From Clytia hemisphaerica (lineage: Eukaryota): a DNA stretch of 64,000 nucleotides. The notes under the pieces are model-generated. The model had not been told where the DNA came from and searched no databases. It worked only from the letters and a program-made list of their open reading frames with translations. The translations under genes were made by a program, and so were the position numbers. Of the stretch, positions 1-64,000 are shown one piece after another. The stretch is from contig NW_027104280.1 in the NCBI RefSeq assembly GCF_902728285.1, positions 483,995 through 547,994 on the forward strand, written 5' to 3'. Numbering within the stretch: the first letter of the stretch is position 1; every line of letters starts with the position of its first letter.

Positions 1-3000
1 TGAAAAAAATTATAAAAAGTTAAAAGGTGATAAAAATGATGCGTGCCTATTAAGAATTAATTTGTAATTGTGAAATAAAATGCTATGGTGGATCCGGAGC
101 GGAGGGACCTTTTTAAAGTTTTTTAATAGATATTTATTGACGTGTCTGCAGGTTGAAATCAGTTCAGTTCTCTTGTTAATTAGTTTTTGTTTTGACGTAA
201 TGATATGGTATTTTTCCGTTAAACATAAATTGCAAACTTTACCACCATTGTTGTATGGGCGGGCTCGGTCAATTATCTTCCAGTGGAGCGTGAAGGGGGT
301 GTTTTGATTTTGGAGACTCCACGCGTATTTTGACACACTAACTTTTGATTGAATAAACCGATTTTAAAGTTTTAATACTTATATTTAAGTTAAAATTTTC
401 TCTATTACAATGAAAAAAGAATCAACAAATCTTTATCCATAAGTTCACAATATTTTAACAGAACTAAGAGTAATCGCTACTGAGAATAGAGAAACCAACT
501 ATTTTGTATGTTTAGAACCTATGGAGCAGAATAATGACACTGCGGAGGAGGGCGTTGAAGAATCCGAAATGGAGAACCAATTAGAAGACGAGAGCTCTGC
601 GATGAAGAACACACAATCCACTCCCTGTCAATCAAAAATTGATGACGAAAAATGTTCACTTGTAAACCTCTTGATGCATTTGAAAAAGAGAATGGAAGAT
701 TCGAGAAAAAGTAACACCACACCTAGAAATGTGAATTTGACCAAGGTTTGTGCTGGTGATGGAGCCTATTATCTGGGTACCATCCTCAAAGATCACCTTT
801 GTAATGACCAAGTCGTAGAAGAAACTCTCAGTCCAATGACTGTCAATTCTAAAGCTAAAGAAGATCGAAAATTGAGAGCACTTGAGATCCAGAAAGTCCT
901 GATGGCGGAATTCGCTTCAAGACAGACTAAATTTATGGATGGTTTAGGTTTGTACTTTCATTACATTATTGGTGCTGTCTCGTCTAATTTAAAATAGGCA
1001 AAATTTTGTGAGGAAGCCACTGAGATGAAACCATACCCTTAAAAAGAAACCGTACTCTTAAAAAAATTGTTGTATAGGACTCTGAAACTCTGACACTATT
1101 TCAAAGACTGACTGTTATCAGAGGTTTAATTTTGGTGATCTTTCAATTACTTTCCTAGACCATTTGTTTTATTTTGCACAGTTGTATCTCCTATAGGAAA
1201 CAGATGTTAAATTTCGGATATTAGTTTACTTTTTTGATAAAGTTTATTCTGTTTACTTTGTTTCTCAGGTAAAACAATGGACGCTGAAGAAATGGAAGGC
1301 GTTGAGGAGACATCGAATGTGGAAAGTTATGAATGTCTTATTTGTACCAAGAAAGAAGAATCCACAGAAAATTCACCAATTGGGTTGATAGTTCTTCTGC
1401 AACCATCCACTGGTATGGATTTCATTGATGATTCTCTCGCCTTACCTTCACAAAGTGTTATCAGTAACCCCCACAACCGGTCGGTTGTACCCCTCCCAGG
1501 ATGCACCCATGGGTTGGAACTCTTTTGAGAGAAGGGGTCATAAGAATTACCCTAACTCTTGAGGTCTGTTTACCCATTACATATAATTGGACCACCAAAT
1601 TAGCATATATGTCACTTAATAGATTTGCTAACGGAATTCTGCAGCGGCTCGGTTGCCTATTGGTTAGCGAGTCAGGTCTTGAATCACTGACTTGGTTATC
1701 CGAGGTGGGGATAAGACGAGTCAAACACCTTTAAATATGTGAGGAAATGTAGAGAACGTCTAACTATAAACTTACATTGCGGGGTTAAGCTACGTTGTGG
1801 GCGGGGTTAAGCTACGTTGCGGGCGGGGTTAAATTCATTTTAGAGTTCATTCAGTGTAAAAAAATTCTCCTACTACTTGTGTGATCCGCTTTCTTTATGC
1901 CAAGATTCATATAAAGTTGATATTCAATTAACGAACTTTTTTCTTCATTTTTGTAGTTCTCGGAAAACGACACGAGGAGAGGTCTGAGGCGAATCATTAT
2001 GTGGCGTCACAAATACACGAAGATTACCTCTCAAATAAACGGAAGGCTTTCATGCCTCACTTTGATACGGTAAATGAAAAATTACAGCAAATCTTCCACC
2101 TCTCTTATTGGAAGTGGATAAAATTCTAAGTATGTGTGAAAAAATTTGGATTGTTATAAGGAGTACTTAACTGAGACTGGTAGGAACTTTCTCATCGAAT
2201 TCTTAAAGCTCTTAACCGGCATGTCACTTGTGTTTAATCTTTGTATGTATTTTGAACATTCTCAAACCTTTTAGCGGTCGATTCGATCAGCATTGGAAGT
2301 TGGTTTGGATTGTGGTATCAATATTCAAAGTTGTGGACATTACATTCACGTACATTGCCAAATCTCCTACTTCAAGTCGCTCCAGGTGAGCTAAATTCGA
2401 TTGAAATTACTCTTATTAATTACTCTTCTTGGTATTGTTTGATATCCTGATTACCTTACTGTTTGCCTCCGGAAAATTCTAGGGGCTGGTCTAGCTTACC
2501 TCTTTCATGGTCTGGACCTTATTCAAAAATCTGGCACACTGGTGAGTGAGTATACAGAGCTTTGAAAATGTTTTCCAATGATACCAAACATAAAGGGTTT
2601 TGGGTTATGATTGACCCAACTCTCAAAACAAATTTTATAATCTCAACTTCTTGCAGGATGAGCAATCACGATTGTTGAATCTTGAGAAAGGAGAATTTAC
2701 ATGCCCGATGTGTCGACAGATTAGCAATGGAGTGCTCCCCATACTCCCAACATTCATAAAGATTTCTACTGCACAAGACCTCATAGTAACAATCAGACTT
2801 CTCACTTTATTCCGACCTCTTCAACCACATTTATCTTATATTAAACACTTGATAGAGCTATTCTAACTTTTCCGAGCCACTTTTCCGAGCAGGTAGAGCA
2901 AAATGATGCGCCATCTTTGCTAAAAGTAGGACAAACAAGACACGAACTTTGGTTTTCATTGTTAAAATATTTTGACACTGCAATGATTTCAAGGCTCGGG

Positions 3001-6000
3001 TCTTTTTATCAAAGATGGCGCATAATCTTACTTCATGTAGAGACAGAGTAGCTCGATGTAGTGCTTTATACAAGATATCCGTGTCTCTAACTAATCTCAA
3101 TAACATGTTACGTTTCGAATATTGAGTCTCCCTTGAAAACCCCGGGGGGATACTAGGGCAAGATGGGTTACGGGGATGCTCTGCTGGTCAGGGTACCCTT
3201 TTTAACCTCTACGAGTCCCAGGCAGGGTCGCAAAAACACCAAAATAGAAAAATCAGTCCCTCGTAGGGTGCCTATTTTTGGAAAATTTGGGGAAAAAATA
3301 GAAAATTTGAGAACATTTTGGAATTTCAGTCCCATTCAGGGTCACTTTTTTCTCAAATTTCGAGTCCCACGTAGGGTCCATTTCTCGAACATCAGCGGAG
3401 CACCCCCGTCGGTCGGCAAATGTAGTACCCCCCCCCCCGGGTTGAAAACATACCTATTACGATACAATTGGTTTATCTCTGGTGACATGATCGAGATTCC
3501 AATTAAAGTCTGTCCAGATATAATTGGCAGTGGAAACAAGAATGCCTGTAACTTTTGATAGTCAAATATAATTATGGAAATTTTTTTTGCTTGTTTTAGA
3601 GAATCAAAAGCGCTATATTTGAATGTATTTTTGGTTGAAAAATTCGCGATTTTAAGTGGTTAAATTTGCGATTGCAAAAATTGAGCTTTTTTTCTACTTA
3701 TGCTATAACGTTCATTTTTACACCAGTGGTAGTTCAACCTTGAGTTAAGAAGTTTGTTAAATTTCAAGGCAAACAGAAAAGTCCTTCAGAAGATATGGGA
3801 CCCGAAATACCCCTTGGTAGCACTTTTCTGTGAAATATCAAATCTCCAACTTATTACTAAAAACGGGGGTAGTGATATGATAAAACAGTTTTTCGATCAT
3901 AACAAATTTTACGATCTCTTTAATAACCTCATAGCCAAACTGTGTTTAGGGTTTTGGGAATTAGCAAAGTTCTTTAGACTTAAAAATAACAAAGGCAATA
4001 TAAGTTCATGCTTATCTTTTCAATAAAAACAATTATACTGTGATTTCACTTCGTTTCGAAATACTAAATGATACCAATAGCAATAATACCAATGCACCAA
4101 CACTTAACATTTTCCAACTTTTAATTGCACTGTTCAAAAAAGATAACATAACCCCCGTTTTTAGTAATAAGTTGGAGATTTGATATTTCACAGAAAAGTG
4201 CTACCAAGGGGTATTTCGGGTCCCATATCTTCTGAAGGACTTTTCTGTTTGCCTTGAAATTTAACAAGCTTCTTAACTGAACTACCACTGGTGTAAAAAT
4301 GAACGTTATAGCATAAGTAGAAAAAAAGCTCAATTTTTGCAATCGCAAATTTAACCGCTAAAAATCGCGTATTTTTCAACCAAAAATACATTCAAATACA
4401 GCACCTTTGACTCTCTAAAACAAGCAAAAAAAATTTCCAGAATTATATTTGACTATCAAAAGTTACAGGCTTTCTTGTTTCCACTGCCAATTATATCTGG
4501 ACAGACTTTAGTAAAGTTTTAAGAAGTAATTCTAATAATTCTGGACTGGGTTTCTTAGTGCTACCATTTTAGTTTTTACGTTCCCATTCGGTAAAAGTAG
4601 AAACGCTGTACTATATCACCGAGATGGTCAGGGTTTCTCTTAAATCTTCTTGAAAAGTTTCATTTCGTGAAACCACTTGATTACCATGGTAACATTTTCT
4701 TGTATTTATTTTTCAGAAAGGGAAAACGTTTGAAGAGAGATGTGCTGACATCAACAAGTTTTTAACTTTTTACCAACAGGTAATTATTTAATCGAAAAAT
4801 GTAACAATTCCAAATCTAACCTAGTAGCGAGGGATATTTATTTCAAATATTGAAATGCAATGGGAGCAAAAAAAGTTCAAACCTTGCTTTCTACGTCCAA
4901 GTTAAGTTTAATTCTCAACTATTCTCAATTCGAAATTGTTTCTTTACCAGGGTGGCCTGACACAATTCACCGCCCGTGCATTGGAATTCACGATGTTGAC
5001 CGCCTCCATTTCCACCCTGGCTCAAAAAATGGAAGAGTTGATCAAGAACGCCAACAGCAAAGTGTTCGAGTTTTATTATGGAAGCAACTGGAAATGGACT
5101 GACAAATATTTTGTTCTCCTCGGTTCCTTGAGGTAGCAATCTGTTATATTAGAGTTTAGTCAAGTGAGGTCTCAATTCCCCTTATTCAATCTCCCCAATT
5201 TTCTCTGTTCGATTTCTTGTTTAAAAGTCGTGTACCTTCTTACTTTACTTTTGTTGCTTTCAATAAAAAGGAATCGAAGATTCCATAAAACCAATCTTTC
5301 TTTCTTTGCAGACAAAATCTGGAATGTGAAATGGAATATCATTTGAGGAACCCTTTCAAGAAGAGACGCAGTTGTTTCGGTAAGTCTCAATTTATGATAA
5401 TGATAAATATATATTTTTTATATGTCAGCAATTTATAAGCATTAAAATCTCTATATATAAAGTTCTTTAACAATCCACATTTCAAATTTGTTTTTGTACC
5501 CAATGGTCACATTTCATCTACTTGATAAATCGATAGAATCAGTTGCTGTCCTTTTTCTGCTACAACAAGTCCTCTTCATCCTCTCTTTGACGAGTCTGTT
5601 TTTGGACAAATAAACGAAAGCGTTGGAAAGAGAGTTAAGAGTAAAAAGATAAAAAGTTGCCAGCAACATTTCATCAGGCGCGTCTCGGTCTTTAGCGATA
5701 CGGAAAGCTTTGACGGTCAAATCGAAAGAGTAAGTTATGAAGAAACAGAAAATGATGATGAAAGAGATTTGGAACGCCCTCAGTTTCTTTTTACGAGTTT
5801 CCTCTCTCGTTTTCTGTCGTTCACTTTCAAGAGAGTTTTGCTTCAATTGTCGTAAATGTTTTTTCAAATTCATGAAAATATACGCATGCGCAGATATGAT
5901 GATGACCAGGGTTGCCATGTTAACGAGAATGATGATACCAAGACAAACAAAGTCCACCTCCTCTTCCTCATCTCCGTAAAGTTTGTTGAAAATCGTGAAA

Positions 6001-9000
6001 ATGAGAATCAGTGAAAGTGGACCAGCCCAAGAGAATGTTATCAAAACCTTTTGTTTACGTTTTGTTAGCCACGTGTCGTATTTTAAATTCAAGTAGATAG
6101 CCCAAAATCGATCTAGAGTCAACAGTAAGATATTGGTTGAGACGATCGTTTCAAAGGAGGTGCAAATCAAACTCACGTAGCGCATGATTCGTAATTCTTC
6201 AAAGTTTCTGTCATCTGACCACCTCTTGGTGACTTGCACAACAATCAGTGTGAAAATGCTTGCGTTGTTTACAAAATGTGCCATCATCAAACTGAACAAA
6301 AACACTCCATGGCCACGACGAAGTAATTTCGTACGTTCGTGTATAAAAAATATGAGGATTGCGCTGATGAAAATGAGAGTCAGTGTGAGCAAGGATAGAT
6401 AGAGATACACTATTTGGAATTCGTCTTCTTTTCGACAGATCCCTCCATGCATTCGAATACAGGAAACGTTTTGTGATGCTCGAATCGCCATTTTGTGAAC
6501 TTGACTGATTTTCAAGATTTGCCTTTTTGTTTTCATTCCATCGATAGCTTTCTCTTTACACTAATCTACAAAAGCAAATATTTGACGCTAGTCTCAAATT
6601 TCATGAGACTATTTGTTTGAGATTGCTATTTTCACCTTTTCCTAACCTAAGGTTTTTTTTCACAATTTAGTGGTATGTTATTAAGCGAAAACCAGCTTGG
6701 GGACGCTTGTTTATTAAGGTTTATGAACATAAGAAACCCAGAAATTCACACAGTGGACTATATTCTGAGTTTAAATTTCCTTGTTGAAAGATCTCATGAA
6801 TCTCTATGAAATCTATCTCAATACAAACATAATTGTCATCAAATACTTTAAAATGTTACAATTTCATCCTTCCTTGTCAGACATTCACTATCTTTCCTTG
6901 ACTTAAAATTTTCTCACTTTTTCAAATTCAGTAAATACACTACATCGACTGCTGGGATAAAAAGAAAAACAAAATCACGTTTGACTTTCCTAATGAATCT
7001 TAAATGAACTCTCAATATCCAATTGAAAATCTTTTTCCCTTTTTTTATGGTTTTAGATTTCAATTTCAAGAATATCACGGGGGTTTCTTTTCTGAGCTAA
7101 TTAAAAGCAAATTCGGGGTTAAAACTTTAAACTTTTTCAGAACTGTTTTTTCGCACGCCTGTGTCGTAAATTTCTTTCCCCTACACGGCGCTGACAAGAT
7201 GATCATTTCAGTTCTCTTTACGTTATAAATAAATAAATTATTCCCTTTTTTTTAGTTGACATCTTGGAGTTATTCCAATTCCATTGCCAGTACGTCTCAT
7301 CTCCGCTTCGCTTGCGCTGGAATGAATTGTGTTATGGTAGCGATGAACTGGAGGAAAGTACGGCAGCTGGCAAAAAGAAAAGGTCAGTCACGTGATTTTT
7401 AAGACTGGAGAAAGTTGTTTTTTCGTACTCACAAATGGGAACAACAACTTGAAACGTAATTGAAATCATAATTATAGGAAAAAAGCTGTATGAAATAACT
7501 ATGCTAATCGAGCGTAAAAAGCGCTAGAAGCTATCGTAAGCGTGTGGTCTAATGGGTGACGCTTAAACGCGGATGAGGGTAAAATTAACCTCGTGCGTTT
7601 GGTTATATTTATGAAACAAGTATTTATAACAACACTTTCTAATATAATTTGTTTCAAAAATTTATCTTTATATATTTTTTTCAGTTCGTTGACTTACAAT
7701 GAAATTCCATTGCTTATGGTGGACGCCAGAAACCTGGTGTTGCAATTCATTTTAACCTGGCCTCACCACATGTCCAAAGGTGACTTCACTCATTTATTTC
7801 TCAACAGTTTCAGTTAGCTATGAATTATAACACTCCAGTGACGGATCAAAGAGAACATCTATGATGGAGCGTGTCTCTTTTAGTCATAATCTTTATAAGG
7901 AAATTAACACTCTCTCCCTTACACTTTTACTACGCTGACAGCCATCAAAATTTCACCGGTCCAACGCACCATAAACATTACAATTTATTTGTCTAAATAT
8001 TTGGTTCGTCAAATCAAAAGTGCATAACAATGCTAATCAATGCACTGGGCTTGGTAAAAATTCACTGGAGTTAATTTTTCATTTGTCTGCCTATCAAAAA
8101 CAAAGCAGATTCCTGCGTTGATGATGACACTTTACCAGTCAGTCAAACTCAGTCAATTTAAAAGAAGCCTTTCCCCTCTTTTATCTGTCCGACATAGAAA
8201 TATGTTTGCGCCTTTCTAATTACATGCCTGTCTATTTTACAGGAGAATTTCTTCATGTTATTCAACTTTGCTTCAACTTAAACTTCGTCCAGGTAAATAA
8301 GGGGCCGTCCATATAACACGTACGCAAAGATTTTCCAAAAAAATTGATACCCCCTCCCCCCTTGTACGCAAAGAACAATAGAAATTATGTCATTTAAACA
8401 ATAGATGTACGCCTTTACTAACCCCCCCTCTCCCCCCTTCACTGCGTACGTACTATATGGATGGCCCCTAATTTTATTCGAGGCCCCTCTCGTGATTATT
8501 TTGAAGGATTTGCAAAGGAAGTTCAATTAAAGTTTGATAAAAACTGATGCTCCTTTGAAGCCTTTTGCGATAAATTATAGGAATTGTATTCCCTTCTATT
8601 TTTACTTCTTCTAAACAGGCGCTGATTTGTATTGGATTTTCGCTGGAGCCCTCAGAAGTCGAAAGTTGGATCCAATCTTCCAACAAAGTAAGTTTTATCA
8701 TTAATCTTCAGACATAAAAATCTATAATATATCTACAAACATTAAATAATTTAAAGGGAGAGGGGCTTATCTAAAGAATCCTGCATTACTAAAAATAGAC
8801 AGAAAGAACGACAAATTTCATAAAAAAACATTTATCACGGGAATTAACTACATGTGGTCTAAAAGAACGACAAATTACGCATGCGTGTTACAATGCAGGA
8901 TTCTTAGGAACAGACTGGGATGTCCCTACTAACTCTTTCTAACTCAAATAAGTCGGAGAAAAGGGTAAACTCACTTTCATAGCTATCTCCTACTTCTTAG

Positions 9001-12000
9001 GGGAAAGGTCCCCTTTTATTCTATATGAGTAGTATTGATTGTTAAAATGGTGGCCCAATTTCTGGGAATTGAGACTAGAGGCTACTTTAACTTTGATCAC
9101 GCAGGGTGGAGAATCAAGCAAAATACAGCAATATGCAGGAGCCGTTTGGAAGCACAGCAAGAATTGGAAACGGAATCAACCTCAAGACGCCCCCATGGAG
9201 GTAAAGGTGCTTATGTATGACTGGGCGCGACAGTGGATTTCCTCCTTATTTTAAAACAAGCTCAGTTATACAGCGCACGCTTTGATCCACGTTACTTTAA
9301 CAGTAACTTCCATTATAATATCAGAACGAGATGCAGAATTTCCAATGAGAGGCACATTGTTTAGAATTACGAGTTTTTCAGCAATCAATTCTTAACCAAA
9401 GCAAAGGGTCTATGTGTAATAGTTTTTCTATAATCTCGCAAAATATGATGAAACCCGGAATATTGTTTACCTTATTGGTATATATTTTCGCGTGTTACAA
9501 ATTTTCGCGGGTACTTAATTTCGCGAGTTTTTTGGTCAATTTTCGCGAAATTTAATACTGTTTAAATTTTTCAAAATTACAAAATCGCGAAATTAAATAC
9601 ACGCGAAAAATTTTTTCTTAGTATTTTGTTAGTATTTTTACATCAAAAACGTTTAGTTGTGTTTCAAGCAAAATCAGTCTTTTTCTTGTTTCAAGCAAAA
9701 TCAGTCTTTTTCATGCTTTATATTCCCACTTTCTGAAAATACCTAGTTTAGTGAATCGCGAAATTTAATACACGCGAAACAGGTTTTTTCGAAAAAATTT
9801 CGCGATTCGCGAAAATTTGTAACACGCGAAAATATATACCAATAAGGTACCTTAAATAATTAAAGGGACATAACAGTACTTGCGAAATTTGTAAACAAAC
9901 TGTATGCAGCGGATACAAAATCAAAACAAATGTCACATGTCAAAATCAAAAATCAAACCAAATATGGCTAATTTTGATTATTCAATTGTTTTACAAGTTT
10001 GTTTTGGACACGTGATTTTAATTGTTCTCTTTAATGACACGTTCGCGCAATGTTTACATTTTACTACTTTAATGTCCCTTTAAAGGATTGTGAGCAATAC
10101 TGATAGACAGGCCCAATTTCAAATGTGTTCTTTACGGCAACTAATAGTAGATCACCAACTCTTATATTTCAGCAATTGCTTTCGTGTTCCGTTCTTTCCC
10201 CACAAGCCCTTGCGATGAAAGTCGAAGAATACTGCTCCATTTTCCTCAAATTTTGTTGGTTCGTCCAGCAAGTATGGAGAGGAAGACCGACTTCAGACGT
10301 GGATCAACTTTGCACGGTAAAGCCGTTATTTGCCATATCTTGGGACTTGTGCTTGATAATCATCCGCTTGCATCTCTTACGCCCGTAGCGATACATCGAA
10401 GAAATTATTTCAGATATTTCACATATATCATTTAAATCCTTTTAAGTTTTAATTTCTTTTTGTAAAACCTTACTTTGAGCTGAACCTTTCCTTCTCACTG
10501 AAAATTTAAACCAAGCGTGAATGGAAAAGGGAGCTATTAAACACAAATCACATCATACATCCAAGATACACGAAGAATAAGACAATGCGAATACATTGCA
10601 TCTCTTCATGATTTTACTTTGTGTTGACTACCATATACCATTTCTTTCAGCCCATCCCTTCGACTGTTGGACAGCTAGCGGTTGATTTACAACTAGGAGG
10701 AAATCAGACAGCTGAGACTTTCGACCTTACGGATTGCTTATCTGTGCCACGTGGTAACTTGTGTGACGTCATTTCAAAATGGTGTCAACAAGTCGAAGAG
10801 AAATTCGACTCTCAAGTTAATCTCGTGGTAGGTGCACTTTGTTAACGGTCGCTTGTCTAGCTAGTTCTTGACTTTTAAGATTCAAAACATGTTCAGGCTG
10901 TAGAAATGATGATTATAACTTTTACGTTTGTAGACAGAAATCTGTCTAGTTGAAGTTTCTAACTCAGATTTCCATCCTGGGTAGCTATAAACATCAAAAC
11001 AAGAAATATCTTCACTCCATCCTCATCCAAAGTGGATTCTTATTGACATTTAATACTAAATTATTTTAAAGACACCTTCAAATTCCTAATCTTTTTCTTT
11101 CAGGACTTGTTACCAAGAACAATCCATTGGCAATCACCGAAATTGATTTCTCTTCCCAAAGAATACGACAGGTGACCCTATAATATCACATGATATTTAA
11201 TATTTTGTATCATTTTTACTGAGGAGAATTGATGTTTGGGATTAATTGGAAGTTGGAAGGGTTTAAAAATACCACCCTGTTCTATTTTTGAGGACCTCGT
11301 TTCCTACCAAGTATGTTTTATGGACCTACCCCGGTGGAGGTCCTATAAATTAACCTCTGTCCGTTCGTCCGTCCGTTCGCTACCAACTTTTCTCGAGATT
11401 GACTCATTAGTTTTTTCTAATTTTTTGCACAAAGATGTGTAACTATAAACCCTCGAATGTGACGGAGCCCGGTTTTCGAAAAAAAAAAAAAATTTGGGCA
11501 AATTTGAGCCAAAAAACGGCTAAAAAACGTGTTTTTTGGACTTTGTGAAAAATTGGATCATTAATTTTTTGCATGAAAGTAGGTAAAAGATGAGTCAAGC
11601 AGATTTTTGTAAAAAAAGCTTTTTCAGCTCAAAAAAACGCATCTTTATATATAAGAATCACTATTAATAAGCATACATCAATGTTCTTAGCCAAATTACT
11701 CAATTTTTTGATGAGATGGATGTTTTTTTGCTCACGAAGCCTTGAATATGAAAGAATATTTCAAGAGCATGAAATTTTGGTTTCTTAACGTTTTTTTATA
11801 AGAAACAAACGACTAATTTTAATAGATCGTCACTATTTGTGTTCTGAATGATTGTTTAACGGTCATGCTCACGTAGATATAAATTATATATGTGTTAAAT
11901 AAATAACCAGGTAGGTCCATAAAAGTATCATTTTTTTTCGGTGGAGACCTCAGTCTTTTGTCGGAAAGTCGGTATTCACTTCATTAAACATTTGAATTTT

Positions 12001-15000
12001 TCGTTCCATGATTTACAGTTTATTCCAACGATACCGCAAAGAGAAATGTGTTCGATGTAACACTACACCGAACGACCCAACGATTTGCCTTGTGTGTGGA
12101 GCTTTTCTTTGCTTTCATGCCAGTTGTTGCACTAACAGTAAAGGAGTCAACGAATGTGTTCAGGTAAGCTCTACTCCTCGGTTCTATGTACCTTATCGGC
12201 CCTTTTTACGCCGGCCCTAGTTTGACGCCGGCCCTTATAACGCCAATAAGGGCCGGTGTTAAAAGGGCCGATAAGGTAAATGATTTATCCTGTTAAATTT
12301 AGTTAAGAAAATAAAAGAAGAAGATAATCCAGAACAAAAGCATTCTCGAACATTAGAATACCTAACACTACATCTTCTTACACCTTTCACAGCATTCGAT
12401 GGAGTGTGGTTGTGGGACAGGCGTTTTTCTTGTCATCTCTTCTTCCGTCACTCTCATCATACGCGAAACAAGAGTCACGCTTTGGGGTTCCGTCTACCTT
12501 GACTCGTTTGGAGAAGAGGATAAAGACCTCAGGTAAGGCTCTATAATCAATGCATTTTAAGCGGATTTTTTAAGTTTTATCTCTAGGCCAATCATTACCA
12601 TGTATTTTAATCTTTCTCATTATAATTTGTTGAATTTAATCTCCTTGGAATGTTTTCTTTCCCATAATGCATTTGTCTATTTGTTAAGTAAACAATACAC
12701 GTGGTATAGTGTAAACCTACCTTTACAAACCTTTATACATCTCCTTCAATCGAAGCTGTTTAATATTAATGAGTAATTGATGGAATTTCCCTTTGGTGTC
12801 TAAGGGGAAATTTGATTTGAACATCATCTATATTTCCCCGTATTTCACTCTGCCTATTCTTTCACTTTCTTTGCATTTTAACTTTCGTTTTTTCATGAAT
12901 ATACATCCATCTCCTTTGTATTTTTGTAGTAAGCACTGCTAGCTTCGTTGCCGCCGCGTTAAAATCATAAAATGAGACAATAAATTTTGCTGGTATACGT
13001 CTTGGGAATATCTTGCTGAAAACGTCAAAAGTTCGACAAAAGTCTCTGTTGTTCAACTCTTCAGAGGCAAAATTTTCGTCAGTTTGTCAATACACGCTTT
13101 TTGGACCTACCCCGGTGGGCTGTAGGTCCTATAAATTAACCTCTGTTCGTTCGTCCGTTCGTCCGTTCGTTCGTCCGTTCGTTACTAGCTTTCCTCGGGA
13201 TTGGCTCATTAGTTTTTCCTAATTTTTGGCACAAAGATGCAAAATGGTAATGCCCAAAATGTGACGGAGCCCGATTTTCGAAAAAAATTCATTTCCGGCC
13301 GAAAATGCCGGAAATATGCCGGAAAAACCGGTTTTTTGGCATTTTCTCGAGATTTCATCATTAGTTTTTTCTGATTTTTTGCACAAAGATGCGTATTAGC
13401 AATGCCTAAAAACATGGATTAGTCCGATTTTTGAGAAAAATTCTATTCCGGCTGAAAATGCCGGAAATATCCCGGAAATCGCCGTTTTTGCAGATTTTCA
13501 TTGGACTTTTTCCTTATATTTCGTTGTTTTTTCACACAAAAACATTATTTGTAGCAATGCCCACCATCAAGCATGGTTTAATTGTCAATAAAAGTGATTT
13601 TTGAAGCCGGAACTTTCTAAAAATCGCCGGACGGAACAGCCTTTTTTCGCCGGAAAAAAAAAAACGGTATTTCTTGAATTTCTCGAGCTGTACTTTATAT
13701 TTTTTCATGAAATTTTGCACACTGATGCAAAATGGCAATACCTAAAATATGACAGAGCCTGATTTTCAATTAACGTACTTTCCGGGCCGAAAATGCCGGA
13801 AATATGCCGGAAAAAACCGGTTTTTTTGGCATTTCTCGAGATTTCATCATTAGTTTTTTCTGATTTTTTTGCACAAAGATGCGTATTAACAATGTCTAAA
13901 ACATGGCCTAGTCCGATTTTTGAGAAAAATTCTATTCCGGCTGAAAATGCCGGAAATATCCGGAAATCGCCGTTTTTTGCAGATTTTCATCGGACTTTTT
14001 CCTTATTTCGTTTTTTTTTCACACAAACAAAACTTATTTGTAGCAATGCCCACCATCAAGCATGGTTTAATTGTCAATAAAAGTGATTTTTGAAGCCGGA
14101 ACTTTCTAAAAATCGCCGGAACAGCCTATTTTCGCCGGAAAAACGGTATTTCTTGAATTTCTCGAGCTTGTTTATTTATTTTTTCATGAAATTTTGCACA
14201 CTGATGCAAAATGACAATACCTAAAATGTGACGGAGCCCGATTTTCGAAAAATATTTTTTCCCGGCCGAAAATGCCAGAAATATGCCGGAAAACCGTTTT
14301 TTTTTACATTTTCTCGAATTTTCATCTTTAGCTTTTTCTGATTATTTGCAGAAAGATGCGTATTTGCAATGCTCAAAAGATGGCCGAGCTCGATTTTTGA
14401 GAAAAAATTTTTTCCGGTTGAAAATGCCGGAAATCGCCGTCTTTGCAGATTTTCATTATATGTTTTCCTTGTATTTCTATGTTCTTCACACAAAAACATT
14501 ATTGATAACAATGCTCACCATCAAGCATGATTCAATTGTCAATAAAACTGATTTTTGCGACCAGAACTTTCTATTAATTTTTCCCTACAACCCTTCCCTC
14601 TCCCCCCATCAACAATCAATGATGAATTTATTGCGTTATGCATTTTCGCTAAACGATATATTTTCTGACTGATTTTTTTCTCCTCGCATTGCTATCTAAC
14701 TTTCATCATCAGGTAGGTCCATTCAGCATCTAGCTTGTTTTTTATAAGAATACACTTTATAAGAATGTCCATGATGAAAATGGCCAAAAAATTAAGAATA
14801 ATGCTAAGAATATCACCATCATGGAATTTTGCTACTCAAGCTAAGAATGCCATTTTTAGAGCATTTTCGATTATAAATTGTCAATTACCCCCAAGACGCC
14901 AAGTAAGGCTCACTTCTTTCACAAAAATACCATCATTTTTTTGAGACGTATGGTCTGAATTAGGATCCTAACTTAAGAATGCTGTAAGAATATTTTAGGA

Positions 15001-15457
15001 TGATCCTTCCAAAAAAGTTAAGAATATCCATGATGAAATGGATTTACACCATTCTTATAAAAAAAAAAGCGTGTACTCCATGCAATATTCCTAAATTTTG
15101 ACTTCAGAGTTTCGAATAATTGACAAACTTATTCAACCTTTCATAACTTTAGTATACTATTTTTTCAAGTCATTTCGAAAAATATTGGAGTGAGAAAAGT
15201 GATTCAAAATACACGCAGTTGAAATTCTGCATTTCAGCATTGAAAAGTGTTGAAAGAATATTAGTCTAGTCGTTTAAATGTTCATGGTTTTTTGAGGTGG
15301 AATCATATTTTTTTTGAATGTTTCTTTGTTTACTTTCAGGCGCGGCAAACCTTTGTTTCTGAGCGAAGAACGTTACGCGCGCTTGGAAGAAGAATGGCGC
15401 GCACAAATATTAGACCGCGCGACCAGACGCTGGGGCATCCATCAGAATCGGTTGTAA
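1..15457 (+). CDS. UBR-type N-recognin E3 ubiquitin ligase (UBR1/UBR2-like), 3' part of a multi-exon gene that begins upstream of the window; stop codon at 15455-15457
   Basis: Consistent GT-AG exon chain with matching phases. RING-H2 exon ([27 protein letters not shown]) is followed by [31 protein letters not shown] (cf. human UBR1 [22 protein letters not shown], recalled from memory). C-terminal [27 protein letters not shown] / [47 protein letters not shown] / [19 protein letters not shown]...NRL* parallels the UBR1 C-terminus (LCLFCGAILCSQNICCQ...RGNPLHLSRERY). Only a subset of exons was verified; others in 5.4-12 kb are probable but not listed. Confidence 0.8.
516..947 (+). CDS. UBR exon (acidic stretch plus [31 protein letters not shown] coiled segment)
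   Basis: Acceptor tttag|aa at 514-515; donor ag|gtttgt at 948. Phase agrees with the next exon. The 3' end could instead be 941. Confidence 0.5.
1269..1412 (+). CDS. UBR exon ([13 protein letters not shown]...[11 protein letters not shown])
   Basis: Acceptor ctcag|gt; donor actg|gtatgg. Resembles UBR1 EVLTCILCQEEQEV...MVLSACVQKST. Ends in phase 1, which matches the next exon. Confidence 0.6.
1779..1832. repeat. 21-bp tandem repeat, about 2.5 units
   Basis: gcggggttaagctacgttgtgg repeated. Confidence 0.7.
1957..2069 (+). CDS. UBR exon ([38 protein letters not shown])
   Basis: Acceptor tttgtag|tt; donor acg|gtaaat. Phase chain is consistent with the flanking exons. Confidence 0.55.
2275..2385 (+). 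CDS. UBR exon encoding the RING-H2-like CGHxxH motif
   Basis: [37 protein letters not shown]. Acceptor ttttag|cgg; donor cag|gtgagc. Phase 0 at both ends. Confidence 0.65.
2657..2785 (+). CDS. UBR exon ([22 protein letters not shown])
   Basis: Acceptor ttgcag|gat. Strong match to the UBR1/2 [22 protein letters not shown] segment. Weak donor ata|gtaaca, so the 3' end is uncertain. Confidence 0.6.
3505..4509. mobile_element. Foldback element in a UBR intron: ~365-bp near-perfect inverted arms (3505-3869, 4150-4509) around a ~280-bp spacer
   Basis: The arms are reverse complements, which is why ORFs 3754-4026 (+) and 4121-4348 (-) encode the same peptide. Confidence 0.85.
4717..4779 (+). CDS. 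UBR exon ([21 protein letters not shown])
   Basis: Acceptor tttcag|aaa; donor acag|gtaatt. Phase 0 at both ends, consistent with the next exon. Confidence 0.45.
4951..5132 (+). CDS. UBR exon ([60 protein letters not shown])
   Basis: Acceptor ttaccag|ggt; donor ag|gtagca. The open frame runs across the exon. Confidence 0.55.
5312..5379 (+). CDS. UBR exon ([24 protein letters not shown])
   Basis: Acceptor tttgcag|a completes the AG+A codon from the previous exon. Donor cg|gtaagt. Confidence 0.45.
5514..6536 (-). CDS. Single-exon rhodopsin-like (class A) orphan GPCR nested antisense within a UBR intron
   Basis: 340-aa uninterrupted ORF. Seven hydrophobic segments. DRY-type motif LDRFWAIY after TM3. 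Basic intracellular loop 3 ([17 protein letters not shown]). TM7 NPxxY-like SNAFVY. Basic C-tail. Confidence 0.7.
   Translation of the reverse strand: MKTKRQILKISQVHKMAIRASQNVSCIRMHGGICRKEDEFQIVYLYLSLLTLTLIFISAILIFFIHERTKLLRRGHGVFLFSLMMAHFVNNASIFTLIVVQVTKRWSDDRNFEELRIMRYVSLICTSFETIVSTNILLLTLDRFWAIYLNLKYDTWLTKRKQKVLITFSWAGPLSLILIFTIFNKLYGDEEEEVDFVCLGIIILVNMATLVIIISAHAYIFMNLKKHLRQLKQNSLESERQKTREETRKKKLRAFQISFIIIFCFFITYSFDLTVKAFRIAKDRDAPDEMLLATFYLFTLNSLSNAFVYLSKNRLVKERMKRTCCSRKRTATDSIDLSSR
8301..8468. mobile_element. Small TIR element (MITE) with apparent TAA target-site duplication
   Basis: ggggccgtccatata..acgtacgca / tgcgtacgtactatatggatggcccc, flanked by taa on both sides. Confidence 0.55.
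9470..9847. mobile_element. MITE with ~40-bp terminal inverted repeats ccttattggtatatattttcgcgtgttacaaattttcgcg
   Basis: Left TIR at 9470-9509; reverse-complement copy at 9808-9847; internal cgcgaaa-rich repeats. Confidence 0.75.
11322..11918. mobile_element. MITE-like non-autonomous element, GGACCTACC family
   Basis: 5' ggacctaccccggtggaggtcctataaattaacc hairpin; 3' end ...ggtaggtcc. Shared internal ttctcgagattg..gcacaaagatg..gtgacggagcccg segment. Confidence 0.7.
12019..12163 (+). CDS. UBR exon, C-terminal Cys-rich region ([27 protein letters not shown])
   Basis: Donor cag|gtaagc at 12164. Matches the UBR1 LCLFCGAILCSQNICCQ region. Acceptor placement (tttacag|t) is uncertain by a few nt. 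Confidence 0.65.
12191..12276. mobile_element. Hairpin MITE with termini ccttatcggcc / ggccgataagg
   Basis: Inverted repeat ccttatcggccctttttacgccggccc ... gggccggtgttaaaagggccgataagg. Confidence 0.55.
12393..12532 (+). CDS. UBR penultimate exon ([47 protein letters not shown])
   Basis: Acceptor tttcacag|cat; donor ag|gtaagg. Phase 2 end joins the final exon to give DLRRGKPLF. Parallels UBR1 [47 protein letters not shown]. Confidence 0.75.
13103..14720. mobile_element. GGACCTACC-family element carrying about 3 internal copies of a ~485-bp tandem repeat (13240-14560)
   Basis: Same termini as 11322-11918. Internal units restart at gcaaaatgg(t/c)aat(g/a)cc(c/t)aaaat(g/a)tgac(g/a)gagcc near 13240, 13727 and 14207. 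Confidence 0.7.
15340..15457 (+). CDS. UBR terminal exon ([38 protein letters not shown])
   Basis: Acceptor ctttcag|g at 15338-15339; stop taa at 15455-15457. Matches UBR1 C-terminus RGNPLHLSRERYRKLHLVW. Confidence 0.75.
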
Positions 15458-16017
15458 ATAATGATGTCATGTTTCCCGATTTCTCGATAAGTATGATTGA
15501 ATTTGTATAAAAGTAGAAAGTGATAAATGTATTTATTTTTGTTTTGTTTGCGTTTAAAATGAAATGATTTTTTTATTTTTTTCTGATAATGTCATATTTT
15601 GTAAATAGCACATGTATATACACATTTTTATTTCAGGTACAAAGTTTTTTATTTTAAATTTTATAGAGGTGGTTCATATGTTTCAATCTAAATGGTTAAG
15701 TGTCACCAGCACGTAACATAATTTCGAAGAAGGGGTTGGTAACTTAGACCTCCACTTCAACTTATGAGTCCAGCAGGATAACTTATGCAACTTGACGATC
15801 TACTGGGATCCGAATAAAATTTGGTGAATTTGCTAGCTATATGACCCCTGTCAGAGAGACACACTCGCTTATATTTGAGGGATGGAGTACAGGGGGGCAC
15901 GTAGTTAGAGTACTTGACCAGTACTGAGAATGAGTACTTTCTTGTTTTTTGTTTTTTTGCCCTCCACCTCCACTTTGTACCTTGGGACAAGGTTGGAGTA
16001 TGCCTTCAATATAGAAT

Positions 16018-16168
16018 AGACGATATCGGCTTTCCGAATTCTCCCCGAATGATTACCCATGATACATTGCGCAAAAACATTCACGGACGATATTGACTTT
16101 CCGTGAATTTTTTGCGCAATGCATCATGGGAAATCATTCGGGGAGAATTCGGAAAGCCGATATCGTCT
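16018..16168. repeat. 151-nt near-perfect palindrome (two mismatches in ~60-bp arms) 560 nt downstream of the UBR stop codon
   Basis: agacgatatcggctttccgaattctccccgaatgattacccatgatacattgcgcaaaaa ... with a palindromic centre attcacggacgatattgactttccgtgaat. Confidence 0.85.
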
Positions 16169-17079
16169 ATTGCGTGGTACAACCACGATATTGTTGCTGA
16201 ACAATTAGGTTTTATCTCCAAATTCCAGAGTCCGTAACAAAAAATCACCCATATTTGTACATATTTGTCTCTCTTAGAAGAAGCTTTTGTAGGGAAAATT
16301 GCTGCTGACTGAGGTGTTTCCTTTCTCATTACAAACCAAATATTCTTGATCGTGACTAGCTTTTGAAGTCTAATTTGCACAAGGTTCTAAGTTGAAAATC
16401 AGTTTTTTATGAATTTTAATTAATACTTTATGACCATTCCAACCAGATACAAAATTTCTTTTAACCGATTTTGACCAGCTACCTTTCAGTAGTCCTTACA
16501 ATGTTTATTACACTCCCCACTCCCACTGTATAAAAAGTTTTCGGACCTCTTGAGCTGTAGTGTTTGATTTTTGGGTGGATTGAATTTGACCATAGTTTGT
16601 TTTTTGTAAATAACAGATGGAGAGTTTGAATCTTTACATAAAGTAAAATTGAAAAATATAGAGATATTTATGTATAACAACGGAAGAAAATATAGCCTCA
16701 AAAAGAAGTAAATTCGAATTAATTCGTGAAATGTTTGACGCCAGGCAGAATTTCAAGGCCGCCTCCCACCCACAGAAGATTATGACAACAAATTGCGGTA
16801 AAAATGAGTTTCTTTTTGTTATTAATTCAGTGGTCTATAAATAAATAATGACAACTTGTTACAAAAAATAAAATTCCTAAAAAATTGGAATATTTGGAAC
16901 AATAATTAACCCCTAAGACATTTTGTTTCTAAAAATTTCGCTCCATTTTTGGCAATAAAATAAATTAAATTGGAAGTCCATTTTATGAATTTACCTGTAT
17001 AAATTGTTATTTTTATGTAGGTCAACTGTTTGGCTAGTCTTCTTTTAGATAATTGTTTTTACGACGTTCTATTTTTAGT

Positions 17080-18460
17080 TTATTGTTTATAGTTAGTCAG
17101 CACTCTAGCTGAGGGATCTTTCACATCTCCCTCTTGCCATCTGGGCATCCAAAAGTATGGCAATATATGGCACTGACCAGGATACTTGGATTCAAACATG
17201 GTGCGGTAATACAGGCTTTCGAAGGAGAAAGGTGGGTTGATAGGGAATTTCTCGGCAGCTTCTTCCAGTTGTTGTTTGGTGAAAAGTGTAGCTGCATGGC
17301 GTTGGATGTGTGAAAACCATGAATCAGTTTTCTGAGAGATTCCATCACTAAATGCTTCTTTGGGTCGCCATAAGATCTCATCCGGTAGCAGGCCTTTGAG
17401 GTGGCCATCAAACGCCGAGCGAAGGAGGAATTTTTCGACGCCATCTTTCGGTTGGACGAGTTGTTTATCGATGGAGAGGTAATATGAGGTGAAAGCTTTG
17501 TCCAAGAAAGGTACACGTAGCTCCAATCCATGGGCGGAGATGGTTCGATCCGCCCTCAAGTTGTCAAAGATGTACAATTCACGCAGGAGGCGTTTGGAAT
17601 CTTCATGGGCGGCTTCGGGCGTTGGTGCTTTGTGGAAGTAGATGTAACCTTGAGTGAGCTCGTCTGATCCTTCGCCGGAGAAAATGACGACGGTGTTTGT
17701 GTTTTTGCGGATGTATTTGGCCAACAAAAACATGGGTGTGGACGCCCTGTTTGTGGTGATGTCATAACTCTCTAAGGCATAGTTTACATCAGGAAGAGCA
17801 TCTAAAGCTTCTTGTGGTGTGATGAGGACTTCGTGGTGCTCTGTCTGCAACATTTCGGCCACCTTTCGTGCTTTCATTACATCAGGTGATCCTGGGAAGC
17901 CGATTGAAAAGGTTTGGATGGGGTATTTGATGCCCATTTCTCTGGATAGCTTGACAACCAATGCTGCAACTAGACTAGAATCAAGTCCACCGGAGAGCAA
18001 ACATCCTATCCTCCGTTCGGCCATCAATCGCTTTCGGACAGCATCAGTCAACAGGTTGCGGATGTTTTCTTTGACGTCATCGGTGAGCGTGATTGGAATG
18101 TCGAAGGCTTGTGGAACGTCGACATCTGTGAAAGATTTTTCTTCTAACAATTTAGAGAGGCCAGTTTCTTTACAGATGTTGAAGGTAGCATAGGTTCCAG
18201 GCTTCAGTTGCTTGATAGGTCTTGCTTTTCCGTTCGATTTGTTCAAACCAATCAAACCTTTAGCTTCGGATGAAACTCCTAACTCACCGGAATCCGGACG
18301 TAACGTGAATAACGGACGCACCCCGAATGTGTCTCTTCCAATGTGGAAAGTTCCATTTTCCGAATCAAAAATGGAGACAGCGAACACTCCATCCAGTAAT
18401 TGTAATGTTTTCTCCATGCCAAATTTGTTGTAAAGATGAATGATGATCTCACCGTCCATT
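17080..18460 (-). CDS. ASNS: Asparagine synthetase (glutamine-hydrolysing), exon 2, through the stop codon
   Basis: Acceptor tctctcatag|a. Collinear with human ASNS throughout: DGEIIIHLY, SGGLDSS PP-loop, FSGEGSDE, LRVPFLD, ends SARVLTNYKQ*. Confidence 0.85.
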
Positions 18461-18630
18461 CTATGAGAGAGGGAAACTCATTTATTAAATCATTCTTTTG
18501 GAAGAAATTGACTAGAACTGCCCAATTTACAGTTTGTGTCATTTGTGGAAGTTTTGAATGGTTGAGGTTGCAAAGGATGTCGAGAAATCTTTTCACATGG
18601 TGAAATTCAAAATGAATATTTTTAACTTAC

Positions 18631-18914
18631 GATGTCGTTTGTTCAAATCCATATTTTTGGAAGAGTTCTTTGAAGTTATAGATTTCACCGTTGTACGTGA
18701 GATGGATGTGAGGTAGTGAATACAAACGCATGGGTTGTTGTCCTGTCAAATTATCCATGATGGAGAGTCGATGGAACGCTAAGTAGGAGTGTTTGAAGTT
18801 CGGAAGACTTTCGATACGGAAGAAATCCGGTCCTCGGTGAGCGATGAGGAGAGCATGATGGAGTTCTGACGAAGCTTGATGATCGTAACCAAAGATGGCC
18901 CAAATCCCACACAT
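18631..18914 (-). CDS. ASNS: Asparagine synthetase (glutamine-hydrolysing), exon 1
   Basis: Starts MCGIWAIFG (N-terminal nucleophile Cys2 of class II glutamine amidotransferases). AHRGPD and NGEIYN motifs present. Donor on the minus strand is atc|gtaagt. Confidence 0.85.
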
Positions 18915-21900
18915 TTTCTTGTTTCTTTTGCTTTCTTACTGAAATTAGAAGAAAGAAATCAACTTTTTTGAAAAACTTTACTGATGAAAGACATTTGTAC
19001 TCTCTCTAATCCAAACCTCTATTATTCGAACTAGAATAATGGACCCCTCAACTAGAAAGTACTGTAAAGTATGAAATACTCTCTGTAATTCGAAATCACT
19101 GAAGTGCAACTTCATTTTAAACTTCTTCATACACACACATGCAAATGTAACGAGCGTAAAACAACAACCACGTTGATTTCTCATCAATTTTTATTCCTTT
19201 TCTTTTTCAGAACCTTTCCAAATAGACGTTAGCAAATATCGAAGAAATACGAAATTCGAGACTATTTAGACTTTAGACCCCCTTTTTATCTTCAATCGAA
19301 AAACACATCTTCACACCTAGAAGTTTAAACGTTGTGCACGCTATTTCTACGTTGCTCGATCAGCTATAACAAAGTCTGAATCACAAACCTCTACAAAACC
19401 GCAAGTAGTAAAGGAATAGCATGAATCTGTTAATGGGTGCCAGCCTAGCTATAAAGCTACAATAGCTCTCTGCTGACGTCTTTCAATAAACTTGCAAATA
19501 ACTACATTCTTTGCAATGAAACAATACTGTGCTACTTTTTACTTCTAAACAGACTACTGTTCCAGAAACGCCTTTTTCATGATTGCACCAGAGCTGCTAC
19601 TGAAGAGAATTCTTCGGTACTACCCCACAATTGAACACTTCTTAACTTTACTTTACTTTTATGTCTTCCTGAGAGATTTTTGTCACAACAGGCCAAACCA
19701 TAATAACAAACTTTACTACATATCAACCAAAGTTCTTTTCGTAAACTCAAAGTTATGTACGGTGAGGATAAAGTTCATTTTCAGAAATTTCACAACGTTG
19801 CAACCCTGCGTGAAAGAGTTTTGTATGAAAATATCCTGCTTGCGCAAAATGACCAGAAATTATCACATGGGCAAAGCTTCCTTTTTCTTATCTGATAATC
19901 ATGAGATTATGGAGATTTTCCTGAAATTTCACAACAAATCTTGAAACGTGTTTGAAATCAAAATAAGATCCCTTGTAGTGTGAGTCGTCTTAAAAACCAA
20001 GAGAAATCTTACGGTAACAACTTTCTTCCTGCTTTGAAATAATCATGAAGCCTCGTTTCCAGTTTCCTGTCAAACCCAATCTATCAAAGGGATATTATCC
20101 ACTTAACGAGGCCTTTATGGCGACTAATTGAAGCTAATTGTTTGGAGACCAAAATAACTTCATCGAAATTAACTCAATGTGGCGGAAGAGTAAAAGTTGA
20201 GCCCTTGGATTAGCTACATAAATAGCGTGTTGTGACGTTGATAATCATTCGACGAAAAAAGAATTTTTCAGAGAATTCCGTACACGCACTTTATAAGAAG
20301 ATCATATACAGTATAAGAATATTAATGCCAAAATGTTAAGAACAAGTTAAGCACATTTTAAGGCTTTGTGGACTCTAAGTACTAAGACATCCGATTTCTT
20401 TGGAAAATCACAGAATGGTGAACATAAGAACATATTAAAAACATTTTTAGGCTTAAAAGTAGAAAAATTAAGAACATTAGAAGAGTTCAAAAATTTTGGA
20501 TGTCTTATAAAACACGTGTATCTGCTATTAACAGAGATTTAGCATAGTGTTCAAACTTTTGACTTCCTAGTTTCTTTGAAAACAGGTTTAACAGGTCTAT
20601 CTCGTGGTCGACGGTTTCTTTGAGTAACTGTTCTCCTTGGCACGTTGTTGTGAAAAAGTAATGACATGATTGTTCGTCAGACCGACCATGCTCTGTTCAC
20701 GTGATATCATCTTATTATTTAAATATTTCCATCGTAAATCTATCTAAACCTCCTTTTCTACAATCATCATACCATTTAGAGATTTTCCTGTTTCAAACAG
20801 CTTGCTTTCATAACCTCATCTCTTTTGTCATACAGGTTGCTTTTATAACCTAATCCTTCTTTTCATTGAAACATATAAAGAGTTTTTAAAGATTAAATTT
20901 GGAAAGGTTATCATACCTGACATCACCCGTGCAATGCCAAAAGACAAGATATCATTCCTTCCGAATGCCGAGATGAAATTTAGCAAGACTTACTAATAAG
21001 GTGGCAGCTCCCCCCCCCCCCACCACGTTACATACCTTCTCTAACTTTGTTTGTTCACTTCTCTCTGTCCAATATGAATTCCGTTGTCTTGTCTGACTTT
21101 TTTAAATGAAACTTTTGAAATTTAACCAACCGGGCGGAGTAAAACAAACGTCAGATGTTACCATTGCTACACTTTTTTTTGAAGAGAAGAGTTACCCGTT
21201 ACCCTTCGAAAAAGGCTCGCTTGTAATGTGTTCAGCACCCATCATTTCGTCAAAAAAAAATAGCAATCAGTATTCACTAGCCGGCAGAACTCGAGCTTTG
21301 CTCTACTGTAGGCCTTCACTTTTTCACGAGATATTCTATAACTTTGCATTACACTCACTTGTTAGTAACTCTACCTTTATTCGCCCGGCTGCTCAATTCA
21401 CATCTAACATCTGTAATTGTGATAGTTGGAGACACTATCATATCATTTTATAGTGAAGTGTTTAAAAGACCGTCTTCGTGGGTCGTTGGTTTATATGGAT
21501 GATGTAAAACGAATGCAAAATGTTTTATGATGTAACTGAGTTGACATTTCCTGATATATTTTTTCGACTTTGATCTTTTCAAGAGAAGTCAAACCCACTT
21601 TATAGATAGGATACAGTATCTTATTTCATTTAAATAAAACCTCCCCTCCCATTCTACTCATTAAGGATCTTTTTTAACCAAAGTCTTGACCACACAAAAT
21701 TTTCCTCACTTTTGAAAGCTTTTCAACCTCCATCCTCATCTAGTGGGGTCGTTTAGCATAATTTACGGGGAAAAAATAAGATCTAGCTGAACCTTTCTCC
21801 AGACCTTCTCTATAGGATGGTTATGCCTCAGGAAAAAATCCCCTAAAATCCCACTGGTGGAACATCCCTTTTTTGGGACATTTCTTTTTTTCCCTGGCAA

Positions 21901-24900
21901 AACCCTAAGGGCGAAATTTTTTGAAAATTTCAAACTCATTTTCAGACATTATCATATCAAGTATACCATTCGAAAGCTCTCGAAAAACTATATAGAAGAC
22001 TTTTAAACCCTTGTCCACGTTGGCGGCGTGGGTCCTAAGGATGATGGCAGCTAACATCGTCAATTTCTTGAGTAGCTGTCTTTGCTAATTTGCTTCAAGC
22101 ATAGCCGAAGTATATTTAAGCAAGTATTGAGACTCGTATTGAGATATTAGGGTATTTTTTAAGGCTTTTTAGAATCTAAAGTTCGTGTGAGAATTGCGAT
22201 TTCAGTATGACCATTTGACTCATTGAATATTTCGAATTTGGAGGGGCTTATTGACTTCCAGGCTATGTACTCACGTCAGGCTTATTGGAACAATTTCGAG
22301 CTTTTGTATCTTTCAATTAAGTCTCATGTTAAAAACTCAAGAGTTAAACCAAACTCGAATCCGGTTTGTTTTCAAACGATCCTGATAGCCCTCGTGAAAA
22401 GTTGCACACGCTTTTTTATAAGAATATCTTCTATAAGAATATCAGGGTGAAAATTAGCCAAATCGCAAGAAGGGGGCCCCCAAGAATACCCCAAGAATAC
22501 CCTCTTGGGTGAGTTTCACAGAATTTGATAAGAATACAGTCATTTTGTATTTGTTTAACAGAAAAAACTGCTTCCTTTGTTAGAGATGAATTGGAAGAAA
22601 ATGTAATTTAAACCCAAATGTTCACTCAAAAGTCTAAAACTCTCAAATTTATCATTTCTCATGTTTGTAAAAAAGTCAAGTCAAAAAAAGTAAGAATACG
22701 TTAAGAATATTTCACCCTGAATTTTGGCAATTTCTTAAGAATACTTGACCCTCAACCAAAGTACACTATTCTTATAAAAACCAGAAGTAAGCGATTCTTA
22801 AAATTTTACAGAAAAATTTATCACAAAAATACAATGATCATGATAGTTTTTTCCACAGTTTACACTGTGGAGTGTTTACACAGTCACTGTTTGTAACTCG
22901 CCGCAATCTTGTTTGGAAAACAAAGAAGGGATAACGATGAATATAACGCCGCATGTACCTTATTCACCATTCACGTCTAACACAGTCTACAGACCTCTAC
23001 AAAAACGCAGGTAGTACATAAGGAGCACGAATCCGTTAGTGGACGCTAGCTGTCTAACCTAACACTCCTGTGTTTACAGTTCATGTCACACGATTCGTCA
23101 ACAATTGAATCCATCAAAGAGCCAAATGTCTTAACTCGAAGTTCCTTTTTTCTTATCACGCGAGAGAGATTTTCGGTGGAGAAATTAAAAAAAATGTATG
23201 TGAAAACATGAATCAAAATGATGTATAGAGAAAATATGACGATTGTTCATTGAGGGATTCTATGAAAAAAGAAAGCTTTAAAAATCAAATAGAAATGAAT
23301 AAAGAATCAGATTTGCATAAATATAGCCCAGAACACCTGTCTGATTCACTCTACTACAATTACTCTCGGGTACCTAATAGCCGTACCCCCCTGCTAATTA
23401 ATTTTTCGAAATTTTTCCACCCAGGACATTGAGCTCACGAAAGCGCAAAAACTGGACAAAACTGTTGTTTCTAGCCTGAAAAACACTGAAAACACTGTTT
23501 TTAAGGATTAATATCTCGAGTTAGGTAAAGAAATCACCTATACTCGCAATATATCACTAATCTTAATTTTTTGAGAGCTTTCCAAAAATATACAACAGGT
23601 CTCCGTTTTCTCAAGCTAAATTTTTCATTAATTTTTCAAACTATGATTTTTGCCTGAGACCGTCGTATTTGTCCGAAAATCACACCAAAGTGTCCAAAAA
23701 AAAATTGGCACCCAAGTTATTTTGATTCCCCTACCCCTAAAAAAATCGAGCGACCTCAAAAAACGGACAAATTTCCCCCTACTAATTCTTATTCCAACCC
23801 CCCCCCGCTTATTAATTTTTGGGAAAATGTTTTTGAAGGTGCCCTTTTTGTCGCAATTCTGCTGTATTAGTCTCCTTTTCAAAAAAATTCCACCCAGGAC
23901 ATTTTTATTCCAACCCCCCCCCCCCCCCCCCGCATAATTTTGAGAGTAACCTATCCGCCTCGTAAGAATCCGTCAGTTTCAGTACTGTATATATTGCAAG
24001 ATAGCCCCCGAAGGGCTAGATAACTAGATAGGCAACTTTAAGCTTTCTCCAGCAAAAAAAAGTGAAGTAAAAATTTGACTTTTTAAATTTCCAAACGCTA
24101 TTTCACATCTCTCAAACCGGTGAAATTGCATATTTTAGTCACGCGACTTTGTGACTTCGTGTAGGAAATCCTTTCAAACCTAGGCTTCACTTTTCGATAA
24201 AAGCCGCAAATCTAGCCCTTCGGGCTTTACAGATATCTGTGGCTTTAAATGATACACACGTCAAACGGTTTTTAAGACGTACATGTAGATAGTACCTAAT
24301 GCAAAGGGAATTTCCCCATCGTCGTGTAGAAAATAAACATGAGTCGAAAATGGCTGCTGGAAATTTTGATGATTGCACCACAGAATTTTGAAAATGATAT
24401 GATTTTACAAATGATTTTGGCTTTCTTGTAAGTTTTAAGTATTTTCATGTAAGTTTACCTATTTTATTTTTGTCTATTCTTTATAAAAATTTACTTTACC
24501 CTAACTATTTTGAAAGTTTTGCAGAAGAAGGAAAAAAAATGAATGAAACAGCATAGAAATAATCAACAAAACAAAATAAAATTTTATACAGATCAGTCAA
24601 TTCACTGTTTGGGTGTGTAACATAAATGGCAGGTAGAAGACTGAGGCAATTTTTTACTGGTAAGTTTATTTATTTAATGGGTCAATGGGCTATTCCAAAA
24701 AAAGATTACACTGCAACCAGGGGAGGGGGTACGTATAGACCTTTTTGCCATATTGAATTGTATGCAAAAATTATGGTGTCCGAATTGCTGTGGTGAGATT
24801 GTATTGAAAATATGCAAAACCTATGCAAAAAGAAAGTATTAATATAAAACTTACGTGCATAATCTGCATTTGAAGTGTAATCTTGTTGTAGAAGAAAGAT

Positions 24901-24901
24901 T

Positions 24902-25090
24902 AAATAGACCTTTTTTCAAAGAGACCACCCTGTTGAATAATTATGTAGTCCAGCAGAAAAACAATGATACAGCCATGCATAATTACTGTATCATGCATAT
25001 TGTAATAATTAATGCATGGTTGTATCATTGTTCTTCTGCTGGACTACATAATTATTTAACAGGGTAGCCTCTTTGAAAAAAGGTCTATTT
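24902..25090. repeat. 189-nt near-perfect palindrome / foldback
   Basis: aaatagaccttttttcaaagagaccaccctgttgaataattatgtagtccagcagaa... and its reverse complement, around a central atgcat-rich core. Confidence 0.85.
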
Positions 25091-25174
25091 ACTTCTCTTG
25101 AAAACTAAAAAAAATTATATTCGCTCATCTCTTAGAACAACCACGACCCTGGATACCGCCTTACATTGTATATA

Positions 25175-25394
25175 CCGTAAGATCAGGTAACTTGCATCAG
25201 TGGAGACTAACATGCTTAGCCCTCAAATGAAAGACCTGGCTGGTCATTAAAATACAAAAATAAATCAAATCAAAAATATGGTGGAGTAGAGCTGCAAGCG
25301 GAGCTGTGTAGTTGTATTTTAATGACCAGCCAGGTCATTCATTTGAGGGCTATGCATGTTAACCTCCACTGATGCAAGTTACCGGATCTCACGG
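25175..25394. repeat. 220-nt inverted-repeat hairpin
   Basis: ccgtaagatcaggtaacttgcatcagtggagactaacatgcttagccctcaaatgaaagacctggctggtcattaaaatac and its reverse complement. Confidence 0.8.
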
Positions 25395-25576
25395 TACGAT
25401 GTGCCCGGTGGGTGTTTTTTAATAATAATGTAATATGTTTTAGGTTAGAATGCTAAAACACCATACATTTTCCCGCTGTACATGTACGGACCGCTTTCGG
25501 ACTGCTCGTAAAAACGTGTGTCCCTGGTCAACTGCAGTCTTTACTTCATAGGTCGGGCGGGGACGAATCTTGAAAG

Positions 25577-25953
25577 AGGGCGGACAGTCAGGCACATCCT
25601 GGCAAATGAACGGGGTATTTTTCACTTGCGAACATTGGCAAATGAACGGGGTCGAAAACGAAAGTGACGTAATAGCGCCGAATACCTAGTTTAATTGAAC
25701 AGGGTTGGAATTATTTTGCTTCATTTCAAAGAACTTTTTTTCCATTGGTCAATTTTGTCTTCGAAGATTGAAGAAACTTTTAATGAAAAAATAAAGTTCC
25801 CAGTTTTCTTCCTTTTTTCCCTTTTTCAGTTTGAAGTTCATTTTTATTCATTTTCACGCTTTTAGCCTGAGACGTCCTATCTCATTTACACTGGGTGGTG
25901 GGTGACGAAATACCCCATGCAAATGCTCACCCTGTTCATTTGCCAGGATGTGC
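25577..25953. mobile_element. Element bounded by ~29-bp inverted repeats gtcaggcacatcctggcaaatgaacgggg
   Basis: Left copy at 25577-25605; reverse-complement copy at 25925-25953. Confidence 0.5.
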
Positions 25954-27893
25954 CTGACTGGTGGAAGTGTTATATGGCGTCATATGAGTCAAAGACGTCC
26001 TCGTCCCAGCTCACTCTTACACTTTGATATTTGAGTCTACACCTACTTTTGTGCTTTACACATTTACCAGCGTCTTAGAACATCTTGCGCTTATGTTTTT
26101 AACTTTTTATTTTATTTTATCCTTTATGTTTAAAATCACGAAAATTTACGTAATGTATTATGTGATAATTCAATAGAACTAGAACTAGAGGCGGTTACGG
26201 ATGAGTACGGTGGGAATAAATCTTTGAGGAATAGCTCCCATCATACATTGTACGGTGAAGCCCCCGTATCTTGTACGGTGGTCAAAATAGGTTAACTTGT
26301 TCCCACTTTACGCCCACTGGAGAACACCGTACAATGTACGGCAGTGTCCAGGGTCATGAACAAACACTTCAAAAAACCACAACATTAGACATAAACTAAA
26401 CCTGAAAAATCACCAGCGAAGTTAAAAAAATAATCCTTATTCGGCTGACTGTAAATTATTCTCCTGGGGAATAGAACCGTCAAATGATCAAATAAAAATA
26501 TTGATCTGAACCCCCTGATTTACAGGGGCTTTTACTAATGTCTTGCGCTTGACAGGGGTTTTCTTGCACAGGAAGATAAATTTCCATCAACAGATGACAT
26601 CTTATGAGGATTTCTATATTTTTAAAGGGCAAGGTTCTCTAGAAACTGGCTGAAAGTGTCTTTTTCGGAAAAAAAATTTTGGTTGTAGAAATCAGATTTT
26701 CTTTTTGGGGAAATTCCCTGTTTTGTCATTTTTCAAGCTTCATCATTCATGTTTTTCAAGCTTATGTATCTAATGCTATGCCTGTTATCTTTTCTCTTTT
26801 TTTCGAACATCATCTTTATTCAGCATGTTTCTTCATTACTATCTATCTCAGGAAGGTCTATTCAGCATGTTGCTTGTTCATTTTATAACATTTTACACCT
26901 GTTCCATATTCTCCCTAAGGGTGTCCTGTAATTATCCCAAATGTTCTGAGTCTTTATGCAGGACACCTTTGAGATGAATTTTAAAACAATAAACTAAATT
27001 TCTTGAATGTTTAATGACCATATTTTGGCAAATTTTAATATTAAAAATCGAATTTGGATGTCTAGGTAGGATAAAGTAATGTCCAAATAAGTCAAAAACG
27101 TCTTGTAGTTGCTCCAGTTGACTTTACATATCCTCAGGTTGGTAAGATTTCGTCTCTTAGTAATGTTTCTACTGTTTGATTTTTTCTCCAGATATACATG
27201 AAAGTTTGTGTCAAATAGCACCTCTTATTATTAGGTCCTTATTCACTTTAAGATAAGATTGTACTGTTGAAAGATTTTATATAAAATATTTGAGTAGGTT
27301 CAGCTTATAGAGACTCTAGTGTAACCTCTAGAGGGTGGACTTCTCCCAGTGGCTGTAACTTAAGAAATGAAAAACTTTTAATGATTGATCAACTAAAAAC
27401 TATATTTCTTACTTTCCTACTTCTATAATAAGTTCTTGTTACTTATTTCACGAAAACAGTGGCCTGCAAACTGAAGTTTTCTATTGGTGAGGATACGTGA
27501 GATCCTTGGTAGATTATTGCATATTTGATTGAGGTACTAATATTGCATAGATCAAAAAGAGCCTTGTATGGTTATGTATCTCTTCCACTGGAATATGACA
27601 TTAAAATAATAAATGAATTTACATCTGTTCATTTAGGGAGAAGGGGCAGTCAAAATGGAGACAGACCTTCCAATGAAGAGGACGACGCAACTGCTCAAGG
27701 TGAGCAACAACTCAGTCAAGTTGAGCAACAGCTCGGTCAAGTTGGATTAGATGATCAATCATCAAATGATGCTCCTGGAGCTGTCGGAGGCCCACCTATT
27801 GTTCCTGCTGGAGCATCTTCCGGAAATGGAGCAGTAGCAGGAGGTTCTGGAGGTGCCATTGGTGGTGACGGAGTCTACACAACTAGCAAAGAG

Positions 27894-29066
27894 ATGTACG
27901 ATAATAGTACAGACTACATTGTAGCATCTTTAGCAGAGGGAATGGTACCTAATGAGGACCAGAGTGGATTCTCTTTCCAAATAGAACTAATCAAACGGCT
28001 GGAGAGGTTTCTTATCCTTGGTACAGAGGGAAATACTTACTATGCAAGTGAAAAAGACAGAACATATGAAAACATAAGTTGTATAAATGAGCTCTTAGAA
28101 AAAGGAGAAGTGGATAAGGTTTTGCACATTCTCAAAACATTTAGTGTTCAAGGGAGATGTCCAAAAGAGGAACCAATCCTGGTTGCTTTGGTGCAATGTT
28201 GTTATTTCCAAAATGCTGAGATCCGTAAGAAGGCTTATGATTTAGTTACTCCAATTTGTAATATACCAACAAAGCTGTTTAGATTCATTGAGCTTTGTCA
28301 GCAAAACGTCAATCAGGAAAGAACAGCAAAGAAGCATTTAACAGAACTACCAAAAGAGCTCAAGAAGAATCCTCTAAAGCAGAATCCATTAAAAAGGAAA
28401 AAAGAACCGATGGAATCAGAAGAATGCATAGAAGAAGCACCTGATTCAAAAAAAGCCAAAAAGCAGAAGAAGAAAAATAGCCCTTTCAAATCTTATCACA
28501 CTGACAAAGCTCGCTCTTCAGGCTGGGGGCGCATGCGTAGGAGAGGGATATCTAGCTTTTATTGTGATAAGAATAAAAGTGCTGAACGGTTGCTGTATTT
28601 GTTGACAAAGTTTAAAAACCGAAACAATTGGAATCATCGGCAAGTTCTTGGTTACGCTCATCCAAAGATATCCAAAGATGATGAGGAACAAGATGGCAAG
28701 AATTTGGTCCTGGCGTACTGCACCAGAGGCGTGGAAGGTTTTCAGAAGAAGCTAAACGAAATCAAGAGAAGATCAGCAAATTGTTTGCCACAGAATGTGT
28801 CTCGTATTCAAAACTTTGTTCAAATTCTTGAACAGGTCAGTAAGCTATCACCAGAAAATGAAGGTGATGAAGAGAAGCTATTGGAATTTTTACGTGGTTA
28901 TGGCATTCGTGAAAGTGCTGACGAGTTTGCAGTTGAAATTGTACTCCCTGGAGTCCCCCTCACTCCACCTCCACCATCATCTGGTAAAGAAAAAGCAAAA
29001 AATTCTAAGCAACCATTCCAAGTTGTGCGAGAACATATACCAACTGCGTTCCTCAGTTCTGCAAAG
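27894..29066 (+). CDS. RO60: Ro60-like A exon 1
   Basis: Donor aag|gtaaat. The 5' boundary is uncertain. Confidence 0.65.
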
Positions 29067-30655
29067 GTAAATGTTAGTTAACAATGATAACACTGATAGA
29101 CTTTTATTTTATCAATTTTTAGATATGCCACAGTTATCATGATAATTAAGAGATTATTTTAGATTGTAACTTTAAAATTAAGATTAATTTAAAATTTTAG
29201 ATTCCACCTAAAATGATAAATATTGAGTGAGTCATTCATTCATCTTTGTTGTTCTCTTAGGTTTGGGAAGCATTGTTGCAAGACATGCCAATGACAGCTA
29301 TGCTGCGAAACTTGGGGAAAATGACTTCCCTTGGTTTGTTTCAGAAGCCCGAAAACTTGAAAATTGTATTGGACGCTTTAGGTGATACAAATCGTCTTCA
29401 GAAAGCAAGAATTCATCCCATTAAGGTTGGAGTCAATTTATCTTACCTTTCCACTTTTAGCAGTTGATTACAATCAAGTCAGCTGATTCAGTTATTATTT
29501 TTGTGACCATTTTTATGATCCTCATTGTAAGTTCTTCTTACATTACATCTCTTCGTAATGCTAAACAATATTTCTTCACTTTCAGCTTTTGATTGGGATG
29601 AAAGCGTATGAAAATGGTGCTTCATTAAGTATGATGAGTTCTGTCACAAAGACAAACACAACAACATGGGAAGCAAACCAAGAAATTTTGAAAATCTTGG
29701 ATAAAGCCTTCTATAAAAGCTTTAAGGTAATAAGATTGTTTTTTCTTTCAATGCTGATGTTATGGTGTCAGAATGCTGTGATGTAGATTGAAATTTTCAA
29801 ACATGAAAAGCAAAAACTTCCTGAAATTTTAAAAATCTATATCTGCTATTATAAGTGATATCTGCTAATTTTCTCCTTTCAGCAACCAGAAACGCAAGAT
29901 GCATTTAGAACAGGGAAACGGTTTATGTTGGCATTGGATGTCAGTGGTTCAATGACATGTGGTGGCTGTAATGGTTGTGAACAGCTCACCCCCTCCATAG
30001 CTGCCACCGCACTCTCTATGGTCACATGGAATATAGAAGAGCACGTGGAAATGGTGGCCTTTGGTGGTCGTTTGGAGCGATTGGAAGATCATGGTTTACG
30101 CAAAGATTTGACCATCAATGATGCTTGGAGGAAGATGAGTCGGGTACTGATTATCATATTTCAGAGAATATTCTTTAATTCGTTCCAATCGTCTATTTTA
30201 CAAGACCTTTCCAACTCTAAAGTAGAGAAAGAATTCAAGTCTTCTGGGCTATTGAAAAAAAAAACTTTTTGGACCCATCTTTTCTACATTCAACAAATGC
30301 TCCAGAAATTTTTTATGTTGTGTTGTTTAATTGATTCGATAATGTTTTGTTTCAGATCAACTTTGGTTCAACAGATTGTGCGTTACCAATGAATTATGCG
30401 ATAGACCGTAATCTTGATATTGACGTCTTCATTGTTTACACCGATTCCGACACTAATTCATATAATCATCCTCACAAAGCATTGCAAAGATATCGCGAAA
30501 AGATGGGTAAACCTAACGCTAAACTCATCGTGATCGCCTTGACATCCAATGGGTTTTCTATCGCCGATCCTAACGACCGCCACATGCTGGATGTTGTTGG
30601 CTTTGATCCAGCTGTCCCTGAGATGATCTGCAATTTTGTTAACGACAGTTATTGA
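27894..30655 (+). CDS. RO60: Ro60/TROVE2-like RNA-binding protein, paralog A (TROVE + vWA with intact MIDAS), 5 exons
   Basis: join(27894..29066,29261..29425,29586..29726,29883..30143,30356..30655). Collinear with human Ro60 (recalled from memory): [109 protein letters not shown]. The start codon is uncertain: it is the first in-frame ATG before the TROVE core, and the ORF is open further upstream through a G/A/S-rich low-complexity stretch. Confidence 0.8.
29261..29425 (+). CDS. RO60: Ro60-like A exon 2 ([21 protein letters not shown]...ARIHPIK)
   Basis: Acceptor tcttag|gtt; donor aag|gttgga. 165 nt, phase 0. Confidence 0.8.
29586..29726 (+). CDS. RO60: Ro60-like A exon 3
   Basis: Acceptor tttcag|c; donor aag|gtaata. 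141 nt. Confidence 0.8.
29883..30143 (+). CDS. RO60: Ro60-like A exon 4 (vWA MIDAS, DVSGSM)
   Basis: Acceptor tttcag|caa; donor cgg|gtactg. 261 nt. Confidence 0.8.
30356..30655 (+). CDS. RO60: Ro60-like A exon 5 (terminal)
   Basis: Acceptor ttcag|atc; stop tga at 30653-30655. Confidence 0.8.
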
Positions 30656-30937
30656 GCATATCACTCATAACATTGGAGTCTTTCTCGGTGGCTTGAGTGA
30701 TCTCAGTACCACTGGACTCTTTTTTGAAATCGAGCTGTACCAAACTACGGACTCATTTAACCTTGTTTAGGCATTCTTACCTGAGTTGTGCGGGATTCGA
30801 TTGAGAAGCATATAATAAGAATTAATAAAAAGAGTCATAAGGCAGGGAACAAACAATTATATTTCTTGTATAGAAGCAGTTTACATTGAATGCTACACGC
30901 GAGGAGCTGGAAACCAATGTTTCATTCTTTTCAAAAT

Positions 30938-30945
30938 TGACGTCA
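30938..30945. promoter_or_regulatory. Palindromic CRE/ATF-type site TGACGTCA ~540 nt upstream of the paralog B ATG
   Basis: Exact TGACGTCA. Conserved at the equivalent position upstream of paralog C (40061-40068). Confidence 0.25.
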
Positions 30946-31483
30946 CTTCAAAAAACAATGAAATTTCATATACTGTACATACATGCAAGGAATCATTTAA
31001 AGTTTTATATTTCATTTTATTTTATTTTAAACGAACTATAACATCATGTTAGTTTTTTACCAATTTAATTGCTTAAAATATTGCATTGAGCTTGAAGCTC
31101 TTCTTTCAAAATTTAATCAATATATTATACAAAACTTTATAATATTACTTTTATTGTGATTTGATTTCTTTCAAAAATCAATTTCTTTTGTAAATAACCA
31201 TCATCAATATTGATATTGTTTTTGTTTGTGAACTATTTTTATAATCTTTGGAATAATATATCAAAACATTTTGTTTTTCCTCTGCTCTGTTGTCCAAGCT
31301 CCTGATTTCATTGCTTTTTTAGATGTGCTTTGTTAGTTTCTTTAAAAGAATATCCTTCTTAAAGCATTCTGTATTTACCTAATATCTATCATTTCTTTTA
31401 TTTCCACAGAAAAAAAAACAAAAGATATAAATAAACAAAAACACATTGACGGTCACCCTTAGAGGTGAAGAACCACAGCTACT

Positions 31484-32539
31484 ATGGATCCATTCAAAAA
31501 ACTTGCCCTTTTGAAGGCCAAAATGACCAGCATGAGTAGGGCCCAGATTGCGGAAGCCATCCGAAACATGACCCTGGGAGTAAACACAACAGAACAAGAG
31601 CCAGACCTTACTACACCACAAAATCAACCTTTGCAAGGACAGTCACAGAACTCTGCAGGTGGTTTTTCCTACACTGTAGATAATATAACCAGACTGAAAA
31701 GATATCTGATATTAGGTTCAGATAAAGCAAAATACAAGAGTGGCTCTCAAGCAGAAAATGTTCAAAACATTCCAGTTGTTGAAGAACTTTTAAAGGAGGG
31801 CAAGGGAAAGGAAGTGATTGATTTGATCGTTCAGTTTGCTCGTGAAGCACGTATCTCAAAAGAGGAGAACATTTTGATGGTATTACGTGATTGTATGATG
31901 TATCAGGGAGATACCATGTATGAAGATAGGACCATACAACGAGCTGCTTATGACAGTATTGTCAAAATCTGTAATATCCCAACCAAGCTTTTCCGATTGA
32001 TGGAGCTTTGTAAACCATGTTATCAAAATAATTGGAAGCCTTCAACCAAGCCAGTCAGTAAGACGCAACTACGGAAGAAAGCAAAACAAGCAGCTCAACA
32101 GCAGAATCCAGGGCCTTCCACCTCCACTGAAACTGCAACCGCTCAACCACCGTCAGCAAAAGTGCCAGTTGAAACATGTGAAATTGTTGAAGAGGGTGAA
32201 CCTCCCAAGAAAAAGAAAAAGAAGACGAAGAAGAAGAAAAAACCAAAGGAACCCAAACCTCAAACAACGCAAAGGTTCAAAAAATCTTCCAGTTGGGGAC
32301 GTGCTAGACGGCGTGGTGTCGGAAATTTTTACACCGATCCAAGTAAAGATGCCAATCGATTGTTATTGTTGATGACAAAGTACAAACAACGTCATAATTG
32401 GAACCATGTTCAAACGTTGGGTTATTGTCATCCAAAAATGATGGGAGACGAGGAACAAGCTAAGAATATCGTCCTCCAGTATTGCACACGTGGCAAAGAA
32501 AAGTTGGACAAATATCTGGTCAAGAAAAATATCGATGGG
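31484..32539 (+). CDS. RO60: Ro60-like B exon 1
   Basis: ATG at 31484; donor ggg|gtaacg. Confidence 0.8.
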
Positions 32540-35500
32540 GTAACGATATTTCATTCTTTTCTATTTCATTTTTTAAAAATTTGTAAGAAGAGATATGGTA
32601 CTTTCATCACTGTCTGTGTATTGTAGGGAAAAGTTTTCCCAAATCTCTAATCCTTTACTTACACAACATTTAAACAAAAGAAAGAACAACCCCATTTTCA
32701 GAGCTGTGCGAGCACAAATTTTGAGAAATTCTTTTGTTTGTTATACTTTGTCCACCAAGAGGCTTCTTATTAAAAAAGATCCTTAATATTTCCACTACCG
32801 TCCCTGAACACTTCCGGGAGGTAATCGAAAAAGGTCGAATCCAAATACAGCACCATGTATATGTATGTATCATGCCTGATCCAAGTTTAGTAAATATCAT
32901 GAAATTTTCACATTGATAACAATGGTTTCTTAATTTTTGGATTTTCTTTCCAGAATCAACCAATGGATCCAATCACATCTCAAATATTACAACACATAAA
33001 AGTTCTTGAGGAAGTCAAGAACCTGAAACCGGATGTCCCGGCCGATGTGAAGAGATTGCTGGAATTGTTGCACCAATACGGTATTCGGAAGGTGCCACAA
33101 GAATTTGATGTGGACGCTGCAGGTCAGATGGTACAAGTGGAAAACACTCAACGTAAAAAATGTTCTTTTCAACTGACCAGGGAGCATTTACCAAATGGCT
33201 TCCAAAAATTGAAGGAGGTAATAGTTGATCAATTAAACAAAATTTAAAACCGCTAATATACGGTTTTTTCAATCCCGATCAGCCCGATCAGATTTTGAAA
33301 GCTTGACTAAAAGCTCTTTTAATCGTAATTAAATACAATTTCACTCTACTCAACAATCCCAATCTTTCTCCATTAAAATTTTTAGGTTTGGGTGGCTCTA
33401 CTTCAAGACATGCCCATGACAGCCTTGATCAGGAATCTCGGCAAAATGACCAGCCTTGGGCTCTTTGATGATCCGGCAAACAGAGAAATCGTCAAGAAGG
33501 TTTTAGGGGATGGCTCTATTTTGAACAAAGCAAGAATTCACCCAGTCAAGGTTTGCTATTTATTTAGAGTGATGGCCAAGGTGCATAAACCAGGGGCTCC
33601 CTGCTTCTTTCGATGTTCCGATATTGAATAGGCATTTTTCGAGCCCTTTTAGTTTTGGCGCACGTTTTCTACATGCCAATAAAAGCCGGGTGTAAATTTA
33701 TGGGAATACGGTATTTATCTTTTTGCTTATTGGTGATATTTAACGTTAAATTTCGACAATTTTACACTTCACTACTCCTTACATGAATGATCAAATACCA
33801 ACTATATATCCATGCAGGGAAAATTAGAAAAGTAATGCGCCGTGATTGAACCTGTAAGTAATGCACCGTAATTGAACCTATAAATAATGCACCGTGATTG
33901 AACCTATAAGTGATGCACCGTGATTGAACTTGTAAGTAATGCACCGTGATTGAACCTGTAAGTGATGCACCGTGATTGAACCTGTAAGTAATGCACCGTG
34001 ATTGAACCTTGTTACAGATTCTGTTAGCATCAAAGATGTATGAGCAAGGCAATGGTGATCAAGGGCAAAGCCATCAACAACAACAAAAAAATCAAACAAT
34101 TAGTCAATCAACCAAAGAACCACTTACTTGGAGACCAAACGCTGAAATCTCCAAAGCTCTCAATGATGCTTTCTACTTAAGTTTCAGGGTAAGCTCTATT
34201 CTAGAAATGCAGGCATGGTTAACATAGTCAAGCATTCTGCTATAACGAATTCCTATGGCTCGTGCGCTAGAGTTTCATTTATCATTTGAACTTTTATATA
34301 CTTGCTAAAATTGATTAGTTTTCTTGAGAATCTCTTTCATTGTTTCCATAGCAACCCGGCAAGAATTCTTCATTCCGTACAGACAAAAAGTTCATGCTAA
34401 ATCTGGATGTTAGTGACTCTATGGATTGGGGTAACTGTGTAGGGTGTGATTTCCTGACGCCCGCTGCCGCCTCTTTCGCCCTGGCCATGATTACGATGAA
34501 TGTTGAGCCACATTGTAGTGTGTTTTCTTTCGGGGGAACGCTTCAAAATATCGATCATTTATTGAAGAGGGATATGACCATCCTTGAAGCCATTCAAGTG
34601 GGACGCTCTGTAAGTCGAGTCGAAGAAATCTTGTTTTAAATATTCTCATTACTTTATTTCTTCGAACTTGGGCCTCACATAAAACAGAACATCATTCTTA
34701 GAACGTCAAAAATGTCTAATTCCGAATTCTATTTGAATCTTTCTATAGTTCGAACTAATTCCCAGTCCCCATCAGCATCAATTTTCAATATTCCCTTTCG
34801 ACTTTGAATGAGCGAGACTAAAATATATACATTATCGGCCAAAACTTAGCCGGCCTCAATTATTAGTCGGCCCTAATTTTAGTCACATCATCAAAATTTA
34901 GTCACTTAGGGTCGACTAAATTTTGGCCGATAAGGTATAAAAAATCGACTTCCATGTCAATAGCTTTATTCCGCAATTTTCTGTGCTTTCTCTTTTTATC
35001 AGTTATGTCATCATGCCTCATTAAACTTAACTTAGGACATCCATATTATCTTTCAGCTCAATTTCGGTGCAACAGACTGTGCTCTACCAATGGTGCACGC
35101 CACGCAGAACAGGCTGGATGTGGACGTTTTCATCGTTTACACTGACTCCGAAACTTGGATTGGAAAAGTTCATCCTTCTGAAGCTTTAAAGAATTATCGG
35201 CAAAAGATGAACAAACCGGATGCCAAACTCATCGTCATGGCAATGAAGGTTTGTCTGTTCTCCACACGGCCCTGTAATGTAGTCTGTGCCTCTAAAGAAT
35301 CCTGCATTGTAACACACATGCTTAATTTGTCGTTCTTTAAACCATATATAGTTAATTCCCGTGATAAACAAAGAGGAATGAATCTGTAGGGGTGGTACCA
35401 TTGAGTTTCAAGCCGAAGGCTAGAGGTCAATCTCCTTGGTAGGATTTGAAGCCAACAAATCCTACCAAAGTTGCGCGGCCTTGAGCGACCCGCCTGGTTT

Positions 35501-38500
35501 TTACACAAATAACAGATTGAAACTAAAATTTACCGCTTAATTTCGAAAAATATATCACTCGAAAACAAAGGAATTGCTAGATTCAATCCGTCATCAAAAA
35601 TACGGCGCATATTTTAAGGCTTCAATTTTTCTTGCCTGAGAAAGGTTAGAGATTGACCTCTAGCCCTTCGGGCTTGAAACTCAATGGGTGGTACATGTCA
35701 CTTTCGGTCGGGGCTGTGGACGGCCAAATATGTCGATTTTTATGAAATTTGTCGTTTTTTTTGTCTATTTTTAGTAATGCAGGATTCTTTAGATAAACCC
35801 CTCATGATATTATGATATCTCGTTATAAAAAGTGATGGCATCAATTCATTTCAGTCGGTTTCAATCCTGTAAAACCTTAAAAACACACGGTGAATAGGTC
35901 ATCAACTTCTAGTTATTAGAATTCTGTAGATAACCCTTTTCTTTTTCATTGTATTCGAACTCTTTGTATGACTTCCCAAGGGAATGTTGTGGTGCTTATA
36001 AAGACTTTTTTACAGGTTTTGTACGGGATTGTTGTGGTGCATATAAAGACTTTTTTACAGGTTTTGTACGGGAATGATGTGATGCATATTAAAACTTTTT
36101 TACAGGTTTTGTACGGGATTGTTGTGGTGCATATAAAGACTTTTTGACAGGTTTTGTACGGGAATTTTGTGATGCATATAAAGACTTTTTTACAGGTTTT
36201 GTACGGGATTGTTGTGGTGAATATAAAGACTTTTTTACAGGTTTTGTACGGGATTGTTGTGATGCATATAAAGACTTTTTTACAGGTTTTGTACGGGATT
36301 GTTGTGGTGCATATAAAAACTTTTTACAGGTTTTGTACGGGAATGATGTGATGCATATTAAAACTTTTTTGCCTGTTTTTACAGGTTTTGTACGGGGTTG
36401 TTGTGGTGAATATAAAGACTTTTTTACAGGTTTTGTACGGGATTGTTGTGGTGCATAGAAAGACTTTTTTTACAGGTTTTGTACGGGATTGTTGTGGTGA
36501 ATATAAAGACTTTTTTACAGGTTTTGTACGCGGATTGTTGTGGTGAATATAAAGACTTTTTTACAGGTTTTGTACGGGATTGTTGTGATGTATATAAAGA
36601 CCTTTATTACAGGTTTTGTACGGGATTGTTGTGATGTATATAAAGAATTTTTTACAGATTTTGTACGGGATTGTTGTGGTGAATATAAAGACCTTTTTAC
36701 AGGTTTAGTACGGTAATGTTGTAGTGAATATAAAGACCTTTTTTACAGGTTTTATACGGGATTGTTGTGGTGAATATAAAGAGTTTTTTACAGGTTTTGT
36801 ACGGGATTGTTGTGGTGCATATAAAAACTTTTTACAGGTTTTGTACGGGAATGATGTGATGCATATTAAAACTTTTTTACCTGTTTTTACAGGTTTTGTA
36901 CGGGGTTGTTGTGGTGAATATAAAGACTTTTTTACAGGTTTTGTACGGGATTGTTGTGGTGCATAGAAAGACTTTTTTTACAGGTTTTGTACGGGATTTT
37001 TGTGGTGAATATAAAGACTTTTTTTACAGGTTTTGTACGCGGATTGTTGTGGTGAATATAAAGACTTTTTTACAGGTTTTGTACGGGATTGTTGTGATGT
37101 ATATAAAGACCTTTATTACAGGTTTTGTACGGGATTGTTGTGATGTATATAAAGAATTTTTTACAGATTTTGTACGGGATTGTTGTGGTGAATATAAAGA
37201 CCTTTTTACAGGTTTAGTACGGTAATGTTGTAGTGAATATAAAGACCTTTTTTACAGGTTTTATACGGGATTGTTGTGGTGCATATATATTTTATTTTAT
37301 TGGACCTACCCCAGTGGAGGTCCTATAAATTAACCGTTGTATGTTCGTTCGTTCGTTACCAGCTTTTCTCGAGATTGGCTCATTAGTTTTTTCTGATTTT
37401 TTGCACAAAGATGCATAACTATAAACCCTCGAATGTGACGGAGCCCGATTTTCGAAAAAAAAATTTTTAGGCAAATCTGGGCCAAAAAACGGCTAAAAAA
37501 CGGGTTTTTTGGACTTTGTGAAAAATTGGATCATTAATTTTTTCTGATTTTTTGTATCAAAGTAGGGTACCATCATAGGTAAAAGATGGCTCAGGCAGAT
37601 TTTTGTAAAAAAAATTTTTTGGCTCAAAAACGCATGTTTATCTATAAGAATCACTATTAATAAGCATACATCAATGTTCTTAGTCAAATTACTCAATTAT
37701 TTTTATGAGATAGATGTATTTTTTGCTATTGAGGGCTTACTTTTGAAGAATATGTGTGTTTAGACATGAAATTTAGGCTGCTTGGCGTGCTTTTATAGAA
37801 AAACTGGCCTAATTCGATATTTTTTTATAAGCACATTATCAATTACTTAGGTATTAGCTTTTCTCGAGTTTGGCGCTTTCATTCTTTATGATTTTTTGCA
37901 CAAAGATGCATAACTATAAACCCTCGAATGTGACGGAGCCCGATTTTCGAAAAAAAAATTTTTTAGGCAAATTTGGGCCAAAAAACGACTAAAAAACAGG
38001 TTTTTTGGACTTTGTGAAAAATTGGATCATTAATTTTTTCTGATTTTTTGTAGGATAGTAGGGTATCATCATAGGTGAAAGATGGCTCAAGCAGATTTTT
38101 GCAAAAAAAATTTATTGGCTTAAAAAACGCATGTTTATCTATAAGAATCAATATTAATAAGCATACATCAATGTTCTTAGTCAAATTACTAAATTTTATT
38201 ATGAGATCGATGTGTTTTTTTGCTCACGAAGTCTTGAATATGAAAGAATATTTATAGAGCATGAAATTTTGGTTTCTAAACGGTTTTTTATAAGAAACAA
38301 ACGATTAATTTTAATAGATCGTCACTATTAGTGTTCTGAATGATTGTTTAATGGTCACGCTCACGTAGATATCAATTATATATGTGTTAAATGCATAACC
38401 AGGTAGGTCCATAAAGGTATCACTTGTTTTATTTTATTTTTATTTTCCAATTTATTTAACGTTGGGCTGACATCGTTATAATTAAAAATACTAATTAATA

Positions 38501-39377
38501 CCAACTATATAGAATACAATATAGTATAGAATAATAAATTTAAAATTTTTTTTTATGTGTATATTTTACAATGACAAATATTTGTAAGATTTAGTTTTTC
38601 TTTCAGACTTTTTTTTTACAGTTTTTGTACGGGATTGTTGTGGTGAATATAAATACCTTTTTTACAGGTTTTGTACGGGAATGTTGTGGTGCATATAAAA
38701 ACTTTTTTTACAGGCTTTGTACGGGATTGTTGTGGTGAATATAAAAACCTTTTTTACAGGTTTTGTACGGGATGGTTGTGGTGAATATAAAGACCTTTTT
38801 TACAGGTTTTTGTACGGGATTGTTGTGGTGAATATAAATACCTTTTTTACAGGTTTTGCACGGGAATGTTGTGGTGCATATAAAAACCTTTTTTACAGGT
38901 TTTTGTACGGGATTGTTGTGGTGAATATAAATACCTTTTTTGCAGGTTTTGTACGGGAATGTTGTGGTGCATATAAAAACCTTTTTTACAGGTTTTGTAC
39001 GGGATTGTTGTGGTGAATAGAAAACCTTTTTACGGTTTTGTTGGTTGTGGTAAAACCTTACAGGTTTTTTCTTTGGTTGGTTGTGGTGAATATAAAGACC
39101 TTTTTTACAGGTTTTGTACGGGATGGTTGTGGTGAATATAAAGACCTTTTTTACAGGTTTTGTACGGGATTGTTGTGATGCATATAAAGACCTTTTTTAC
39201 AGGTTTTGTACGGGATTGTTGTGATGATTATAAAGACCTTTTTTCTTCTCTCCATTTTTCAAGGTTAATGATTTCACGATCGCCAATCCACTCGATCGCG
39301 GTATGTTTGACATTTGCGGATTCGATTCTAACGTACCTGACCTGATCTGCGAGATCGCCAGAGGAAATATGTCTTAA
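31484..39377 (+). CDS. RO60: Ro60/TROVE2-like paralog B, 7 exons; the last intron (~4 kb) is filled by 45-bp satellite arrays and a MITE
   Basis: join(31484..32539,32954..33217,33386..33550,34018..34188,34352..34609,35057..35248,39264..39377). The ATG is preceded by an in-frame TGA. Motifs: [97 protein letters not shown]. The terminal exon VNDFTIANPLDRGMFDICGFD aligns residue for residue with A's contiguous [22 protein letters not shown]. Confidence 0.8.
32954..33217 (+). CDS. RO60: Ro60-like B exon 2
   Basis: Acceptor tttccag|aat; donor gag|gtaata. Confidence 0.75.
33386..33550 (+). CDS. RO60: Ro60-like B exon 3
   Basis: Acceptor ttttag|gtt; donor aag|gtttgc. 165 nt, as in A and C. Confidence 0.8.
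33831..34009. repeat. 26-bp minisatellite, about 7 units, directly upstream of the exon 4 acceptor of paralog B; each unit carries GTAAGT
   Basis: Unit cctgtaagtaatgcaccgtgattgaa, with variants. Confidence 0.85.
34018..34188 (+). CDS. RO60: Ro60-like B exon 4 (contains a Q-rich tract)
   Basis: Acceptor tgttacag|att; donor agg|gtaagc. Confidence 0.75.
34352..34609 (+). CDS. RO60: Ro60-like B exon 5 (MIDAS, DVSDSM)
   Basis: Acceptor ccatag|caa; donor tct|gtaagt. Confidence 0.8.
34831..34935. mobile_element. Hairpin MITE (ttatcggcc...ggccgataa) inserted in intron 5 of paralog B; the site is empty in paralog C
   Basis: B has aaatatatac[attatcggcc...ggccgataagg]tataaaaaatcgact. C has aaatatatttaaaaatcgact at 44527. 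Confidence 0.65.
35057..35248 (+). CDS. RO60: Ro60-like B exon 6
   Basis: Acceptor tttcag|ctc; donor aag|gtttgt. Confidence 0.75.
35985..37290. repeat. 45-bp satellite array, about 29 units, with ~510-bp higher-order periodicity, in the last intron of paralog B
   Basis: Unit ttttttacaggttttgtacgggattgttgtggtgcatataaagac. One frame is stop-free, which produces periodic pseudo-ORFs reading YKDFFTGFVRDCCGA. Confidence 0.9.
37302..38410. mobile_element. GGACCTACC-family element, two nested or tandem copies, in the last intron of paralog B
   Basis: ggacctaccccagtggaggtcc at 37302. The internal module is repeated at 37860. Ends aggtaggtcc at 38402-38410. Confidence 0.7.
38595..39245. repeat. Second array of the same 45/46-bp satellite, abutting the terminal-exon acceptor of paralog B
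   Basis: Variant unit ccttttttacaggttttgtacgggaatgttgtggtgcatataaaaa. It ends about 20 nt before the acceptor at 39263. Confidence 0.9.
39264..39377 (+). CDS. RO60: Ro60-like B terminal exon
   Basis: Acceptor tttttcaag|gtt; stop taa at 39375-39377. Direct homolog of C's terminal exon. Confidence 0.7.
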   Translation, partial: VNDFTIANPLDRGMFDICGFDSNVPDLICEIARGNMS

Positions 39378-39396
39378 AATCACCAAACAAAGAGAA

Positions 39397-39612
39397 ATGA
39401 AATCCAAACTTTTCTGGTTAGCCTTTGTTTACATGGCTCTAGCTGCTTGTGATTTGGTAATGGTGGTCTTAACATTCATATCGGGAAGAACGGAATTGAT
39501 ACATTATCAACCAGCAAAAAGAGAACGACCATCATTGACTTATTGCAGGGTCCTTGGATTACTGGACAGGTGGGTCAAGCAGGTGATACGAGTTCTGCTG
39601 TTCACTAATTGA
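39397..39612 (+). CDS. Possible downstream small ORF (71 aa, one predicted TM helix) starting 20 nt after the paralog B stop
   Basis: ATG in the context gagaaATGa. LFWLAFVYMALAACDLVMVVLTFI is hydrophobic. Conserved at 45520 after paralog C, but the C-terminal part is frameshifted between copies. Confidence 0.2.
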   Translation: MKSKLFWLAFVYMALAACDLVMVVLTFISGRTELIHYQPAKRERPSLTYCRVLGLLDRWVKQVIRVLLFTN

Positions 39613-40060
39613 GAAGATCTGTAGATTAGCACCCGTGTTTTTCAGTAGCCTGTTTTTTTTTTTTGGGGGGGGGGGTTAGAAATTGTAATTACGAAACCCC
39701 AAAAATAAGGTAAATATAGGCTAAAATCAGGCTATTTAAAGCAGAATAAGGGACCCTCTCTTAGAAAGTTGAAAAAAAATAATTAAAAATTAATAAACGG
39801 GGGGGGTCCTAATAAGGTCCGGTGGGGGGGGGGCTGGAAAATTTTCGAAAAATTAACAAGCGGGGCCCGTTTGTTTGGAACCTAAGAGTACTTGGAGTTG
39901 TGCGGGATTCGATTGAGAAGCATAAGAATCTATAAAGAGAGAGTCATAAGGCATAGGGAACAATGATATTGATATTGATGTATTTTATTGTATAGAAGCA
40001 GTTTACATAGAATGCTACACGTTCAGGAGCTGGAAATCAGTGTTTCATTCCTTCCGAAAT

Positions 40061-40068
40061 TGACGTCA
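40061..40068. promoter_or_regulatory. Palindromic CRE/ATF-type site TGACGTCA upstream of paralog C
   Basis: Exact TGACGTCA in a block conserved with the B upstream region. Confidence 0.25.
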
Positions 40069-40434
40069 CTTCAATAAACTATGAAATTTCATATACTGTA
40101 CATGCAAGGAATCATTTCAAATTTTATATTTTATTTCATTTTATTTACAAACTATAATAACATAATTTTACCATTTAATTTCTTAATTGCATTGAGTTTG
40201 AAGCTCTTCTTTCTTTCGAAATTTGATCATTAAATTATACACAACTTTATTTATTACTTTTATTATGATTTTATTTCTTTCAAAAATCAATTCTTTTGTA
40301 AATAGGCATCTACATTCTGGTGAGTGTTGTTTGTGAACTATTTTTATAATCTTTGGAATAATATATCAAAACACTTTGTTTTTCCTCTGTTGTCCAAGCT
40401 CCTTATTTCATTGCTTTTTTAGATATGCTTTGTT

Positions 40435-40765
40435 CCCGGGGGGGGGGGGCAGTGGGTTTTCCAACTGACGGTATGTGCAGCGAAAAAATTGGCTTTTAGA
40501 ATTGCTCCCTTACAGTGCAGAAAAAAATTGGTGAAATTCATACCCTTACAGTGCATTTTTTCAAATTTTAAACTCTTTTAGGGTGGAAAAATCAAGATTT
40601 TTGGGCAAAAATTTGCCATTTTTCCTAGATTTGCTGAAATTTCCACCCTTATGGTGCATTTATCAAAAGACCACCCTTTTGCATTTCTGCTATTTTGAAA
40701 AACATACCCTTAATCGCCGCACATACCCGTTGGTCAATTAGCCTGACTGCCCCCCCCCCTGGGGC
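40435..40765. mobile_element. ~330-bp insertion with G-run TIRs (cccgggggggggggcagt / actgcccccccccccctgggg) in the upstream region of paralog C; absent upstream of B
   Basis: The B upstream sequence agatgtgctttgttagtttctttaaaag is interrupted in C by this block. It contains internal degenerate repeats cccttacagtgcatttttt. Confidence 0.55.
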
Positions 40766-40913
40766 TTTTTTAGTATCTTTAAAAGAGTATCTTTCTTAAA
40801 GTATTCAGTATTTACCTAATATCTATCATTTCCTTTATTTCCACAGAAAAAAATTAATAAATATACAAAAACACATTGACGGCCACCCTTAGAGGTGAAG
40901 AACCACAGCTACT

Positions 40914-41981
40914 ATGGACCCATTCAAACAACTTGCCCTTTTGCAGGCTAAAATGGCCGGCATGAGTAGGGCCCAGATTGAGGAAGCCATCCGAAACATG
41001 ACCCTGGGAATAAACCCAACAGAACAAGAGCCAGACCTTACTACACCACAAAATCAACCTTTGCAAGGACAGTCACAAAACGCTGCAGGTGGTTTTTCCT
41101 ATACTGTTGATAATATAACCAGACTGAAAAGATATCTGATATTAGGTTCAGATAAAGCAAAATACAAGGGTGGCTCTCAAGCAGAAAATATTCAAAATAT
41201 TCCAGTTGTTGAAGAACTTTTAAAGGAGGGTAAAGGAAAGGAAGTGATTGATTTGATCGTTCAGTTTGCTCGTGAAGCACGTATCTCAAAAGAGGAGAAC
41301 ATTTTGATGGTATTACGTGATTGTATGATGTATCAGGGAGATGCCATGTATGAAGATAGGACCATACAACGAGCTGCTTATGACAGTATTGTCAAAATCT
41401 GTAATATCCCAACCAAACTTTTCCGATTGATGGAGCTTTGTGAACCATGTTATCAAAATAATTGGAAGCCTTCAACCAAGCCAGTCAGTAAGACGCAACT
41501 ACGGAAGAAAGCAAAGCAAGAGGCAATACAAGCAGCTCAACAGCAGAACCCAGGGCCTTCCACCTCCACTGAAATCCCGGCCGCTCAACCAACGTCAGCA
41601 AAAGTGCCAGTTGAAACATGTGAAATTGTTGAAGAGGGTGAACCTCCAAAGAAAAAGAAAAAGAAGACGAAGAAGAAGAAAAAACCAAAGGAACCCAAAC
41701 CTCAAACAACGCAAAAGTTCAAAAAATCTTCAAGTTGGGGACGTGCTAGACGGCGTGGTGTCGGAAATTTTTACACCGATACTAGTAAAGATGCCAATCG
41801 ATTGTTATTGTTGATGACAAAGTACAAACAACGTCATAATTGGAACCATGTTCAAACTTTGGGTTATTGTCATCCAAAAATGACGGGAGACGAGGAACAA
41901 GCTAAAAACATCGTCCTCCAGTATTGCACACGTGGCAAAGAAAAGTTGGACAAATATCTGGTCAAGAAAAAAATCGATGGG
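40914..41981 (+). CDS. RO60: Ro60-like C exon 1
   Basis: ATG at 40914; donor ggg|gtaacc. Confidence 0.8.
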
Positions 41982-44900
41982 GTAACCATATCTCATTCCT
42001 TTCTATTTTATTTTTTTTTAATTTGTAAGAAGAGATATGATACTTTCGTCACTGTCTTTGTAGTGAGAATTTATCTCGAATCTGTTCAAATGACACCACT
42101 TACTTTATTAATCTCCTACCATTTGCTTACATGGCATTTTTAATCTCGCGTCGTGCGAGCACAAATTTTGATAATTTCTTTTGTTTGTTATACTTTGTCG
42201 GCATAGAAGCTTCTTATTAAAAAAGAAGATCCTTATTATTTCCACACACTCCCTGGAGCTGGTAATCGAAAAAGGTTGAATCCAAGTTTAGTAAATATCA
42301 TGAAATTTTTCACATTGATAACAAGGTTTTCTTAATTTTTGGACTTTCTTTCCAGAATCAACCAATGGATCCAATCACATCTCAAATATTACAACACATA
42401 AAAGTTCTTGAGGAAGTCAAGAACCTGAAACCGGATGTCCCGGCCGATGTGGAGAGATTGTTGCAATTGTTGCATCAATACGGTATTCGGGAGGTGCCAC
42501 AAGAATTTGATGTGGACGCTGCAGGTCAGATGGTACAAGTGGAAAACACTCAACGTAAAAAATGTTCTTTTCAACTGACCAGGGAGCATTTACCGAATGG
42601 CTTCCAAAAATTGAAGGAGGTAATAGTTGATCAATTAAACGAAACTTAAAACCGCTAATATACGGTTTTTTCAATCCCGATCAGCCCGATCAGATTTTCT
42701 ATTGATCGAAAGTTAGTCCTTGAAAGCTTGACTAAAAGCTCTTTTAATCGTAATTAAATACTTAAATGGTTCCAATTTCACTCTACTCATGAATACCAAT
42801 TTTTCTCCCTTAAAATTTTTAGGTTTGGGTGGCTCTACTTCAAGACATGCCCATGACAGCCTTGATCAGGAATCTCGGCAAAATGACTAGCCTTGGGCTC
42901 TTTGATGATCCAGCAAACAGAGAAATCGTCAAGAAGGTTTTAGGGGATGGCTCTATTTTGAACAAAGCAAGAATTCACCCAGTCAAGGTTTGCTATTTAT
43001 TTAGAGTGGCGGCCAAGGCGCATAAACCAGGGGCTCCCTGCTTCTGTCGATGTTCCGATATTGAATAGGCTTTTTTCGAGCCCTTTTAGTTTTGGCGCAC
43101 GTTTTGTTCTATACGACAATAAAAGCCGCGTGTAAATTTATGGGAATAAGGTATATCTATTTGCTTACTGGTGATATTTAACGTTGAATTTCCACGGTCT
43201 TAAGGCCGGTCTCCACTTGCGCGTGCTGCGATCGCATTTTTTGGCTTCAGTGCTTTTTGCTTGGATAAAAGATTACGTCATAAAAATGTAGCGCACGCTC
43301 GAAAAAAAAGTTGAACACATTTCAACTTTTTTCAACCGTTAACGTCAGATCGCGCCAATGGAGTTGCTTCATTTTTCTTTTGACCAATAGCGTGGAGGCT
43401 TCGCCCGAAAAAGTGCGATCGAAGCGCGCGCAAGTGGAGACCGGCCTTTACACTGCACCTTACATGAATGATCAAATACCAACTATATATCCATGAGGGG
43501 AAAAGTAGAAAACTGTTTCTTACTTGATGAATTTGTAAGTGATGCACCGTGATTGAGCCTGTAAGTAATGCACTCTGATTGAACCTGTAAGTAATGCACC
43601 CAGATTGAACCTTGTTTCAGATTCTGTTAGCATCAAAGATGTATGAGCAAGGCCATGGTGATCAAGGCCAAAGCCATCAACCACAACAAGAATATCCAAC
43701 AATGAGTCTTTCTCAACAACTACGACAACAACGACAACGACAACAACAGCCACAACAACCACAACAACGAGTACCAACCAAAGAACCACTTACTTGGATA
43801 CCAAACGCTGAAATCTCCAAAGCTCTCAATGATGCTTTCTACTTAAGTTTCAGGGTAAGCTCTACTTTAGAGATGCAAGCATGGTTAACATAGTCAATCA
43901 TTCTGGTATAGCGAATTCCTATGGCTCATTTTGAACTTTTATATACTTGCTAAAATTGATTAGTCTTCTAGAGAATCTCTTTTAATATTTCCATAGCAAC
44001 CCGGCAAGAATTCTTCCTTCCGTACGGACAAAAAGTTCATGTTAAATCTGGATGTTAGTGGCTCTATGGATTGGCGTAACTGTGTAGGGTGTGATTTCCT
44101 GACGCCCGCTGCCGCCTCTTTCGCCCTGGCCATGATTACGATGAAAGTTGAGCCACATTGTAGCGTGTTCGCTTTCGGGCGCACGCTTCAAAATATCGAT
44201 CATTTATTGAAGAGGGATATGACCATCCGTGAAGCCATTCAATTGGGACGCTCTGTAAGTCGACTTCACTATCAAGAAATCTCGTTTTGAATTATTCTCA
44301 TTTCTTTATTTCTTCGAACTTGTGTCTTACCTAAATCAGAATATACATCATTCTCAAAAAGTCAAAAATGTCTACGGTTGACTCTCGCTAATTCCGAATT
44401 ATATTTGAATCTTTCTAGAGTTTAAACTAATTCCCAGTCTCCATCAAAGTAGAAGCCTCTTTATTTCGAATATTTCTGTAATTCGAGCAAATCAGACTTC
44501 CCTTTCGACTTTGAATGAGCGAGACTAAAATATATTTAAAAATCGACTTCAATGTCAATAGTTTAATTCCAAAATTTTCTGTGCTTCTTTTATCAGTTAT
44601 GTCATCATGCCTCATTAAACTTAACTTAGGACATCCGTATATCTTTCAGATCAACTTTGGTGCAACAGACTGTGCTCTACCAATGGTACACGCCACGCAG
44701 AACAGGCTGGATGTGGACGTTTTCATTGTTTACACTGACTCCGAAACTTGGGTTGGAAAAGTTCATCCTTCCGAAGCTTTGAAGAATTATCGTCTAAAGA
44801 TGAACAAACCGGATGCCAAACTCATTGTCATGGCAATGCAGGTTTGTCTGTTCTCCATTTCACGGCCTGTAATGCTGGAATATATGCAGTCTGTTCCTCT

Positions 44901-45500
44901 AAAGAATCCTGCATTGTAACACGGATGCTTAATTTGTCGTTCTTTAAAAACCATATATAGTTAATTCCCGTGATAAACAAAGAAGAATGAATCTGTAGGG
45001 TTGGTACAAGTCACTTTCGGTCGGAGCTGTGGACGGCGAAATATGTCGTTTTTTATGAAATTTGTCGTTCTTTTTGTCTATTTTTAGTAATGCAGGATTC
45101 TTTAGATAAACCCCCTCGTCATGATATTATGATATCTCGTTATAAAAAGTGTTGGCATCAATTCATTTCATTCGATTTCAATCCTGTAAAACCTTTAAAA
45201 CACACGGTGAATAGGTCATCAACTTCTAGTTATTAGAATTCTGTAGATAAATCATTCTTTTTCATTGTATTTGAACTTTTCGCACACTTGGGATTGTTGT
45301 GGTGCATATAAAGACCTCTTTACAGGTTTTGTACGGGATTGTTGTGATGAATATAAAGACCTTTTTTCTTCTCTCCATTTTTCAAGGTTAATGATTTCAC
45401 GATCGCCGATCCACTCGATCGCGGTATGTTTGACGTTTGTGGATTCGATTCTAACGTACCTGACATGATCTGCGAGATCGCCAGAGGAAATATGTCTTGA
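40914..45500 (+). CDS. RO60: Ro60/TROVE2-like paralog C (recent duplicate of B), 7 exons
   Basis: join(40914..41981,42356..42619,42823..42987,43621..43854,43997..44254,44650..44841,45387..45500). Exons are about 93-97% identical to B. MIDAS DVSGSM. Exon 4 carries an expanded (CAA/CGA)n polyQ tract. Confidence 0.8.
42356..42619 (+). CDS. RO60: Ro60-like C exon 2
   Basis: Acceptor tttccag|aat; donor gag|gtaata. Confidence 0.75.
42823..42987 (+). CDS. RO60: Ro60-like C exon 3
   Basis: Acceptor ttttag|gtt; donor aag|gtttgc. Confidence 0.8.
43203..43447. mobile_element. MITE with 21-bp TIR aggccggtctccacttgcgcg and TTA target-site duplication, in intron 3 of paralog C; absent from paralog B
   Basis: tcTTA|aggccggtctccacttgcgcg...cgcgcaagtggagaccggcct|TTAcac. 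B has the unoccupied site. Confidence 0.75.
43535..43612. repeat. Same 26-bp minisatellite, 3 units, upstream of the exon 4 acceptor of paralog C
   Basis: tgtaagtgatgcaccgtgattgagcctgtaagtaatgcactctgattgaacctgtaagtaatgcacccagattgaacc. Confidence 0.8.
43621..43854 (+). CDS. RO60: Ro60-like C exon 4 (polyQ expanded)
   Basis: Acceptor ttgtttcag|att; donor agg|gtaagc. 234 nt versus 171 nt in B. Confidence 0.75.
43997..44254 (+). CDS. RO60: Ro60-like C exon 5 (MIDAS)
   Basis: Acceptor ccatag|caa; donor tct|gtaagt. Confidence 0.8.
44650..44841 (+). CDS. RO60: Ro60-like C exon 6
   Basis: Acceptor tttcag|atc; donor cag|gtttgt. Confidence 0.75.
45291..45372. repeat. Two-unit remnant of the 45-bp satellite just upstream of the paralog C terminal-exon acceptor
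   Basis: ggattgttgtggtgcatataaagacctctttacaggttttgtacgggattgttgtgatgaatataaagacc. Confidence 0.8.
45387..45500 (+). CDS. RO60: Ro60-like C terminal exon
   Basis: Acceptor tttttcaag|gtt; stop tga at 45498-45500. Confidence 0.7.
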   Translation, partial: VNDFTIADPLDRGMFDVCGFDSNVPDMICEIARGNMS

Positions 45501-45519
45501 AATCACCAAACAAAGAGAA

Positions 45520-45729
45520 ATGAAATCTAAACTTTTCTGGTTAGCCTTTGTTTACATGGCTCTAGCTGCTTGTGATTTGGTGCCGGTGGTCTTAATATTC
45601 ATATCGCGAAAAACGGAATTGATACATTATCAACCAGCAAAGAGAATGACCAACTTTGACTTATTGTATGTTCCTTGGATTACTGGACAGGTGGGTCAAG
45701 CAGGTGATACAAGTTCTGTTGTTCACTGA
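45520..45729 (+). CDS. Possible downstream small ORF (69 aa), paralog of 39397-39612
   Basis: Same ATG context and N-terminal 42 aa. The C-terminus differs by a frameshift. Confidence 0.2.
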   Translation: MKSKLFWLAFVYMALAACDLVPVVLIFISRKTELIHYQPAKRMTNFDLLYVPWITGQVGQAGDTSSVVH

Positions 45730-46728
45730 CTGAAAAGATTCGCAGATTAGGACCCGTGTTTTTCAGTAACCTGTTTTGGCACTAAATGCAAAGGTAGAAA
45801 CTTTTAAACACGTGCTAATCTATAATTTTACATAAATAGTAAGTAATAGTTTTGTTGAGCGACTGGAGTCACCTTTTCGTGAATCTTTGGTTTGTCAGGG
45901 GGTTAAACCAACGTAGCCGAATGCCCTTCTATCAGCGGTACAAACCGTAAACTGTATCAGCTGCTTGACCCTCCCTATTGACACTATGCTATCCTTTGGT
46001 AAATCCAAAGGCAAAGGCATGAGAAATATGAACATTAATTGACGAAAGATTCAAATGATGTATGGAAGCTAATACCAATGTTATTCGTAAATATTATTTG
46101 GATCAAGGGATAATTTAATAATAACAATGCTTGTTTTTGTATCATGTATTCAGTGTTTTATGCTTTTAATCATCTTTTTATACGGTACATTTTAATTTGT
46201 ATACATAACTTCAACTATAGGCCTCTCGGATGGCTTCCTGGCACAAAGTAAGTTTGTTTTTGGTAAGTTTAGAAAGTTAACAAAGATTTTGCTTGAAAGG
46301 CTCAATCCAGGGTTTGCTTGTTAGTTTGTAGTTTTTCAATAGATTTTATTATATTATTTCATTTACGCCTTATATTTTATTACTGTATTGTCTAAACAAT
46401 ACTGCATGTTGTCATTCTGCGGGTGTATTTTTTTGCCTTGCTTATTCAAACAGTTTCAACCCTCTGTGTGTAAACAAGTCGGTCTGTATCTCAAGTAGGT
46501 GACTGCTTCTAACAATGGAGCACAATGACCATCTTTCAAGCATCCCTTCGTAGTGATTCTACGTGCATATAAGTCATTCGCTATTTCTCTGTCTTCATTT
46601 AATAGCCTTTCTAAGTTGAAACTTGGGAATAAATCTATAGCATTTGTTTATTTTTAGCAAAGACATACAATTAAATAACAAAAAAAAATTAAAACTACAT
46701 AAAACAACACATATAGTTGAAGATTGTG

Positions 46729-46960
46729 ATGAGCGATGGACAACAATCGTCCTCGTCAGCGCAACAAGAAGAAGACGTTCCGTCTTCAGAGAACATCGTT
46801 GGTGTGGAACTTTTCAGCAGTGATGAAGTGAACCATTTAAGATTCGAAAATCCCTCCCAAGAAGAAGACGTGCGGAGAAGGCGGAATGATAACCGCTTCG
46901 CGTATAACATGAGAGTGCGCACGGAGCACGTTGCTGGCACTCCTCAACTTCCTATCACAG
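46729..46960 (+). CDS. Paralog D exon 1 (acidic, S-rich N-terminus)
   Basis: ATG at 46729; donor cacag|gtgagt. Phase 1 end joins exon 2 in frame. Confidence 0.4.
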
Positions 46961-49900
46961 GTGAGTTAATAGCCAGTTTATGTATGTGTGTTTTTTTCTG
47001 CGACAGGGACGGTTAGGTTTTGATTCTACATCATGGACTTTGACGTCCTCAAAAGTGGAAATACATAAGGGAATAAGGGAACGCATAAATGAACAAACGA
47101 ACGCATAAATGAATGATCGAACGAAGGAAGGAACAGATAAAAGAATGAATGAGTGAGTAATCAAATGAACAAACAAGCGAAATAGCGAATGAAGCAATCA
47201 GTGAGTGAATGAATGATGACAGACTGAGAGAACGAGAGAACGAGCGAATGATTGAATGAAAAAAAACGGCCTGATTAAGAAATGAAAATGGATTATTCAC
47301 CAAATGAGCGAATGAATTATCCTGTAATTGAGATGACAAAAGGAGTGTCGGAAAGATCGGACGAAAGAAGCTACGAATTGTTTTCTTTTTTCAGGTAATG
47401 AAGAACAAGACAGCGCTTTAATGGAAATCCACTTATTAGCACAAGCCTCTCAATATCTTCCTCGCGATGTAATCATAGCCAAAATTCGAGAAATCCAAGA
47501 TAAAATGAAACCAAAACCTGTACTAAGGCCTCGATTACCCAGACCATCTCCGTTTGTGACAGAAATTGATCGAGACCATCCGATATTTATTCGACAGTTC
47601 TATTCTTTTGTTTTGACTGGTAATACAACCGGACATTTTCGTGTAGTTAGTACACCAGTACATTTTGGTGAGTTGGATTTCATGGACGATATTTTGAAAG
47701 ATTTAAACGATGTAGCAATATACGAGTTGGTAAAATTTCTTTTGAAGTTGAAGGAAAAATATTTTTGTCGAACGAAATTCTTGTTGATGGTTTACTTGAA
47801 GTTTGTTTTTGCGTCCAATCAAAAGACTTCGAAACAAGCGATCGACAATTTCGATAAAATTTGTGATACTGGTTCTTTATTGTTTCAATTTATGTCATTA
47901 AGTGAGAAATTGTACAATCATATTCATGGAGCGCCAGATGTACCACAACTTTCCAAAGATGAGCTACTGAGAAAAAGACTGGCACGTTTTGAAAAAATGA
48001 ACGTTCCATCCGCCAAAGCTTTACCTCCACATGATACGAACAGTAAATTTTCAGCTAGTCATTCTGCCGTCACAACTTTACCTAGCAACTCAGCCGCTAC
48101 ATCTTCTCAAAAGCCTAGCAGCTCAGCAGCTTCAGAAATCGTTCCCATGGACTTTGATAAGCCAATCAAAAAGAAGAAGAAGAAGAAGAAGAAGAAAAGA
48201 ATAAAGGTGAAGCATCCGAAACCATCTAAAAAGCCGGTCAAAGTTCACAAAAAATGTAAATTGAAACTCAGACATAAAAGCTTGCGTAAATGTTTCACAA
48301 AATTTCTTGATGCCACTCCACCTGGTTTGTTATTGTTCTTCATGTCACGTGACGTCGAGTGGGAGCGAAAAGAAGAATACGACTTTGTAGACTTCAAATA
48401 TCTTTTCAAACATTTACACCCAAAAATAACTAAGGATGCAGATTTGAAGAATTTGATAATTATTAATCATTTAAGTGGAAATGAAAAATTTCGGGAACAA
48501 GCAGATAACTACGTGGAGCAAAACCCGGTCTTGCAGAATACCGAAAATATAGTTTTAAACGGGATTATAACTACCGAAAATTTGAAAACGGATTTCGCGT
48601 ATAAAGGCTTATTTGGAGGGGAACAAGTTCACAATAGGAACAGTTTAAACATGATGCTTTATAAATGGGGAGAATTAGGGAAAAGAATTTGGACAGATGT
48701 TTCGGACACTTCAACAAAATGTGTGGAATTTTCGGACGAATATTCGTTAGACCAAGAGAAATATTTTCGATTGACTTATGAACATATAATCGAACACCAT
48801 CGGTATCAACCAAAGGTAGGTTTGAGTAATGACCATTATCCTTCACTCTCTTTTCGATCGATGTACTGACTTTTATATATCCTTGGACCAAGCTATATCC
48901 GCCATCTTTGATCGAAGTTTTTTTGAAAGTTGTGCCCACCAAGAAGCCATTGTAGTGTTTGAAATTTTGTCCAATGACAAACCGCGCTACATCATTAGTG
49001 TGTAAAAGCGAAACTAGATCTAGCGCTCTCTCCGTTGGTACCAATTTCAAAAAAACTCCGATCGTGATATTTTGCTTGGCCGGCATTGAGTAACTTGGTC
49101 CAGGGATATATAATGGATGGATGCAATAACTGCCATCGTGATCTTCTATCAAAAAGGTGTCACGAAAATTTGTTAGATTAAAGTCCGAGTTTCTTAAGAG
49201 AAGTTGCACGATGTTATCGTCCGTTAAATGGAGTAAACGCGGGAAAATATATATTTGCGCGGAGTATGCAGCCGTCAGGACAGTTTACGGGAAAATAGCG
49301 GTGGTACTGTAAACACCTCCACCCCTTCTCACTCCGTCCTGGGCTAGACTCCGTTTTTTAATTTATCCCGCCTCCTAAATTATTCCCTTTTTAAGGGACC
49401 TGCTCTACGAATGGGATATTGTAAAGAGAAATGAACTTAGAATACTTTTTTTATTTGTAGGTATGGGTAGAAATTGTTGAGGACCTCCCTTACATGTTGG
49501 TTCTGGAGAAATTGGAATTCATTTTCGAACGAAATCAATTGATTGGAAACAAACAGCTTGTTTTCAAACTTCAAATGATTATCGAAAGTATCAACCGAGT
49601 GATTGCTGCCAAAGTTCACCCTACACAAGTATGATGCCACATTTCTGTCCATTAGAATTGTTCTCTTTTATCGTGGTCCCCTCTCTCTACAATTCGAAAG
49701 CTTGACGCGAACGCAAATTTGTTACAGTAATGTGTCGAAATTATTGAATTTCAAGTTATTGATATATTTTGGAGTTGGTTAGAGCTTTTACTGTAAACCC
49801 AGCTGGCACACAACGTTGTTTCAACGTTTATCTAACGTTCACAACGCCCATATAACGTTAGATGAACGTTGAAACAACGTTGTGATTATTTTCTCATTTT

Positions 49901-51521
49901 CAGATCATTTCGCTCTACTTCACACTTCGACAGAAAACCAAGAAAAACAGAGGCTCCACTAAAACTGTTCAAAACAATAAAGATAAAGTCCTCAAAGCCT
50001 TATACCGTGCCTTTCATCTTTGTCTGCAGGTATGTATCCCTGACCCATTTTTTAGAGAAGGATCGGCCCTCCCGAACGATCAAATAACACCAGGCTCGTG
50101 TACCGAACTTTTCTAACACAATAGCGCTCTGCAACGCATACGTCATAATTGTTACTTTTGACTTTTTTTGACATTTGTACGAGTTGCAATCCCACAACTC
50201 AATGCGGCTCAATTTAAGATACGTGCAAATTGTTATATATATCTTTTGTCAAATGATGCAATTAACGTGCAAAAGAGATTAACGCAAAGGTTGATAGAAC
50301 TGGAACTCGATATGGACGTGTCGGTTCAACCGATATTGTTCAATGGCCCTCCGTAATACTGTTTTTACTGTATTTTGAAACTTTAAAACTTTTCTTCGTT
50401 TTGAGGTGTAAACTAACTAACTTTAAAGTATTTCCTTTTTAACTCTTTTTAGAGCGATGATATGAAACAAATCTTCTCTACTCACAAAAGACACTGTATA
50501 GCATTAGACCTCCGCCCTCAAATGTTCGAAAAGAAAAGGGATTCCGCCTTCACGCCTATCGAAGCCGCCCTTTGTTATGTTATGTGTTTGTATTATTACG
50601 AGGAATATTTCCATATTTACGCCTACAATAAAGAAATGGACAGCATAAAACAACATTTCACTCGAAACTTCGAGCTCAACGAACTAAGGGACACATTTCA
50701 AAAGGTATTTTATATGCCCTTCACATAAATATAGGACCAGAATAAGAGTAAAATACAATATTTCACACCTTTTCGACCGTTGCAGACAATTTTCGCGCGG
50801 CTATTTTTTTGTCTGTTTTACCACCCTTATACCGCCCAGTCTTTTTTTCGCATCTATAGACAATAGAAAAAGGTGTAAAAAAGGATTGGATCTAGTTTAA
50901 GGGGGATAATTAAATAATAAAGTGGCACGCGCCTGACCGCGCGACTACGGTCGAAAAGGTGTATTTGTTTGAAACATTACAAGCCTAGGTTGGCTTGAAA
51001 AAAATATCAAGCTTTCTAAAGGTGGGAGGGGGGGGAGTTGGTTTTATAAAAAGGTGGTGTTCAAGTTAACCATTTCGGGAATTGTTGAATTTTTAAATAT
51101 GTTTTAATTATTCCATCAATTTTTGTTTTAGATGAAAAACGAAGAGACAGTCAATTATCATGCTTTTCTTCACCATGCTTTCGAAAAGCGAATCGATACA
51201 GACGCTTTTGTTTTCATTTCTTCCGATTCTCCAAATACCGACTTCGAACAATTATCGACCTTAATGACCACTTACCGAACGAAAATGCATCGCCCTGACA
51301 CTAGTGCGTTTCTATGGCAACTCATGAGCCAGGGTATTCAACCCAGGGTAGATTCGCCTGTCTGTTTACTTCAGGGTGTTGATAAAAATGTTTATTATTA
51401 CCTGAATGCAGCGGTTCGTTTTGCTGGCATCACCGCGCAGCCTGTTTTGTCCGCCGCTTGCGAAGCATCACAACCTGACGTTGATACGAGTGTAGAATTA
51501 GGAACTTGGAGAGTTGGCTAG
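46729..51521 (+). CDS. Divergent TROVE-domain / vWA-like paralog D (MIDAS degenerate), 6 exons
   Basis: join(46729..46960,47395..48815,49461..49628,49904..50029,50453..50704,51132..51521). Same exon architecture and phases as A-C. Motifs: IRQFYSFVLTGNTTGHF (cf. FLCFGSEGGTYY), a poly-K insertion, SLRKCFTKF, VWVEIVEDLPYML...KVHPTQ, ALYRAFHLC, HCIALDLRPQMF (replaces DxSxS), DAFVFISSDSPNTDFEQLSTLMTTYRTKMHRPD. Exon 1 is speculative. Confidence 0.65.
47066..47310. repeat. Degenerate GAATGA/GAACGA-type microsatellite-like tract in intron 1 of paralog D
   Basis: aacgcataaatgaa / gaatgaatga / gaacgagaga motifs. Produces spurious S/F/I-rich minus-strand ORFs. Confidence 0.6.
47395..48815 (+). CDS. Paralog D exon 2 (TROVE core)
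   Basis: Acceptor ttttttcag|gt; donor aag|gtaggt. 482-aa open frame. Confidence 0.65.
49461..49628 (+). CDS. Paralog D exon 3
   Basis: Acceptor tttgtag|gta; donor caa|gtatga. Confidence 0.6.
49798..49884. mobile_element. ~90-nt hairpin element (cccagctggcacacaacgttgtttcaacgtt...aacgttgaaacaacgttgtg) about 20 nt upstream of the exon 4 acceptor of paralog D
   Basis: 31-bp stem with one mismatch. The right terminus is truncated relative to the copy at 53775. Confidence 0.6.
49904..50029 (+). CDS. Paralog D exon 4
   Basis: Acceptor ttttcag|atc; donor cag|gtatgt. Confidence 0.6.
50453..50704 (+). CDS. Paralog D exon 5 (degenerate MIDAS)
   Basis: Acceptor tttttag|agc; donor aag|gtattt. Confidence 0.6.
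51132..51521 (+). CDS. Paralog D exon 6 (terminal)
   Basis: Acceptor ttttag|atg; stop tag at 51519-51521. Confidence 0.6.
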   Translation: MKNEETVNYHAFLHHAFEKRIDTDAFVFISSDSPNTDFEQLSTLMTTYRTKMHRPDTSAFLWQLMSQGIQPRVDSPVCLLQGVDKNVYYYLNAAVRFAGITAQPVLSAACEASQPDVDTSVELGTWRVG

Positions 51522-52453
51522 ACAAAGAGCTTTTCTTTTGTATTTTTTGGATCGCTAAAATTTTTGTCAAATACAAAAAATCTAAATTTGATTTTTGTTG
51601 CTTTAGAACTTAAAGTTTTTGATACATCATAATTTATTTTTATGTATATTCTCACATTATTGTACATAACTTTACTGTACAATTTTATTCAATTTTGATT
51701 TTTAGGTAGTTTTTTAAATTCCATGCCGTCGTGTCGGTGGGGCGTATATTTAGAGAATATTTAGGCTCAAGTCTGTTCACAAAAAAATGGCAGTCTACAC
51801 ACATTTTCACACACTGATCTCGTTGGAGGAGGAGAAATCCGCTCCAAATTATCTTTTCAACGAGGTATTATTTTCATTATATCTTTTCTCCATCAAAATC
51901 AATGTTTGAAGAAGTATGAACTGTCAACTTTTTTGGAACAGACATTTAATAATCAAATATATGAAAAAGCTTTTTGGGTGTTGTTGCAAAACATAATTAC
52001 TATCTCTTTGACCTCTTTGGGATATATAGGTCGTTACGAATGTCAGTTAATTTAAGACATTTTCTTGATTGCTTCAATGTTTTGTTTCTTCAGATTTAAC
52101 ATAAAACAATAAAAATTTATAAAAATAAAAAATAAATTTAAAATATTGAATACAAAATGGATGAATGGCATTGGCCTGTGTTTTTGGTGTCTGGAAAACC
52201 CAAGTAAAAGAAGAGAGGAAACGCCAGAGAGAAGAAACATGGGGGAGAACACAAACTGTAAGTTTGACTCACTTGTTTTCATTTCCCGCAAAATTTGGCG
52301 TGTTTTTTCGGTTTAATAATTTTACGGAAATACCCTTTTAGTTTTGTTCAATTTATATCCTACTTTCTCCCGTGAAAACTTGCTACCCTCATCCTTTCTT
52401 TAAATGCCAGTTCTTAATAACAGGGCGAACCTTCTTGTAAAAAGTTTACAAAT

Positions 52454-52822
52454 TTATAAGATGTTGTATTTTTGTAGCCAATCAGGAATTTTGAGCACTT
52501 CAACCTTCCTCTTCACTGCGGAGCCGCTCTTCGCTTTTCTTCTCCCTCTCCACGCTTTGGCCCCTTTTTGTTGATTAGTCCAGCATTTGTCACAGACCAT
52601 GGATCTCTTTCCACGCCATGCGTTTTCATTGGTTTTGCCAACCATGTCGTCACCAGTCTCCGGGTTTTGGTTGTGGCGCTTACACAAACATAACGCTTTC
52701 CGCCTGTTGAACCACTTCAAAAGGATTTCCTGTTCTGCGATACTTAATGGCTGTTCTTGTTCTCTTTTGACGTTCGATATCTGTCCCGGTTTGTGAATTT
52801 CTTGATTCTGATATCCGCCCAT
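52454..52822 (-). CDS. Hypothetical small basic Cys-containing protein (122 aa), single ORF between paralogs D and E
   Basis: The GC-richer ORF MGGYQNQEIHKPGQISNVKREQEQPL...CLCKRH...CDKCW...KRKVEVLKIPDWLQKYNIL stands out from AT-rich flanks. Has a CxC..H...CxxC arrangement. No confident family assignment. Confidence 0.3.
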   Translation of the reverse strand: MGGYQNQEIHKPGQISNVKREQEQPLSIAEQEILLKWFNRRKALCLCKRHNQNPETGDDMVGKTNENAWRGKRSMVCDKCWTNQQKGAKAWRGRRKAKSGSAVKRKVEVLKIPDWLQKYNIL

Positions 52823-53774
52823 CTCGAAAATTGTGTTTTCTTTAGGGATAAGTTGCAGTGAAAACCTTTCTCGTTGATCCAGTGATTGTACTGAAATGAC
52901 AAGTAAAATTTCTTCAATCTCGATTACATTTCGAACCTTGAATAGAAGTTAAAAACAGGAGTGGTAGACTAGTCTCAAATTTGAACAAACTGAGGAGAAA
53001 AACTTTGAATTTTGCAAAGAATTTTGTGTCATTAACTTGGTATTCAATTTGACTTACCATTTGGTTTTGCGAGGATACATGAAGGTATAATGAACAGCAA
53101 AATATAAATCATGTTGTGTGTGTGTGTGTTCGTTGTTCTACAATACGTCGTGAACGAAATCCTTTACCTTTTATGCACCCCTCACTAGAAGGTAATGTCT
53201 GGGAACCAAACAGATGACAAAGTGTTATTTTATGAGGGGAGGGAAATTAAAAAAAACAAAAAGAATTTTGTAGGGTTTATATGAATTAAAATCTTCCTTT
53301 TTAATGTCTTTTAAAAGGACCGGTATGACACTTCTTCTTTTGTCTGTTTGTTTTTTTGAAGCATGAAAAGGAGTGAGAAAAAGGAGGTAATTCTTCCTAT
53401 TTCTTTGATGAAGGGAAATTTCGCGAATTAATTACATCTGCCCTCTCTGTTTTGCGCGAGAAAAATGGGTTCGAGAGATATTTTACCGCAATTAAGTCGA
53501 GTGTGAGATCCTATGACGTTCTCACGTCCTTTTTCATTGTTGACCCCCCTAACAACATATTATACAAATCCGCTGTTTTATCGTTACGATATAATTAAAG
53601 ATTTTCTTATTTCTTAGATTTTAAACTCTGTTGAAAGTAATGAAATATTAAATAAAACAAAAGAAGAATTTATGAAATGTCTTATAGGAGTCTTTAATTA
53701 AAGTGAGACATAAAATGATATAATTGTCAATATACTGGTACTGCCAGCAAAAAAACTCTTATGAAATAATTAAC

Positions 53775-53871
53775 CCAGCTGGCACAAAACGTTGTTTCAA
53801 CGTTTATCTAATGTCCATAACGTCCATATAACGTTAGGTGAACGTTGAAACAACGTTGTGTGCCAGCTGGG
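53775..53871. mobile_element. Complete copy of the same hairpin element (42-bp stem, cccagctgg...ccagctggg termini, left flank TTAA) immediately upstream of the first recognisable exon of paralog E
   Basis: ttaa|cccagctggcacaaaacgttgtttcaacgtttatctaatg..cgttaggtgaacgttgaaacaacgttgtgtgccagctggg|aatg. Confidence 0.6.
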
Positions 53872-53890
53872 AATGCCCCTAAATTTACAG

Positions 53891-54712
53891 TTTTAGATCA
53901 CGAAGAAGTCCGAATCGCGGATCGCTTATTCTCTTTATCGGAAGATACTTCAATACAACCGGTTCTCGTGGTTACAAATGGTAGCTTTTCGCTTGAGAGG
54001 CGCTTTAAAGAACTATCCATCCACACTCCACCCAAAGATGTGGCGGCCCGCCTTCTTGGTGAATATGAATATTATGGAATCAACGAATTGAAGAAATTTC
54101 TAAGGATAGGATGCAAAGCCTGTCCACAGTTCACTGAATGTCATAAAGATAAAAAGAAAGTCGAATCCGTAGCTCAAAAACATCAGCACGAATGTTTACG
54201 GATCGTTCGAAATTTATTGGCCATAGGAAAAAGTGCCGAAATCATTGACTTGGTCAAAGAGAAAACAGGTTGTCTACTGTTGCATTATGAGCCGCTATTC
54301 ACTGTGCTAAGTCTTTGTAGTATCATCGGAGAGAAACCGGTCCGCAAGCAGATTTACGAAATTGCGTTGGAGATGTGTTTCAACTGCCCACGACTCTTTT
54401 ACTTTGTGGCTTGCAGTGAACACTTCCGCCATTTACTTGATGACGTGGCGACAAGCGGCAAACAGGACAAACGCGTCAAATATTGGGAACCTTTGCGCAG
54501 GCGCATGATTGCCAGGTTCTACAATAGATACGAACCACATGAACTGCTGTACATGACCACACGCCACAAGCAACGTTATAAAATCACGCACCGAACAATC
54601 TTGTGCAAAAGTCGACCCCCACCTCGCGGTGACCATAAAGAAGCCATTGACTTGATCTTTTGTTATTTGTCACGTGGTTTCAACAAAACGGAAGCGAAAG
54701 CTAATGTTAAAG
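53891..54712 (+). CDS. Paralog E first recognisable exon (partial)
   Basis: Open from the hairpin element; putative acceptor tttacag|tt; donor aaag|gtcagt (phase 1). Confidence 0.45.
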
Positions 54713-57700
54713 GTCAGTCTTCTTGATAACTATTGAACTTTGGTAAAAATCATAAAAATGATATTTTCTTTAGAGTTTTGGTAACTTCCATTTTTACGGC
54801 GCTAACTACCCAAAAGTCCGCTCAACCTCCAATTGCTTTTCTGAGCACTGATTGGTTTATTTGGCTCAATTACATCATAATTTTGAGATTCGACCAATCA
54901 AATTGATTGATTGGATAGCTAGCTGTAAGTGCGGTTTAAATGTCAGGACTCTTTATAAGCGGACATTTCGTGTATGTGAATCAGGCTTTTAACTTTTAAT
55001 TGATGAATTCAAAGAAGTAATGGATGGATTTTATTATTTTTTAGGAAAAGCAATCCAGCCCATGACGAGCTCAGTATTTCAGAAAATTGAATTACTGGAA
55101 GAAATCAAAAGTCTGTCATTCAACGATGAAAACATTGGCAAGTTGCAGAGAATCATTGAAGAGAATATTAAGCATGAAACGATTAATGAATGGCAAGGTT
55201 ACAGTCAACCGTCACCAACAATCCTCTTCTTTAATGTTTTATTGGAACACATCCCAAATGAATTCCTTAGACAATACAAGGTGATTATTTATCCAGGTTT
55301 TCCCCTGCGTTGGCAATACCATATTCTTATCCTCTCCTCACGCAGACTCTCCTCCAAAATTCAGTTTAATGTGTTAGATTTGTTAAGCACAATCTGGCAA
55401 GAGCTTCACTTGTAAAAGTCGACGTTTCTTTGTTTCAAATAATGTCAGCCTAACATCATTTCACTTCAATAATGATTAGAGCTAACAACAGTTTGTAAAT
55501 CAAATTTTCTCTTTATTCTGGTCCGTAGATTTTGCGATCGTTGCTTCCCGGAATGCCGATCGGGACGTTGATCTTTAAACTTGGCGTGATATCGCATCAT
55601 GGTTTATTCATGGAAAATAGCGGTGATACTCCTGCAACGAAAGAACAAGTTGATGAAAATATTCAAACTGCACTCCAAATAATCAAAGATCAAAAAAATA
55701 GGCTGCATCCTTTTAAGGTAAAATTTGATTTATTGCAAATCGATACATCATGCTACGGATTTGGTTAAGTTAACCGAGGCTATATTTCAAAGTCGGTGTG
55801 ATTTGCAAACATTTTCGGGGAGATTGGGATGTTTTCCATGTAGCTATGTGTAAAATAGAATACAGCGGTACGATTCAAACATTAGTTTTAAAGATGTATC
55901 CTTGATATAGAGGATTTCGATTTATGGTTTGAATTGTGAAAAACCTGCTGTTCTATTTAAGACCTTTAAGATCTCTAACACTACGGTACAAACGGTGTGA
56001 TCGTGTTCCCTTTTACATACTTTTGTCTTATGTTACTTTCAGATTTTGAAAGCAGCGAAGTGCTACAGTACAGGGCAAGCTGACTTGCGCATTTACACAA
56101 GAAAAATCGCCGAAAGAAAGTCGTTAAGGACATCGTTGACATGGAAACCCAGTCCACAGATCATAGATGCTCTTTATGAGGCTTTCCGCACCCAACAGGT
56201 TTGTCTTTTAGGAATGTGTTTTGAATTATCGATATGAATGTTCTTGCTTTGCTTCCAAATAATCTGAAGCGGAGACAAAAAGGGTGTAACATTGGAATTT
56301 AAATTAGGTTGCACTTTTATGCTTGTTGAAAAGACATTTAAGAGTGGAATATTACTAAAGTCTATTCACGATAAGTGTGCACTCTTTTTTCTTTTACCTA
56401 TAACTTTTGAAGGAATTCTTCAATCTTTATAAATTTGGTATCATTGGAAAGATATTAGTGAGTGGAACAGTTTGAAATAAAAAAATCTTTTAAAAAATTC
56501 TAGAAATGAAGATGAAAATGAAGAAGAAAAAAATTAAGATCTTGTAGAAAAGTGCTACAACAACCATTTTCACAGAAGTAAATCCTTGATCATCTAACGT
56601 CATCACTGTGAAAAAACGTCTCAAAAATAATTATTCAGTCAAAAGATATTAAACAAAGTTATAAGCTGATTGACGTCTAAAAACGCTGTTTTCTGCTGTT
56701 TTCTGCTGTTTTTGGGTCAATCACTTACTAACTTTGTATCATAACTTTATACAGTATTGAACATATATATTTTAGTGAAATTTCTTCACAGTGATGACCT
56801 CCTAAGATCAAGGAATCTCTCCAGTGAAAATGAAAGTTATAGCACTTTTCTACAAGATCTTAATTTTTTTCTTCTTCATATCCATCTTCATTTCTAGAAT
56901 TTTTTTAAAGACTTTTTTATGTCAAATTGTTCCACTCACTAATATCTCTCCAACGATACCCACTAATATCTCTCCAACGATAGCAAATTTATAAAGATTG
57001 AAGAATTCCTTCAAAAGTTATAGGTAAAAGAAAAAAGAGTGCACACTTATCGTGAACAGACTTTAAAGAAAAAATTCTAAAAAGATACAATTTTAAAAGC
57101 TTACATAGCATTTTTTTCAACGCTTTAGATTATAATGAGATGAATTTTATGTAATCTACGTAATTTGGCGTATATTTGGGATAAGCTACTAGGATTGGGT
57201 ATTAAGTAGGTGTTTATCAAATCATGATGGACCGGATTCTTTAGGTGTCTTAACCCTTCGAGCATCTTGCCCCCCCCCCCCAAAAAAAAAAAAACACTTT
57301 TAATAACTTTTGAAATACTGGTCCAATGGACTTGAAATTTTGCAAGTGTGCACAAAATATGAATTGGCATCTTTGGTAAAAATTTCGGCTTCATTGATGA
57401 CGTCATTACCACCTGATTACGTCATGATTTTTTTTAAATGCCCAAAATAGGACCCTTGCCATTTCTTGCAACCTGTTAGTATCGTGTAATTTACAGACCG
57501 GCCCAAAATTGCCCTTTTTGCCTAAATTAGCCTTAGGTTACTGTATCTTAGGATTGGAGAATGTTGTTGACTTGAAATTTCGACAAGTGGTAGGTATTGA
57601 TAATACAAGCTTGCAGCCAAAATTTCAGCAAAATCGAACGAGTGGTTCTGCTAAAATTGAGCATTTCTGGTAAAAAAACGAACCGGTCTGTAAAATACCA

Positions 57701-59710
57701 ACAACTCACGTGATCAAATTGACATTTTGCAAACTGTCTTAGATGGTCAATATCTATCACTAGTGAACATTTCAACTCAAAAGTTCCAGTAGTTCCTGAG
57801 TACCGGCAGAGGGTTGGCAAACGATATCATCCACCAGGATGCATCCTCTCTTATTTTCCCCCTACTTTCTTTTTTCCTATCTTCTATCCTGATTTTCTGA
57901 CTTTCCCAAGTTCCGGAGTACCGGCAGGGAGTCTACATGTATTTTACAGACCGGTCGCATGACCAAATACTCATGTGACCAAATTTTCTCCGTTACTCGT
58001 CTTTTCTATTTGACAAAATAGCCTTAAGAAACAAATTTCAATCATCCAAAAGAAACTACTGGTCTACTAAACTACAAACTAAATCTACTGCTGGTAAAAG
58101 TTTCAAGTTCATAGAACTTGTCAATCTTGAGATTTTAAGGTGCTTCTATGAAGATTCGTTATTTATTCGTTATTTCGTTAATTCGAAAGGTTAACAACAA
58201 GAGTATCGAAGGGGAAAAAGTGTGTTAGCCCTTTTGCAATGTAGGTGTAATTATTCTTACCTTTGTCTGAATAAATCGTTGAAATCCCCTGGAGTATTTT
58301 TCAATCCATTATTTTATTCACGGCTGTGTGACCACTATCCCGCCATTATGAAAAAGCTTCTATTTTGATCTCAGATATACTGTAGACCCGTATTATCTCT
58401 AAAATGTTTTTTACTTTTCGACGAGTTATAGCGCTCACTCTGATACAACATGATCTGGAAGCCTTTCTAACTCTTCACATTAAATTCTTCATTAGGTGGT
58501 GGAAGGATGTGTGTCCGAGAGAAAGATATTGTTTGCTATGGATAATAGATGGACAGAAATGTATAAGGAGCAACTTCAAGGCTGCCCATCCCTCACTCCT
58601 ATCGATGCTGCAAACATATTACTGTATCTCTTATGGAAAGCACAGAAGGATGAAAATGAAGTTGTATTTTATGGGAAAAGAGGAGAAATCATAAAGTTGA
58701 AAGCCTTTGCAGAAAATAAGTTGGAACATTTTGAAAAAGATTTACGGGAGGTAGGGTTTTCTATATTTGACAGAATAGACTGGAGTCGATTAGAATCCGT
58801 GTAATACAGTAATAAGGTTGTTTTACGATAATACGATAACTGTTACGGGATAATATCAGTTTGTGTACCACGATTTGTCCCCTCCATTATTGGACCTACC
58901 TCCGGGTACCCCGGTGGAGGTTCTATAAATTAACCCATGTCCGTTCGTTAGTTCGTCCGTCCGTCTGTTACCAGCTTTTCTCAGGATTGGCTCATTAGCT
59001 TTTTCTGATTTTTTACTCAATGATGCAAAATGGCAATGCCCAGAACGTGACGGAGCCCGATTTTTGAGAAAAAATTTATTTGGGCAAATTTGGGCCAAAA
59101 ACAGCTTCAAAGTTTTTTTGGGCCTGAATGGTTCAAGTGATTTTCATATTTGGGGAAATTCCTTTTTACCATTTTACATTATTCAACACACAAGCTTTAT
59201 TTTTCCATTCTGAATTTCTGTACAATTATTGTCACTTTTTTCTTATTTTCATCTTATGTTAATCATTAGGTAGGCCTATTCAACATGTTGCTTGTTTTTT
59301 GATTATTTTCTGTATTGTCGTCTAGTATGCTAAGCTAAAAATATGTACCTTCTTTCGGCCCTTGCATTTTTTCATTTAATGAGTTTCATCGGCTTTATAA
59401 TTACACTATACTGTTTTCTTTCCAGAAATCATCAAAAGCTGGCCCAATAAATTTGATCAAAACCATCGAGCATGCCGAGAAATTGAAAAAGTTTGATGCC
59501 ATTGTAGTGTTGACGGATAAAAAACCACGTTTTGCGACTGGTGGTGTAATCAACGAATGGGAGAAGTACAAGAAGATACTCCCTGATGCTAAAATGGTTT
59601 TAGTGTGTTTGAATGAATGTAAATGTTTTGGATTTGGGAGAGATGATATGTTATACATGTGTGGTTGGGATGAAAATAGTTTTGCAAATATAGCTCATTT
59701 TCTGATGTGA
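53891..59710 (+). CDS. Divergent TROVE-domain / vWA-like paralog E (MIDAS degenerate); 5' exon(s) and start codon not identified
   Basis: join(<53891..54712,55045..55280,55529..55717,56043..56198,58496..58750,59426..59710). Motifs: LGEYEYYGINELKKF, WEPLRRRMIARFYNRYEPHELLYMTTRHKQR, QPMTSSVFQKIELLEEIKSL (cf. B exon 2 QPMDPITSQILQHIKVLEEVKNL), ILRSLLPGMPIGTLIFKLG...RLHPFK, ILKAAKCYSTGQAD...LTWKPSPQIIDALYEAFR, RKILFAMDNRWTEM (MIDAS lost), DAIVVLTDKKPRFATGGVINEWEKYKKILPDAKMVLVCL. There is no in-frame ATG in the first recognisable exon. Confidence 0.6.
55045..55280 (+). CDS. Paralog E exon
   Basis: Acceptor ttttttag|ga; donor aag|gtgatt. Confidence 0.6.
55529..55717 (+). CDS. Paralog E exon
   Basis: Acceptor ccgtag|att; donor aag|gtaaaa. 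Confidence 0.6.
56043..56198 (+). CDS. Paralog E exon
   Basis: Acceptor ctttcag|att; donor cag|gtttgt. Confidence 0.6.
56355..57068. mobile_element. Foldback element (~300-bp inverted arms) in the exon 4-5 intron of paralog E
   Basis: ctaaagtctattcacgataagtgtgcactc... is the reverse complement of ...gagtgcacacttatcgtgaacagactttaaag. Inner arms tgatgacgttagatgatcaagg also match. Confidence 0.75.
58496..58750 (+). CDS. Paralog E exon (degenerate MIDAS)
   Basis: Acceptor cattag|gtg; donor gag|gtaggg. Confidence 0.6.
58892..59276. mobile_element. GGACCTACC-family element in the last intron of paralog E
   Basis: ggacctacctccgggtaccccggtggaggttc ... ttaggtaggcc. Confidence 0.65.
59426..59710 (+). 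CDS. Paralog E terminal exon
   Basis: Acceptor tttccag|aaa; stop tga at 59708-59710. Confidence 0.6.
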   Translation, partial: KSSKAGPINLIKTIEHAEKLKKFDAIVVLTDKKPRFATGGVINEWEKYKKILPDAKMVLVCLNECKCFGFGRDDMLYMCGWDENSFANIAHFLM

Positions 59711-59790
59711 AGTCTGAAGCAGCTCATTTTGTATTTCTTCAACAGCTTCCACTCATAAATCTTCATATTGCCTTAATCGCCTCATTTTTT

Positions 59791-60239
59791 GGCCCTACCT
59801 CGGAGGTCCTTTAAATCAACCGATGTTTGTTACCAGCTTTTCTCGGGATTGGCTTATTAGTTTTTTCTTATTTTTTGTACATAGATGCAAAATGGTGATG
59901 CCCAAAAAGTGACGCCCGACTTTTAAATACAATTTTTTCCGGTCGAAAAAATATACCGGAATCACCGTTTTTGGAGATTTTTGTTGGACTTTTTCTTTGT
60001 TTTTTTTTTCACACAAAAACATCATTGATAACACCATCAAGCATGATTCAATTGTCAATAAAACTGATTTTTGCAATCAGAATTTTCTATTTCTTTTTTC
60101 CCTACTCCCCTTCCCTCTCCCCTCATCAACAATCAATGATAAATTTAATGCGTTATGTATGCAATTTCGCTAAATTTTTTGACTGATTGTTTTCATTTTT
60201 ATCCTTATTGCTATCTAACTTTCATCATTAGGTAGGTCC
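59791..60239. mobile_element. GGACCTACC-family element downstream of paralog E
   Basis: ggccctacctcggaggtcc ... ttaggtaggtcc. The 3' flank attcagcatctagcttgtt is shared with 14721. Confidence 0.65.
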
Positions 60240-62446
60240 ATTCAGCATCTAGCTTGTTAATACAGGGATACATGACAATTCGAACCTAATTTCTCAAAGA
60301 TTTCCTTCACCCTTCCAATTAGTTTGCAAATGAAAAATAAAAGCCGTTTGTTGGGACCCCTTACTCATGACCACTATACGATATCACTCTGGTCTTGACA
60401 AACATTTTCGCGATTTCAACGGCGAAATAGGAGCAGAAGTGTGATTGTTTAATGTAGTATTTTTTACTGGTATGTTAGGATTTTATTGGATTTGTTTTTC
60501 ATTGAATTTTTTATAATTTTAAAATTCTAATGATAAGAGTTTTGTTTGTTTGTTTTGCCAATTGCAGGTCGATAGTATAAAGTACATTGTCCGTCTTTTG
60601 ATCCGCGTTTTAAAGTTCGGGTATTCAATTTATTTTCAGAATTTTTGAAAATTGATTAAGTTCTGTTGCTTCAATCTTCGCACGAACTTTGTCTTTTCCC
60701 GTGGAATGATAAATTTTGAGCGACGAATCGTAATTTATTTACCGCCTGCACAACTGTTTAAATTACACCCATGGGTAAAAGCTGAGAGGAGAACCTTTTG
60801 CATTTCAATGCTTTTTTTAGGGAAAAAGGTTTTAAATATTTGTGCCATATTTTCTTTATTGCACTACTAATTATATGATAGATACGAAATGGAACTTGTA
60901 AATTTTATAATTTTATAATTTTATAATTCATAGACACGTAGGACGCTTAGCTTAGTATATTGTATATGAGAATGATATGTATTCGTGTCTAGTTTCTTAG
61001 AAATCTTCTTAAAATGCTTCCATTTGAATGACAGTAGAGTCTTTTCAACTCAAAAAATTTTACTCGTCTCTTTAGTTAACAATGCCTTATAAGCCTTACT
61101 CTATAACTCGAAATTTTTTTAACTCGGACAATTTTACATTCCTCCTGCTTGTTCGAGTTATGGAGATTTCACTGTATTTCTCATAAGTCTTGTAAGATTT
61201 AAAGGTTTTGTTTTTAAATAAGAGTGATATCGTTTGCTTAGTCATCAATTTTATTTACAAGTTTTTTCACATTGGATTGACACGGGTATGGAGCAAGATT
61301 GACCAGAAAGAGGAAAAGGAAACATTTTTTTGCTTACATCAGCATAATATAACAAAAGGCAGACATTGTCCTGATATGAAACATGTGTCTGATATGAAAC
61401 GGGAACACTTACGTAAAAATAAAACCTTTAAACCGGAGAGATGATTTATGTGAATCACAAATACCTTTTCCACCATTTTAAAGTAATATTTTATAAAAGC
61501 AATGGTTGAGTTGGAAAGAGATTGAAATAGTGGATCTCTTGAAAATAGGGGATCTCTCTTCTGACGAGCAAAGAATAGACCTTATCGGAGTTTTTTATTT
61601 TTCTAAAAAAGCGATGCATTGTGGGATTGTTTCGAGTGTATTACAATAGAAATCTCTTAGGAATTCCTCGAGGGAATTCTATTGTAATACACTCGAAACA
61701 ATCCCACAATGCATCGCTTTTTTAGAAAAACGAAAAACTCCGATAAGGTCTATTCTTTATTAGACATTATTAACGTACAGAAAAAATCTGTACCACCTTT
61801 GTACTTGTTTAAGTGATGTTTTTGTGGAAGAGGGCATAAGGAATTTCTAGTTTGTTATTTTTGATTTTCTTGATTTATTTGACTAATCTGTTAATTTTTC
61901 TACTTTTAGACTAGATAATGCTCAAAGAAATGAGCGAAAGATCTTGTAAATGTAAGTGTTTTTCCCTGTCTGAAAAAAAGATTGAAATTATCATTATATT
62001 ATCATTATTATGATTTCTTTAATTTTAGCAAGATATAACCAGCAAAAAAACAAGAGAAAAAAATAAAAACTCAAGCAGAATAATGCTGGTGGAACTGTGA
62101 TACAAATTTGAGGAGGCGCAACTATCATGGATGGTAATTTTCATTTACATCTCTATCTCTTGCTCAATATTACTAATACAGTCTCATTCCTTGGGGTGTG
62201 TGGTCTTTTCCCATTCCGATAACGCCCAGCCCCTTGATAGGTATTTTACCACCTGGCAAGCATCAAAGCGCCCTCTTCTCTGGTCAAGAAAACATCCTTA
62301 GAAGAAACATTGTTCTTCTAACCCTGGACAAAGCATCGTTAAATTCTTTTTTCTTAAAATGTCAAATCTAAAGCAACACTGATTTAACTTTTGGCACCGC
62401 CTTTATTTTTTGACTCTTTTCTTTCGACTACATTTTAGATTTCAAA

Positions 62447-62524
62447 ATGGCCGATGGAAAACCTACCGGAGAAGAATTAAAGACTGGTAACGAAGAAGAA
62501 TGTGGACACGCCCAAAGTGTAAAG
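62447..62524 (+). CDS. DDX60: DDX60-like helicase, exon 1 (MADGKPTGEELKTGNEEECGHAQSVK)
   Basis: ATG at 62447; donor aag|gtaatt. Joins in frame to the next exon. Confidence 0.5.
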
Positions 62525-63259
62525 GTAATTCTCAAGCTGATCTGCACAAGCTTGGGTTTGGTATAGTGATTACCATATACCACAAGGTTACAGAAAAAGC
62601 ATCGAATATTACAGAAATACAATATACATTTTTTACCAAAAAGACTTTTAGCTCCGTTTTACCATGGTCATTATAAAAACTGGTCTGGAAGGCTTCATTG
62701 TTAAAAGATGGAGCTTACGTACCATTATCGATTTTTTATCATGTGATTAGAAAATAGACCAATCCCAAGAGGAGATTTTGGTAACGTGATCAAAAAGTAG
62801 GCAAATCACAACTTGTCTTTTGTTTGTAACAAAAGAAAATTGAACAAAAAGCTAAAACAATACATTCCCAGACCGGAGGTTTTTATAATAACTATGGGTT
62901 AACTGTGTATAGAAAACTTAAAATGTTGAAGCAGCAAATATGTAAAACAGAAAAAATGAAGCGACTGCTTTTGTAGAAGTTTACTGTGTACATCTAAGCT
63001 CAACATTGTCATAAACGGTTATCGTTCACAAGCTTGAGGCAATTTGTTTTTATATCTGAAAAAGCAATTAAATTCAGAAACAACGCATCTTAAGCTGAAA
63101 GTCAAAAACATTCCAACATAAAAAGAAATTTGCGATATCCTTGTTGGCTTTAATTCCCAAATAATTTAATTCCGAAATAAACATCTGACAATCTAATTAA
63201 TGGAGGCATGCAACACATATTTGTCAATTATTTCTAATATCATTTTCTTCGTACCTCAG

Positions 63260-64000
63260 AACGAAGCGGTTGACAAAAAAGTCGAAACCACGAATGAGGA
63301 AGCGAACGATGTGATGGACAGTGAAAAGAAAGAAGATGGGAAGAGTGCAGACAGCAAAGGAAAGAAGCAAGAATCATTGAAACAAAAAGATGGGAAAGCT
63401 CAGAAAGGAAAAAGCAACAAAGACAAAAAGAAGGAAAAGAAAGACCAAAAGAAAAAGAAGAAGGATGAAGCGAAAAAATCAGTGAACGAAGAGAAGAAAA
63501 CAGAAAGACCATCTGATACGTTACCTCGACTTGTTGACATCAAGAGTGAATTTTCCGCTACCAATACGTTTTTAGTGGATGGAGATAGCTTGATGTTGTC
63601 TTGTTTAGAAGACCAAAATGTAAGATGGTTACACGGTGGAGTGTTCTTGCATCTCATTTACCTGGTGGAACGAAAGTTGCAAATATTCTTCGAGAAGAAA
63701 GCCAATTTCAATATCGTCTTTTTCAAATTCGCTGCACCAACTTTGTGGCGAGGTGACGAATCGTTGACCTTGTTTCGTGAGGTACTTATCATCCATTTGC
63801 AACAATCTTTGAAACTCGAAGTTTTGACGGAATTCCTTAGTCCTTGGGATGAAAGATTTGTTCAATATACGAGCGATAATAACCCAAACTTAATGTTGAT
63901 GTGCGAAAGTTCTACAAACGAGAAGAGAAAATCATGGTTCAAAAAGATCGTGAAATATTTCTTGGGGTTAGCAATTAACGTAGCTTTCCTTGATGATATT
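63260..64000 (+). CDS. DDX60: DDX60-like helicase, exon 2 (K/E-rich linker then conserved DDX60 N-terminal domain), open to the window edge
   Basis: TFLVDGDSLMLSCLEDQN...FLHLIYLVERKLQIFFEKKANFNIVFFKFAAP...LTLFREVLIIHLQQSLKLEVLTEFLSPWDE aligns with human DDX60 N-terminus FFLIDGDSLLITCICEISFKPGQNLHFFYLVERYLVDLISKGGQFTIVFFKDAEY...LSLRTALILHLQKNTTIDVRTTFSGCLSKEW (recalled from memory). Confidence 0.7.

Follow-up and report, generated by a model that had tools for sequence, protein, structure and literature searches.

A tandem array of five Ro60-family genes, two of them strongly diverged, in the hydrozoan Clytia hemisphaerica

The window analyzed here, a 64,000-nucleotide stretch of Clytia hemisphaerica DNA taken at its full length, contains five Ro60-family genes, designated A to E, that lie head to tail on the plus strand between positions 27894 and 59710 (Table 1), exactly at the coordinates given by an earlier reading made from the DNA without database searches (the sequence-only reading). 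All five genes are intact and spliced, 639 to 1536 bp separate adjacent coding regions, and each of the 28 introns is bounded by GT-AG. Four phase-0 introns occupy homologous positions in A, B, C, D, and E: one precedes VW.., one follows ..HPxK, one precedes the vWA domain, and one lies within that domain, ahead of xNFG. The spliced models thereby bear out the proposed set of five TROVE-plus-vWA genes on one strand within about 32 kb as well as the exon phases that these genes were said to have in common. The single "terminal vWA exon" that had also been proposed does not exist as such, because the vWA domain is divided over two to three exons in the array genes. The array neighbors that could be identified encode a rhodopsin-type GPCR and an asparagine synthetase.

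Table 1. Positions of the array genes and associated features in the window
Feature	Position	Strand	Length	Details
Gene A	27894-30655	+	679 aa	Canonical Ro60 ortholog-like; 5 exons: 27894-29066, 29261-29425, 29586-29726, 29883-30143, 30356-30655
Gene B	31484-39377	+	739 aa	7 exons: 31484-32539, 32954-33217, 33386-33550, 34018-34188, 34352-34609, 35057-35248, 39264-39377
Gene C	40914-45500	+	764 aa	7 exons: 40914-41981, 42356-42619, 42823-42987, 43621-43854, 43997-44254, 44650-44841, 45387-45500
Gene D	46729-51521	+	862 aa	Diverged "D-type" Ro60 paralog; 6 exons: 46729-46960, 47395-48815, 49461-49628, 49904-50029, 50453-50704, 51132-51521
Gene E	52161-59710	+	679 aa	Diverged Ro60 paralog; 7 exons: 52161-52257, 53891-54712, 55045-55280, 55529-55717, 56043-56198, 58496-58750, 59426-59710
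Lys-rich insertion, A	28302-28520	+	73 aa	
Lys-rich insertion, B	32024-32290	+	89 aa	
Lys-rich insertion, C	41454-41732	+	93 aa	
Lys-rich insertion, D	47916-48254	+	113 aa	
Equivalent segment, E	54427-54480	+	18 aa	No poly-K
Recent tandem segmental duplication	30783-45777	+		Source of B and C; unit 30783-39656 matches 39895-45777 (self-BLASTN)
Expanded minisatellite	35980-37287	+		45-46 bp unit; last intron of B; TRF, 28.5 copies
Expanded minisatellite	38612-39244	+		45-46 bp unit; last intron of B; TRF, 14.1 copies
Repeat-element insertion	37295-38430	+		Last intron of B, flanked by minisatellite; matches 11316-11938 at 85-86%

RefSeq/UniRef proteins back three of the five gene models (C, D, and E). 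For C, the model and XP_066929344.1 ('RNA-binding protein Ro60-like [Clytia hemisphaerica]') are identical, and the cluster to which it belongs at 90% identity is represented by TCONS_00071016, a transcript-derived EukProt model of 764 aa. The E model equals XP_066929347.1, 'RNA-binding protein RO60-like [Clytia hemisphaerica]', at 100% identity, and the D model corresponds to P0041 (NCBI, 'uncharacterized protein [Clytia hemisphaerica]') plus one additional 5' exon. An exact look-up in the protein collection returned neither the 679-aa A product nor the B product. The 5' end of gene A is uncertain, the upstream frame being open to position 27525 without an ATG.

The division into three canonical Ro60-like proteins (A, B, and C) and two strongly diverged ones (D and E) is supported by Pfam and by pairwise identities. 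The Pfam check that had been suggested for the joined reading frames succeeds in full for A, B, and C, which match TROVE (PF05731; cut-off, 23 bits) at E values of 2e-37, 5e-32, and 6e-36 and vWA_Ro60 (PF25045; cut-off, 27.7 bits) at 6e-56, 2e-54, and 4e-56 (184 to 190 bits). It succeeds in part for D, whose spliced model matches vWA_Ro60 (E value, 2e-10; 41.3 bits) and gave no Pfam TROVE match, and it falls short for E, which is below the cut-off for both vWA_Ro60 (27.4 bits, a deficit of 0.3) and TROVE (16.2 bits); the vWA_Ro60 threshold is passed by four of the five proteins. Gene A aligns with Xenopus Ro60 (1yvp) at 5e-93, its N terminus in register with the vertebrate protein, and gene C with human Ro60 (9nen) at 6e-83. 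A is 44 to 47% identical to B/C, and B and C are 90 to 94% identical at the amino acid level. The measured identity of D and E to A-C is 19 to 25%, so the estimate of "well under 30%" was correct.

More sensitive comparisons connect D and E to the family. BLASTP aligns them with A-C over nearly their full length at E values of 1e-15 to 1e-31 (1e-26 to 1e-31 for E), and among PDB entries both match vertebrate Ro60 best, D at 7e-8 and E at 4e-14, the latter over human Ro60 residues 62 to 239. When a profile of the D-type family was compared with a canonical Ro60/Rsr profile by hhalign, the two aligned over 489 columns, from the N-terminal HEAT repeats through the C terminus, with 99.85% probability and an E value of 9e-31. 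The TROVE domain thus appears outright in A-C and, by these more sensitive methods only, in D and E. AF2 models were made for both diverged proteins. For the D model (pLDDT, 74.8), the match to human Ro60 has a TM score of 0.83 and a Foldseek E value of 4e-14, and the E model (pLDDT, 69) matches Ro60 at TM scores of 0.68 to 0.78 and a Foldseek E value of 2e-20. Ro60 structures were the only strong PDB matches of the two models (target-normalized TM, 0.65 to 0.83), both of which are predicted to form a closed HEAT-repeat ring capped by a vWA domain; this match of folds is not fully independent, because the AF2 input alignments were seeded with Ro60 homologs. On both profile comparison and predicted fold, D and E still belong with Ro60.

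The metal site of the vWA domain separates the two groups. A MIDAS, defined as DxSxS..T..D (PMC11277228), is present in A (DVSGS..STD..TDSD), B (DVSDS), and C (DVSGS) and lost in D, which has DLRPQ with the Thr gone, and in E, which has DNRWT. The role of the MIDAS in Ro60 itself has been described as unclear (PMC12135203). As for the basic motifs, A-C conserve WGRxxRR, TKYKQRxxWxH, and the His equivalent to Xenopus H187, and gene A has WGRMRRRG, a TKYKQR-type motif, and AHPK. K170 and R174 are residues that we take to have roles among the basic RNA-binding motifs of Ro60. The H187S mutation abolishes Y RNA binding (review PMC11277228). In gene E, the WGR motif is degenerate (WEPLRRRM), the second motif reads TRHKQRYKITH, and Arg stands in place of His187. 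In gene D, WGR has become KLRHKSLRK and TKYKQRxGW has become SRDVEWERKEEYDF; WGR is missing from D and the whole D-type clade, and an acidic insertion interrupts their TKYKQR motif, with the His187 equivalent kept. The net charge of the segment from WGR to VW is 0 in D versus +8 to +10 in A, B, C, and E. Of two landmarks that had been assigned to all five genes, WGR.RRRG therefore holds for A-C, being degenerate in E and absent from D, and the poly-K insertion holds for A-D, its place in E being taken by 18 residues. The Lys-rich inserts of A-D have a net charge of +10 to +21 and are flanked by the ..LFxF helix on one side and the WGR motif on the other; that of D is predicted to be disordered (model residues 198 to 280; pLDDT, <50).

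B and C arose by a recent duplication, the only recent one in the array. Exon 1 is approximately 94% identical between the two units, and the other segments matched by self-BLASTN, mostly intron and flank, are 83 to 92% identical; the coding regions differ with a dS of 0.095 and a dN of 0.026 (omega, 0.28). Such a pair could also arise if the array were in part an assembly artefact, with two haplotypes of one locus set in tandem as B and C. Protein identity of 90 to 94% and the contiguity of the duplicated unit would fit this, but we consider it highly improbable. The divergence is high for alleles, as judged by dS, by the segments outside exon 1, and by the 5' flanks (30783-31334 versus 39895-40434), which are 83% identical. 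The two genes also differ in structure: the last intron measures 4015 bp in B, where it holds satellite and inserted element, versus 545 bp in C, and C has a Q-rich insertion of 25 aa relative to B. Moreover, A, D, and E are much too diverged to be artefacts, and independent contigs of other species also carry tandem Ro60 genes. The minisatellite unit expanded in B is found at 45290-45367 in the intron of C as well, and a GC-skew spike at 36 to 40 kb is explained by the minisatellite expansion and element insertion in the last intron of B.

Duplication in tandem, as opposed to misassembly, is also what other genomes suggest. For the A-type, B/C-type, and D-type lineages alike, relatives occur in other organisms sampled in marine metagenomes or transcriptomes. 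On a contig of another species (L005), a B/C-type gene precedes a D-type gene, both on one strand, and a further contig (L001) carries two canonical Ro60 copies in tandem. Judged by the gene order on the former contig, the array is older than Clytia. The proposed lineage-specific expansion is accordingly real as a tandem expansion of TROVE-plus-vWA genes but is not specific to the Clytia genome. With 100% bootstrap support, the D-type clade comprises nine members (D and at least eight others), among them a full-length, uninterrupted 786-aa protein encoded on a 2.8-kb contig that was assembled from a sequencing run and that we read as a transcript. D is 74% identical to an ortholog (L004), and its exon 2 has an omega of 0.16 at a dS of 0.86, which indicates purifying selection on D. 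A search for an ortholog of gene E found none, and for this reason the constraint on E is read from its intact 679-codon reading frame only.

These data bear on whether D and E might be decaying pseudogene copies, left behind by tandem duplication and devoid of a function of their own. Their low identity to A-C, the loss of the MIDAS in both and of the basic motifs in D, the missing (D) or sub-threshold (E) Pfam TROVE match, and the failure to find an E ortholog might all be read in this way. However, the two genes have uninterrupted frames of 862 and 679 codons across six to seven exons with canonical splice sites, where stops make up approximately 7% of random codons at this base composition. 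The low omega of D exon 2, the at least eight other members of its clade with one full-length representative, and the modeling of both D and E as proteins by NCBI and UniRef likewise speak against decay, which we regard as very unlikely.

The sequence-only reading had further suggested that the array could be a diversified antiviral or RNA-surveillance module. A rapidly diversifying module of this kind, in which an arms race would have shaped D and E, would be in keeping with the fast evolution of these two genes and with the tandem sets of diverged paralogs typical of immune gene families, and mammalian Ro60 binds retroelement transcripts and misfolded RNAs according to a review. Yet the available omega values, 0.28 for B/C and 0.16 for D and its ortholog, are well below 1 and point to purifying selection rather than an arms race. 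Rather than being species specific, the paralog lineages are old and have been conserved among species, and neither the GPCR nor the asparagine synthetase next to the array is a defense gene. The suggestion is thus unsupported, and we judge it very improbable.

Ro60 is normally single copy in animals, with a single gene in vertebrates, unlike the five tandem copies of Clytia. All five Clytia genes share with vertebrate Ro60/SS-A (RO60, TROVE2; 1YVP, Xenopus; 9NEN, human) the combination of a TROVE HEAT-repeat ring and a Ro60-type vWA domain. A-C resemble it further in keeping the MIDAS, WGRxxRK/R, TKYKQRNGWSH, and His187, and the predicted D and E structures superpose on it at TM scores of 0.65 to 0.83. 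Differences from the vertebrate protein include the Lys-rich disordered insert of 73 to 113 aa in A-D, where Xenopus Ro60 has approximately 7 residues; a longer linker ahead of the REHxP motif in A-C; and, in the diverged pair, the absence of the MIDAS, together with the missing basic motifs of D and the Arg for His187 of E. Fold and domain order are also those of bacterial Rsr (Ro sixty-related; Deinococcus radiodurans, 2NVO), which A and C match at 5e-67 and 1e-68, and of phage phiLo Ro60 (9L5Y). The phage protein illustrates that the family tolerates approximately 17% identity with the ring still kept, but it retains the metal site that D and E lack (PMC12135203). The other animal TROVE protein, TEP1 (telomerase/vault-associated protein 1), has the TROVE module in common with the array proteins and combines it with a NACHT NTPase and WD40 repeats (review PMC11277228). 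No significant NACHT or WD40 Pfam match was obtained in any of the five proteins, the lone NACHT-related match being a sub-threshold NCH1 in A (E value, 0.012; 15.8 bits versus a cut-off of 27), and the proteins stop right after the vWA domain and last helix; the TEP1 architecture is thus absent from them.

With respect to RNA partners, bacterial Y RNA genes adjoin rsr, whereas no Y-like RNA was detected beside the Clytia genes: the window gave no Rfam match to Y RNA or sbRNA, whether gathering or E-value thresholds were applied. The negative result carries little weight, because hardly any Y RNAs were known, as of 2009, from organisms other than deuterostomes, some Drosophila species, and C. 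elegans (PMC2655684). In Deinococcus, Rsr is described as tethered to PNPase by Y RNA.

In conclusion, we think it likely that the locus is a genuine and old tandem family of five Ro60 genes (TROVE plus Ro60-type vWA) in the hydrozoan C. hemisphaerica, which arose via repeated head-to-tail duplication. A, B, and C retain all the sequence features of a functional Ro60, namely the HEAT-repeat ring, a vWA domain with full MIDAS, the basic motifs, and the His187 equivalent. They may act as canonical Ro60, with a Y-like RNA bound to the ring's outer face and the 3' ends of misfolded non-coding RNAs passed through the basic hole at its center. The ancestral housekeeping gene is probably A, and B/C would constitute a second lineage that was recently duplicated once more. 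D and E are predicted to keep the Ro60 fold with the MIDAS lost, and in D the basic motifs have been exchanged for neutral or acidic sequence. These two may be neo- or subfunctionalized ring proteins in which canonical RNA binding is altered or lost and the metal site is no longer used. The long disordered Lys-rich loop of A-D might supply nuclear targeting and/or non-specific RNA affinity.

No publication on the five-gene array was found. We read the array as a divergent variant of the known Ro60 family, an unusual rather than revolutionary gene-family expansion. More tentatively, and with some doubt on our part, the D-type proteins and perhaps E may represent undescribed hydrozoan Ro60-derived rings that lack the metal site as well as the canonical basic motifs for RNA binding, evolve under purifying selection, and have kept their linkage to canonical Ro60 genes in different species. 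The array could then be a multi-Ro system, whose rings would have different RNA clients or cross-regulate one another.

The window almost certainly holds a genuine array of five Ro60 genes, as the sequence-only reading had proposed, with three corrections to the landmarks by which the genes had been described. Base composition is clearly eukaryotic (31 to 39% G+C), and the entry points were long plus-strand open reading frames at 27.5 to 29.1, 31.5 to 32.6, 40.9 to 42.1, 47.4 to 48.9, and 53.8 to 54.7 kb, the first three of which match Pfam TROVE directly. A six-frame scan with a family HMM, built from homologs retrieved with the first exon of gene A, yielded exon-sized matches in five colinear series, on the plus strand only and nowhere else in the window. 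Introns were placed by GT-AG borders, frame continuity, and agreement with homologs; all 28 introns of the five models are GT-AG, and the outer coordinates of the spliced array are those proposed earlier.

Coordinates of the array, its neighbors, and repeats in the window
Feature	Position	Strand	Description
Inverted repeat	3504-3870 / 4151-4510		367 bp, 95% identity, arms ~280 bp apart
Rhodopsin-family GPCR	5514-6536	-	single exon, 7tm_1 2e-13
Dispersed repeat family	11316-11938, 13153-14739, 37295-38430, 58907-59121, 59825-60258		members 75-86% identical
Near-perfect hairpins	16054-16132, 24939-25053, 61620-61708	both	mir-263, mir-2131, mir-2804 families, 37-40 bits
Asparagine synthetase	17080-18459	-	459-aa exon, Asn_synthase 6e-69
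Open frame upstream of A	27525-27893	+	123 codons, no ATG
21-bp repeat	27695-27744		in open frame upstream of A
A	27894-30655	+	679 aa, 5 exons
A-B gap	30656-31483		828 bp between same-strand coding regions
B	31484-39377	+	739 aa, 7 exons
B-C gap	39378-40913		1536 bp, as above
C	40914-45500	+	764 aa, 7 exons
C-D gap	45501-46728		1228 bp, as above
D	46729-51521	+	862 aa, 6 exons
D exon 1	46729-46960	+	most of N-terminal extension; NM(A/R)V(R/K)TE
D-E gap	51522-52160		639 bp, as above
E	52161-59710	+	679 aa, 7 exons
B/C duplication unit	30783-39656, 39895-45777		matching segments
26-bp tandem repeat	33830-34009, 43534-43612		B intron 3, 6.9 copies; C intron 3, 3 copies
45-46 bp minisatellite	35980-37287, 38612-39244		B last intron, ~28 and ~14 copies
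Minisatellite in C	45290-45367		<2 copies
CAA/Gln-rich expansion	43714-43770	+	C exon 4
Palindromic MITE-like element, ~90 bp	49796-49884, 53772-53871		D intron 3, E intron 1; 93% identity

The models agree well with database proteins where these exist. The E model, whose short first exon was taken from XP_066929347.1 ('RNA-binding protein RO60-like [Clytia hemisphaerica]'), is 100% identical to that entry, and XP_066929344.1 matches the C model exactly, the cluster representative being TCONS_00071016, a transcript-derived EukProt model. D equals the database protein P0041 except for 86 additional N-terminal residues, most of them encoded by its first exon. P0041 is an 'uncharacterized protein' at NCBI and 'RO60 vWA domain-containing' in UniRef; likewise, RefSeq labels C and E as Ro60-like and D as 'uncharacterized'. 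The exact A and B sequences were not found in the protein collection. The frame of A stays open upstream of the modeled ATG and encodes an acidic Gly/Ala/Gln-rich sequence. The true start of A may therefore lie upstream, possibly in an unrecognized coding exon, given that A-type relatives carry acidic N-terminal extensions.

In Pfam, the spliced models of A, B, and C match both TROVE (E-values 1e-32 to 1e-37) and vWA_Ro60 (1e-54 to 1e-56), as had been anticipated for all five, whereas D passes the threshold for vWA_Ro60 (2e-10) with no TROVE match in the scan, and E stays below both cut-offs (27.4 bits against 27.7 for vWA_Ro60; 16.2 against 23 for TROVE). By BLASTP, A is 43 to 44% identical to B and C (1e-175 to 1e-179), and B is 90% identical to C (E-value 0). 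D and E had been judged by eye to be strongly diverged, well under 30%, and indeed share 20 to 25% identity with A to C (E, 24 to 25%, 1e-26 to 1e-31; D, 20 to 21%, 1e-15 to 1e-19) and 22% with each other (E-value 0.002). Nonetheless, the top PDB sequence match is vertebrate Ro60 for A (5e-93), C (6e-83), E (4e-14), and D (7e-8) alike, and a profile-profile comparison aligned the D-type family with canonical Ro60/Rsr from the N-terminal HEAT repeats to the C terminus (99.85% probability, E-value 9e-31). Ro60 structures were the only strong PDB matches for either AF2 model, that of E (pLDDT 69) or that of D (pLDDT 74.8), with target-normalised TM scores of 0.65 to 0.83; this match of fold is not fully independent since the input alignments contained Ro60 homologs. 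TEP1 was ruled out as an identity for the five proteins, all of which lack its NACHT and WD40 domains in Pfam.

Among the supposedly shared landmarks, WGRxRRRG holds for A to C but is missing from D and has degenerated in E, the poly-K insertion occurs in A to D and not in E, and the vWA domain, formerly assigned to a terminal exon, is split over two to three exons. Further motifs separate D and E from the canonical genes.

Motif and charge differences among the five proteins
Feature	A-C	D	E
MIDAS (DxSxS..T..D)	intact	DLRPQ, Thr lost	DNRWT
WGR motif	GWGRxRRRG	KLRHKSLRK	WEPLRRRM
TKYKQR motif	T-K-(Y/F)-K-x-R-x-N-W-N-H	SRDVEWERKEEYDFVDF, acidic insertion	TRHKQRYKITH
His187 equivalent	His	His	Arg
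Net charge, WGR-to-VW segment	+8 to +10	0	+8

The H187S substitution abolishes Y RNA binding (review PMC11277228). Immediately before the WGR motif, A to D share a Lys-rich insert of 73 to 113 aa (net charge, +10 to +21), in contrast to about 7 residues at this site in Xenopus Ro60; E has 18. The insert is disordered in the AF2 model of D; relatives of the A, B/C, and D types in other organisms carry it too. The N-terminal exon of D-type genes encodes the motif NM(A/R)V(R/K)TE, to which canonical Ro60 has nothing comparable. Besides Clytia D, it occurs in the D-type protein P0029 and, on the foreign contig L005 (5517-6086), in an open reading frame upstream of the D-type protein P0028.

When the large exon of D was compared with 1.8 billion representative proteins in a full HMMER scan, eight D-type relatives emerged (29 to 74% identity), and in a neighbor-joining tree D and its relatives form one clade with 100% bootstrap. 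The uninterrupted coding sequence of P0029, a full-length protein of 786 aa, lies on a 2.8-kb sequencing-run contig that we read as a transcript. Between D and its 74% ortholog, from a marine-biofilm metagenome (SAMN08714533), omega is 0.16 at a dS of 0.86. The notion that D and E are pseudogenes is thus contradicted by their intact reading frames, the omega value for D, the existence of orthologs, and the complete D-type coding sequence on a short contig. The other lineages, too, have relatives elsewhere: P0001 to P0003 are clearly A-type (45 to 50% identity to A versus 33 to 35% to B/C), and P0006 is B/C-type (50% versus 39%) and groups with B/C at 76% bootstrap. Bootstrap values for A, E, and vertebrate Ro60 (15 to 40) permit no conclusion on their branching order. 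On L005, P0006 is followed about 2.7 kb on by P0028 on the same strand, and a tandem pair of canonical copies, 62 to 64% identical to each other, lies on another foreign contig, L001. From these relatives and arrangements, we conclude that the array is old and that its order is conserved for at least part. No E-type relative was found in a protein search limited by its word index. The broad D-type alignment held no usable conserved stretch, and a narrower one gave 600 pattern matches in JGI metagenome contigs, none confirmed as a D-type locus.

Within the array, the B/C split alone is recent. Both genes lie in a segmental duplication with about 94% identity in exon 1 and 83 to 92% in the other segments and 5' flanks; B and C differ by a dS of 0.095 and a dN of 0.026 (omega, 0.28), and synonymous sites are saturated in every other gene pair. 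An assembly artefact, in which one locus would appear twice, is unlikely, as this level of divergence and the structural differences between the copies speak against it; the literature yielded no usable heterozygosity figure for Clytia. The last intron of B has been enlarged to 4 kb by a 45-bp minisatellite, present at the same place in C, and an inserted repeat. The G-rich strand of the minisatellite explains the spike in GC skew (+0.28 to +0.36) at 36 to 40 kb. The inserted repeat, a dispersed family member, sits between the two minisatellite blocks; other copies lie in the last intron of E and directly downstream of E, and those at 14283-14672 and 59971-60186 have a 13-residue translated motif in common. 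The introns with the 26-bp tandem repeat are homologous between B and C, and the expansion in C exon 4 makes this stretch about 25 residues longer than in B.

The MITE-like element matches itself in reverse and accounts for a false upstream extension of the second exon of E (to 53845) in a bacterial-style ORF list; an inverted repeat was also seen. No AATAAA or ATTAAA occurs within 600 bp after the stop codon of C, and the first after that of D is at +587, past the start codon of E. Hydrozoans use spliced-leader trans-splicing. Considering the short gaps and these missing or late signals as well, polycistronic transcription of the array is a possibility worth testing.

Rfam showed no Y RNA or sbRNA next to the genes at gathering thresholds, and at E-values up to 5 there were sub-threshold matches only, mostly to miRNA families, none to Y RNA or sbRNA. 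Several of these occupy one and the same position on either strand and are read here as palindromic repeats. Likewise, the three hairpins all score under the gathering thresholds and probably represent palindromic repeats, not miRNA genes.

In sum, five genes of Ro60 fold are intact, A to C with canonical motifs and D and E missing specific ones, and both B/C and D evolve under purifying selection. From what is established for Ro60 (including PMC11277228 and PMC12135203), we consider a canonical function for A to C fairly likely: their outer surface would bind a Y-like RNA, and their basic cavity would take in misfolded RNAs by the 3' ends. The case for altered RNA binding in D and E is evenly balanced; these may be retained ring proteins with changed client or partner specificity that would use no MIDAS metal. 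The Lys-rich loop might serve as a nuclear localization signal or a nonspecific RNA tether. The antiviral module once suggested for the array, here taken as an arms-race module, finds no support in the omega values or in the identifiable neighbors, the GPCR and asparagine synthetase genes, which have no obvious tie to RNA surveillance or defence.

To our knowledge, Ro60 has been studied as one gene per genome. Searches of 8 million full texts, which also covered cnidarian Y RNA and hydrozoan TROVE proteins, turned up no account of D-type proteins, Ro60 paralogs, or Ro60 arrays from Clytia or from other hydrozoans or cnidarians, and a Turritopsis comparative-genomics paper makes no mention of RO60, TROVE, or TEP1. 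What is new here is an old tandem Ro60 family including a divergent subfamily without MIDAS or basic motifs, unrecognized by the Pfam TROVE model; the array is a gene-family expansion and no new kind of system. The physiological role of Ro60 is debated (PMC2965120), and the function of its MIDAS is unclear (PMC12135203). The Clytia locus brings together natural variants, that is, rings with and without MIDAS, basic motifs, and a large Lys-rich loop. Given these variants and published knockdown methods for Clytia (PMC9525680), a comparison of A to E for RNA clients and localization could reveal determinants of Y RNA binding, misfolded-RNA capture, and nuclear targeting and could also reveal cnidarian Y RNAs.

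What the first reader, a model, noticed from the sequence alone, without database searches (positions are those of the whole stretch)
30781..45790. Recent tandem duplication (B and C units) that has since diverged by TE insertions, satellite expansion and a coding polyQ expansion
Unit B (~30781-39899) and unit C (~39900-45790) are collinear and highly similar, from the shared gagttgtgcgggattcgattgagaagcata block through promoter, all seven exons, introns and the post-stop sORF. Differences are discrete events: a MITE in C intron 3 (43203-43447, TSD TTA); a hairpin MITE in B intron 5 (34831-34935); a G-run-TIR insertion in the C promoter (40435-40765); a 45-bp satellite amplified to ~2 kb in B's last intron but only 2 units in C; and a (CAA/CGA)n expansion that lengthens exon 4 by 21 codons in C (43621-43854 versus 34018-34188). 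This gives a time-ordered record of mobile-element and satellite dynamics within one locus.
Basis: seen in the sequence. Interest (0 to 1): 0.55.

Follow-up and report, generated by a model that had tools for sequence, protein, structure and literature searches.

The report
Tandem duplicated Ro60-like genes in Clytia
Two neighbouring copies of a Ro60-like RNA-binding protein gene in the jellyfish Clytia hemisphaerica are a real but ordinary tandem duplication, and the copies now differ by small transposon insertions, repeat-array growth and a glutamine-rich insertion in one coding exon.

Summary
Window 30783-39656 (B) and 39895-45777 (C) are collinear through upstream DNA, seven exons, six introns and the 3'UTR. 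Aligned pieces are 82-94% identical.

The window comes from Clytia hemisphaerica. The gene is a Ro60-like protein with TROVE and vWA domains. Both copies have intact reading frames and GT-AG introns (B 739 aa, C 764 aa). dS is 0.095 and dN/dS is 0.28. Noncoding divergence is about 12%, more than ten times the reported within-strain polymorphism.

- a 288-bp MITE in B's last intron;
- a 1.3-kb insertion splitting the satellite in phase;
- a 26-bp minisatellite difference in intron 3;
- a 12-nt indel in exon 1;
- a 238-bp repeat-derived spacer between the units.

The "promoter" label is partly wrong: the left 340 bp of B is the 3'UTR of an older upstream paralogue (A). B/C mRNAs also appear to be spliced-leader trans-spliced.

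A 0.8-kb low-divergence tract and mosaic B/C transcripts suggest gene conversion, which would blur the "time-ordered record".

B and C are the youngest pair in a five-gene Ro60-like array. This is an ordinary young tandem duplicate of modest interest.

The parts
30783..39656 (+). Duplication unit B (8874 bp): tail of paralogue A's 3'UTR, the spacer before the gene, Ro60-like gene B and its 3'UTR
   Evidence: Collinear with C. The left edge lies inside the A mRNA.
39657..39894 (.). 238-bp spacer between the units. It matches neither the DNA before B nor the DNA after C and contains three G-runs.
   Evidence: It has short matches to a G-run repeat at 23388-23422 and 23799-23820 on the minus strand.
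39895..45777 (+). Duplication unit C (5883 bp)
31484..39377 (+). Gene B coding region, 739 aa. Exons: 31484-32539, 32954-33217, 33386-33550, 34018-34188, 34352-34609, 35057-35248, 39264-39377.
   Evidence: Intact ORF with all GT-AG introns. It is identical to the C-terminal 743 residues of the NCBI fused A+B model XP_066929417.1.
40914..45500 (+). Gene C coding region, 764 aa. Exons: 40914-41981, 42356-42619, 42823-42987, 43621-43854, 43997-44254, 44650-44841, 45387-45500.
   Evidence: It is 100% identical to XP_066929344.1, 'RNA-binding protein Ro60-like [Clytia hemisphaerica]'. cDNA L003 confirms the splice junctions.
40435..40763 (.). 329-bp G-run inverted-repeat element inserted upstream of gene C, about 85 bp before the leader acceptor. 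Its 8-bp target-site duplication is at 40427-40434 and 40764-40771.
   Evidence: The empty site is in B at 31327-31334.
43203..43447 (.). 245-bp MITE in C intron 3 with 46-nt inverted repeats and a TTA target-site duplication
34826..34939 (.). Hairpin MITE of about 111 bp in B intron 5 with 30-nt inverted repeats. The target-site duplication is probably TA.
   Evidence: The fold has z = -8.3.
35399..35686 (.). Near-perfect inverted repeats of about 37 nt. The 8-bp target-site duplication GGTGGTAC is at 35391-35398 and 35687-35694.
   Evidence: The empty site is in C at about 44990-44998.
35980..37287 (+). Left satellite array in B intron 6: period 45, 28.5 units, containing a roughly 505-bp internal duplication at 95.6% identity
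37288..38611 (.). 1324-bp insertion that splits the satellite in phase. It consists of an element with GGACCTACC inverted ends, internally duplicated, and about 190 bp of AT-rich DNA.
   Evidence: A related copy lies at 11316-11938, with fragments at 13169-14413 and 58907-59889.
38612..39244 (+). Right satellite array in B intron 6: period 46, 14.1 units, ending 19 bp before exon 7
45290..45367 (+). The same satellite in C intron 6, only about 2 units
33830..34009 (+). 26-bp minisatellite at the 3' end of intron 3. B has 6.9 copies; C has 3.0 copies at 43534-43612.
43709..43771 (+). 63-nt imperfect CAA/CGA/CCA repeat that adds 21 codons (a Q/R/P-rich peptide) to C exon 4
   Evidence: The outgroup alignment gives the polarity.
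41516..41527 (+). 12-nt in-frame indel in exon 1, adding QEAI in C
32880..33700 (+). Low-divergence tract (exon 2, intron 2, exon 3 and flanks). This is a candidate gene-conversion tract. The C counterpart is about 42280-43140.
   Evidence: Noncoding mismatch is 4.8% here against 11.8% elsewhere, Fisher P = 1e-5.
24561..31126 (+). Older paralogue A (776 aa). Its exons from cDNA L005 are 24561-24660, 27636-29068, 29259-29425, 29563-29726, 29878-30143 and 30352-31126. Its 3'UTR overlaps the start of unit B.

Best explanation
**What it is.** B and C are true paralogues made by one head-to-tail duplication of a segment of about 5.5-6 kb in the Clytia hemisphaerica genome. The duplicated segment ran from inside the 3'UTR of the upstream paralogue A to about 280 bp past the stop codon of a Ro60-like gene.

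**How the junction formed (inferred).** The junction carries 238 bp of repeat-derived filler. No matching repeat lies at the outer borders. This favours a non-homologous or replication-based origin over unequal crossing-over between flanking repeats.

**What has happened since (shown).**
- Both copies have stayed intact protein-coding genes under purifying selection.
- Four small inverted-repeat elements have inserted, two in each copy. A fifth, composite insertion sits inside the B satellite.
- A 45-bp intronic satellite is about 2 units in C and about 42 units in B.
- A 26-bp minisatellite differs in copy number.
- A trinucleotide-type repeat has expanded by 63 nt in a disordered, lineage-specific loop of the C protein.

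**Further inferences.** Parts of the pair have probably been re-homogenised by gene conversion. The genes appear to be expressed as spliced-leader trans-spliced mRNAs in a same-strand array of five Ro60-like paralogues.
For: - **Collinearity.** It runs through noncoding DNA at 82-94% identity. There is no third DNA-level copy in the window.
- **Source.** The asparagine synthetase exon at 17080-18459 is 100% identical to the Clytia hemisphaerica protein. C is XP_066929344.1. B is part of XP_066929417.1 on the same 1.34-Mb contig.
- **Family.** Pfam finds TROVE and vWA_Ro60. Human Ro60 (9nen) matches at E = 5.7e-83.
- **Selection.** Both ORFs are intact with GT-AG introns. dS = 0.095, dN = 0.026 and dN/dS = 0.28. 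Derived amino-acid changes are balanced, 16 on B and 12 on C.
- **Not alleles.** Noncoding K is 0.118. The sequenced, three-times self-crossed strain has about 0.9% polymorphism (10.1101/369959).
- **Insertions.** All have inverted repeats, target-site duplications and empty sites in the other copy.
- **Satellite.** TRF and unit analysis are. The array is in phase across the 1.3-kb insertion.
- **Timing.** A relative's contig, L001, has one B/C-like gene followed by a D-like gene. This places the B/C duplication after that split.
- **Expression.** Spliced cDNAs with the long exon 4 (L003) and the short exon 4 (L002, L006) occur in three metatranscriptomes.
Against: - I could not examine read depth or junction-spanning reads, so an assembly artefact is not formally excluded.
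- No transcript with a pure B structure (B exons 1-7) was found outside the NCBI fused A+B model.
- All database transcripts with the short exon 4 carry C-type 3' exons. B's independent expression is therefore unproven.
- Divergence varies from K = 0.04 to 0.23 between segments. A single date for the duplication is therefore unreliable.
- Only one copy of each small element, apart from the satellite insert, lies in the 64-kb window. That they belong to multi-copy transposon families is inferred from their structure, not shown.
Confidence: 0.85

Rival explanations
1. Assembly artefact. B and C would be two divergent haplotypes (alleles) of one gene that the assembler placed head to tail.
For: Marine invertebrate assemblies often hold uncollapsed haplotypes. 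The original Clytia assembly needed haplotype merging. Environmental cDNAs show 2-4% divergence from the reference and mosaic B/C patterns.
Against: - Noncoding divergence of about 12% plus more than 15 indels is over ten times the 0.9% polymorphism of the self-crossed strain.
- The window has no N gaps.
- The duplicated block has sharp borders that enclose exactly one gene. Neither A's coding region nor D's flank is duplicated.
- dN/dS is 0.28 and derived changes are balanced.
- NCBI annotation places both on one contig.
Confidence: 0.05
2. An older duplication kept similar by concerted evolution. The pair would be much older than 10% divergence suggests, and repeated gene conversion keeps exons and some introns alike. 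Copy-specific insertions would then mark only the time since the last conversion of each segment.
For: - The 0.8-kb tract 32880-33700 has 4.8% noncoding divergence against 11.8% elsewhere, P = 1e-5. Central intron 1 reaches 27-30%.
- B-state runs occur in C-type environmental cDNAs, and C-type exons flank a B-type exon 3-4.
Against: - Distal upstream DNA and the 3'UTR, which are less likely to be constrained, still align at 87-92%.
- The relative on L001 has only one B/C-like gene.
- Metatranscriptome assemblers can create such mosaics by bubble-popping between paralogues that are 95% identical.
Confidence: 0.25
3. B is no longer an independent gene. Transcription would read through from B into C, and B's 5' exons would be spliced onto C's 3' exons. 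The pair would then behave as one composite gene with alternative 5' modules, perhaps because B's last intron now holds 4 kb of satellite and transposon DNA with about 42 acceptor-like TTTTTTACAG motifs.
For: - UniProt isoforms A0A7M5V9F7, A0A7M5UMJ3 and A0A7M5VEV0 switch from B to C exactly at exon borders, after exon 3, 4 or 6.
- cDNA L006 has a B-type exon 4, C-type exons 5-7 and the C-specific 3' flank.
- Exon phases are identical in both copies, so all such chimeras stay in frame.
Against: - L006 carries a B-state at the first exon 5 diagnostic site, and L002 has C-type exon 2 upstream of B-type exons 3-4. Simple B-to-C cis-splicing cannot give either pattern.
- The isoforms are short-read models on near-identical paralogues.
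- B's exon 7, its acceptor and its stop codon are intact, and NCBI's model uses them.
Confidence: 0.15

Closest known systems
Ro60 / TROVE2 (human 9nen, Xenopus 1yvp; bacterial Rsr 2nvo)
   Same: It has the TROVE HEAT-repeat region and a C-terminal vWA domain. The match to human Ro60 is E = 5.7e-83 across four collinear stretches. A DxSxS motif is present (DVSGS in C, DVSDS in B; read).
   Different: - The proteins are 739-776 aa, against about 540 aa for canonical Ro60.
- They carry a roughly 90-aa lysine-rich insert, a roughly 45-aa insert, and the Q-rich loop where human Ro60 has no gap.
- Five same-strand paralogues lie side by side. I found no paper describing Ro60 in cnidarians.
Young tandem gene duplicates in cnidarian genomes (e.g. 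'Pervasive tandem duplications and convergent evolution shape coral genomes', PMC10236652, title seen)
   Same: It is a head-to-tail copy of a whole gene with its flanks. Both copies are retained under purifying selection.
   Different: Nothing essential differs. This is one well-resolved example, in a hydrozoan rather than a coral. I saw only that paper's title and the start of its abstract; I did not read the paper.
MITEs: hAT-like (8-bp target-site duplication), Tourist/PIF-like (TTA/TAA) and Stowaway-like (TA). These family definitions come from general knowledge.
   Same: The elements are 111-329 bp and non-coding. They have terminal inverted repeats of 19-46 nt and target-site duplications of 8, 3, 8 and probably 2 bp. 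Each has a clean empty site in the sister copy.
   Different: No second copy of the four small elements lies in the window. No autonomous partner was identified. Superfamily assignment rests only on duplication length.
Intronic minisatellite (VNTR) expansion
   Same: The array has 45/46-bp units, 85-90% similarity between units and higher-order duplications. Copy number differs about 20-fold between the two copies.
   Different: Each unit carries a polypyrimidine tract followed by CAG|GT. The array abuts the 3' splice site of an intron that paralogue A, paralogue D and the L001 orthologue lack.
Hydrozoan spliced-leader trans-splicing and operon-like gene pairs (Hydra flp-RFC140, PMC3273482)
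   Same: - B/C cDNAs begin with about 25 nt that is absent from the window and ends in ATAAG. This leader is joined at a CCACAG acceptor conserved in both copies.
- The genes lie on the same strand. In cDNA L005, A's 3'UTR aligns up to 31126, about 280 bp before B's acceptor.
- Trans-splicing is reported for the common ancestor of Clytia and Hydra.
   Different: I could not compare the leaders with published Clytia spliced-leader sequences. Polycistronic transcription is not shown. The A mRNA itself starts with genomic sequence.

Membership tests
Tandem segmental duplication | Two adjacent same-strand copies that are collinear through noncoding as well as coding DNA | tested here: met
   The upstream region, all six introns and the 3'UTR align at 77-96% identity per segment.
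Tandem segmental duplication | A real feature of the genome, not an assembly artefact (read depth, spanning reads) | not testable with these tools
   No reads are available. Indirect support: divergence is 13 times the strain's polymorphism, and both genes lie on one annotated NCBI contig.
Ro60 / TROVE family | A TROVE domain followed by a Ro60-type vWA domain | tested here: met
   PF05731 and PF25045 match above their gathering scores. PDB Ro60 matches at E = 5.7e-83.
Ro60 / TROVE family | Metal-ion site motif DxSxS in the vWA domain | tested here: met
   DVSGS in C and DVSDS in B, read from the translations. The motif definition comes from general knowledge.
Ro60 / TROVE family | Binding of Y RNA or misfolded RNA | not testable with these tools
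   No Rfam family, Y RNA included, matches in the window at gathering score.
MITE | Short and non-coding, with terminal inverted repeats and a target-site duplication | tested here: met
   Searches cover elements 40435-40763, 43203-43447, 34826-34939 and 35399-35686. The TA duplication of the hairpin element is uncertain.
MITE | Many dispersed copies in the genome | tested here: inconclusive
   The four small elements have no other copy in the 64-kb window, and the rest of the genome could not be searched. The 1.3-kb satellite insert does have relatives at 11316-11938, 13169-14413 and 58907-59889.
Minisatellite | Head-to-tail units of 10-100 bp with variable copy number | tested here: met
   TRF finds 45 bp x 28.5 and 46 bp x 14.1 in B, and 26 bp x 6.9 in B against x 3.0 in C. 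C has about 2 units of the 45-bp repeat.
Coding trinucleotide (polyQ) expansion | An in-frame run of CAG/CAA codons gained by slippage | tested here: inconclusive
   The 63-nt insert is in frame and built from CAA, CGA and CCA triplets. It encodes QQLRQQRQRQQQPQQPQQ, not a pure Q run. Outgroups have shorter loops. Slippage is inferred.
Spliced-leader trans-spliced gene | A non-genomic 5' leader joined at a 3' splice site upstream of the ATG | tested here: inconclusive
   L002 and L003 have leaders ending in ATAAG that are absent from the window. Identity with known Clytia spliced leaders could not be checked.

The most novel reading that the evidence does not exclude
The B-C pair may not be two independent genes. 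It could be an interacting unit within an operon-like, spliced-leader trans-spliced array of five hydrozoan-specific "long" Ro60 paralogues. In this reading, read-through transcripts splice B's 5' exons onto C's 3' exons in frame, ectopic conversion shuffles exon blocks between the copies, or both occur. The locus would then produce a set of Ro60 variants that differ in the Q-rich loop and the N-terminal half.
Probability: 0.15. Interest if true: 0.55.

Novelty: new member of a known kind. Interest (0 to 1): 0.3.

Why it matters
**As a duplication.** The locus is a clean, fully resolved example of how a young gene duplicate diverges in a repeat-rich cnidarian genome. Transposon insertions with preserved empty sites, satellite growth, a coding repeat expansion and a probable conversion tract all lie within 15 kb. 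It could serve as a genotyping marker set for Clytia strains.

**As a gene family.** Clytia and its relatives carry a previously undescribed long form of Ro60 with a lysine-rich insert. In Clytia it has expanded to five adjacent genes. Ro60 is usually discussed as a single RNA-quality-control gene, so a multi-copy family in a laboratory model jellyfish offers a way to study how Ro60 function diversifies.

None of this changes current understanding.

Tried and rejected
- **Third DNA-level copy.** None exists in the window. Paralogues A, D and E are detectable only at protein level.
- **Structured RNAs.** Rfam at gathering score and a tRNA scan over the whole window found nothing.
- **Pfam on D and E.** No hit. 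Their TROVE relationship rests on weak BLAST matches (E = 2e-7 to 4e-4) and on D's 35% match to the second gene of L001.
- **Unequal crossing-over between flanking repeats.** Rejected as the origin. The spacer's G-run repeat has no counterpart before B or after C.
- **Exact-product look-ups.** Those for the GPCR ORF and for the NCBI asparagine synthetase protein found nothing.
- **Dating intron gain or loss with canonical Ro60 genes.** The chiton gene is intronless, and the mussel gene has one intron at an unrelated position. This was uninformative.
- **Published Clytia spliced-leader sequences.** The paper is not held.
- **Literature on Ro60 in cnidarians or Clytia.** No paper found.
- **The post-stop short ORF.** It is present in both copies but frame-shifted after about 42 codons. 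I treat it as 3'UTR.


Full report
**Source and gene.** The window has 36% G+C and no gaps. An exon at 17080-18459 on the minus strand is 100% identical to the NCBI protein "asparagine synthetase-like [Clytia hemisphaerica]". The window is therefore from this hydrozoan jellyfish. Its genome is reported as 35% G+C, about 41% repeats and about 0.9% polymorphism in the self-crossed sequenced strain (10.1101/369959). The ORFs inside the finding match Pfam TROVE (PF05731) and the Ro60 vWA domain (PF25045). The full C protein matches human Ro60 (PDB 9nen) at E = 5.7e-83.

**The observation.** A self-comparison of the whole window shows no third DNA-level copy. The global alignment runs through upstream DNA, all exons, all introns and the 3'UTR. 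True homology spans B 30783-39656 and C 39895-45777. A 238-bp spacer (39657-39894) lies between them and matches neither flank.

**Gene models.** Both copies have seven exons with canonical GT-AG introns and open reading frames of 739 aa (B) and 764 aa (C).
- C is identical to XP_066929344.1, "RNA-binding protein Ro60-like".
- B is identical to the downstream part of XP_066929417.1, a 1553-aa model that fuses paralogue A with B.
- Three spliced cDNA contigs from separate JGI metatranscriptomes (L002, L003, L006) confirm the exon junctions.

**Divergence.**
- Amino-acid identity is 694/739.
- dS = 0.095, dN = 0.026 and dN/dS = 0.28.
- Aligned noncoding DNA differs at 11% of sites (K = 0.118). 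Exons differ at 3.8%.
- When amino-acid differences are polarised with seven outgroup proteins, 16 changes fall on B and 12 on C. Neither copy looks like a decaying pseudogene.
- Noncoding divergence is about 13 times the strain's polymorphism. This argues against B and C being alleles.

1. C upstream element 40435-40763. It has 19-nt G-run inverted repeats and an 8-bp duplication, GCTTTGTT/GCTTTTTT. B has the empty site at 31327-31334.
2. C intron 3 element 43203-43447. It has 46-nt inverted repeats flanked by TTA on both sides.
3. B intron 5 hairpin 34826-34939. It has 30-nt arms and folds with z = -8.3.
4. The satellite. B holds 28.5 units of 45 bp (35980-37287) and 14.1 units of 46 bp (38612-39244). 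C holds about 2 units (45290-45367).
5. Exon 4 is 171 nt in B and 234 nt in C. The extra 63 nt (43709-43771) are CAA/CGA/CCA triplets that encode a Q/R/P-rich peptide. In the alignment with human Ro60 this falls where the human protein has no gap, so it is a lineage-specific loop. Paralogue A and the nearest relatives have shorter loops, so the long form in C is derived.

- A 288-bp element in B intron 6 (35399-35686) with near-perfect inverted repeats and an 8-bp duplication, GGTGGTAC.
- A 1324-bp insertion (37288-38611) that interrupts the satellite while keeping its phase. It consists of an internally duplicated element with GGACCTACC ends and about 190 bp of AT-rich DNA. Relatives lie at 11316-11938 and elsewhere in the window.
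- A 505-bp higher-order duplication inside the left array at 95.6% identity.
- A 26-bp minisatellite abutting exon 4, with 6.9 copies in B and 3.0 in C.
- A 12-nt indel in exon 1, and about ten further indels of 9-49 bp.

**The "promoter" label.** A cDNA of paralogue A (L005) maps to exons 24561-24660, 27636-29068, 29259-29425, 29563-29726, 29878-30143 and 30352-31126. A's 3'UTR therefore covers the first 340 bp of unit B, and the duplication breakpoint lies inside that UTR. The B/C-type cDNAs L002 and L003 begin with about 25 nt that end in ATAAG and are absent from the window. These leaders are joined at a CCACAG acceptor about 65 nt upstream of the ATG, and the acceptor is conserved in both copies. 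Spliced-leader trans-splicing is reported for the common ancestor of Clytia and Hydra (PMC3273482), so I infer that these mRNAs are trans-spliced. I could not compare the leaders with published Clytia leaders.

**Origin of the duplication.** The spacer contains three G-runs and short matches to a G-run repeat at 23.4-23.9 kb. No such repeat sits before B or after C. Unequal crossing-over between flanking repeats is therefore unlikely. A non-homologous or replication-based duplication with filler DNA, or a later insertion at the junction, fits better. This step is inference.

**Heterogeneity and exchange.** Noncoding divergence is 4.8% in 32880-33700 and 11.8% elsewhere (Fisher P = 1e-5). Central intron 1 reaches 27-30%.

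Database sequences are mosaic at the sites that distinguish B from C:
- Three UniProt isoforms switch from B to C exactly at exon borders.
- L002 and L006 carry the short B-type exon 4 with C-type exons 5-7.
- L006 runs into the C-specific 3' flank.

Read-through splicing, gene conversion or recombinant haplotypes, and assembler chimeras between 95%-identical paralogues could each produce parts of this pattern. I could not separate them. As a result, the locus gives only "after the duplication" bounds for most events. The one ordered pair is that the satellite existed before the 1.3-kb insertion.

**Context.** B and C are the youngest members of a same-strand array.
- A (776 aa) is 43% identical to C.
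- D (about 47.4-51.5 kb) and E (about 53.8-55.7 kb) are very divergent TROVE-like genes.
- A contig from a related organism (L001, ENA ERZ25072490) has one B/C-like gene followed by a D-like gene. The array is therefore old and the B/C split is lineage-specific.
- A, B, C and proteins P0133-P0139 share a lysine-rich insert of about 90 aa that canonical Ro60 lacks.
- I found no paper on Ro60 in cnidarians.

**Verdict.** It is a well-preserved but ordinary young tandem duplicate. Interest is modest. The more unusual aspects are the five-gene long-Ro60 array, the likely trans-splicing and the B/C mosaic transcripts. They need transcript and population data to evaluate.

Noticed in passing
window 27525-30655 (A), 47421-51521 (D), 53845-55720 (E): B and C belong to a same-strand array of five Ro60/TROVE-like paralogues. 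A is 43% identical to C. D and E are so divergent that Pfam no longer detects them. A related contig (L001) conserves the order of a B/C-like gene followed by a D-like gene.
   Followed up: partly
protein residues about 176-268 of C (window 41439-41717) and the equivalent in A, B and P0133-P0139: A "long Ro60" subfamily of 730-1011 aa carries a lysine-rich insert of about 90 aa (KKKKKKTKKKKKPKEPKP). Canonical Ro60 of about 540 aa lacks it. The insert may be a nuclear or nucleolar targeting signal or an RNA-binding tail.
   Followed up: partly
window about 31408-31409 and 40845-40846; L002:1-25, L003:1-26: B/C-type cDNAs start with non-genomic leaders ending in ATAAG, joined at a conserved CCACAG acceptor. 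This suggests spliced-leader trans-splicing. In cDNA L005, A's 3'UTR aligns up to 31126, only about 280 bp upstream of B's acceptor, which looks operon-like.
   Followed up: partly
B/C introns 1 (32540-32953 / 41982-42355), 3 and 6 (35249-39263 / 44842-45386): Introns 1 and 6 are absent from paralogue A. Intron 6 is absent from D. Introns 1, 3 and 6 are absent from the B/C-like gene on L001. Introns 3 and 6 both have tandem repeats abutting their 3' splice sites, and each 45-bp unit contains TTTTTTACAG|GT. Whether these introns were gained or lost is unresolved.
   Followed up: partly
L002, L006, P0197-P0199 versus window B and C: Transcripts and isoform models mix B-type and C-type exon blocks. 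A short exon 4 combined with C-type 3' exons is seen in three independent sources. The cause could be read-through splicing, gene conversion, a fusion haplotype or assembler chimeras. I could not tell which.
   Followed up: partly
L003:2893-3350 versus window 45995 onward: The C-type environmental cDNA leaves the reference sequence at 45994 and continues with unrelated sequence that starts CAGGGGTCACAC. This may be an insertion polymorphism in the 3'UTR or a chimeric contig.
   Followed up: no
window 3504-3870 and 4151-4510: A 367-bp inverted repeat at 95% identity with 280 bp between the arms, next to a C-run at 3428-3438. It is probably a foldback-type transposon.
   Followed up: no
window 11316-11938, 13169-14739, 58907-60258: Dispersed and locally tandem copies of the repeat family that also inserted into the B satellite. 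The family includes a 153-bp tandem repeat at 13206-13489.
   Followed up: partly
window 5514-6536 (-) and 17080-18459 (-): A single-exon rhodopsin-family GPCR ORF of 340 aa (7tm_1, E = 2.4e-13) and the large 3' exon of asparagine synthetase. Both are ordinary flanking genes.
   Followed up: partly
window 30874-30975: NCBI's 1553-aa model XP_066929417.1 joins A to B through a 34-codon exon that lies inside A's 3'UTR. It is either a read-through transcript or an annotation artefact.
   Followed up: no

What the first reader, a model, noticed from the sequence alone, without database searches (positions are those of the whole stretch)
35985..39263. Intronic 45-bp satellite whose unit mimics a 3' splice site, abutting the real terminal-exon acceptor
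The unit (ttttttacag|gttttgtacggg...) contains a polypyrimidine tract plus ACAG|G. The real acceptor is ccatttttcaag|gttaatg at 39263 (and at 45386 in C). The array ends about 20 nt from the real acceptor in both B and C, so the satellite plausibly arose by slippage of the intron-exon junction itself. In B it expanded to ~45 copies, placing dozens of decoy acceptors in the last intron. One reading frame of the array is stop-free, which explains the periodic ORFs in the six-frame track. This could reduce splicing efficiency of B or create alternative C-termini.
Basis: partly seen in the sequence, partly recalled or inferred. Interest (0 to 1): 0.6.

Follow-up and report, generated by a model that had tools for sequence, protein, structure and literature searches.

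The report
Acceptor-like minisatellite in a young intron
A 45-bp repeat whose unit looks like a splice acceptor occurs about 43 times in the recently gained last intron of one of three tandem Ro60 genes of the jellyfish Clytia hemisphaerica; it is most likely neutral repeat DNA, because every transcript found uses the normal acceptor.

Summary
The repeat is real. It is two blocks, not one: 35980-37287 (28.5 copies) and 38612-39244 (14.1 copies). A 1.3-kb transposon-like insertion (37288-38611) separates them.

The window is Clytia hemisphaerica (a hydrozoan), not a nematode. It holds three tandem Ro60/TROVE genes, A, B and C. The array lies in B's last intron (35249-39263). C has 1.7 units at the same position.

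Thirty-eight units carry RCAG|G after a T-run. On a crude PWM they score as well as real Clytia acceptors. Four of six reading frames are stop-free, not one.

The idea that the unit arose by slippage of the junction is not supported. The array stops 19 nt short of the acceptor. The unit resembles that acceptor no more than it resembles other acceptors.

The intron itself is a lineage-specific gain. It is absent from paralogue A, from two other hydrozoan orthologues and from a mollusc.

I found no evidence that decoys are used. The five distinct metatranscriptome contigs, the RefSeq model and the EukProt model all use the canonical junction. C skips its own decoy, which lies 61 nt upstream. No array sequence was found in the transcript or protein collections searched.

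B remains an intact ORF (omega 0.28 against C).

Verdict: an ordinary intronic minisatellite with latent pseudo-acceptors, sitting in an interesting young intron.

The parts
35057..35248 (+). Exon 6 of Ro60-like paralogue B. The donor is AAG|gtttgt at 35248/35249.
   Evidence: Homology mapping of C's exons onto B. All GT/AG sites are kept and the spliced ORF of 739 aa is intact.
35249..39263 (+). Last intron of B, 4,015 bp (C's counterpart, 44842-45386, is 545 bp). The intron is a lineage-specific gain.
   Evidence: The intron position is uninterrupted in paralogue A (30356-30655), in hydrozoan orthologue contigs L001 and L004 and in mollusc L012.
35291..35793 (.). MITE-like element with 18-nt perfect terminal inverted repeats (TCTAAAGAATCCTGCATT). 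A B-only foldback element is nested inside it at 35398-35687.
   Evidence: A compact third copy lies at 8760-8917 on the minus strand.
35980..37287 (+). Minisatellite block 1: 28.5 copies of a 45-bp unit (GGGATTGTTGTGGTGCATATAAAGACTTTTTTACAG|GTTTTGTAC). It includes an 11-unit higher-order duplication.
   Evidence: TRF, pattern search, self-BLAST at a shift of about 505 bp giving 95.6% identity against 86-88% at other shifts.
37288..38611 (.). Insertion that splits one repeat unit. It consists of a TE-like element (about 37296-38431, ends GGACCTACC...GGTAGGTCC, with an internal duplication) plus about 175 bp of AT-rich filler.
   Evidence: 81-85% identity to 11316-11938 and weaker copies at 13.1-14.6 kb and 58.9-60.3 kb. 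The unit resumes after the insert.
38612..39244 (+). Minisatellite block 2: 14.1 copies of a 46-bp variant (GACC + T6-7 + ACAG|G). The last decoy acceptor AG is at 39201-39202, 61 nt upstream of the real exon start.
39245..39263 (+). Non-repeat pyrimidine tract and authentic acceptor: cttctctccatttttcaAG|.
   Evidence: The sequence is identical in C at 45368-45386.
39264..39377 (+). Terminal coding exon of B (37 aa plus stop). It encodes the end of the Ro60 vWA domain.
   Evidence: Pfam PF25045 vWA_Ro60, E = 3.6e-8, positions 135-163 of 165; tblastn.
45290..45367 (+). 1.7-unit version of the same repeat in paralogue C, with a single decoy (ctctttacAG|G, AG at 45324-45325).
   Evidence: B's last partial unit is 97.6% identical to C's.
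30356..30655 (+). Last exon of paralogue A. It is continuous across the position where B and C carry the intron.
   Evidence: Exact mapping of UniProt A0A7M5V631 (P0006) onto the window.

Best explanation
This is a neutral intronic minisatellite. The window is Clytia hemisphaerica genomic DNA with three tandem Ro60/TROVE genes, A, B and C.

Before the B/C duplication, their common ancestor gained a new phase-0 intron inside what had been the last exon, at ...MAM(K/Q)|VNDF.... That young intron filled up with MITEs. About 19 nt upstream of its acceptor it also held one or two copies of a 45-bp GT-rich sequence.

In B the 45-mer now stands at about 43 copies. Unequal exchange or replication slippage is the inferred mechanism, and an 11-unit block duplication is still visible. 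A 1.1-kb transposon later landed inside the array.

Each unit happens to contain T6-A-CAG|G, which is a consensus-quality pseudo-acceptor. The spliceosome nevertheless uses the authentic acceptor downstream. That site has a much longer pyrimidine tract and is the last AG before the conserved exon. The pseudo-sites are latent, like the silent 5' pseudo-sites of the human F7 IVS7 VNTR.

Shown: the anatomy, the gene models, the intron gain, the motif quality, and canonical splicing in all available transcripts. Inferred: the mode of expansion, neutrality, and silence of the decoys in B itself.
For: - Organism and gene models.
- Two-block array, higher-order repeat and TE insertion.
- The intron is absent in A, L001, L004 and L012.
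- MITEs in the intron.
- B is an intact 739-aa ORF with dN 0.026, dS 0.095, omega 0.28 against C, so it has been under purifying selection.
- Canonical exon 6|7 junction in L002, L005/L006, L007, L008 and L009, in XP_066929344.1 and in TCONS_00071016, even though C carries a decoy 61 nt upstream.
- No array sequence in JGI contigs. No array-derived peptide among 5.8 billion proteins.
- No Rfam family, tRNA or significant RNA fold in the array.
Against: - Decoys score as well as or better than real acceptors on the small PWM (mean 4.95 bits against a leave-one-out median of 1.86 for real sites). Some use cannot be ruled out.
- No transcript or annotated protein that is clearly the expanded B gene was found. 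B's splicing has therefore never been observed directly, and the absence could itself mean impaired expression.
- The chance that a random 45-mer carries Y6NCAGG on a given strand is only about 0.3%. The mimicry is not fully explained by chance.
Confidence: 0.68

Rival explanations
1. Functional or deleterious decoy array. The roughly 38 pseudo-acceptors compete with the real site. This would lower correctly spliced B mRNA or produce B isoforms whose last 37 aa (the end of the vWA domain) are replaced by 1-110 array-encoded residues. Such isoforms would escape NMD because the stop codon would lie in the last exon.
For: - The motif is consensus-quality and scores like real sites.
- The phase-0 donor reads directly into a stop-free frame, VLYGIVVV(N/H)IKTFLQ.
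- No B-type protein or transcript is present in the collections.
Against: - C's identical-context decoy is skipped in all transcripts and models.
- No array-bearing contig or peptide was found anywhere.
- B's ORF is under purifying selection.
- By analogy, the F7 IVS7 pseudo-sites are functional but silent (PMC1557585).
- The decoys' pyrimidine content at -20..-4 is 0.57, against 0.94 for the real site.
Confidence: 0.17
2. Imported acceptor module. The young intron was created by insertion of foreign DNA (introner-like or transposon-derived) that brought its own 3' splice signals. On this reading the 45-bp unit is part of that element, not a sequence born in place.
For: - The intron is a recent gain.
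- It is largely made of mobile-element sequence.
- Both junctions read AAG|GTT in B, a 6-bp direct repeat of the kind left by target-site duplication or staggered-break repair.
Against: - No terminal inverted repeats at the intron ends.
- The MITE sits internally, 45 nt from the donor.
- The AAGGTT repeat is largely forced by splice-site consensus (my rough estimate, not computed, is p of about 0.1 for the two positions that are not forced).
- No other copy of the unit or of the non-MITE intron parts exists in the 64-kb window.
- The rest of the Clytia genome could not be searched.
Confidence: 0.1
3. The array arose by slippage or duplication of the intron-exon junction itself.
For: - The array abuts the acceptor in both paralogues.
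- CCTTTTTTACAGGTT aligns with CCATTTTTCAAGGTT at 12 of 15 positions.
Against: - That alignment score is reached by 10.6% of random 40-mers.
- Unrelated acceptors match the decoy as well or better.
- No unit spans the junction.
- There is no similarity between the rest of the unit and exon 7.
Confidence: 0.04
4. The array is a coding or structured-RNA element, or an assembly artefact.
For: Long ORFs, up to 162 codons, in four frames.
Against: - The open frames follow from a 45-bp (15-codon) unit and are broken by indels.
- No protein homologue exists.
- No Rfam or tRNA hit.
- The fold z-score is -1.26.
- Unit-to-unit divergence of about 10% and a TE insertion with diverged relatives argue for real, aged sequence.
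Confidence: 0.01

Closest known systems
Human F7 intron 7 37-bp VNTR with 5' pseudo-splice sites (Borensztajn et al. 2006, PMC1557585)
   Same: An intronic minisatellite next to an authentic splice site. Every unit carries a consensus-quality copy of a splice signal. [quoted passage not shown]
   Different: - F7 concerns donors; this case concerns acceptors.
- In F7 the first unit spans the exon-intron boundary, so the pseudo-sites are identical to the real site. Here the array stops 19 nt short, and the real site (CAAG|GTTAAT) differs from the decoy (ACAG|GTTTTG).
- In F7 silence was shown experimentally. Here it is only inferred.
Introns born from tandem arrays (Zhuo et al. 2007 PNAS 104:882, cited in PMC2812944 and PMC2586383; content recalled from memory, the paper is not held in the library)
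   Same: Repeat units carrying AG|GT-type signals inside genes, and an association with evolutionarily young introns.
   Different: In those cases both splice sites lie in repeat units and the array itself is spliced in many ways. Here both real splice sites lie outside the array.
Variable internal tandem repeats between recent paralogues (De Grassi & Ciccarelli 2009, PMC2812944)
   Same: A minisatellite (units of about 30-45 bp) whose copy number differs strongly between recently duplicated paralogues and lies close to an exon-intron boundary. That paper reports that such repeats can activate cryptic splice sites.
   Different: Those cases have transcript support for altered exon or intron structure. 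No altered B transcript is known here.
CeRep25B intronic minisatellite near alternatively spliced regions in C. elegans (Glauser 2014, PMC4039745)
   Same: An intronic minisatellite whose motifs overlap splicing-regulatory elements.
   Different: That is a statistical, genome-wide association for a dispersed family. This is a single locus with no evidence of a family.
Introner / transposon-generated introns and DSB-repair intron gains with short flanking direct repeats (general literature, from memory)
   Same: A lineage-specific intron at an AG|GT proto-splice site, with an AAGGTT direct repeat at both junctions and TE-rich content.
   Different: No multi-copy intron family has been shown, there are no terminal repeats at the intron ends, and the direct repeat is not statistically compelling.

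Membership tests
Minisatellite / VNTR | Head-to-tail copies of a 10-100-bp unit | tested here: met
   Period 45-46, 28.5 + 14.1 copies, 85-87% matches. Spacing is 44-47 bp for 31 of 37 intervals.
Minisatellite / VNTR | Copy number varies between alleles or paralogues | tested here: met
   B has about 42.6 copies and C has 1.7 at the orthologous position. Variation between individuals could not be tested.
Splice-site-bearing boundary VNTR (F7 IVS7 type) | A unit spans the exon-intron boundary, so pseudo-sites copy the authentic site | tested here: not met
   The array ends at 39244 and the acceptor AG is at 39262-39263. The authentic CAAG|GTTAAT differs from the decoy ACAG|GTTTTG, and the similarity is no greater than to other acceptors.
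Splice-site-bearing boundary VNTR (F7 IVS7 type) | Pseudo-sites are of consensus quality | tested here: met
   36 of 41 decoys reach or exceed the median leave-one-out score of 11 real acceptors, placing them in the top 3% or so of all AGs. The PWM is crude (n = 11), and MaxEntScan was not available.
Splice-site-bearing boundary VNTR (F7 IVS7 type) | Pseudo-sites are silent in normal transcripts | tested here: inconclusive
   All five distinct contigs and two gene models use the canonical junction, but none is provably from the expanded B allele.
Introns derived from tandem arrays (Zhuo et al. type) | Both the donor and the acceptor of the intron lie within repeat units | tested here: not met
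   The donor at 35249 is 731 nt upstream of the array, and the acceptor is 19 nt downstream of it.
Recently gained intron | The intron position is empty in paralogues, orthologues and outgroups | tested here: met
   The sequence is continuous in A, L001, L004 and Sinanodonta L012.
Introner / TE-generated intron | Many near-identical copies forming introns in unrelated genes | not testable with these tools
   Only 64 kb of the Clytia genome is available. No second copy of the non-MITE intron sequence exists in the window.
Introner / TE-generated intron | Terminal repeats and a target-site duplication at the intron ends | tested here: inconclusive
   An AAG|GTT direct repeat is present at both junctions in B, but there are no terminal inverted repeats, and the repeat is mostly forced by splice consensus.
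Ro60/TROVE gene (host) | TROVE and Ro60 vWA domains | tested here: met
   PF05731 and PF25045 on P0001/P0065. B's last exon hits PF25045.
Protein-coding repeat | One maintained frame and homologues elsewhere | tested here: not met
   Four frames are open in the consensus and all are broken by indels. There are no hits in 5.8 billion proteins.

The most novel reading that the evidence does not exclude
The last intron of Clytia Ro60 B/C is a very young intron created by insertion of an element that brought its own acceptor module. The 45-bp unit (T6-ACAG|G) would be that module. If so, this is an introner-like intron gain in a cnidarian. B's 38-fold amplification of the module would then be a natural experiment in acceptor competition, and possibly the reason no B transcript or protein is on record.
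Probability: 0.08. Interest if true: 0.6.

Novelty: new member of a known kind. Interest (0 to 1): 0.27.

Why it matters
As a repeat it matters little. Intronic minisatellites that differ between young paralogues are common, and silent pseudo-splice sites in VNTRs are a known phenomenon (F7 IVS7).

Two things give it modest value.

First, it is an acceptor-side counterpart of the F7 donor model. A built-in control exists, because C has one decoy and B has 38 in otherwise near-identical context. That pair could be used to test how metazoan spliceosomes choose among repeated 3' sites.

Second, the host intron is a demonstrably recent gain in a cnidarian gene. It is absent from the paralogue, from two hydrozoan orthologues and from a mollusc. 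Documented young introns in animals are uncommon, and this one is caught while still full of mobile elements.

Tried and rejected
- **Nematode origin.** The ttttcag-like acceptors and 36% GC suggested a nematode. Rejected: the proteins map exactly to Clytia hemisphaerica entries.
- **Coding repeat.** Rejected.
- **Known RNA family, tRNA/SINE or stable RNA structure in the array or insert.** Nothing was found. One miRNA-model hit scored 24 bits against a gathering score of 87, which I take as chance.
- **Origin of the unit from the 3' junction, the 5' junction or exon sequence.** Alignment scores are not above background.
- **Target-site duplication as proof of transposon-made intron.** AAGGTT is present, but it is largely dictated by splice consensus. 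I left this as inconclusive.
- **Looking for B's annotated protein or its contigs.** P0065 is not on record there. No B-type member exists in the 90% cluster.
- **Scanning JGI contigs for the unit.** 0 hits.
- **Scanning JGI contigs for the exon 6 donor.** 4 contigs, all canonical.
- **Outgroups for the intron position.** Liolophura Ro60 (P0019) is a single uninterrupted ORF with no intron at all, and P0048 sits in what looks like a bacterial gene context, so neither adds much. Sinanodonta was usable.
- **MaxEntScan.** Not installed. I replaced it with a small species-specific PWM.
- **Deciding between expansion in B and contraction in C from unit similarities.** There is no signal. All classes are about 89-91% identical.
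Full report
**1. What is in the sequence**

Tandem Repeats Finder reports a 45-bp repeat at 35980-37287 (28.5 copies, 87% matches). It reports a 46-bp variant of the same unit at 38612-39244 (14.1 copies).

The core 21-mer TTTTACAGGTTTTGTACGGGA, with up to 3 mismatches, occurs 39 times, all on the + strand. Thirty-eight are in these two blocks and one is at 45318. Only 0.01 are expected by chance.

The 1,324 bp at 37288-38611 are a different sequence:
- A transposon-like element lies at about 37296-38431. Its ends are GGACCTACC...GGTAGGTCC and it has an internal duplication.
- It is 81-85% identical to 11316-11938, with weaker relatives at 13.1-14.6 kb and 58.9-60.3 kb.
- About 175 bp of AT-rich filler follows it.

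The insertion split one unit (...GGTGCATATA | insert | AGACTTTTTTTTTACAG...), so the two blocks were once continuous.

Block 1 also shows a higher-order duplication. A self-match at a shift of about 505 bp (11 units) is 95.6% identical, against 86-88% at other shifts.

**2. Organism and genes**

The window is not nematode DNA.

- RefSeq XP_066929344.1 ('RNA-binding protein Ro60-like [Clytia hemisphaerica]', P0065) maps exactly onto seven exons at 40914-45500. This is gene C, and its last exon starts at 45387.
- UniProt A0A7M5V631 (P0006) maps exactly onto 24626-30655. This is gene A.
- Gene B (31484-39377) was modelled by homology to C. All seven exons and all GT/AG sites are intact, giving a 739-aa ORF.
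- B's 37-aa last exon matches Pfam vWA_Ro60 (E = 3.6e-8).
- B's last intron is 35249-39263 (4,015 bp). C's is 44842-45386 (545 bp).

The array ends 19 nt upstream of the AG in both genes. C has 1.7 units (45290-45367) with a single decoy.

**3. The acceptor mimicry**

Thirty-eight units carry (A/G)CAG|G after a T5-7 run. This is the classical (Y)n-N-CAG|G.

Outside the array, Y6NCAGG occurs 0.06 times per kb per strand. A random 45-mer has about a 0.3% chance of carrying it on a given strand, or 2.5% for the looser Y6NYAG.

I built a PWM from the 11 non-redundant real acceptors of A and C. It is crude, but MaxEntScan was unavailable.
- Decoys average 4.95 bits.
- The leave-one-out median for real sites is 1.86 bits, which is also the score of the true last acceptor.
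- 36 of 41 decoys reach that median, whereas only 104 of 3,238 background AGs do.

The real site has a far richer pyrimidine tract at -20..-4 (0.94 against 0.57), but it has the less favoured AAG. So the mimicry claim holds at the motif level.

**4. The stop-free frame**

The consensus unit is open in four of six frames, two per strand. This is a simple consequence of a 45-bp (15-codon) unit with few stop triplets. Real ORFs run from 30 to 162 codons and are cut by 44-47-bp units.

The frame entered from the phase-0 donor through a decoy is VLYGIVVV(N/H)IKTFLQ. Decoy use would replace the last 37 aa by 1-110 residues, median 37.

**5. Origin**

The proposal that the unit arose by slippage of the junction is not supported.
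- No unit spans the junction.
- The best unit-to-junction alignment (12 of 15) is equalled by 10.6% of random 40-mers of the window.
- In register, the last acceptor matches the decoy at 12 of 18 positions. Unrelated acceptors do as well (B3 13, C3 12, C1 and A3 11).
- The similarity stops at the exon.

Unit identities are about 89-91% within blocks, between blocks and to C's unit. This is comparable with B-C neutral divergence (dS 0.095; introns 83-96% identical).
- B's first and last units correspond to C's two units.
- B's last partial unit is 97.6% identical to C's.
- Expansion in B and collapse in C are therefore equally compatible with the data.
- Only the 11-unit duplication (4.4% diverged) has a divergence well below B-C dS, which suggests it post-dates the B/C split.

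**6. The host intron is young**

- Paralogue A reads straight through the position (...[18 protein letters not shown]..., exon 30356-30655).
- B/C-type orthologues on genomic contigs of two other hydrozoans do the same. These are L001 (...LIVMAMKVNDFSIAD..., ATGAAAGTGAAC) and L004 (...MIVMAMQANDVSIAA...).
- A mollusc Ro60 gene does too (L012).

One gain in the Clytia B/C lineage is more parsimonious than three or four independent losses. The exon 1|2 intron of B/C is likewise absent from A, L001, L003 and L004.

In B both junctions read AAG|GTT. That is compatible with target-site duplication or staggered-break repair, but it is mostly forced by splice consensus, so I do not count it as evidence.

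The intron is packed with mobile DNA:
- A MITE with 18-nt perfect terminal inverted repeats lies at 35291-35793 in B and about 44887-45114 in C. A compact third copy is at 8760-8917.
- A B-only foldback element is nested at 35398-35687.

**7. Is any decoy used?**

Direct RNA-seq cannot be queried here. The indirect evidence is as follows.

(a) A scan of JGI metagenome/metatranscriptome contigs for the exon 6 3' end returned four contigs, one of them the same contig as L005. With L002 this makes five distinct transcripts. All join ...ATGCAG to GT(T/G)AATGATTTC..., the canonical junction.

(b) The RefSeq and EukProt (TCONS_00071016) models do the same.

(c) C carries a decoy in the same context and at the same 61-nt distance as B's last decoy, and C skips it.

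(d) A scan of the same JGI collection for the unit found nothing. A search with the four open-frame peptides against 5.8 billion proteins also found nothing.

(e) B has evolved under purifying selection (omega 0.28).

One caveat applies. None of the transcripts is demonstrably from the expanded B gene.
- All have the C-type CAG donor.
- L002 and L009 have B's short polyQ but are mosaics.
- No B-type protein is in the database.

B's own splicing therefore remains unobserved.

**8. Other checks**

No Rfam family reached threshold. One sub-threshold miRNA-model hit lies in the TE. No tRNA was found. Three units fold no better than shuffles (z = -1.26).

**9. Interpretation**

The most likely reading (about 0.68) is a neutral minisatellite in a young, TE-rich intron. 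Its units contain latent pseudo-acceptors that the spliceosome ignores in favour of the authentic site.

The closest precedent is the human F7 IVS7 37-bp VNTR, whose 5' pseudo-sites are functional yet silent (PMC1557585). It differs from that precedent in three ways:
- It concerns acceptors rather than donors.
- No unit spans the boundary.
- Silence has not been shown experimentally.

It also fits the pattern of variable internal tandem repeats between recent paralogues (PMC2812944).

The rivals are:
- real decoy competition or alternative C-termini in B (about 0.17);
- an imported acceptor module of an introner-like element (about 0.1);
- junction slippage (about 0.04);
- a coding element, structured RNA or assembly artefact (about 0.01).

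**10. Verdict**

It missed the split array, the TE insertion, the four open frames and the hydrozoan origin.
- The decoy interpretation is plausible at the motif level but has no support from the transcripts available.
- The junction-slippage origin is not supported.
- The thing is a new member of a known kind, of low to moderate interest.
- The most interesting by-product is the documented recent intron gain.

Noticed in passing
33830-34009 (B intron 3) and 43534-43612 (C intron 3): A second intronic minisatellite with a 26-bp unit: 6.9 copies in B and 3.0 in C. It runs right up to the exon 4 acceptor (34018 / 43621). Its unit contains GTAAGT, which is a donor-like motif. The last, diverged unit supplies the acceptor region (gattgaaccttgttacag|).
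   Followed up: partly
B 32540-32953, C 41982-42355: The exon 1|2 intron of B/C is also absent from paralogue A and from hydrozoan contigs L001, L003 and L004. The B/C lineage therefore gained two introns.
   Followed up: partly
35291-35793, 44887-45114, 8760-8917 (-): A MITE family with 18-nt perfect terminal inverted repeats (TCTAAAGAATCCTGCATT). The copies in B and C carry nested inserts. B alone has a roughly 290-bp foldback element at 35398-35687 with two perfect 17-nt inverted arms.
   Followed up: partly
37296-38431; relatives at 11316-11938, 13098-14573, 58907-59121, 59785-60258: A dispersed transposon-like family, including a 153-bp or roughly 490-bp tandem arrangement at 13.2-14.6 kb. 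One copy is inserted inside the 45-bp array.
   Followed up: partly
43714-43770 (C exon 4) vs B exon 4 (34018-34188): A coding CAA/polyQ tract that is 63 bp longer in C than in B. Metatranscriptome contigs L002 and L009 carry the short form, and L005, L007 and L008 carry the long form.
   Followed up: partly
47589-48491; L001 17341-18180; L004 6417-7769: A fourth, very divergent TROVE-like ORF lies downstream of C (22% identity by tblastn, no Pfam hit). Syntenic counterparts lie downstream of the Ro60 orthologue in two other hydrozoan contigs.
   Followed up: partly
39650-39680: A run of T directly followed by a run of G (gtttttttttttttgggggggggg) sits where B-C homology ends (39656). It is possibly the duplication breakpoint.
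   Followed up: no
L002, L005-L009 (JGI metatranscriptomes 3300032617, 3300032745 and the related Ga03146xx series): Environmental marine metatranscriptomes contain Clytia-like Ro60 transcripts 96-99% identical to C. They are mosaics of B-like and C-like variants, which suggests gene conversion or a different paralogue complement in wild populations.
   Followed up: partly
L010 (Liolophura sinensis, P0019): The chiton Ro60-like gene is a single uninterrupted 557-codon ORF, with no introns at all.
   Followed up: no

What the first reader, a model, noticed from the sequence alone, without database searches (positions are those of the whole stretch)
50453..58750. Paralogs D and E keep the TROVE-vWA scaffold but have lost the MIDAS metal-binding motif
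In A, B and C the vWA exon begins [13 protein letters not shown] / KKFMLNLDVSDSM / KKFMLNLDVSGSM, the canonical DxSxS MIDAS that coordinates the divalent cation in Ro60. The homologous position reads HCIALDLRPQMF in D (exon 50453-50704) and RKILFAMDNRWTEM in E (exon 58496-58750). The conserved ARIHP ring-entrance motif is also altered (KVHPTQ in D, RLHPFK in E). This pattern suggests neofunctionalised or regulatory, decoy-like paralogs rather than decaying pseudogenes, since all splice sites and reading frames are intact.
Basis: partly seen in the sequence, partly recalled or inferred. Interest (0 to 1): 0.7.

Follow-up and report, generated by a model that had tools for sequence, protein, structure and literature searches.

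The report
Two diverged Ro60 paralogs lacking MIDAS
In a five-gene tandem array of Ro60 RNA-chaperone genes in the jellyfish Clytia hemisphaerica, the last two genes are intact and under purifying selection, but both their metal-binding site and their Y-RNA-contact helix have been rewritten, so they probably act as metal-independent Ro60-like proteins with different partners.

Summary
The window is Clytia hemisphaerica DNA carrying five tandem + strand Ro60/TROVE genes. A, B and C have an intact MIDAS (DVSGS/DVSDS, GxTDC, YTDS). D reads DLRPQ and E reads DNRWT, and both lack five residues of the MIDAS-threonine loop.

My exon models reproduce NCBI proteins XP_066929345.1 (D) and XP_066929347.1 (E) exactly, with GT-AG at every intron. 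No alternative vWA exon exists.

They are not pseudogenes. Exon-1 orthologues from a related species give dN/dS of 0.16 (D) and 0.14 (E), while the introns do not align. A distant E-type orthologue, 34% identical, keeps the same six-exon structure and an open frame.

E folds confidently as a full Ro60 ring plus vWA (pLDDT 81, TM 0.71-0.80 to Ro60 structures). D is colinear with Ro60, but its model is poor.

In the E type, the ex-MIDAS segment (DxRx[KT]EMxKEQL) and the altered Y-RNA helix (W177 to I/M/V, D181 to T/K/S, H187 to R) are the best-conserved stretches. They were remodelled, not eroded.

The "ARIHP alteration" lies within normal family variation. Imperfect MIDAS motifs occur in 21 of 92 related Ro60-like proteins, so loss alone is not exceptional. 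Nothing supports a decoy role. Interest is moderate.

The parts
46729..51521 (+). Gene D (XP_066929345.1, 'uncharacterized protein', 862 aa). Exons: 46729-46960, 47395-48815, 49461-49628, 49904-50029, 50453-50704, 51132-51521.
   Evidence: The model translates exactly to P0001 with GT-AG at all introns. Pfam vWA_Ro60 scores 41.3 bits against a cut-off of 27.7. phmmer to 1yvp gives E = 7e-8. hhalign of the N-terminus against a Ro60 profile gives probability 83% and E = 1e-5.
50507..50521 (+). D ex-MIDAS motif, DLRPQ in place of DxSxS.
   Evidence: Alignments; coordinates.
51153..51233 (+). D remnants of the MIDAS Thr loop (NYHAF/LHHA, 5 residues shorter, no Thr) and of the YTDS Asp strand (FISSDSP).
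48345..48425 (+). D counterpart of the Ro60 Y-RNA-contact helix (SRDVEWERKEEYDFVDFKYLFKHLHPK). It is strongly diverged with insertions, and the final His is kept.
   Evidence: This part of exon 1 has the lowest dN/dS (0.04) against the related species.
52161..59710 (+). Gene E (XP_066929347.1, 'RNA-binding protein RO60-like', 679 aa). Exons: 52161-52257, 53891-54712, 55045-55280, 55529-55717, 56043-56198, 58496-58750, 59426-59710.
   Evidence: The model translates exactly to P0003 with GT-AG at all introns. AF2 gives pLDDT 81 and pTM 0.81. Foldseek to Ro60 structures gives E = 7e-22 and TM 0.71-0.80.
58541..58555 (+). E ex-MIDAS motif, DNRWT. It is part of a segment DxRx[KT]EMxKEQLxGxxSLxPID conserved with the distant orthologue L003.
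59447..59527 (+). E shortened Thr loop (INLIKT/IEHA) and the retained last MIDAS Asp (LTDKKP).
54556..54621 (+). E counterpart of the Y-RNA-contact helix (TTRHKQRYKITHRTILCKSRPP). Human W177 becomes I, D181 becomes T and H187 becomes R. These states are shared by all E-type sequences.
   Evidence: Residue roles are taken from PMC11231564 and PMC11277228.
27894..30655 (+). Gene A, a canonical-type Ro60 with intact MIDAS and a Lys-rich insertion. Exons: 27894-29066, 29261-29425, 29586-29726, 29883-30143, 30356-30655. The 5' end is uncertain.
   Evidence: 1yvp E = 5e-93.
31484..39377 (+). Gene B, intact MIDAS (DVSDS). Seven exons: 31484-32539, 32954-33217, 33386-33550, 34018-34188, 34352-34609, 35057-35248, 39264-39377.
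40914..45500 (+). Gene C (XP_066929344.1, Ro60-like, 764 aa), intact MIDAS. Seven exons: 40914-41981, 42356-42619, 42823-42987, 43621-43854, 43997-44254, 44650-44841, 45387-45500.

Best explanation
D and E are real protein-coding members of a five-gene tandem Ro60 (TROVE + vWA) array in Clytia hemisphaerica, and both are under selective constraint.

E belongs to a distinct, older 'E-type' subfamily. It is also found in a close relative of Clytia and in at least three or four more distant, unnamed, probably hydrozoan genomes. D is a very fast-evolving relative seen only in Clytia and that close relative. It is probably the sister of the E type, because it shares the Ser->Arg change and the 5-residue deletion in the MIDAS Thr loop.

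Shown here:
- Both proteins have lost the side chains that coordinate the divalent cation in canonical Ro60.
- E keeps the full HEAT-ring plus vWA architecture.
- In the E type, both the ex-MIDAS segment and the helix that contacts Y RNA in canonical Ro60 carry clade-specific residues that are the best-conserved parts of the protein.

Inferred:
- The vWA face was converted to a metal-independent surface. The conserved Arg at the second MIDAS position plausibly pairs with the retained Asp and fills the cation site.
- The RNA-binding surface was retuned.
- These proteins therefore work as Ro60-like rings with an RNA and/or protein partner different from that of the canonical copies A-C. They are neither dead copies nor competitors for the same Y RNA.
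For: - Identity and models.
- MIDAS loss and the shared loop deletion.
- No alternative vWA exon.
- Purifying selection: D exon 1 against L001 gives dN 0.14, dS 0.87, ratio 0.16, while only the exons align between the two contigs. E exon 1 against L002 gives dN 0.17, dS 1.20, ratio 0.14.
- Deep conservation of the E type: L003 carries a six-exon, 602-codon open gene with the same intron positions. It is 34% identical to E, and E matches it far better than A does. Further E-type exon-1 fragments are P0009, P0010, P0011 and P0014.
- Remodelled sites are the most conserved: the top 25-residue windows between E and L003 are the altered helix (16/25) and the ex-MIDAS segment (15/25).
- Clade-specific replacements at human W177, D181 and H187. 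The roles of these residues come from PMC11231564 and PMC11277228.
- Fold: the E model has pLDDT 81 and pTM 0.81, and its ten best PDB matches are all Ro60/Rsr with TM 0.71-0.80. For D, the ten best PDB matches are also all Ro60/Rsr, Pfam vWA_Ro60 is above its cut-off, and the N-terminal repeats are colinear with Ro60.
- Tree: E+L003 100%, D+(E, L003) 96%, and all five Clytia genes fall inside one clade of Lys-rich-insert Ro60s at 92%.
Against: - I obtained no expression evidence. No transcript contig encoding D or E was found.
- Selection was measured only on exon 1 (the TROVE part). No orthologue of the D vWA exons was found, and only one orthologue (L003) of the E vWA exons.
- The D structure model is poor (pLDDT 54, TM 0.3-0.45), so ring closure in D is not shown.
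- The D+E grouping could be long-branch attraction.
- MIDAS-imperfect Ro60 homologues are common (21 of 92). One independent DxR group keeps the Y-RNA helix. MIDAS loss by itself therefore need not signal a new function.
- The role of MIDAS in Ro60 is unknown in any case (PMC12135203).
Confidence: 0.6

Rival explanations
1. MIDAS is simply dispensable. D and E still do the ordinary Ro60 job of binding Y RNA and misfolded RNA, and the motif drifted away neutrally after duplication (sub-functionalisation by expression, with no new biochemistry).
For: The role of MIDAS in Ro60 is unclear (PMC12135203). 21 of 92 related homologues have imperfect MIDAS motifs. An independent DxR group, including Nymphon striatum KAG1653834.1, keeps the canonical Y-RNA helix residues.
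Against: In the E type the ex-MIDAS segment is one of the two most conserved stretches, so it did not drift. The Y-RNA-contact residues W177, D181 and H187 are replaced by clade-specific residues, and H187S alone is reported to abolish Y RNA binding (PMC11277228).
Confidence: 0.2
2. D and E are regulatory or dominant-negative paralogs that sequester the RNAs or partners of canonical Ro60 without executing the MIDAS-dependent step.
For: The overall architecture is retained in E. The genes sit in the same tandem array as canonical copies.
Against: There is no direct evidence. A decoy should keep the ligand-binding surface, but E has changed the Y-RNA-contact residues and D's equivalent helix is heavily rearranged. 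The MIDAS-dependent step that would be 'missing' is not known for any Ro60.
Confidence: 0.1
3. D and/or E are pseudogenes in early decay that gene predictors annotate by homology.
For: I obtained no transcript evidence. D has no homologue beyond one close relative. Pfam TROVE is not detected in D and is sub-threshold in E.
Against: Frames of 862 and 679 codons stay open despite about 80% divergence from every paralog (chance about 1e-27 and 1e-21). All splice sites are canonical. dN/dS is 0.14-0.16 with dS of 0.9-1.2. The E-type gene structure is preserved in a 34%-identical orthologue.
Confidence: 0.04
4. The exon models are wrong, and a canonical DxSxS exon exists elsewhere in the D or E loci.
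For: None was found.
Against: tblastn of A's vWA half against the whole window gives only the reported exons. Independent NCBI models are identical to mine. L003 has the same exon with DVRLK.
Confidence: 0.02

Closest known systems
Ro60 / TROVE2 (Xenopus 1YVP/1YVR/2I91, human 9NEN)
   Same: Colinear HEAT-repeat ring closed by a C-terminal vWA domain. The E model superposes with TM 0.71-0.80. The conserved [AS][RK][ILV]HP motif is present, and intron positions are shared with the canonical paralogs A-C in the same array.
   Different: MIDAS ligands are lost and the Thr loop is 5 residues shorter. Y-RNA-contact residues are replaced (in E, W177->I, D181->T, H187->R). Sequence identity to Ro60 is only about 20%. 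D carries a long Ser/Lys-rich insertion and an extended C-terminus.
Canonical Clytia paralogs A, B and C in the same window (C = XP_066929344.1)
   Same: Same tandem array, strand and exon architecture. The Lys-rich insertion is shared by A-D.
   Different: A-C have an intact DxSxS...T...D motif and strong Pfam TROVE and vWA_Ro60 hits. D and E are only 19-26% identical to them.
MIDAS-imperfect Ro60 homologues elsewhere, e.g. Nymphon striatum 'SS-A/Ro ribonucleoprotein' KAG1653834.1 (P0029) with P0091, P0037 and P0050
   Same: The same Ser->Arg replacement at the second MIDAS position (DVRNP, DIRGS, DTRAS) and loss of the MIDAS Thr.
   Different: They are independent (about 21% identical to E). 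They keep the canonical Y-RNA helix (W, D and both His) and have the normal length of about 540 aa. E and D changed both sites.
Bacterial Rsr (Deinococcus 2NVO) and Thermus phage Ro60 (9L5Y)
   Same: The same ring plus vWA fold. E matches 2NVO at E = 4e-17 and TM 0.74.
   Different: These are much more distant in sequence. I did not examine their MIDAS status here. Nothing in the window resembles a bacterial Rsr, Y RNA and PNPase arrangement, and there is no Rfam hit.

Membership tests
Ro60 / TROVE family (Pfam PF05731 + PF25045) | C-terminal Ro60-type vWA domain (PF25045). | tested here: met
   D scores 41.3 bits against a cut-off of 27.7. E scores 27.4 bits, just under the cut-off, but its confident model matches the whole of Ro60 including the vWA domain. 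The E alpha/beta pattern is seen at residues 511-664.
Ro60 / TROVE family (Pfam PF05731 + PF25045) | N-terminal TROVE HEAT-repeat ring. | tested here: inconclusive
   For E, Pfam TROVE scores 16 bits (cut-off 23), phmmer to human and Xenopus Ro60 gives E = 4e-14 across both halves, and the fold TM is 0.71-0.80, so the feature is met by fold. For D, there is no Pfam TROVE hit. hhalign places the N-terminal repeats colinear with Ro60 at probability 83%, and phmmer aligns D 534-789 to Ro60 250-494. The model is too poor to show a closed ring.
Ro60 / TROVE family (Pfam PF05731 + PF25045) | MIDAS DxSxS...T...D in the vWA domain (motif as given in PMC11277228). | tested here: not met
   D has DLRPQ, no Thr and ISSDS. 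E has DNRWT, a shortened loop and LTD. The motif is intact in A, B and C and in 71 of 92 homologues.
Ro60 / TROVE family (Pfam PF05731 + PF25045) | Y-RNA-contact helix residues (human N175, G176, W177, D181, L185; H187 required for Y RNA binding). | tested here: not met
   The E type has W->I/M/V, D->T/K/S, H->R and G->K/N. D has W->Y and G->E with insertions, and keeps the final His. In 91 other homologues the position is aromatic in 88, D181 is kept in 79 and H187 in 82. The alignment of D in this stretch is uncertain.
Ro60 / TROVE family (Pfam PF05731 + PF25045) | Binds Y RNA or misfolded RNA. | not testable with these tools
   This needs RIP/CLIP or EMSA. No Y RNA or other Rfam family was found in the window.
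Processed or unitary pseudogene | Disabling mutations, relaxed constraint (dN/dS near 1), loss of introns or splice sites. | tested here: not met
   Open frames, GT-AG at every intron, and dN/dS of 0.14-0.16.
TEP1 (TROVE1)-type TROVE proteins | TROVE domain joined to NACHT NTPase and WD40 repeats. | tested here: not met
   No NACHT or WD40 Pfam hits in D or E. The best PDB and fold matches are Ro60/Rsr only.

The most novel reading that the evidence does not exclude
The E type (possibly together with D) is a previously undescribed, conserved hydrozoan subfamily of Ro60-like ring proteins. In it the cation site of the vWA domain has been replaced by a fixed Arg-containing motif, and the Y-RNA-binding helix has been retuned. 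This would give a metal-independent Ro60 derivative with its own, non-Y RNA or protein clientele. The array expanded in tandem and lies next to a DDX60-like helicase gene, which could hint at a role in RNA surveillance or defence.
Probability: 0.3. Interest if true: 0.55.

Novelty: new variant of a known kind. Interest (0 to 1): 0.4.

Why it matters
The function of the Ro60 MIDAS site is an open question (PMC12135203). Natural paralogs that sit beside canonical copies in one genome have rewritten both the MIDAS and the Y-RNA helix under constraint. They offer a ready comparison in Clytia, a genetically tractable animal, for asking what each surface does.

The recurrent, independent Ser->Arg replacement in a sea-spider-type group and in the Clytia D/E group suggests a common route to a metal-free vWA face.

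The practical significance is otherwise modest. The genes are already annotated. MIDAS erosion in vWA domains is a familiar evolutionary pattern. Nothing here points to a new kind of system.

Tried and rejected
- Word-indexed homologue searches with full D, full E and the Lys-free C-terminal 492 aa of D returned only the Clytia proteins themselves and one exon-1 orthologue of D. The deeper E-type relatives appeared only in the exhaustive HMMER search.
- A JGI metagenome scan with the D and E vWA halves found nothing, so I obtained neither transcript contigs nor vWA-exon orthologues of D.
- The D structure prediction used only six sequences and gave a weak model (pLDDT 54). It was used only for local similarity.
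- Model coordinates are not exposed, so the MIDAS pocket geometry and the Arg-in-metal-site idea could not be inspected.
- Stein et al. 2005, Bateman & Kickhoefer 2003 and Whittaker & Hynes 2002 are not held. Residue roles were therefore taken from secondary citations.
- Literature searches for Ro60 in Clytia or cnidarians, and for the accession numbers, found nothing.
- Rfam and tRNA scans of the window were empty, so no Y-RNA-like gene accompanies the array.
- The conserved non-coding block upstream of E's main exon has no Rfam hit and no excess folding energy. I rejected it as a structured RNA.
- I considered and rejected an alternative vWA exon, pseudogenes, and the 'ARIHP altered' argument.


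Full report
**What the window is**

The sequence is AT-rich eukaryotic DNA (36% GC). An all-against-all comparison of stop-to-stop ORFs shows five colinear sets of homologous exons on the + strand between 27.5 and 59.7 kb.

Protein searches identify the organism as the hydrozoan Clytia hemisphaerica. C is XP_066929344.1 ('RNA-binding protein Ro60-like'). D is XP_066929345.1 ('uncharacterized protein', 862 aa). E is XP_066929347.1 ('RNA-binding protein RO60-like', 679 aa).

I built exon models by hand. All introns are GT-AG. The models for C, D and E translate exactly to the NCBI proteins.

A is a strong Ro60 homologue (1yvp E = 5e-93). Pfam finds TROVE and vWA_Ro60 in both A and C.

**Checking the observation**

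The quoted peptides are all present at the stated coordinates.

- In a five-protein alignment, A, B and C have the full MIDAS (DVSGS or DVSDS, G[SA]TDC, YTDS).
- D has DLRPQ, no Thr and ISSDS.
- E has DNRWT, a possible Thr in a shortened loop, and a retained LTD.
- D and E share an identical 5-residue deletion of the 'DCALP' part of the Thr loop.
- tblastn with A's vWA half finds only one vWA locus per gene, so no canonical exon is hidden elsewhere.

The 'ARIHP' point does not stand. In a 99-sequence alignment this motif reads ARVHP, ARIHP, SRLHP, ARLHP, AKIHP, AKVHP and so on in MIDAS-intact proteins. D (AKVHP) and E (NRLHP) keep the invariant HP.

**Are D and E alive?**

The chance of 862 or 679 stop-free codons at this composition is about 1e-27 or 1e-21.

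A marine metagenome (ENA ERZ23498720) holds genomic contigs of a related species carrying the large TROVE exon of D (L001, 73% aa identity) and of E (L002, 72%).

- Between the species the exons align at 75-79% nucleotide identity, and the neighbouring exon starts also align. Apart from one conserved non-coding block upstream of E's main exon and a mobile inverted repeat, the intron sequence does not align.
- Nei-Gojobori estimates are dN/dS = 0.16 for D (dS 0.87) and 0.14 for E (dS 1.20).
- Within D, the region around the remodelled helix has the lowest ratio, 0.04.

I found no transcript evidence.

**E belongs to an older subfamily**

An exhaustive HMMER search with E gave 434 hits. The best were E-like exon-1 fragments (P0009 at 72%; P0010, P0011 and P0014 at 35-38%). 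After those came Ro60-like proteins with Lys-rich insertions, and then ordinary Ro60s.

The 37.8 kb contig behind P0010 (L003) carries a complete six-exon gene. It has canonical splice sites, the same intron positions as E, and a 602-codon open frame. It is 34% identical to E and matches E far better than A.

Its MIDAS position reads DVRLK, followed by EMQKEQLHGLCSLKPID. E reads DNRWT followed by EMYKEQLQGCPSLTPID.

The three best-conserved 25-residue windows between E and this orthologue are:
- the counterpart of the Y-RNA-contact helix, 16/25;
- the ex-MIDAS segment, 15/25;
- the LHPxKxLKAAK helix, 15/25.

**The Y-RNA helix**

Secondary sources state two things. Human N175, G176, W177, D181 and L185 contribute to Y RNA binding (PMC11231564, citing Stein 2005). 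H187S abolishes Y RNA binding (PMC11277228).

Across 91 other homologues the W position is aromatic in 88, D181 is kept in 79, and H187 in 82. All E-type sequences instead have I/M/V, T/K/S and R at these positions.

D is heavily rearranged here with insertions (W->Y, G->E), though it keeps the final His. The alignment of D in this stretch is uncertain.

**Fold**

With a 99-sequence alignment, E is predicted confidently (pLDDT 81, pTM 0.81). Its ten best PDB matches are all Ro60 or Rsr (E from 7e-22 to 4e-17, TM normalised to target 0.71-0.80, about 594 aligned columns). The caveat is that the alignment itself is made of Ro60 homologues.

D had only six sequences and gave a poor model (pLDDT 54). 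The vWA part scores 60-86. Its ten best PDB matches are again all Ro60/Rsr, but with TM of only 0.3-0.45.

Independent sequence evidence for D:
- vWA_Ro60 is above the Pfam cut-off.
- phmmer aligns D 534-789 to Ro60 250-494.
- hhalign places D's N-terminal repeats colinear with Ro60 residues 30-144 (probability 83%, E = 1e-5).

Ring closure in D is likely but not shown.

**Relationships**

A neighbour-joining tree (521 columns, 100 bootstraps) gives these groupings:
- All five Clytia genes fall in one clade with unnamed Lys-rich-insert Ro60s (92%).
- A groups with P0012, P0013 and P0015.
- B and C (92% identical to each other over the first exon's ORF) group with P0019 (100%).
- E groups with L003 (100%).
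- D groups with E and L003 (96%).

The D-E grouping could be long-branch attraction. It is, however, backed by two shared derived characters, the Ser->Arg change and the 5-residue loop deletion. A single MIDAS loss in a D/E ancestor is therefore the simplest reading.

**How unusual is MIDAS loss?**

It is not very unusual. Of the 92 aligned homologues that cover the vWA domain, 21 have an imperfect motif. Examples are DISET, SVSEA, DCSTI and NVSTS in other Lys-rich-insert proteins.

An independent group has DVRNP, DIRGS or DTRAS. It includes Nymphon striatum KAG1653834.1, which is annotated as SS-A/Ro. That group keeps the canonical Y-RNA helix.

The literature held here says the role of MIDAS in Ro60 is unclear (PMC12135203), although a Ca2+-dependent Ro52 interaction has been proposed (PMC11231564). 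From general knowledge, imperfect MIDAS motifs are common in intracellular vWA domains.

**Interpretation**

Shown here:
- D and E are intact, constrained, colinear Ro60 homologues without the MIDAS ligands.
- E is a conserved subfamily with a full Ro60 fold.
- The two surfaces that define canonical Ro60 biochemistry are replaced in the E type by different but conserved residues.

Inferred:
- The vWA face became metal-independent, with Arg plausibly substituting for the cation.
- RNA specificity changed.
- D and E are therefore neofunctionalised Ro60-like rings, not decoys or pseudogenes.

The decoy idea has no support. A neutral 'MIDAS is dispensable' reading remains possible, especially for D.

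**Verdict**

This is a new variant of a known family and of moderate interest.

Noticed in passing
window 53161-53518 (inside E intron 1 of the NCBI model); L002 13-362: A single-copy non-coding block is 78% identical between Clytia and the related species, as well conserved as the exons, while the flanking intron does not align. It has stops in all frames, no Rfam hit and no excess folding energy (z = -0.2). It may be a promoter, enhancer or alternative 5' exon of E.
   Followed up: partly
window 49796-49884 and 53774-53871; L002 1740-1837: A MITE-like element of about 100 bp with terminal inverted repeats (TGGCACAAAACGTTGTTTCAACGTT...) sits immediately upstream of a splice acceptor in both D (exon starting 49904) and E (exon starting 53891). 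In the related species a copy lies at a different place, downstream of the exon, so the element is mobile.
   Followed up: partly
window 35980-37287 and 38612-39244 (last intron of B); short relative near 45247-45390 (last intron of C): Tandem arrays with a 45-46 bp period (28.5 and 14 copies) inflate B's last intron to about 4 kb, against 545 bp in its 92%-identical twin C.
   Followed up: partly
window 28300-28500 (A), 32040-32320 (B), 41470-41760 (C), 48168-48278 (D): A-D carry a Lys-rich, NLS-like insertion between the 'FIEL' helix and the WGR motif. It is absent from vertebrate Ro60 but shared by unnamed homologues P0012, P0013, P0016, P0019 and P0020. Several of those also end in a Cys-rich tail (...KCNVCEECQVN). 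E has only a short remnant.
   Followed up: no
window 63197-64000 (+), runs off the end: The next gene downstream of the Ro60 array begins with a DDX60-type PIN-like domain (PF23002, E = 2e-22). This is an RNA helicase family linked to innate immunity.
   Followed up: no
proteins P0029 (KAG1653834.1, Nymphon striatum), P0091, P0037, P0050: An independent group of Ro60 homologues has the same Ser->Arg change at the second MIDAS position (DVRNP, DIRGS, DTRAS) and no MIDAS Thr, but keeps a canonical Y-RNA helix. This looks like convergent loss of the metal site.
   Followed up: partly
window 11233-14669, 37243-38433, 58840-60183: A dispersed repeat family (ORF-level similarity on both strands) occurs upstream of the array, inside B's last intron, and in the E intron between the two vWA exons. 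It is probably a transposable element.
   Followed up: no
window 5514-6536 (-) and 17080-18459 (-): These long ORFs upstream of the array look, by eye, like a seven-transmembrane receptor and an asparagine synthetase fragment. They were not checked against Pfam.
   Followed up: no
L003 1481-6481: The distant E-type orthologue (602 aa) gets no Pfam hit at all at E <= 0.01. Members of this subfamily will be missed or left unnamed by domain-based annotation.
   Followed up: partly

What the first reader, a model, noticed from the sequence alone, without database searches (positions are those of the whole stretch)
62447..64000. DDX60-like antiviral helicase gene adjacent to the Ro60 cluster
The two 3'-most exons encode a K/E-rich linker followed by a region closely matching the N-terminus of vertebrate DDX60 (FLVDGDSLML..., LIYLVERKL..., NIVFFKFA...). 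In vertebrates DDX60 is an interferon-inducible RIG-I cofactor. Its presence beside an expanded array of RNA-chaperone Ro60 paralogs suggests an RNA-sensing and quality-control neighbourhood. This could be an innate-immune locus in this invertebrate.
Basis: partly seen in the sequence, partly recalled or inferred. Interest (0 to 1): 0.6.

Follow-up and report, generated by a model that had tools for sequence, protein, structure and literature searches.

The report
Start of a jellyfish DDX60 gene
The last 1.5 kb of the window holds the start of the Clytia hemisphaerica member of the widespread DDX60 RNA-helicase family; it is an ordinary family member cut off by the window end, and nothing found links it functionally to the neighbouring Ro60 genes.

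Summary

The window comes from Clytia hemisphaerica. Comparison with an 82%-identical relative gives dN/dS 0.12, so the exon has been under purifying selection.

Several claims are not shown:
- **Helicase.** It lies beyond base 64000. It is inferred because all six closest long relatives carry DEAD domains 700-900 residues downstream.
- **Exon 1.** 62447-62524 has canonical splice sites but no homology or RNA support.
- **"Closely matching vertebrate DDX60".** This is overstated: identity is 30%.
- **Immune-locus idea.** It has no support. No TROVE gene lies within 10 kb of DDX60 in Hydra or in another hydrozoan-like contig. ISRE-like motifs are not enriched. The RIG-I cofactor role is itself disputed in mice.

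No Clytia protein model containing this exon was found, so a disrupted gene cannot be excluded. This is a new member of a known kind, of low interest.

The parts
62447..62524 (+). Putative first coding exon (26 codons, MADGKPTGEELKTGNEEECGHAQSVK), ending in phase 0
   Evidence: Read from the sequence: ATG in an AAAATGG context and donor AAG|GTAATT. There is no homology or RNA support, so this is inferred only.
62525..63259 (+). Putative intron (735 nt, GT...AG, pyrimidine tract before the acceptor)
   Evidence: Read from the sequence. An in-frame ATG at 63200 lies inside it, so an unspliced start is a possible alternative.
63260..63505 (+). K/E-rich low-complexity N-terminal extension (about 82 codons)
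   Evidence: Translation. It has no counterpart in Hydra or P0002, which have short N-termini. Ptychodera and Branchiostoma carry acidic extensions instead. It is coding only by virtue of the open frame.
63506..64000 (+). PIN-like_DDX60 domain, the first ~75% of it (profile positions 26-169 of 225), cut off by the window end

Best explanation
This is the 5' end of the Clytia hemisphaerica member of the DDX60 family. These are large Ski2/Brr2-like DExH RNA helicases that begin with a PIN-like domain of the FEN/XPG 5'-nuclease fold.

**Shown.** The window holds a lysine/glutamate-rich, probably disordered N-terminal tail and about three quarters of the PIN-like domain, under purifying selection.

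**Inferred from relatives.** The gene continues beyond base 64000 for another ~1,300-1,700 codons. These would encode a linker, the DEAD/ResIII and Helicase_C cores and the DDX60 winged-helix/C-terminal domains.

**Inferred from the literature on family members.** The protein is an ATP-driven RNA/RNP remodeller acting on ribosome-bound mRNA. kDDX60 sits at the mRNA entry side of the trypanosomatid 43S complex. Human DDX60 lowers translation from type II IRESs and needs both its N- and C-terminal regions. The PIN-like domain most likely serves as an RNA- or ribosome-docking module. Whether it still cleaves RNA is unknown.

An antiviral, inducible role in this hydrozoan is possible but untested. 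Its position next to the Ro60/TROVE array is most simply a matter of gene order.
For: - **Family match.** Pfam PIN-like_DDX60, 80.4 bits against a cut-off of 27.
- **Relatives.** The exhaustive HMMER search returns long proteins that match at their N-termini. The six closest long ones all have PIN-like_DDX60 plus DEAD, with or without Helicase_C. Four of them are named DDX60 by NCBI: Hydra, Ptychodera, Branchiostoma and Limulus.
- **Solved structures.** The best PDB sequence hit is kDDX60, 7ASE_f.
- **Family motifs.** The DGD, LH..YLVE and IVFF motifs are conserved.
- **Selection.** dN/dS is 0.12 over 153 codons against the 82%-identical relative L001.
- **Continuation.** In L001, DDX60-homologous coding continues beyond the point where the window ends.
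- **Organism.** The asparagine synthetase ORF is 100% identical to Clytia XP_066929343.1.
- **Function.** PMC7773551, PMC9724679 and PMC4833184.
Against: - No helicase sequence is in the window, and none could be fetched.
- No Clytia protein containing this exon was retrieved from a 5.8-billion-cluster collection that does hold RefSeq and EukProt Clytia proteins. The gene may be unannotated, called a pseudogene or disrupted downstream.
- The related contig L001 has an in-frame TAG 49 codons past the window-end equivalent.
- Exon 1 and the K/E-rich stretch have no comparative support.
- The conserved GGQ is GGV here.
- By my own reading of that alignment against the FEN-family motifs, the position of a FEN-type second carboxylate (VFDG) is VFFK. 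That argues against an intact nuclease site.
Confidence: 0.75

Rival explanations
1. The exon belongs to a disrupted or truncated copy: a recent pseudogene, or a stand-alone PIN-like gene fragment that no longer makes a full-length helicase.
For: - No Clytia protein model with this peptide was found, although Clytia RefSeq and EukProt proteins are in the collection.
- The closest relative's contig carries an in-frame stop shortly after the domain.
- The helicase part is unseen.
Against: - The frame is open for 267 codons in AT-rich DNA.
- dN/dS of 0.12 shows long-term constraint.
- All long relatives are full helicases.
- The short hits look like fragments from short contigs rather than a stand-alone family.
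Confidence: 0.2
2. The DDX60 gene and the five tandem Ro60/TROVE paralogs form a co-regulated RNA-surveillance or antiviral gene island.
For: - All six genes lie on the + strand within 37 kb.
- Both families bind RNA.
- Vertebrate DDX60 is interferon-inducible (PMC4833184).
- DDX60 modules occur in cnidarian immune-type TRADD-N fusion proteins (PMC8195603).
- Absence from transcript-based protein models would fit a gene that is silent until induced.
Against: - There are no TROVE hits within +-10 kb of DDX60 in Hydra (L003) or in L004.
- ISRE-like cores number 14 against 11.6 expected.
- No Y RNA or other Rfam hit is present.
- None of the three papers holding both DDX60 and Ro60 appears, from title and abstract, to address a link; I did not read them.
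- Adjacency of unrelated genes in animal genomes is weak evidence of shared function.
- Asparagine synthetase and a GPCR lie in the same window.
Confidence: 0.06
3. The match is a chance open frame or a non-coding region with spurious similarity.
For: None beyond the low-complexity nature of the K/E-rich segment.
Against: - Pfam E 1.7e-22.
- 50 hits at E<=1e-10 in the exhaustive search.
- dN/dS 0.12.
- A confident fold.
Confidence: 0.01

Closest known systems
Hydra vulgaris 'probable ATP-dependent RNA helicase DDX60' (XP_047132693.1 / XP_065682236.1)
   Same: It is the closest named relative. It is 39% identical over 158 aa of the PIN-like domain (E 3e-32). It has the same motifs (FLIDGDSLL, HGGQ.LH.VYLVER, HIVFFK) and is also a hydrozoan protein. 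In Hydra too the domain is encoded in one exon.
   Different: Hydra has only ~45 residues before the domain and no K/E-rich tail. The Hydra gene spans 67 kb. Its helicase part is seen, whereas here it is not.
Vertebrate DDX60 / DDX60L (interferon-stimulated Ski2-like helicases)
   Same: The N-terminal domain is homologous: 30% identity over 151 aa to Microcaecilia DDX60, E 2e-17. Both belong to the same Pfam family. In human DDX60 the N-terminal region is required for antiviral activity (PMC9724679).
   Different: The sequences are much more divergent than "closely matching" suggests. Cnidarians have no interferon system of the vertebrate type (my own knowledge, not checked here), so inducibility cannot be transferred. 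The RIG-I cofactor role is not reproduced in knockout mice (PMC4833184).
Kinetoplastid kDDX60 (PDB 7ASE chain f), bound to the 43S pre-initiation complex
   Different: Identity is only 14-26%. kDDX60 has kinetoplastid-specific inserts such as the A-site insert (PMC7773551). Ribosome binding has not been shown for animal DDX60.
FEN1/EXO1/GEN1/XPG/T5 5'-nuclease (FEN-like PIN) superfamily
   Different: Sequence identity is 4-13%. Foldseek E-values are only 0.01-0.06. The second carboxylate position appears to be replaced (VFFK). The rest of the active site lies beyond the window. Nuclease activity has not been shown for any DDX60 as far as I could find (one search found no paper with both DDX60 and PIN-like).

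Membership tests
DDX60 family (PIN-like N-terminal domain + Ski2/Brr2-like DExH helicase) | N-terminal PIN-like_DDX60 domain (Pfam PF23002) above the gathering score | tested here: met
   80.4 bits against a cut-off of 27, E 1.7e-22. Residues 96-243 of exon 2 match profile positions 26-169 of 225.
DDX60 family (PIN-like N-terminal domain + Ski2/Brr2-like DExH helicase) | The nearest relatives in a comprehensive search are DDX60 proteins, matching at their N-termini | tested here: met
   One search gives the hit positions, another the architectures and the NCBI names: Hydra, Ptychodera, Branchiostoma and Limulus DDX60.
DDX60 family (PIN-like N-terminal domain + Ski2/Brr2-like DExH helicase) | The fold of the N-terminal domain matches that of a solved DDX60 family member | tested here: met
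DDX60 family (PIN-like N-terminal domain + Ski2/Brr2-like DExH helicase) | DExH helicase core (DEAD/ResIII + Helicase_C) downstream in the same gene | not testable with these tools
   It lies beyond base 64000. tblastn finds no helicase exons in the window. Downstream DNA could not be fetched. All six closest long relatives have the core.
DDX60 family (PIN-like N-terminal domain + Ski2/Brr2-like DExH helicase) | DDX60 winged-helix and C-terminal domains (PF26076, PF26167) | not testable with these tools
   They lie beyond the window. They are present in Hydra DDX60 and in Microcaecilia DDX60.
Antiviral / interferon-stimulated DDX60 (functional class) | Induction by infection or nucleic-acid sensing, and antiviral activity | not testable with these tools
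   No expression data are available. ISRE-like cores are not enriched. The literature searches that were run found no functional study of DDX60 in cnidarians or other invertebrates.
FEN-like PIN 5'-nucleases | Shared alpha/beta nuclease core fold | tested here: met
FEN-like PIN 5'-nucleases | A full set of metal-binding carboxylates | tested here: inconclusive
   DGD, and a D/E at the LMCES position, are conserved across the family alignment. The VFDG-type position is VFFK here (the mapping onto FEN motifs is by eye, from my own knowledge). The last quarter of the domain lies outside the window.
Functional gene cluster with Ro60/TROVE | Conserved linkage of DDX60 and TROVE genes in other species | tested here: not met
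   There is no TROVE tblastn hit within +-10 kb of DDX60 in Hydra (L003) or L004. This is a weak test because the flanks are short.

The most novel reading that the evidence does not exclude
In leptothecate hydrozoans a normally silent DDX60 helicase, carrying a lineage-specific lysine-rich tail, is co-regulated with an expanded and diverging array of Ro60/TROVE paralogs. Together they would form an inducible RNA-surveillance or antiviral island. This could also explain why the gene is missing from transcript-based protein models.
Probability: 0.05. Interest if true: 0.55.

Novelty: new member of a known kind. Interest (0 to 1): 0.15.

Why it matters
DDX60 helicases are poorly understood, even in mammals, and their N-terminal PIN-like domain has no assigned activity. 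A cnidarian orthologue adds a data point for an ancient family of this architecture that predates interferon.

The practical value here is modest:
- It flags an exon that seems to be missing from the Clytia protein models held in the collection searched.
- It shows that the N-terminal domain is constrained (dN/dS 0.12) and folds like the kDDX60 and FEN-type nuclease cores.

The more exciting claim, an immune or RNA-quality-control gene neighbourhood with Ro60, would matter if true. It has no support beyond adjacency.

Tried and rejected
**Attempts to reach the downstream helicase**
- Exact-product look-ups for the window's GPCR ORF and for Clytia asparagine synthetase found no indexed locus. 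I could not walk along the Clytia scaffold.
- A protein-pattern scan and an exact 28-mer scan of the metagenome contigs found nothing.
- The last word-indexed protein search, with P0002 as query, was swamped by low-complexity K/E words. It returned only P0002 itself and one caecilian DDX60. Whether an annotated Clytia helicase exists remains unknown.

**Tests of the immune or Ro60 neighbourhood idea**
- tblastn with the TROVE ORFs against the Hydra and L004 DDX60 loci gave no hits.
- ISRE-like GAAANNGAAA occurs 14 times against 11.6 expected.
- Rfam at gathering thresholds found nothing in the window, so no Y RNA.
- Literature searches for DDX60 with Ro60, cnidaria, invertebrate or Crassostrea found no functional study in invertebrates. 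The only relevant mention is of DDX60 modules fused to TRADD-N in cnidarians and brachiopods. One broad literature search was mis-specified and uninformative.

**Other**
- The sigma-70 promoter and terminator scan is irrelevant for a eukaryote and showed no enrichment.
- I considered that the K/E-rich stretch might be intronic or UTR. The frame is open, but the region is T-poor, so an open frame is weak evidence there. The question is unresolved.

Full report
**Observation.** The region reads as the first-stage reader described.
- An ATG at 62447 opens 26 codons that end at a canonical donor (AAG|GTAATT, 62524/62525).
- A pyrimidine tract and CAG acceptor end at 63259.
- From 63260 a frame stays open for 247 codons to the last base of the window.
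- The first ~82 of those codons are lysine/glutamate-rich.
- The quoted strings FLVDGDSLML, LIYLVERKL and NIVFFKFA follow.

Two corrections are needed. First, the frame is already open from an in-frame ATG at 63200. The spliced model is therefore only one of three possible starts (62447 spliced, 63200, 63314), and nothing available tests between them. The 20 extra codons encode the pyrimidine tract, which favours the intron reading. Second, the match to vertebrate DDX60 is homologous but not close: 30% identity over 151 residues to a caecilian DDX60, E 2e-17.

**What it is.** Residues 96-243 of exon 2 match Pfam PF23002, the PIN-like domain of DDX60. The score is 80.4 bits against a gathering score of 27, E 1.7e-22. 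The match covers profile positions 26-169 of 225, so the window cuts the domain.

An exhaustive HMMER search of 1.84 billion representative proteins found 320 hits at E<=1e-3. Many were long (1,200-2,150 aa) and matched at their N-termini. The six closest long hits all carry PIN-like_DDX60 followed 700-900 residues later by DEAD/ResIII, and four also carry Helicase_C. Four of the six are named DDX60 by NCBI, in Hydra vulgaris, Ptychodera flava, Branchiostoma and Limulus. Identity to Hydra DDX60 is 39% over 158 aa, E 3e-32.

A family alignment shows several conserved features:
- the DGD motif;
- GGQ.LH..YLVE, where the window has GGV;
- IVFF;
- an acidic residue at the position of LMCES.

By my own reading of the alignment against FEN-family motifs, the position that holds a second catalytic aspartate in FEN-type enzymes (VFDG) is VFFK here. 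An intact nuclease site is therefore doubtful, and it cannot be judged from a truncated domain.

**Is it a live gene?** The only close relative in the collections is P0001/L001, an 861-nt ENA metagenome contig that is 82% identical at the protein level. A Nei-Gojobori comparison over 153 aligned codons gives dN 0.12, dS 1.02 and dN/dS 0.12. This indicates clear long-term purifying selection. In L001, DDX60-homologous coding continues past the point where the window ends. It aligns with the linker regions of Hydra DDX60 and P0002, but it contains one in-frame TAG. L001 also has an inverted copy of its own exon at its 5' end, probably an assembly artefact.

**Organism and annotation.** The asparagine synthetase ORF at 17080-18459 (-) is 100% identical to Clytia hemisphaerica XP_066929343.1, which lies on a 1.34-Mb scaffold. 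RefSeq and EukProt Clytia proteins are in the collection. Even so, no Clytia protein containing the exon-2 peptide was returned by the word-indexed search. The 185-aa fragment P0001 stands as its own 50% cluster representative. The exon therefore seems absent from the protein models held there. It could be unannotated, called a pseudogene or unexpressed in the reference transcriptome.

**What could not be shown.** No helicase-coding sequence is in the window. Seven DDX60 relatives hit only 63485-64000. All routes to the downstream DNA failed. The helicase is therefore an inference from family architecture, not an observation. I put about 0.75 on an intact full-length gene and about 0.2 on a disrupted or truncated copy.

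**Context and the neighbourhood hypothesis.** The Ro60 array is real.
- The ORF at 27525-29081 matches Ro60 structures at E 6e-29.
- Three ORFs match Pfam TROVE.
- The paralogs at 31.5 kb and 40.9 kb are 91% identical.
- Two further genes, at 47.4 kb and 53.8 kb, are divergent paralogs.

All lie on the + strand, and the last ends about 3.6 kb before the putative DDX60 ATG.

Nothing beyond adjacency links them to DDX60.
- TROVE queries find nothing within 10 kb either side of DDX60 in Hydra (L003) or in a second hydrozoan-like contig (L004). The flanks are short, so this is a weak test.
- ISRE-like cores are at chance level, 14 against 11.6 expected.
- Rfam finds no Y RNA or any other family in the window.
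- Three papers hold both DDX60 and Ro60. Judged by title and abstract only, none looks like a study of a link, and I did not open them.
- Asparagine synthetase and a rhodopsin-type GPCR share the window.

**How it most likely works.** This part is inferred from family members.
- DDX60 proteins are Ski2/Brr2-like DExH helicases (PMC4833184).
- kDDX60 binds the trypanosomatid 43S pre-initiation complex at the mRNA entry side and contacts the initiator tRNA anticodon stem-loop. Adding ATP to the complex was accompanied by a rearrangement of the 40S head, which the authors suggest k-DDX60 could drive; the resolution did not show whether ATP was hydrolysed (PMC7773551).
- Human DDX60 selectively lowers translation from type II IRESs and needs both its N- and C-terminal regions (PMC9724679).

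The most likely mechanism for the Clytia protein is therefore ATP-dependent remodelling of mRNA-ribosome complexes. The PIN-like domain would act as an RNA- or ribosome-docking module, or possibly a nuclease. An antiviral role is plausible. DDX60 modules occur in cnidarian TRADD-N fusion proteins (PMC8195603). That role is untested.

**Verdict.** The finding is a correct identification of the N-terminus of a DDX60-family gene in Clytia hemisphaerica. It is a new member of a known and widely annotated family, truncated by the window. The helicase and the first exon remain inferences. The immune or RNA-quality-control locus interpretation is unsupported speculation. Interest is low (0.15).

Noticed in passing
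window 61570-61758: A near-perfect palindrome with 88-nt arms, 95% complementary, and a 13-nt loop. It lies ~0.7 kb upstream of the putative DDX60 ATG and occurs nowhere else in the window. It could be a MITE-like element or a foldback.
   Followed up: partly
window 35980-37287 and 38612-39244: Two 45-46-nt minisatellite arrays (28.5 and 14 copies, ~86% matches) lie between the 91%-identical TROVE paralogs. They produce the strong GC-skew spike at 36-40 kb and spurious repetitive ORFs.
   Followed up: partly
window 27525-58804: Five tandem Ro60/TROVE-like genes lie on the + strand. One is clearly Ro60-like (PDB E 6e-29), two are recent duplicates (91% identity) and two are highly divergent paralogs that no longer reach Pfam TROVE at E 1e-3. 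Several carry poly-lysine inserts (KKKKKKTKKKKKPKEPKP) reminiscent of the K-rich tail of the DDX60 gene.
   Followed up: partly
L001 (ENA ERZ27264646 k141_1354965) 1-75 and ~683-685: This is the contig of the closest relative. Its first 75 nt are an inverted copy of its own exon, probably an assembly artefact. It has an in-frame TAG in the linker after the PIN-like domain, and DDX60-homologous coding continues in the same frame after it.
   Followed up: partly
window 63200-63259: An in-frame ATG lies 20 codons upstream of the proposed splice acceptor, so 63200-64000 is one continuous 267-codon ORF. This gives an alternative, unspliced start for the gene.
   Followed up: yes
window 62447-64000, against the protein collections: No Clytia hemisphaerica protein model containing this PIN-like exon was retrievable, although Clytia RefSeq and EukProt proteins are in the collection. 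This may be an annotation gap or a pseudogene call.
   Followed up: partly
window 17080-18914 (-) and 5514-6536 (-): An asparagine synthetase gene is 100% identical to Clytia XP_066929343.1 over the 459-aa exon. A single-exon rhodopsin-type GPCR ORF also lies here; its exact product is not on record in the collection.
   Followed up: partly
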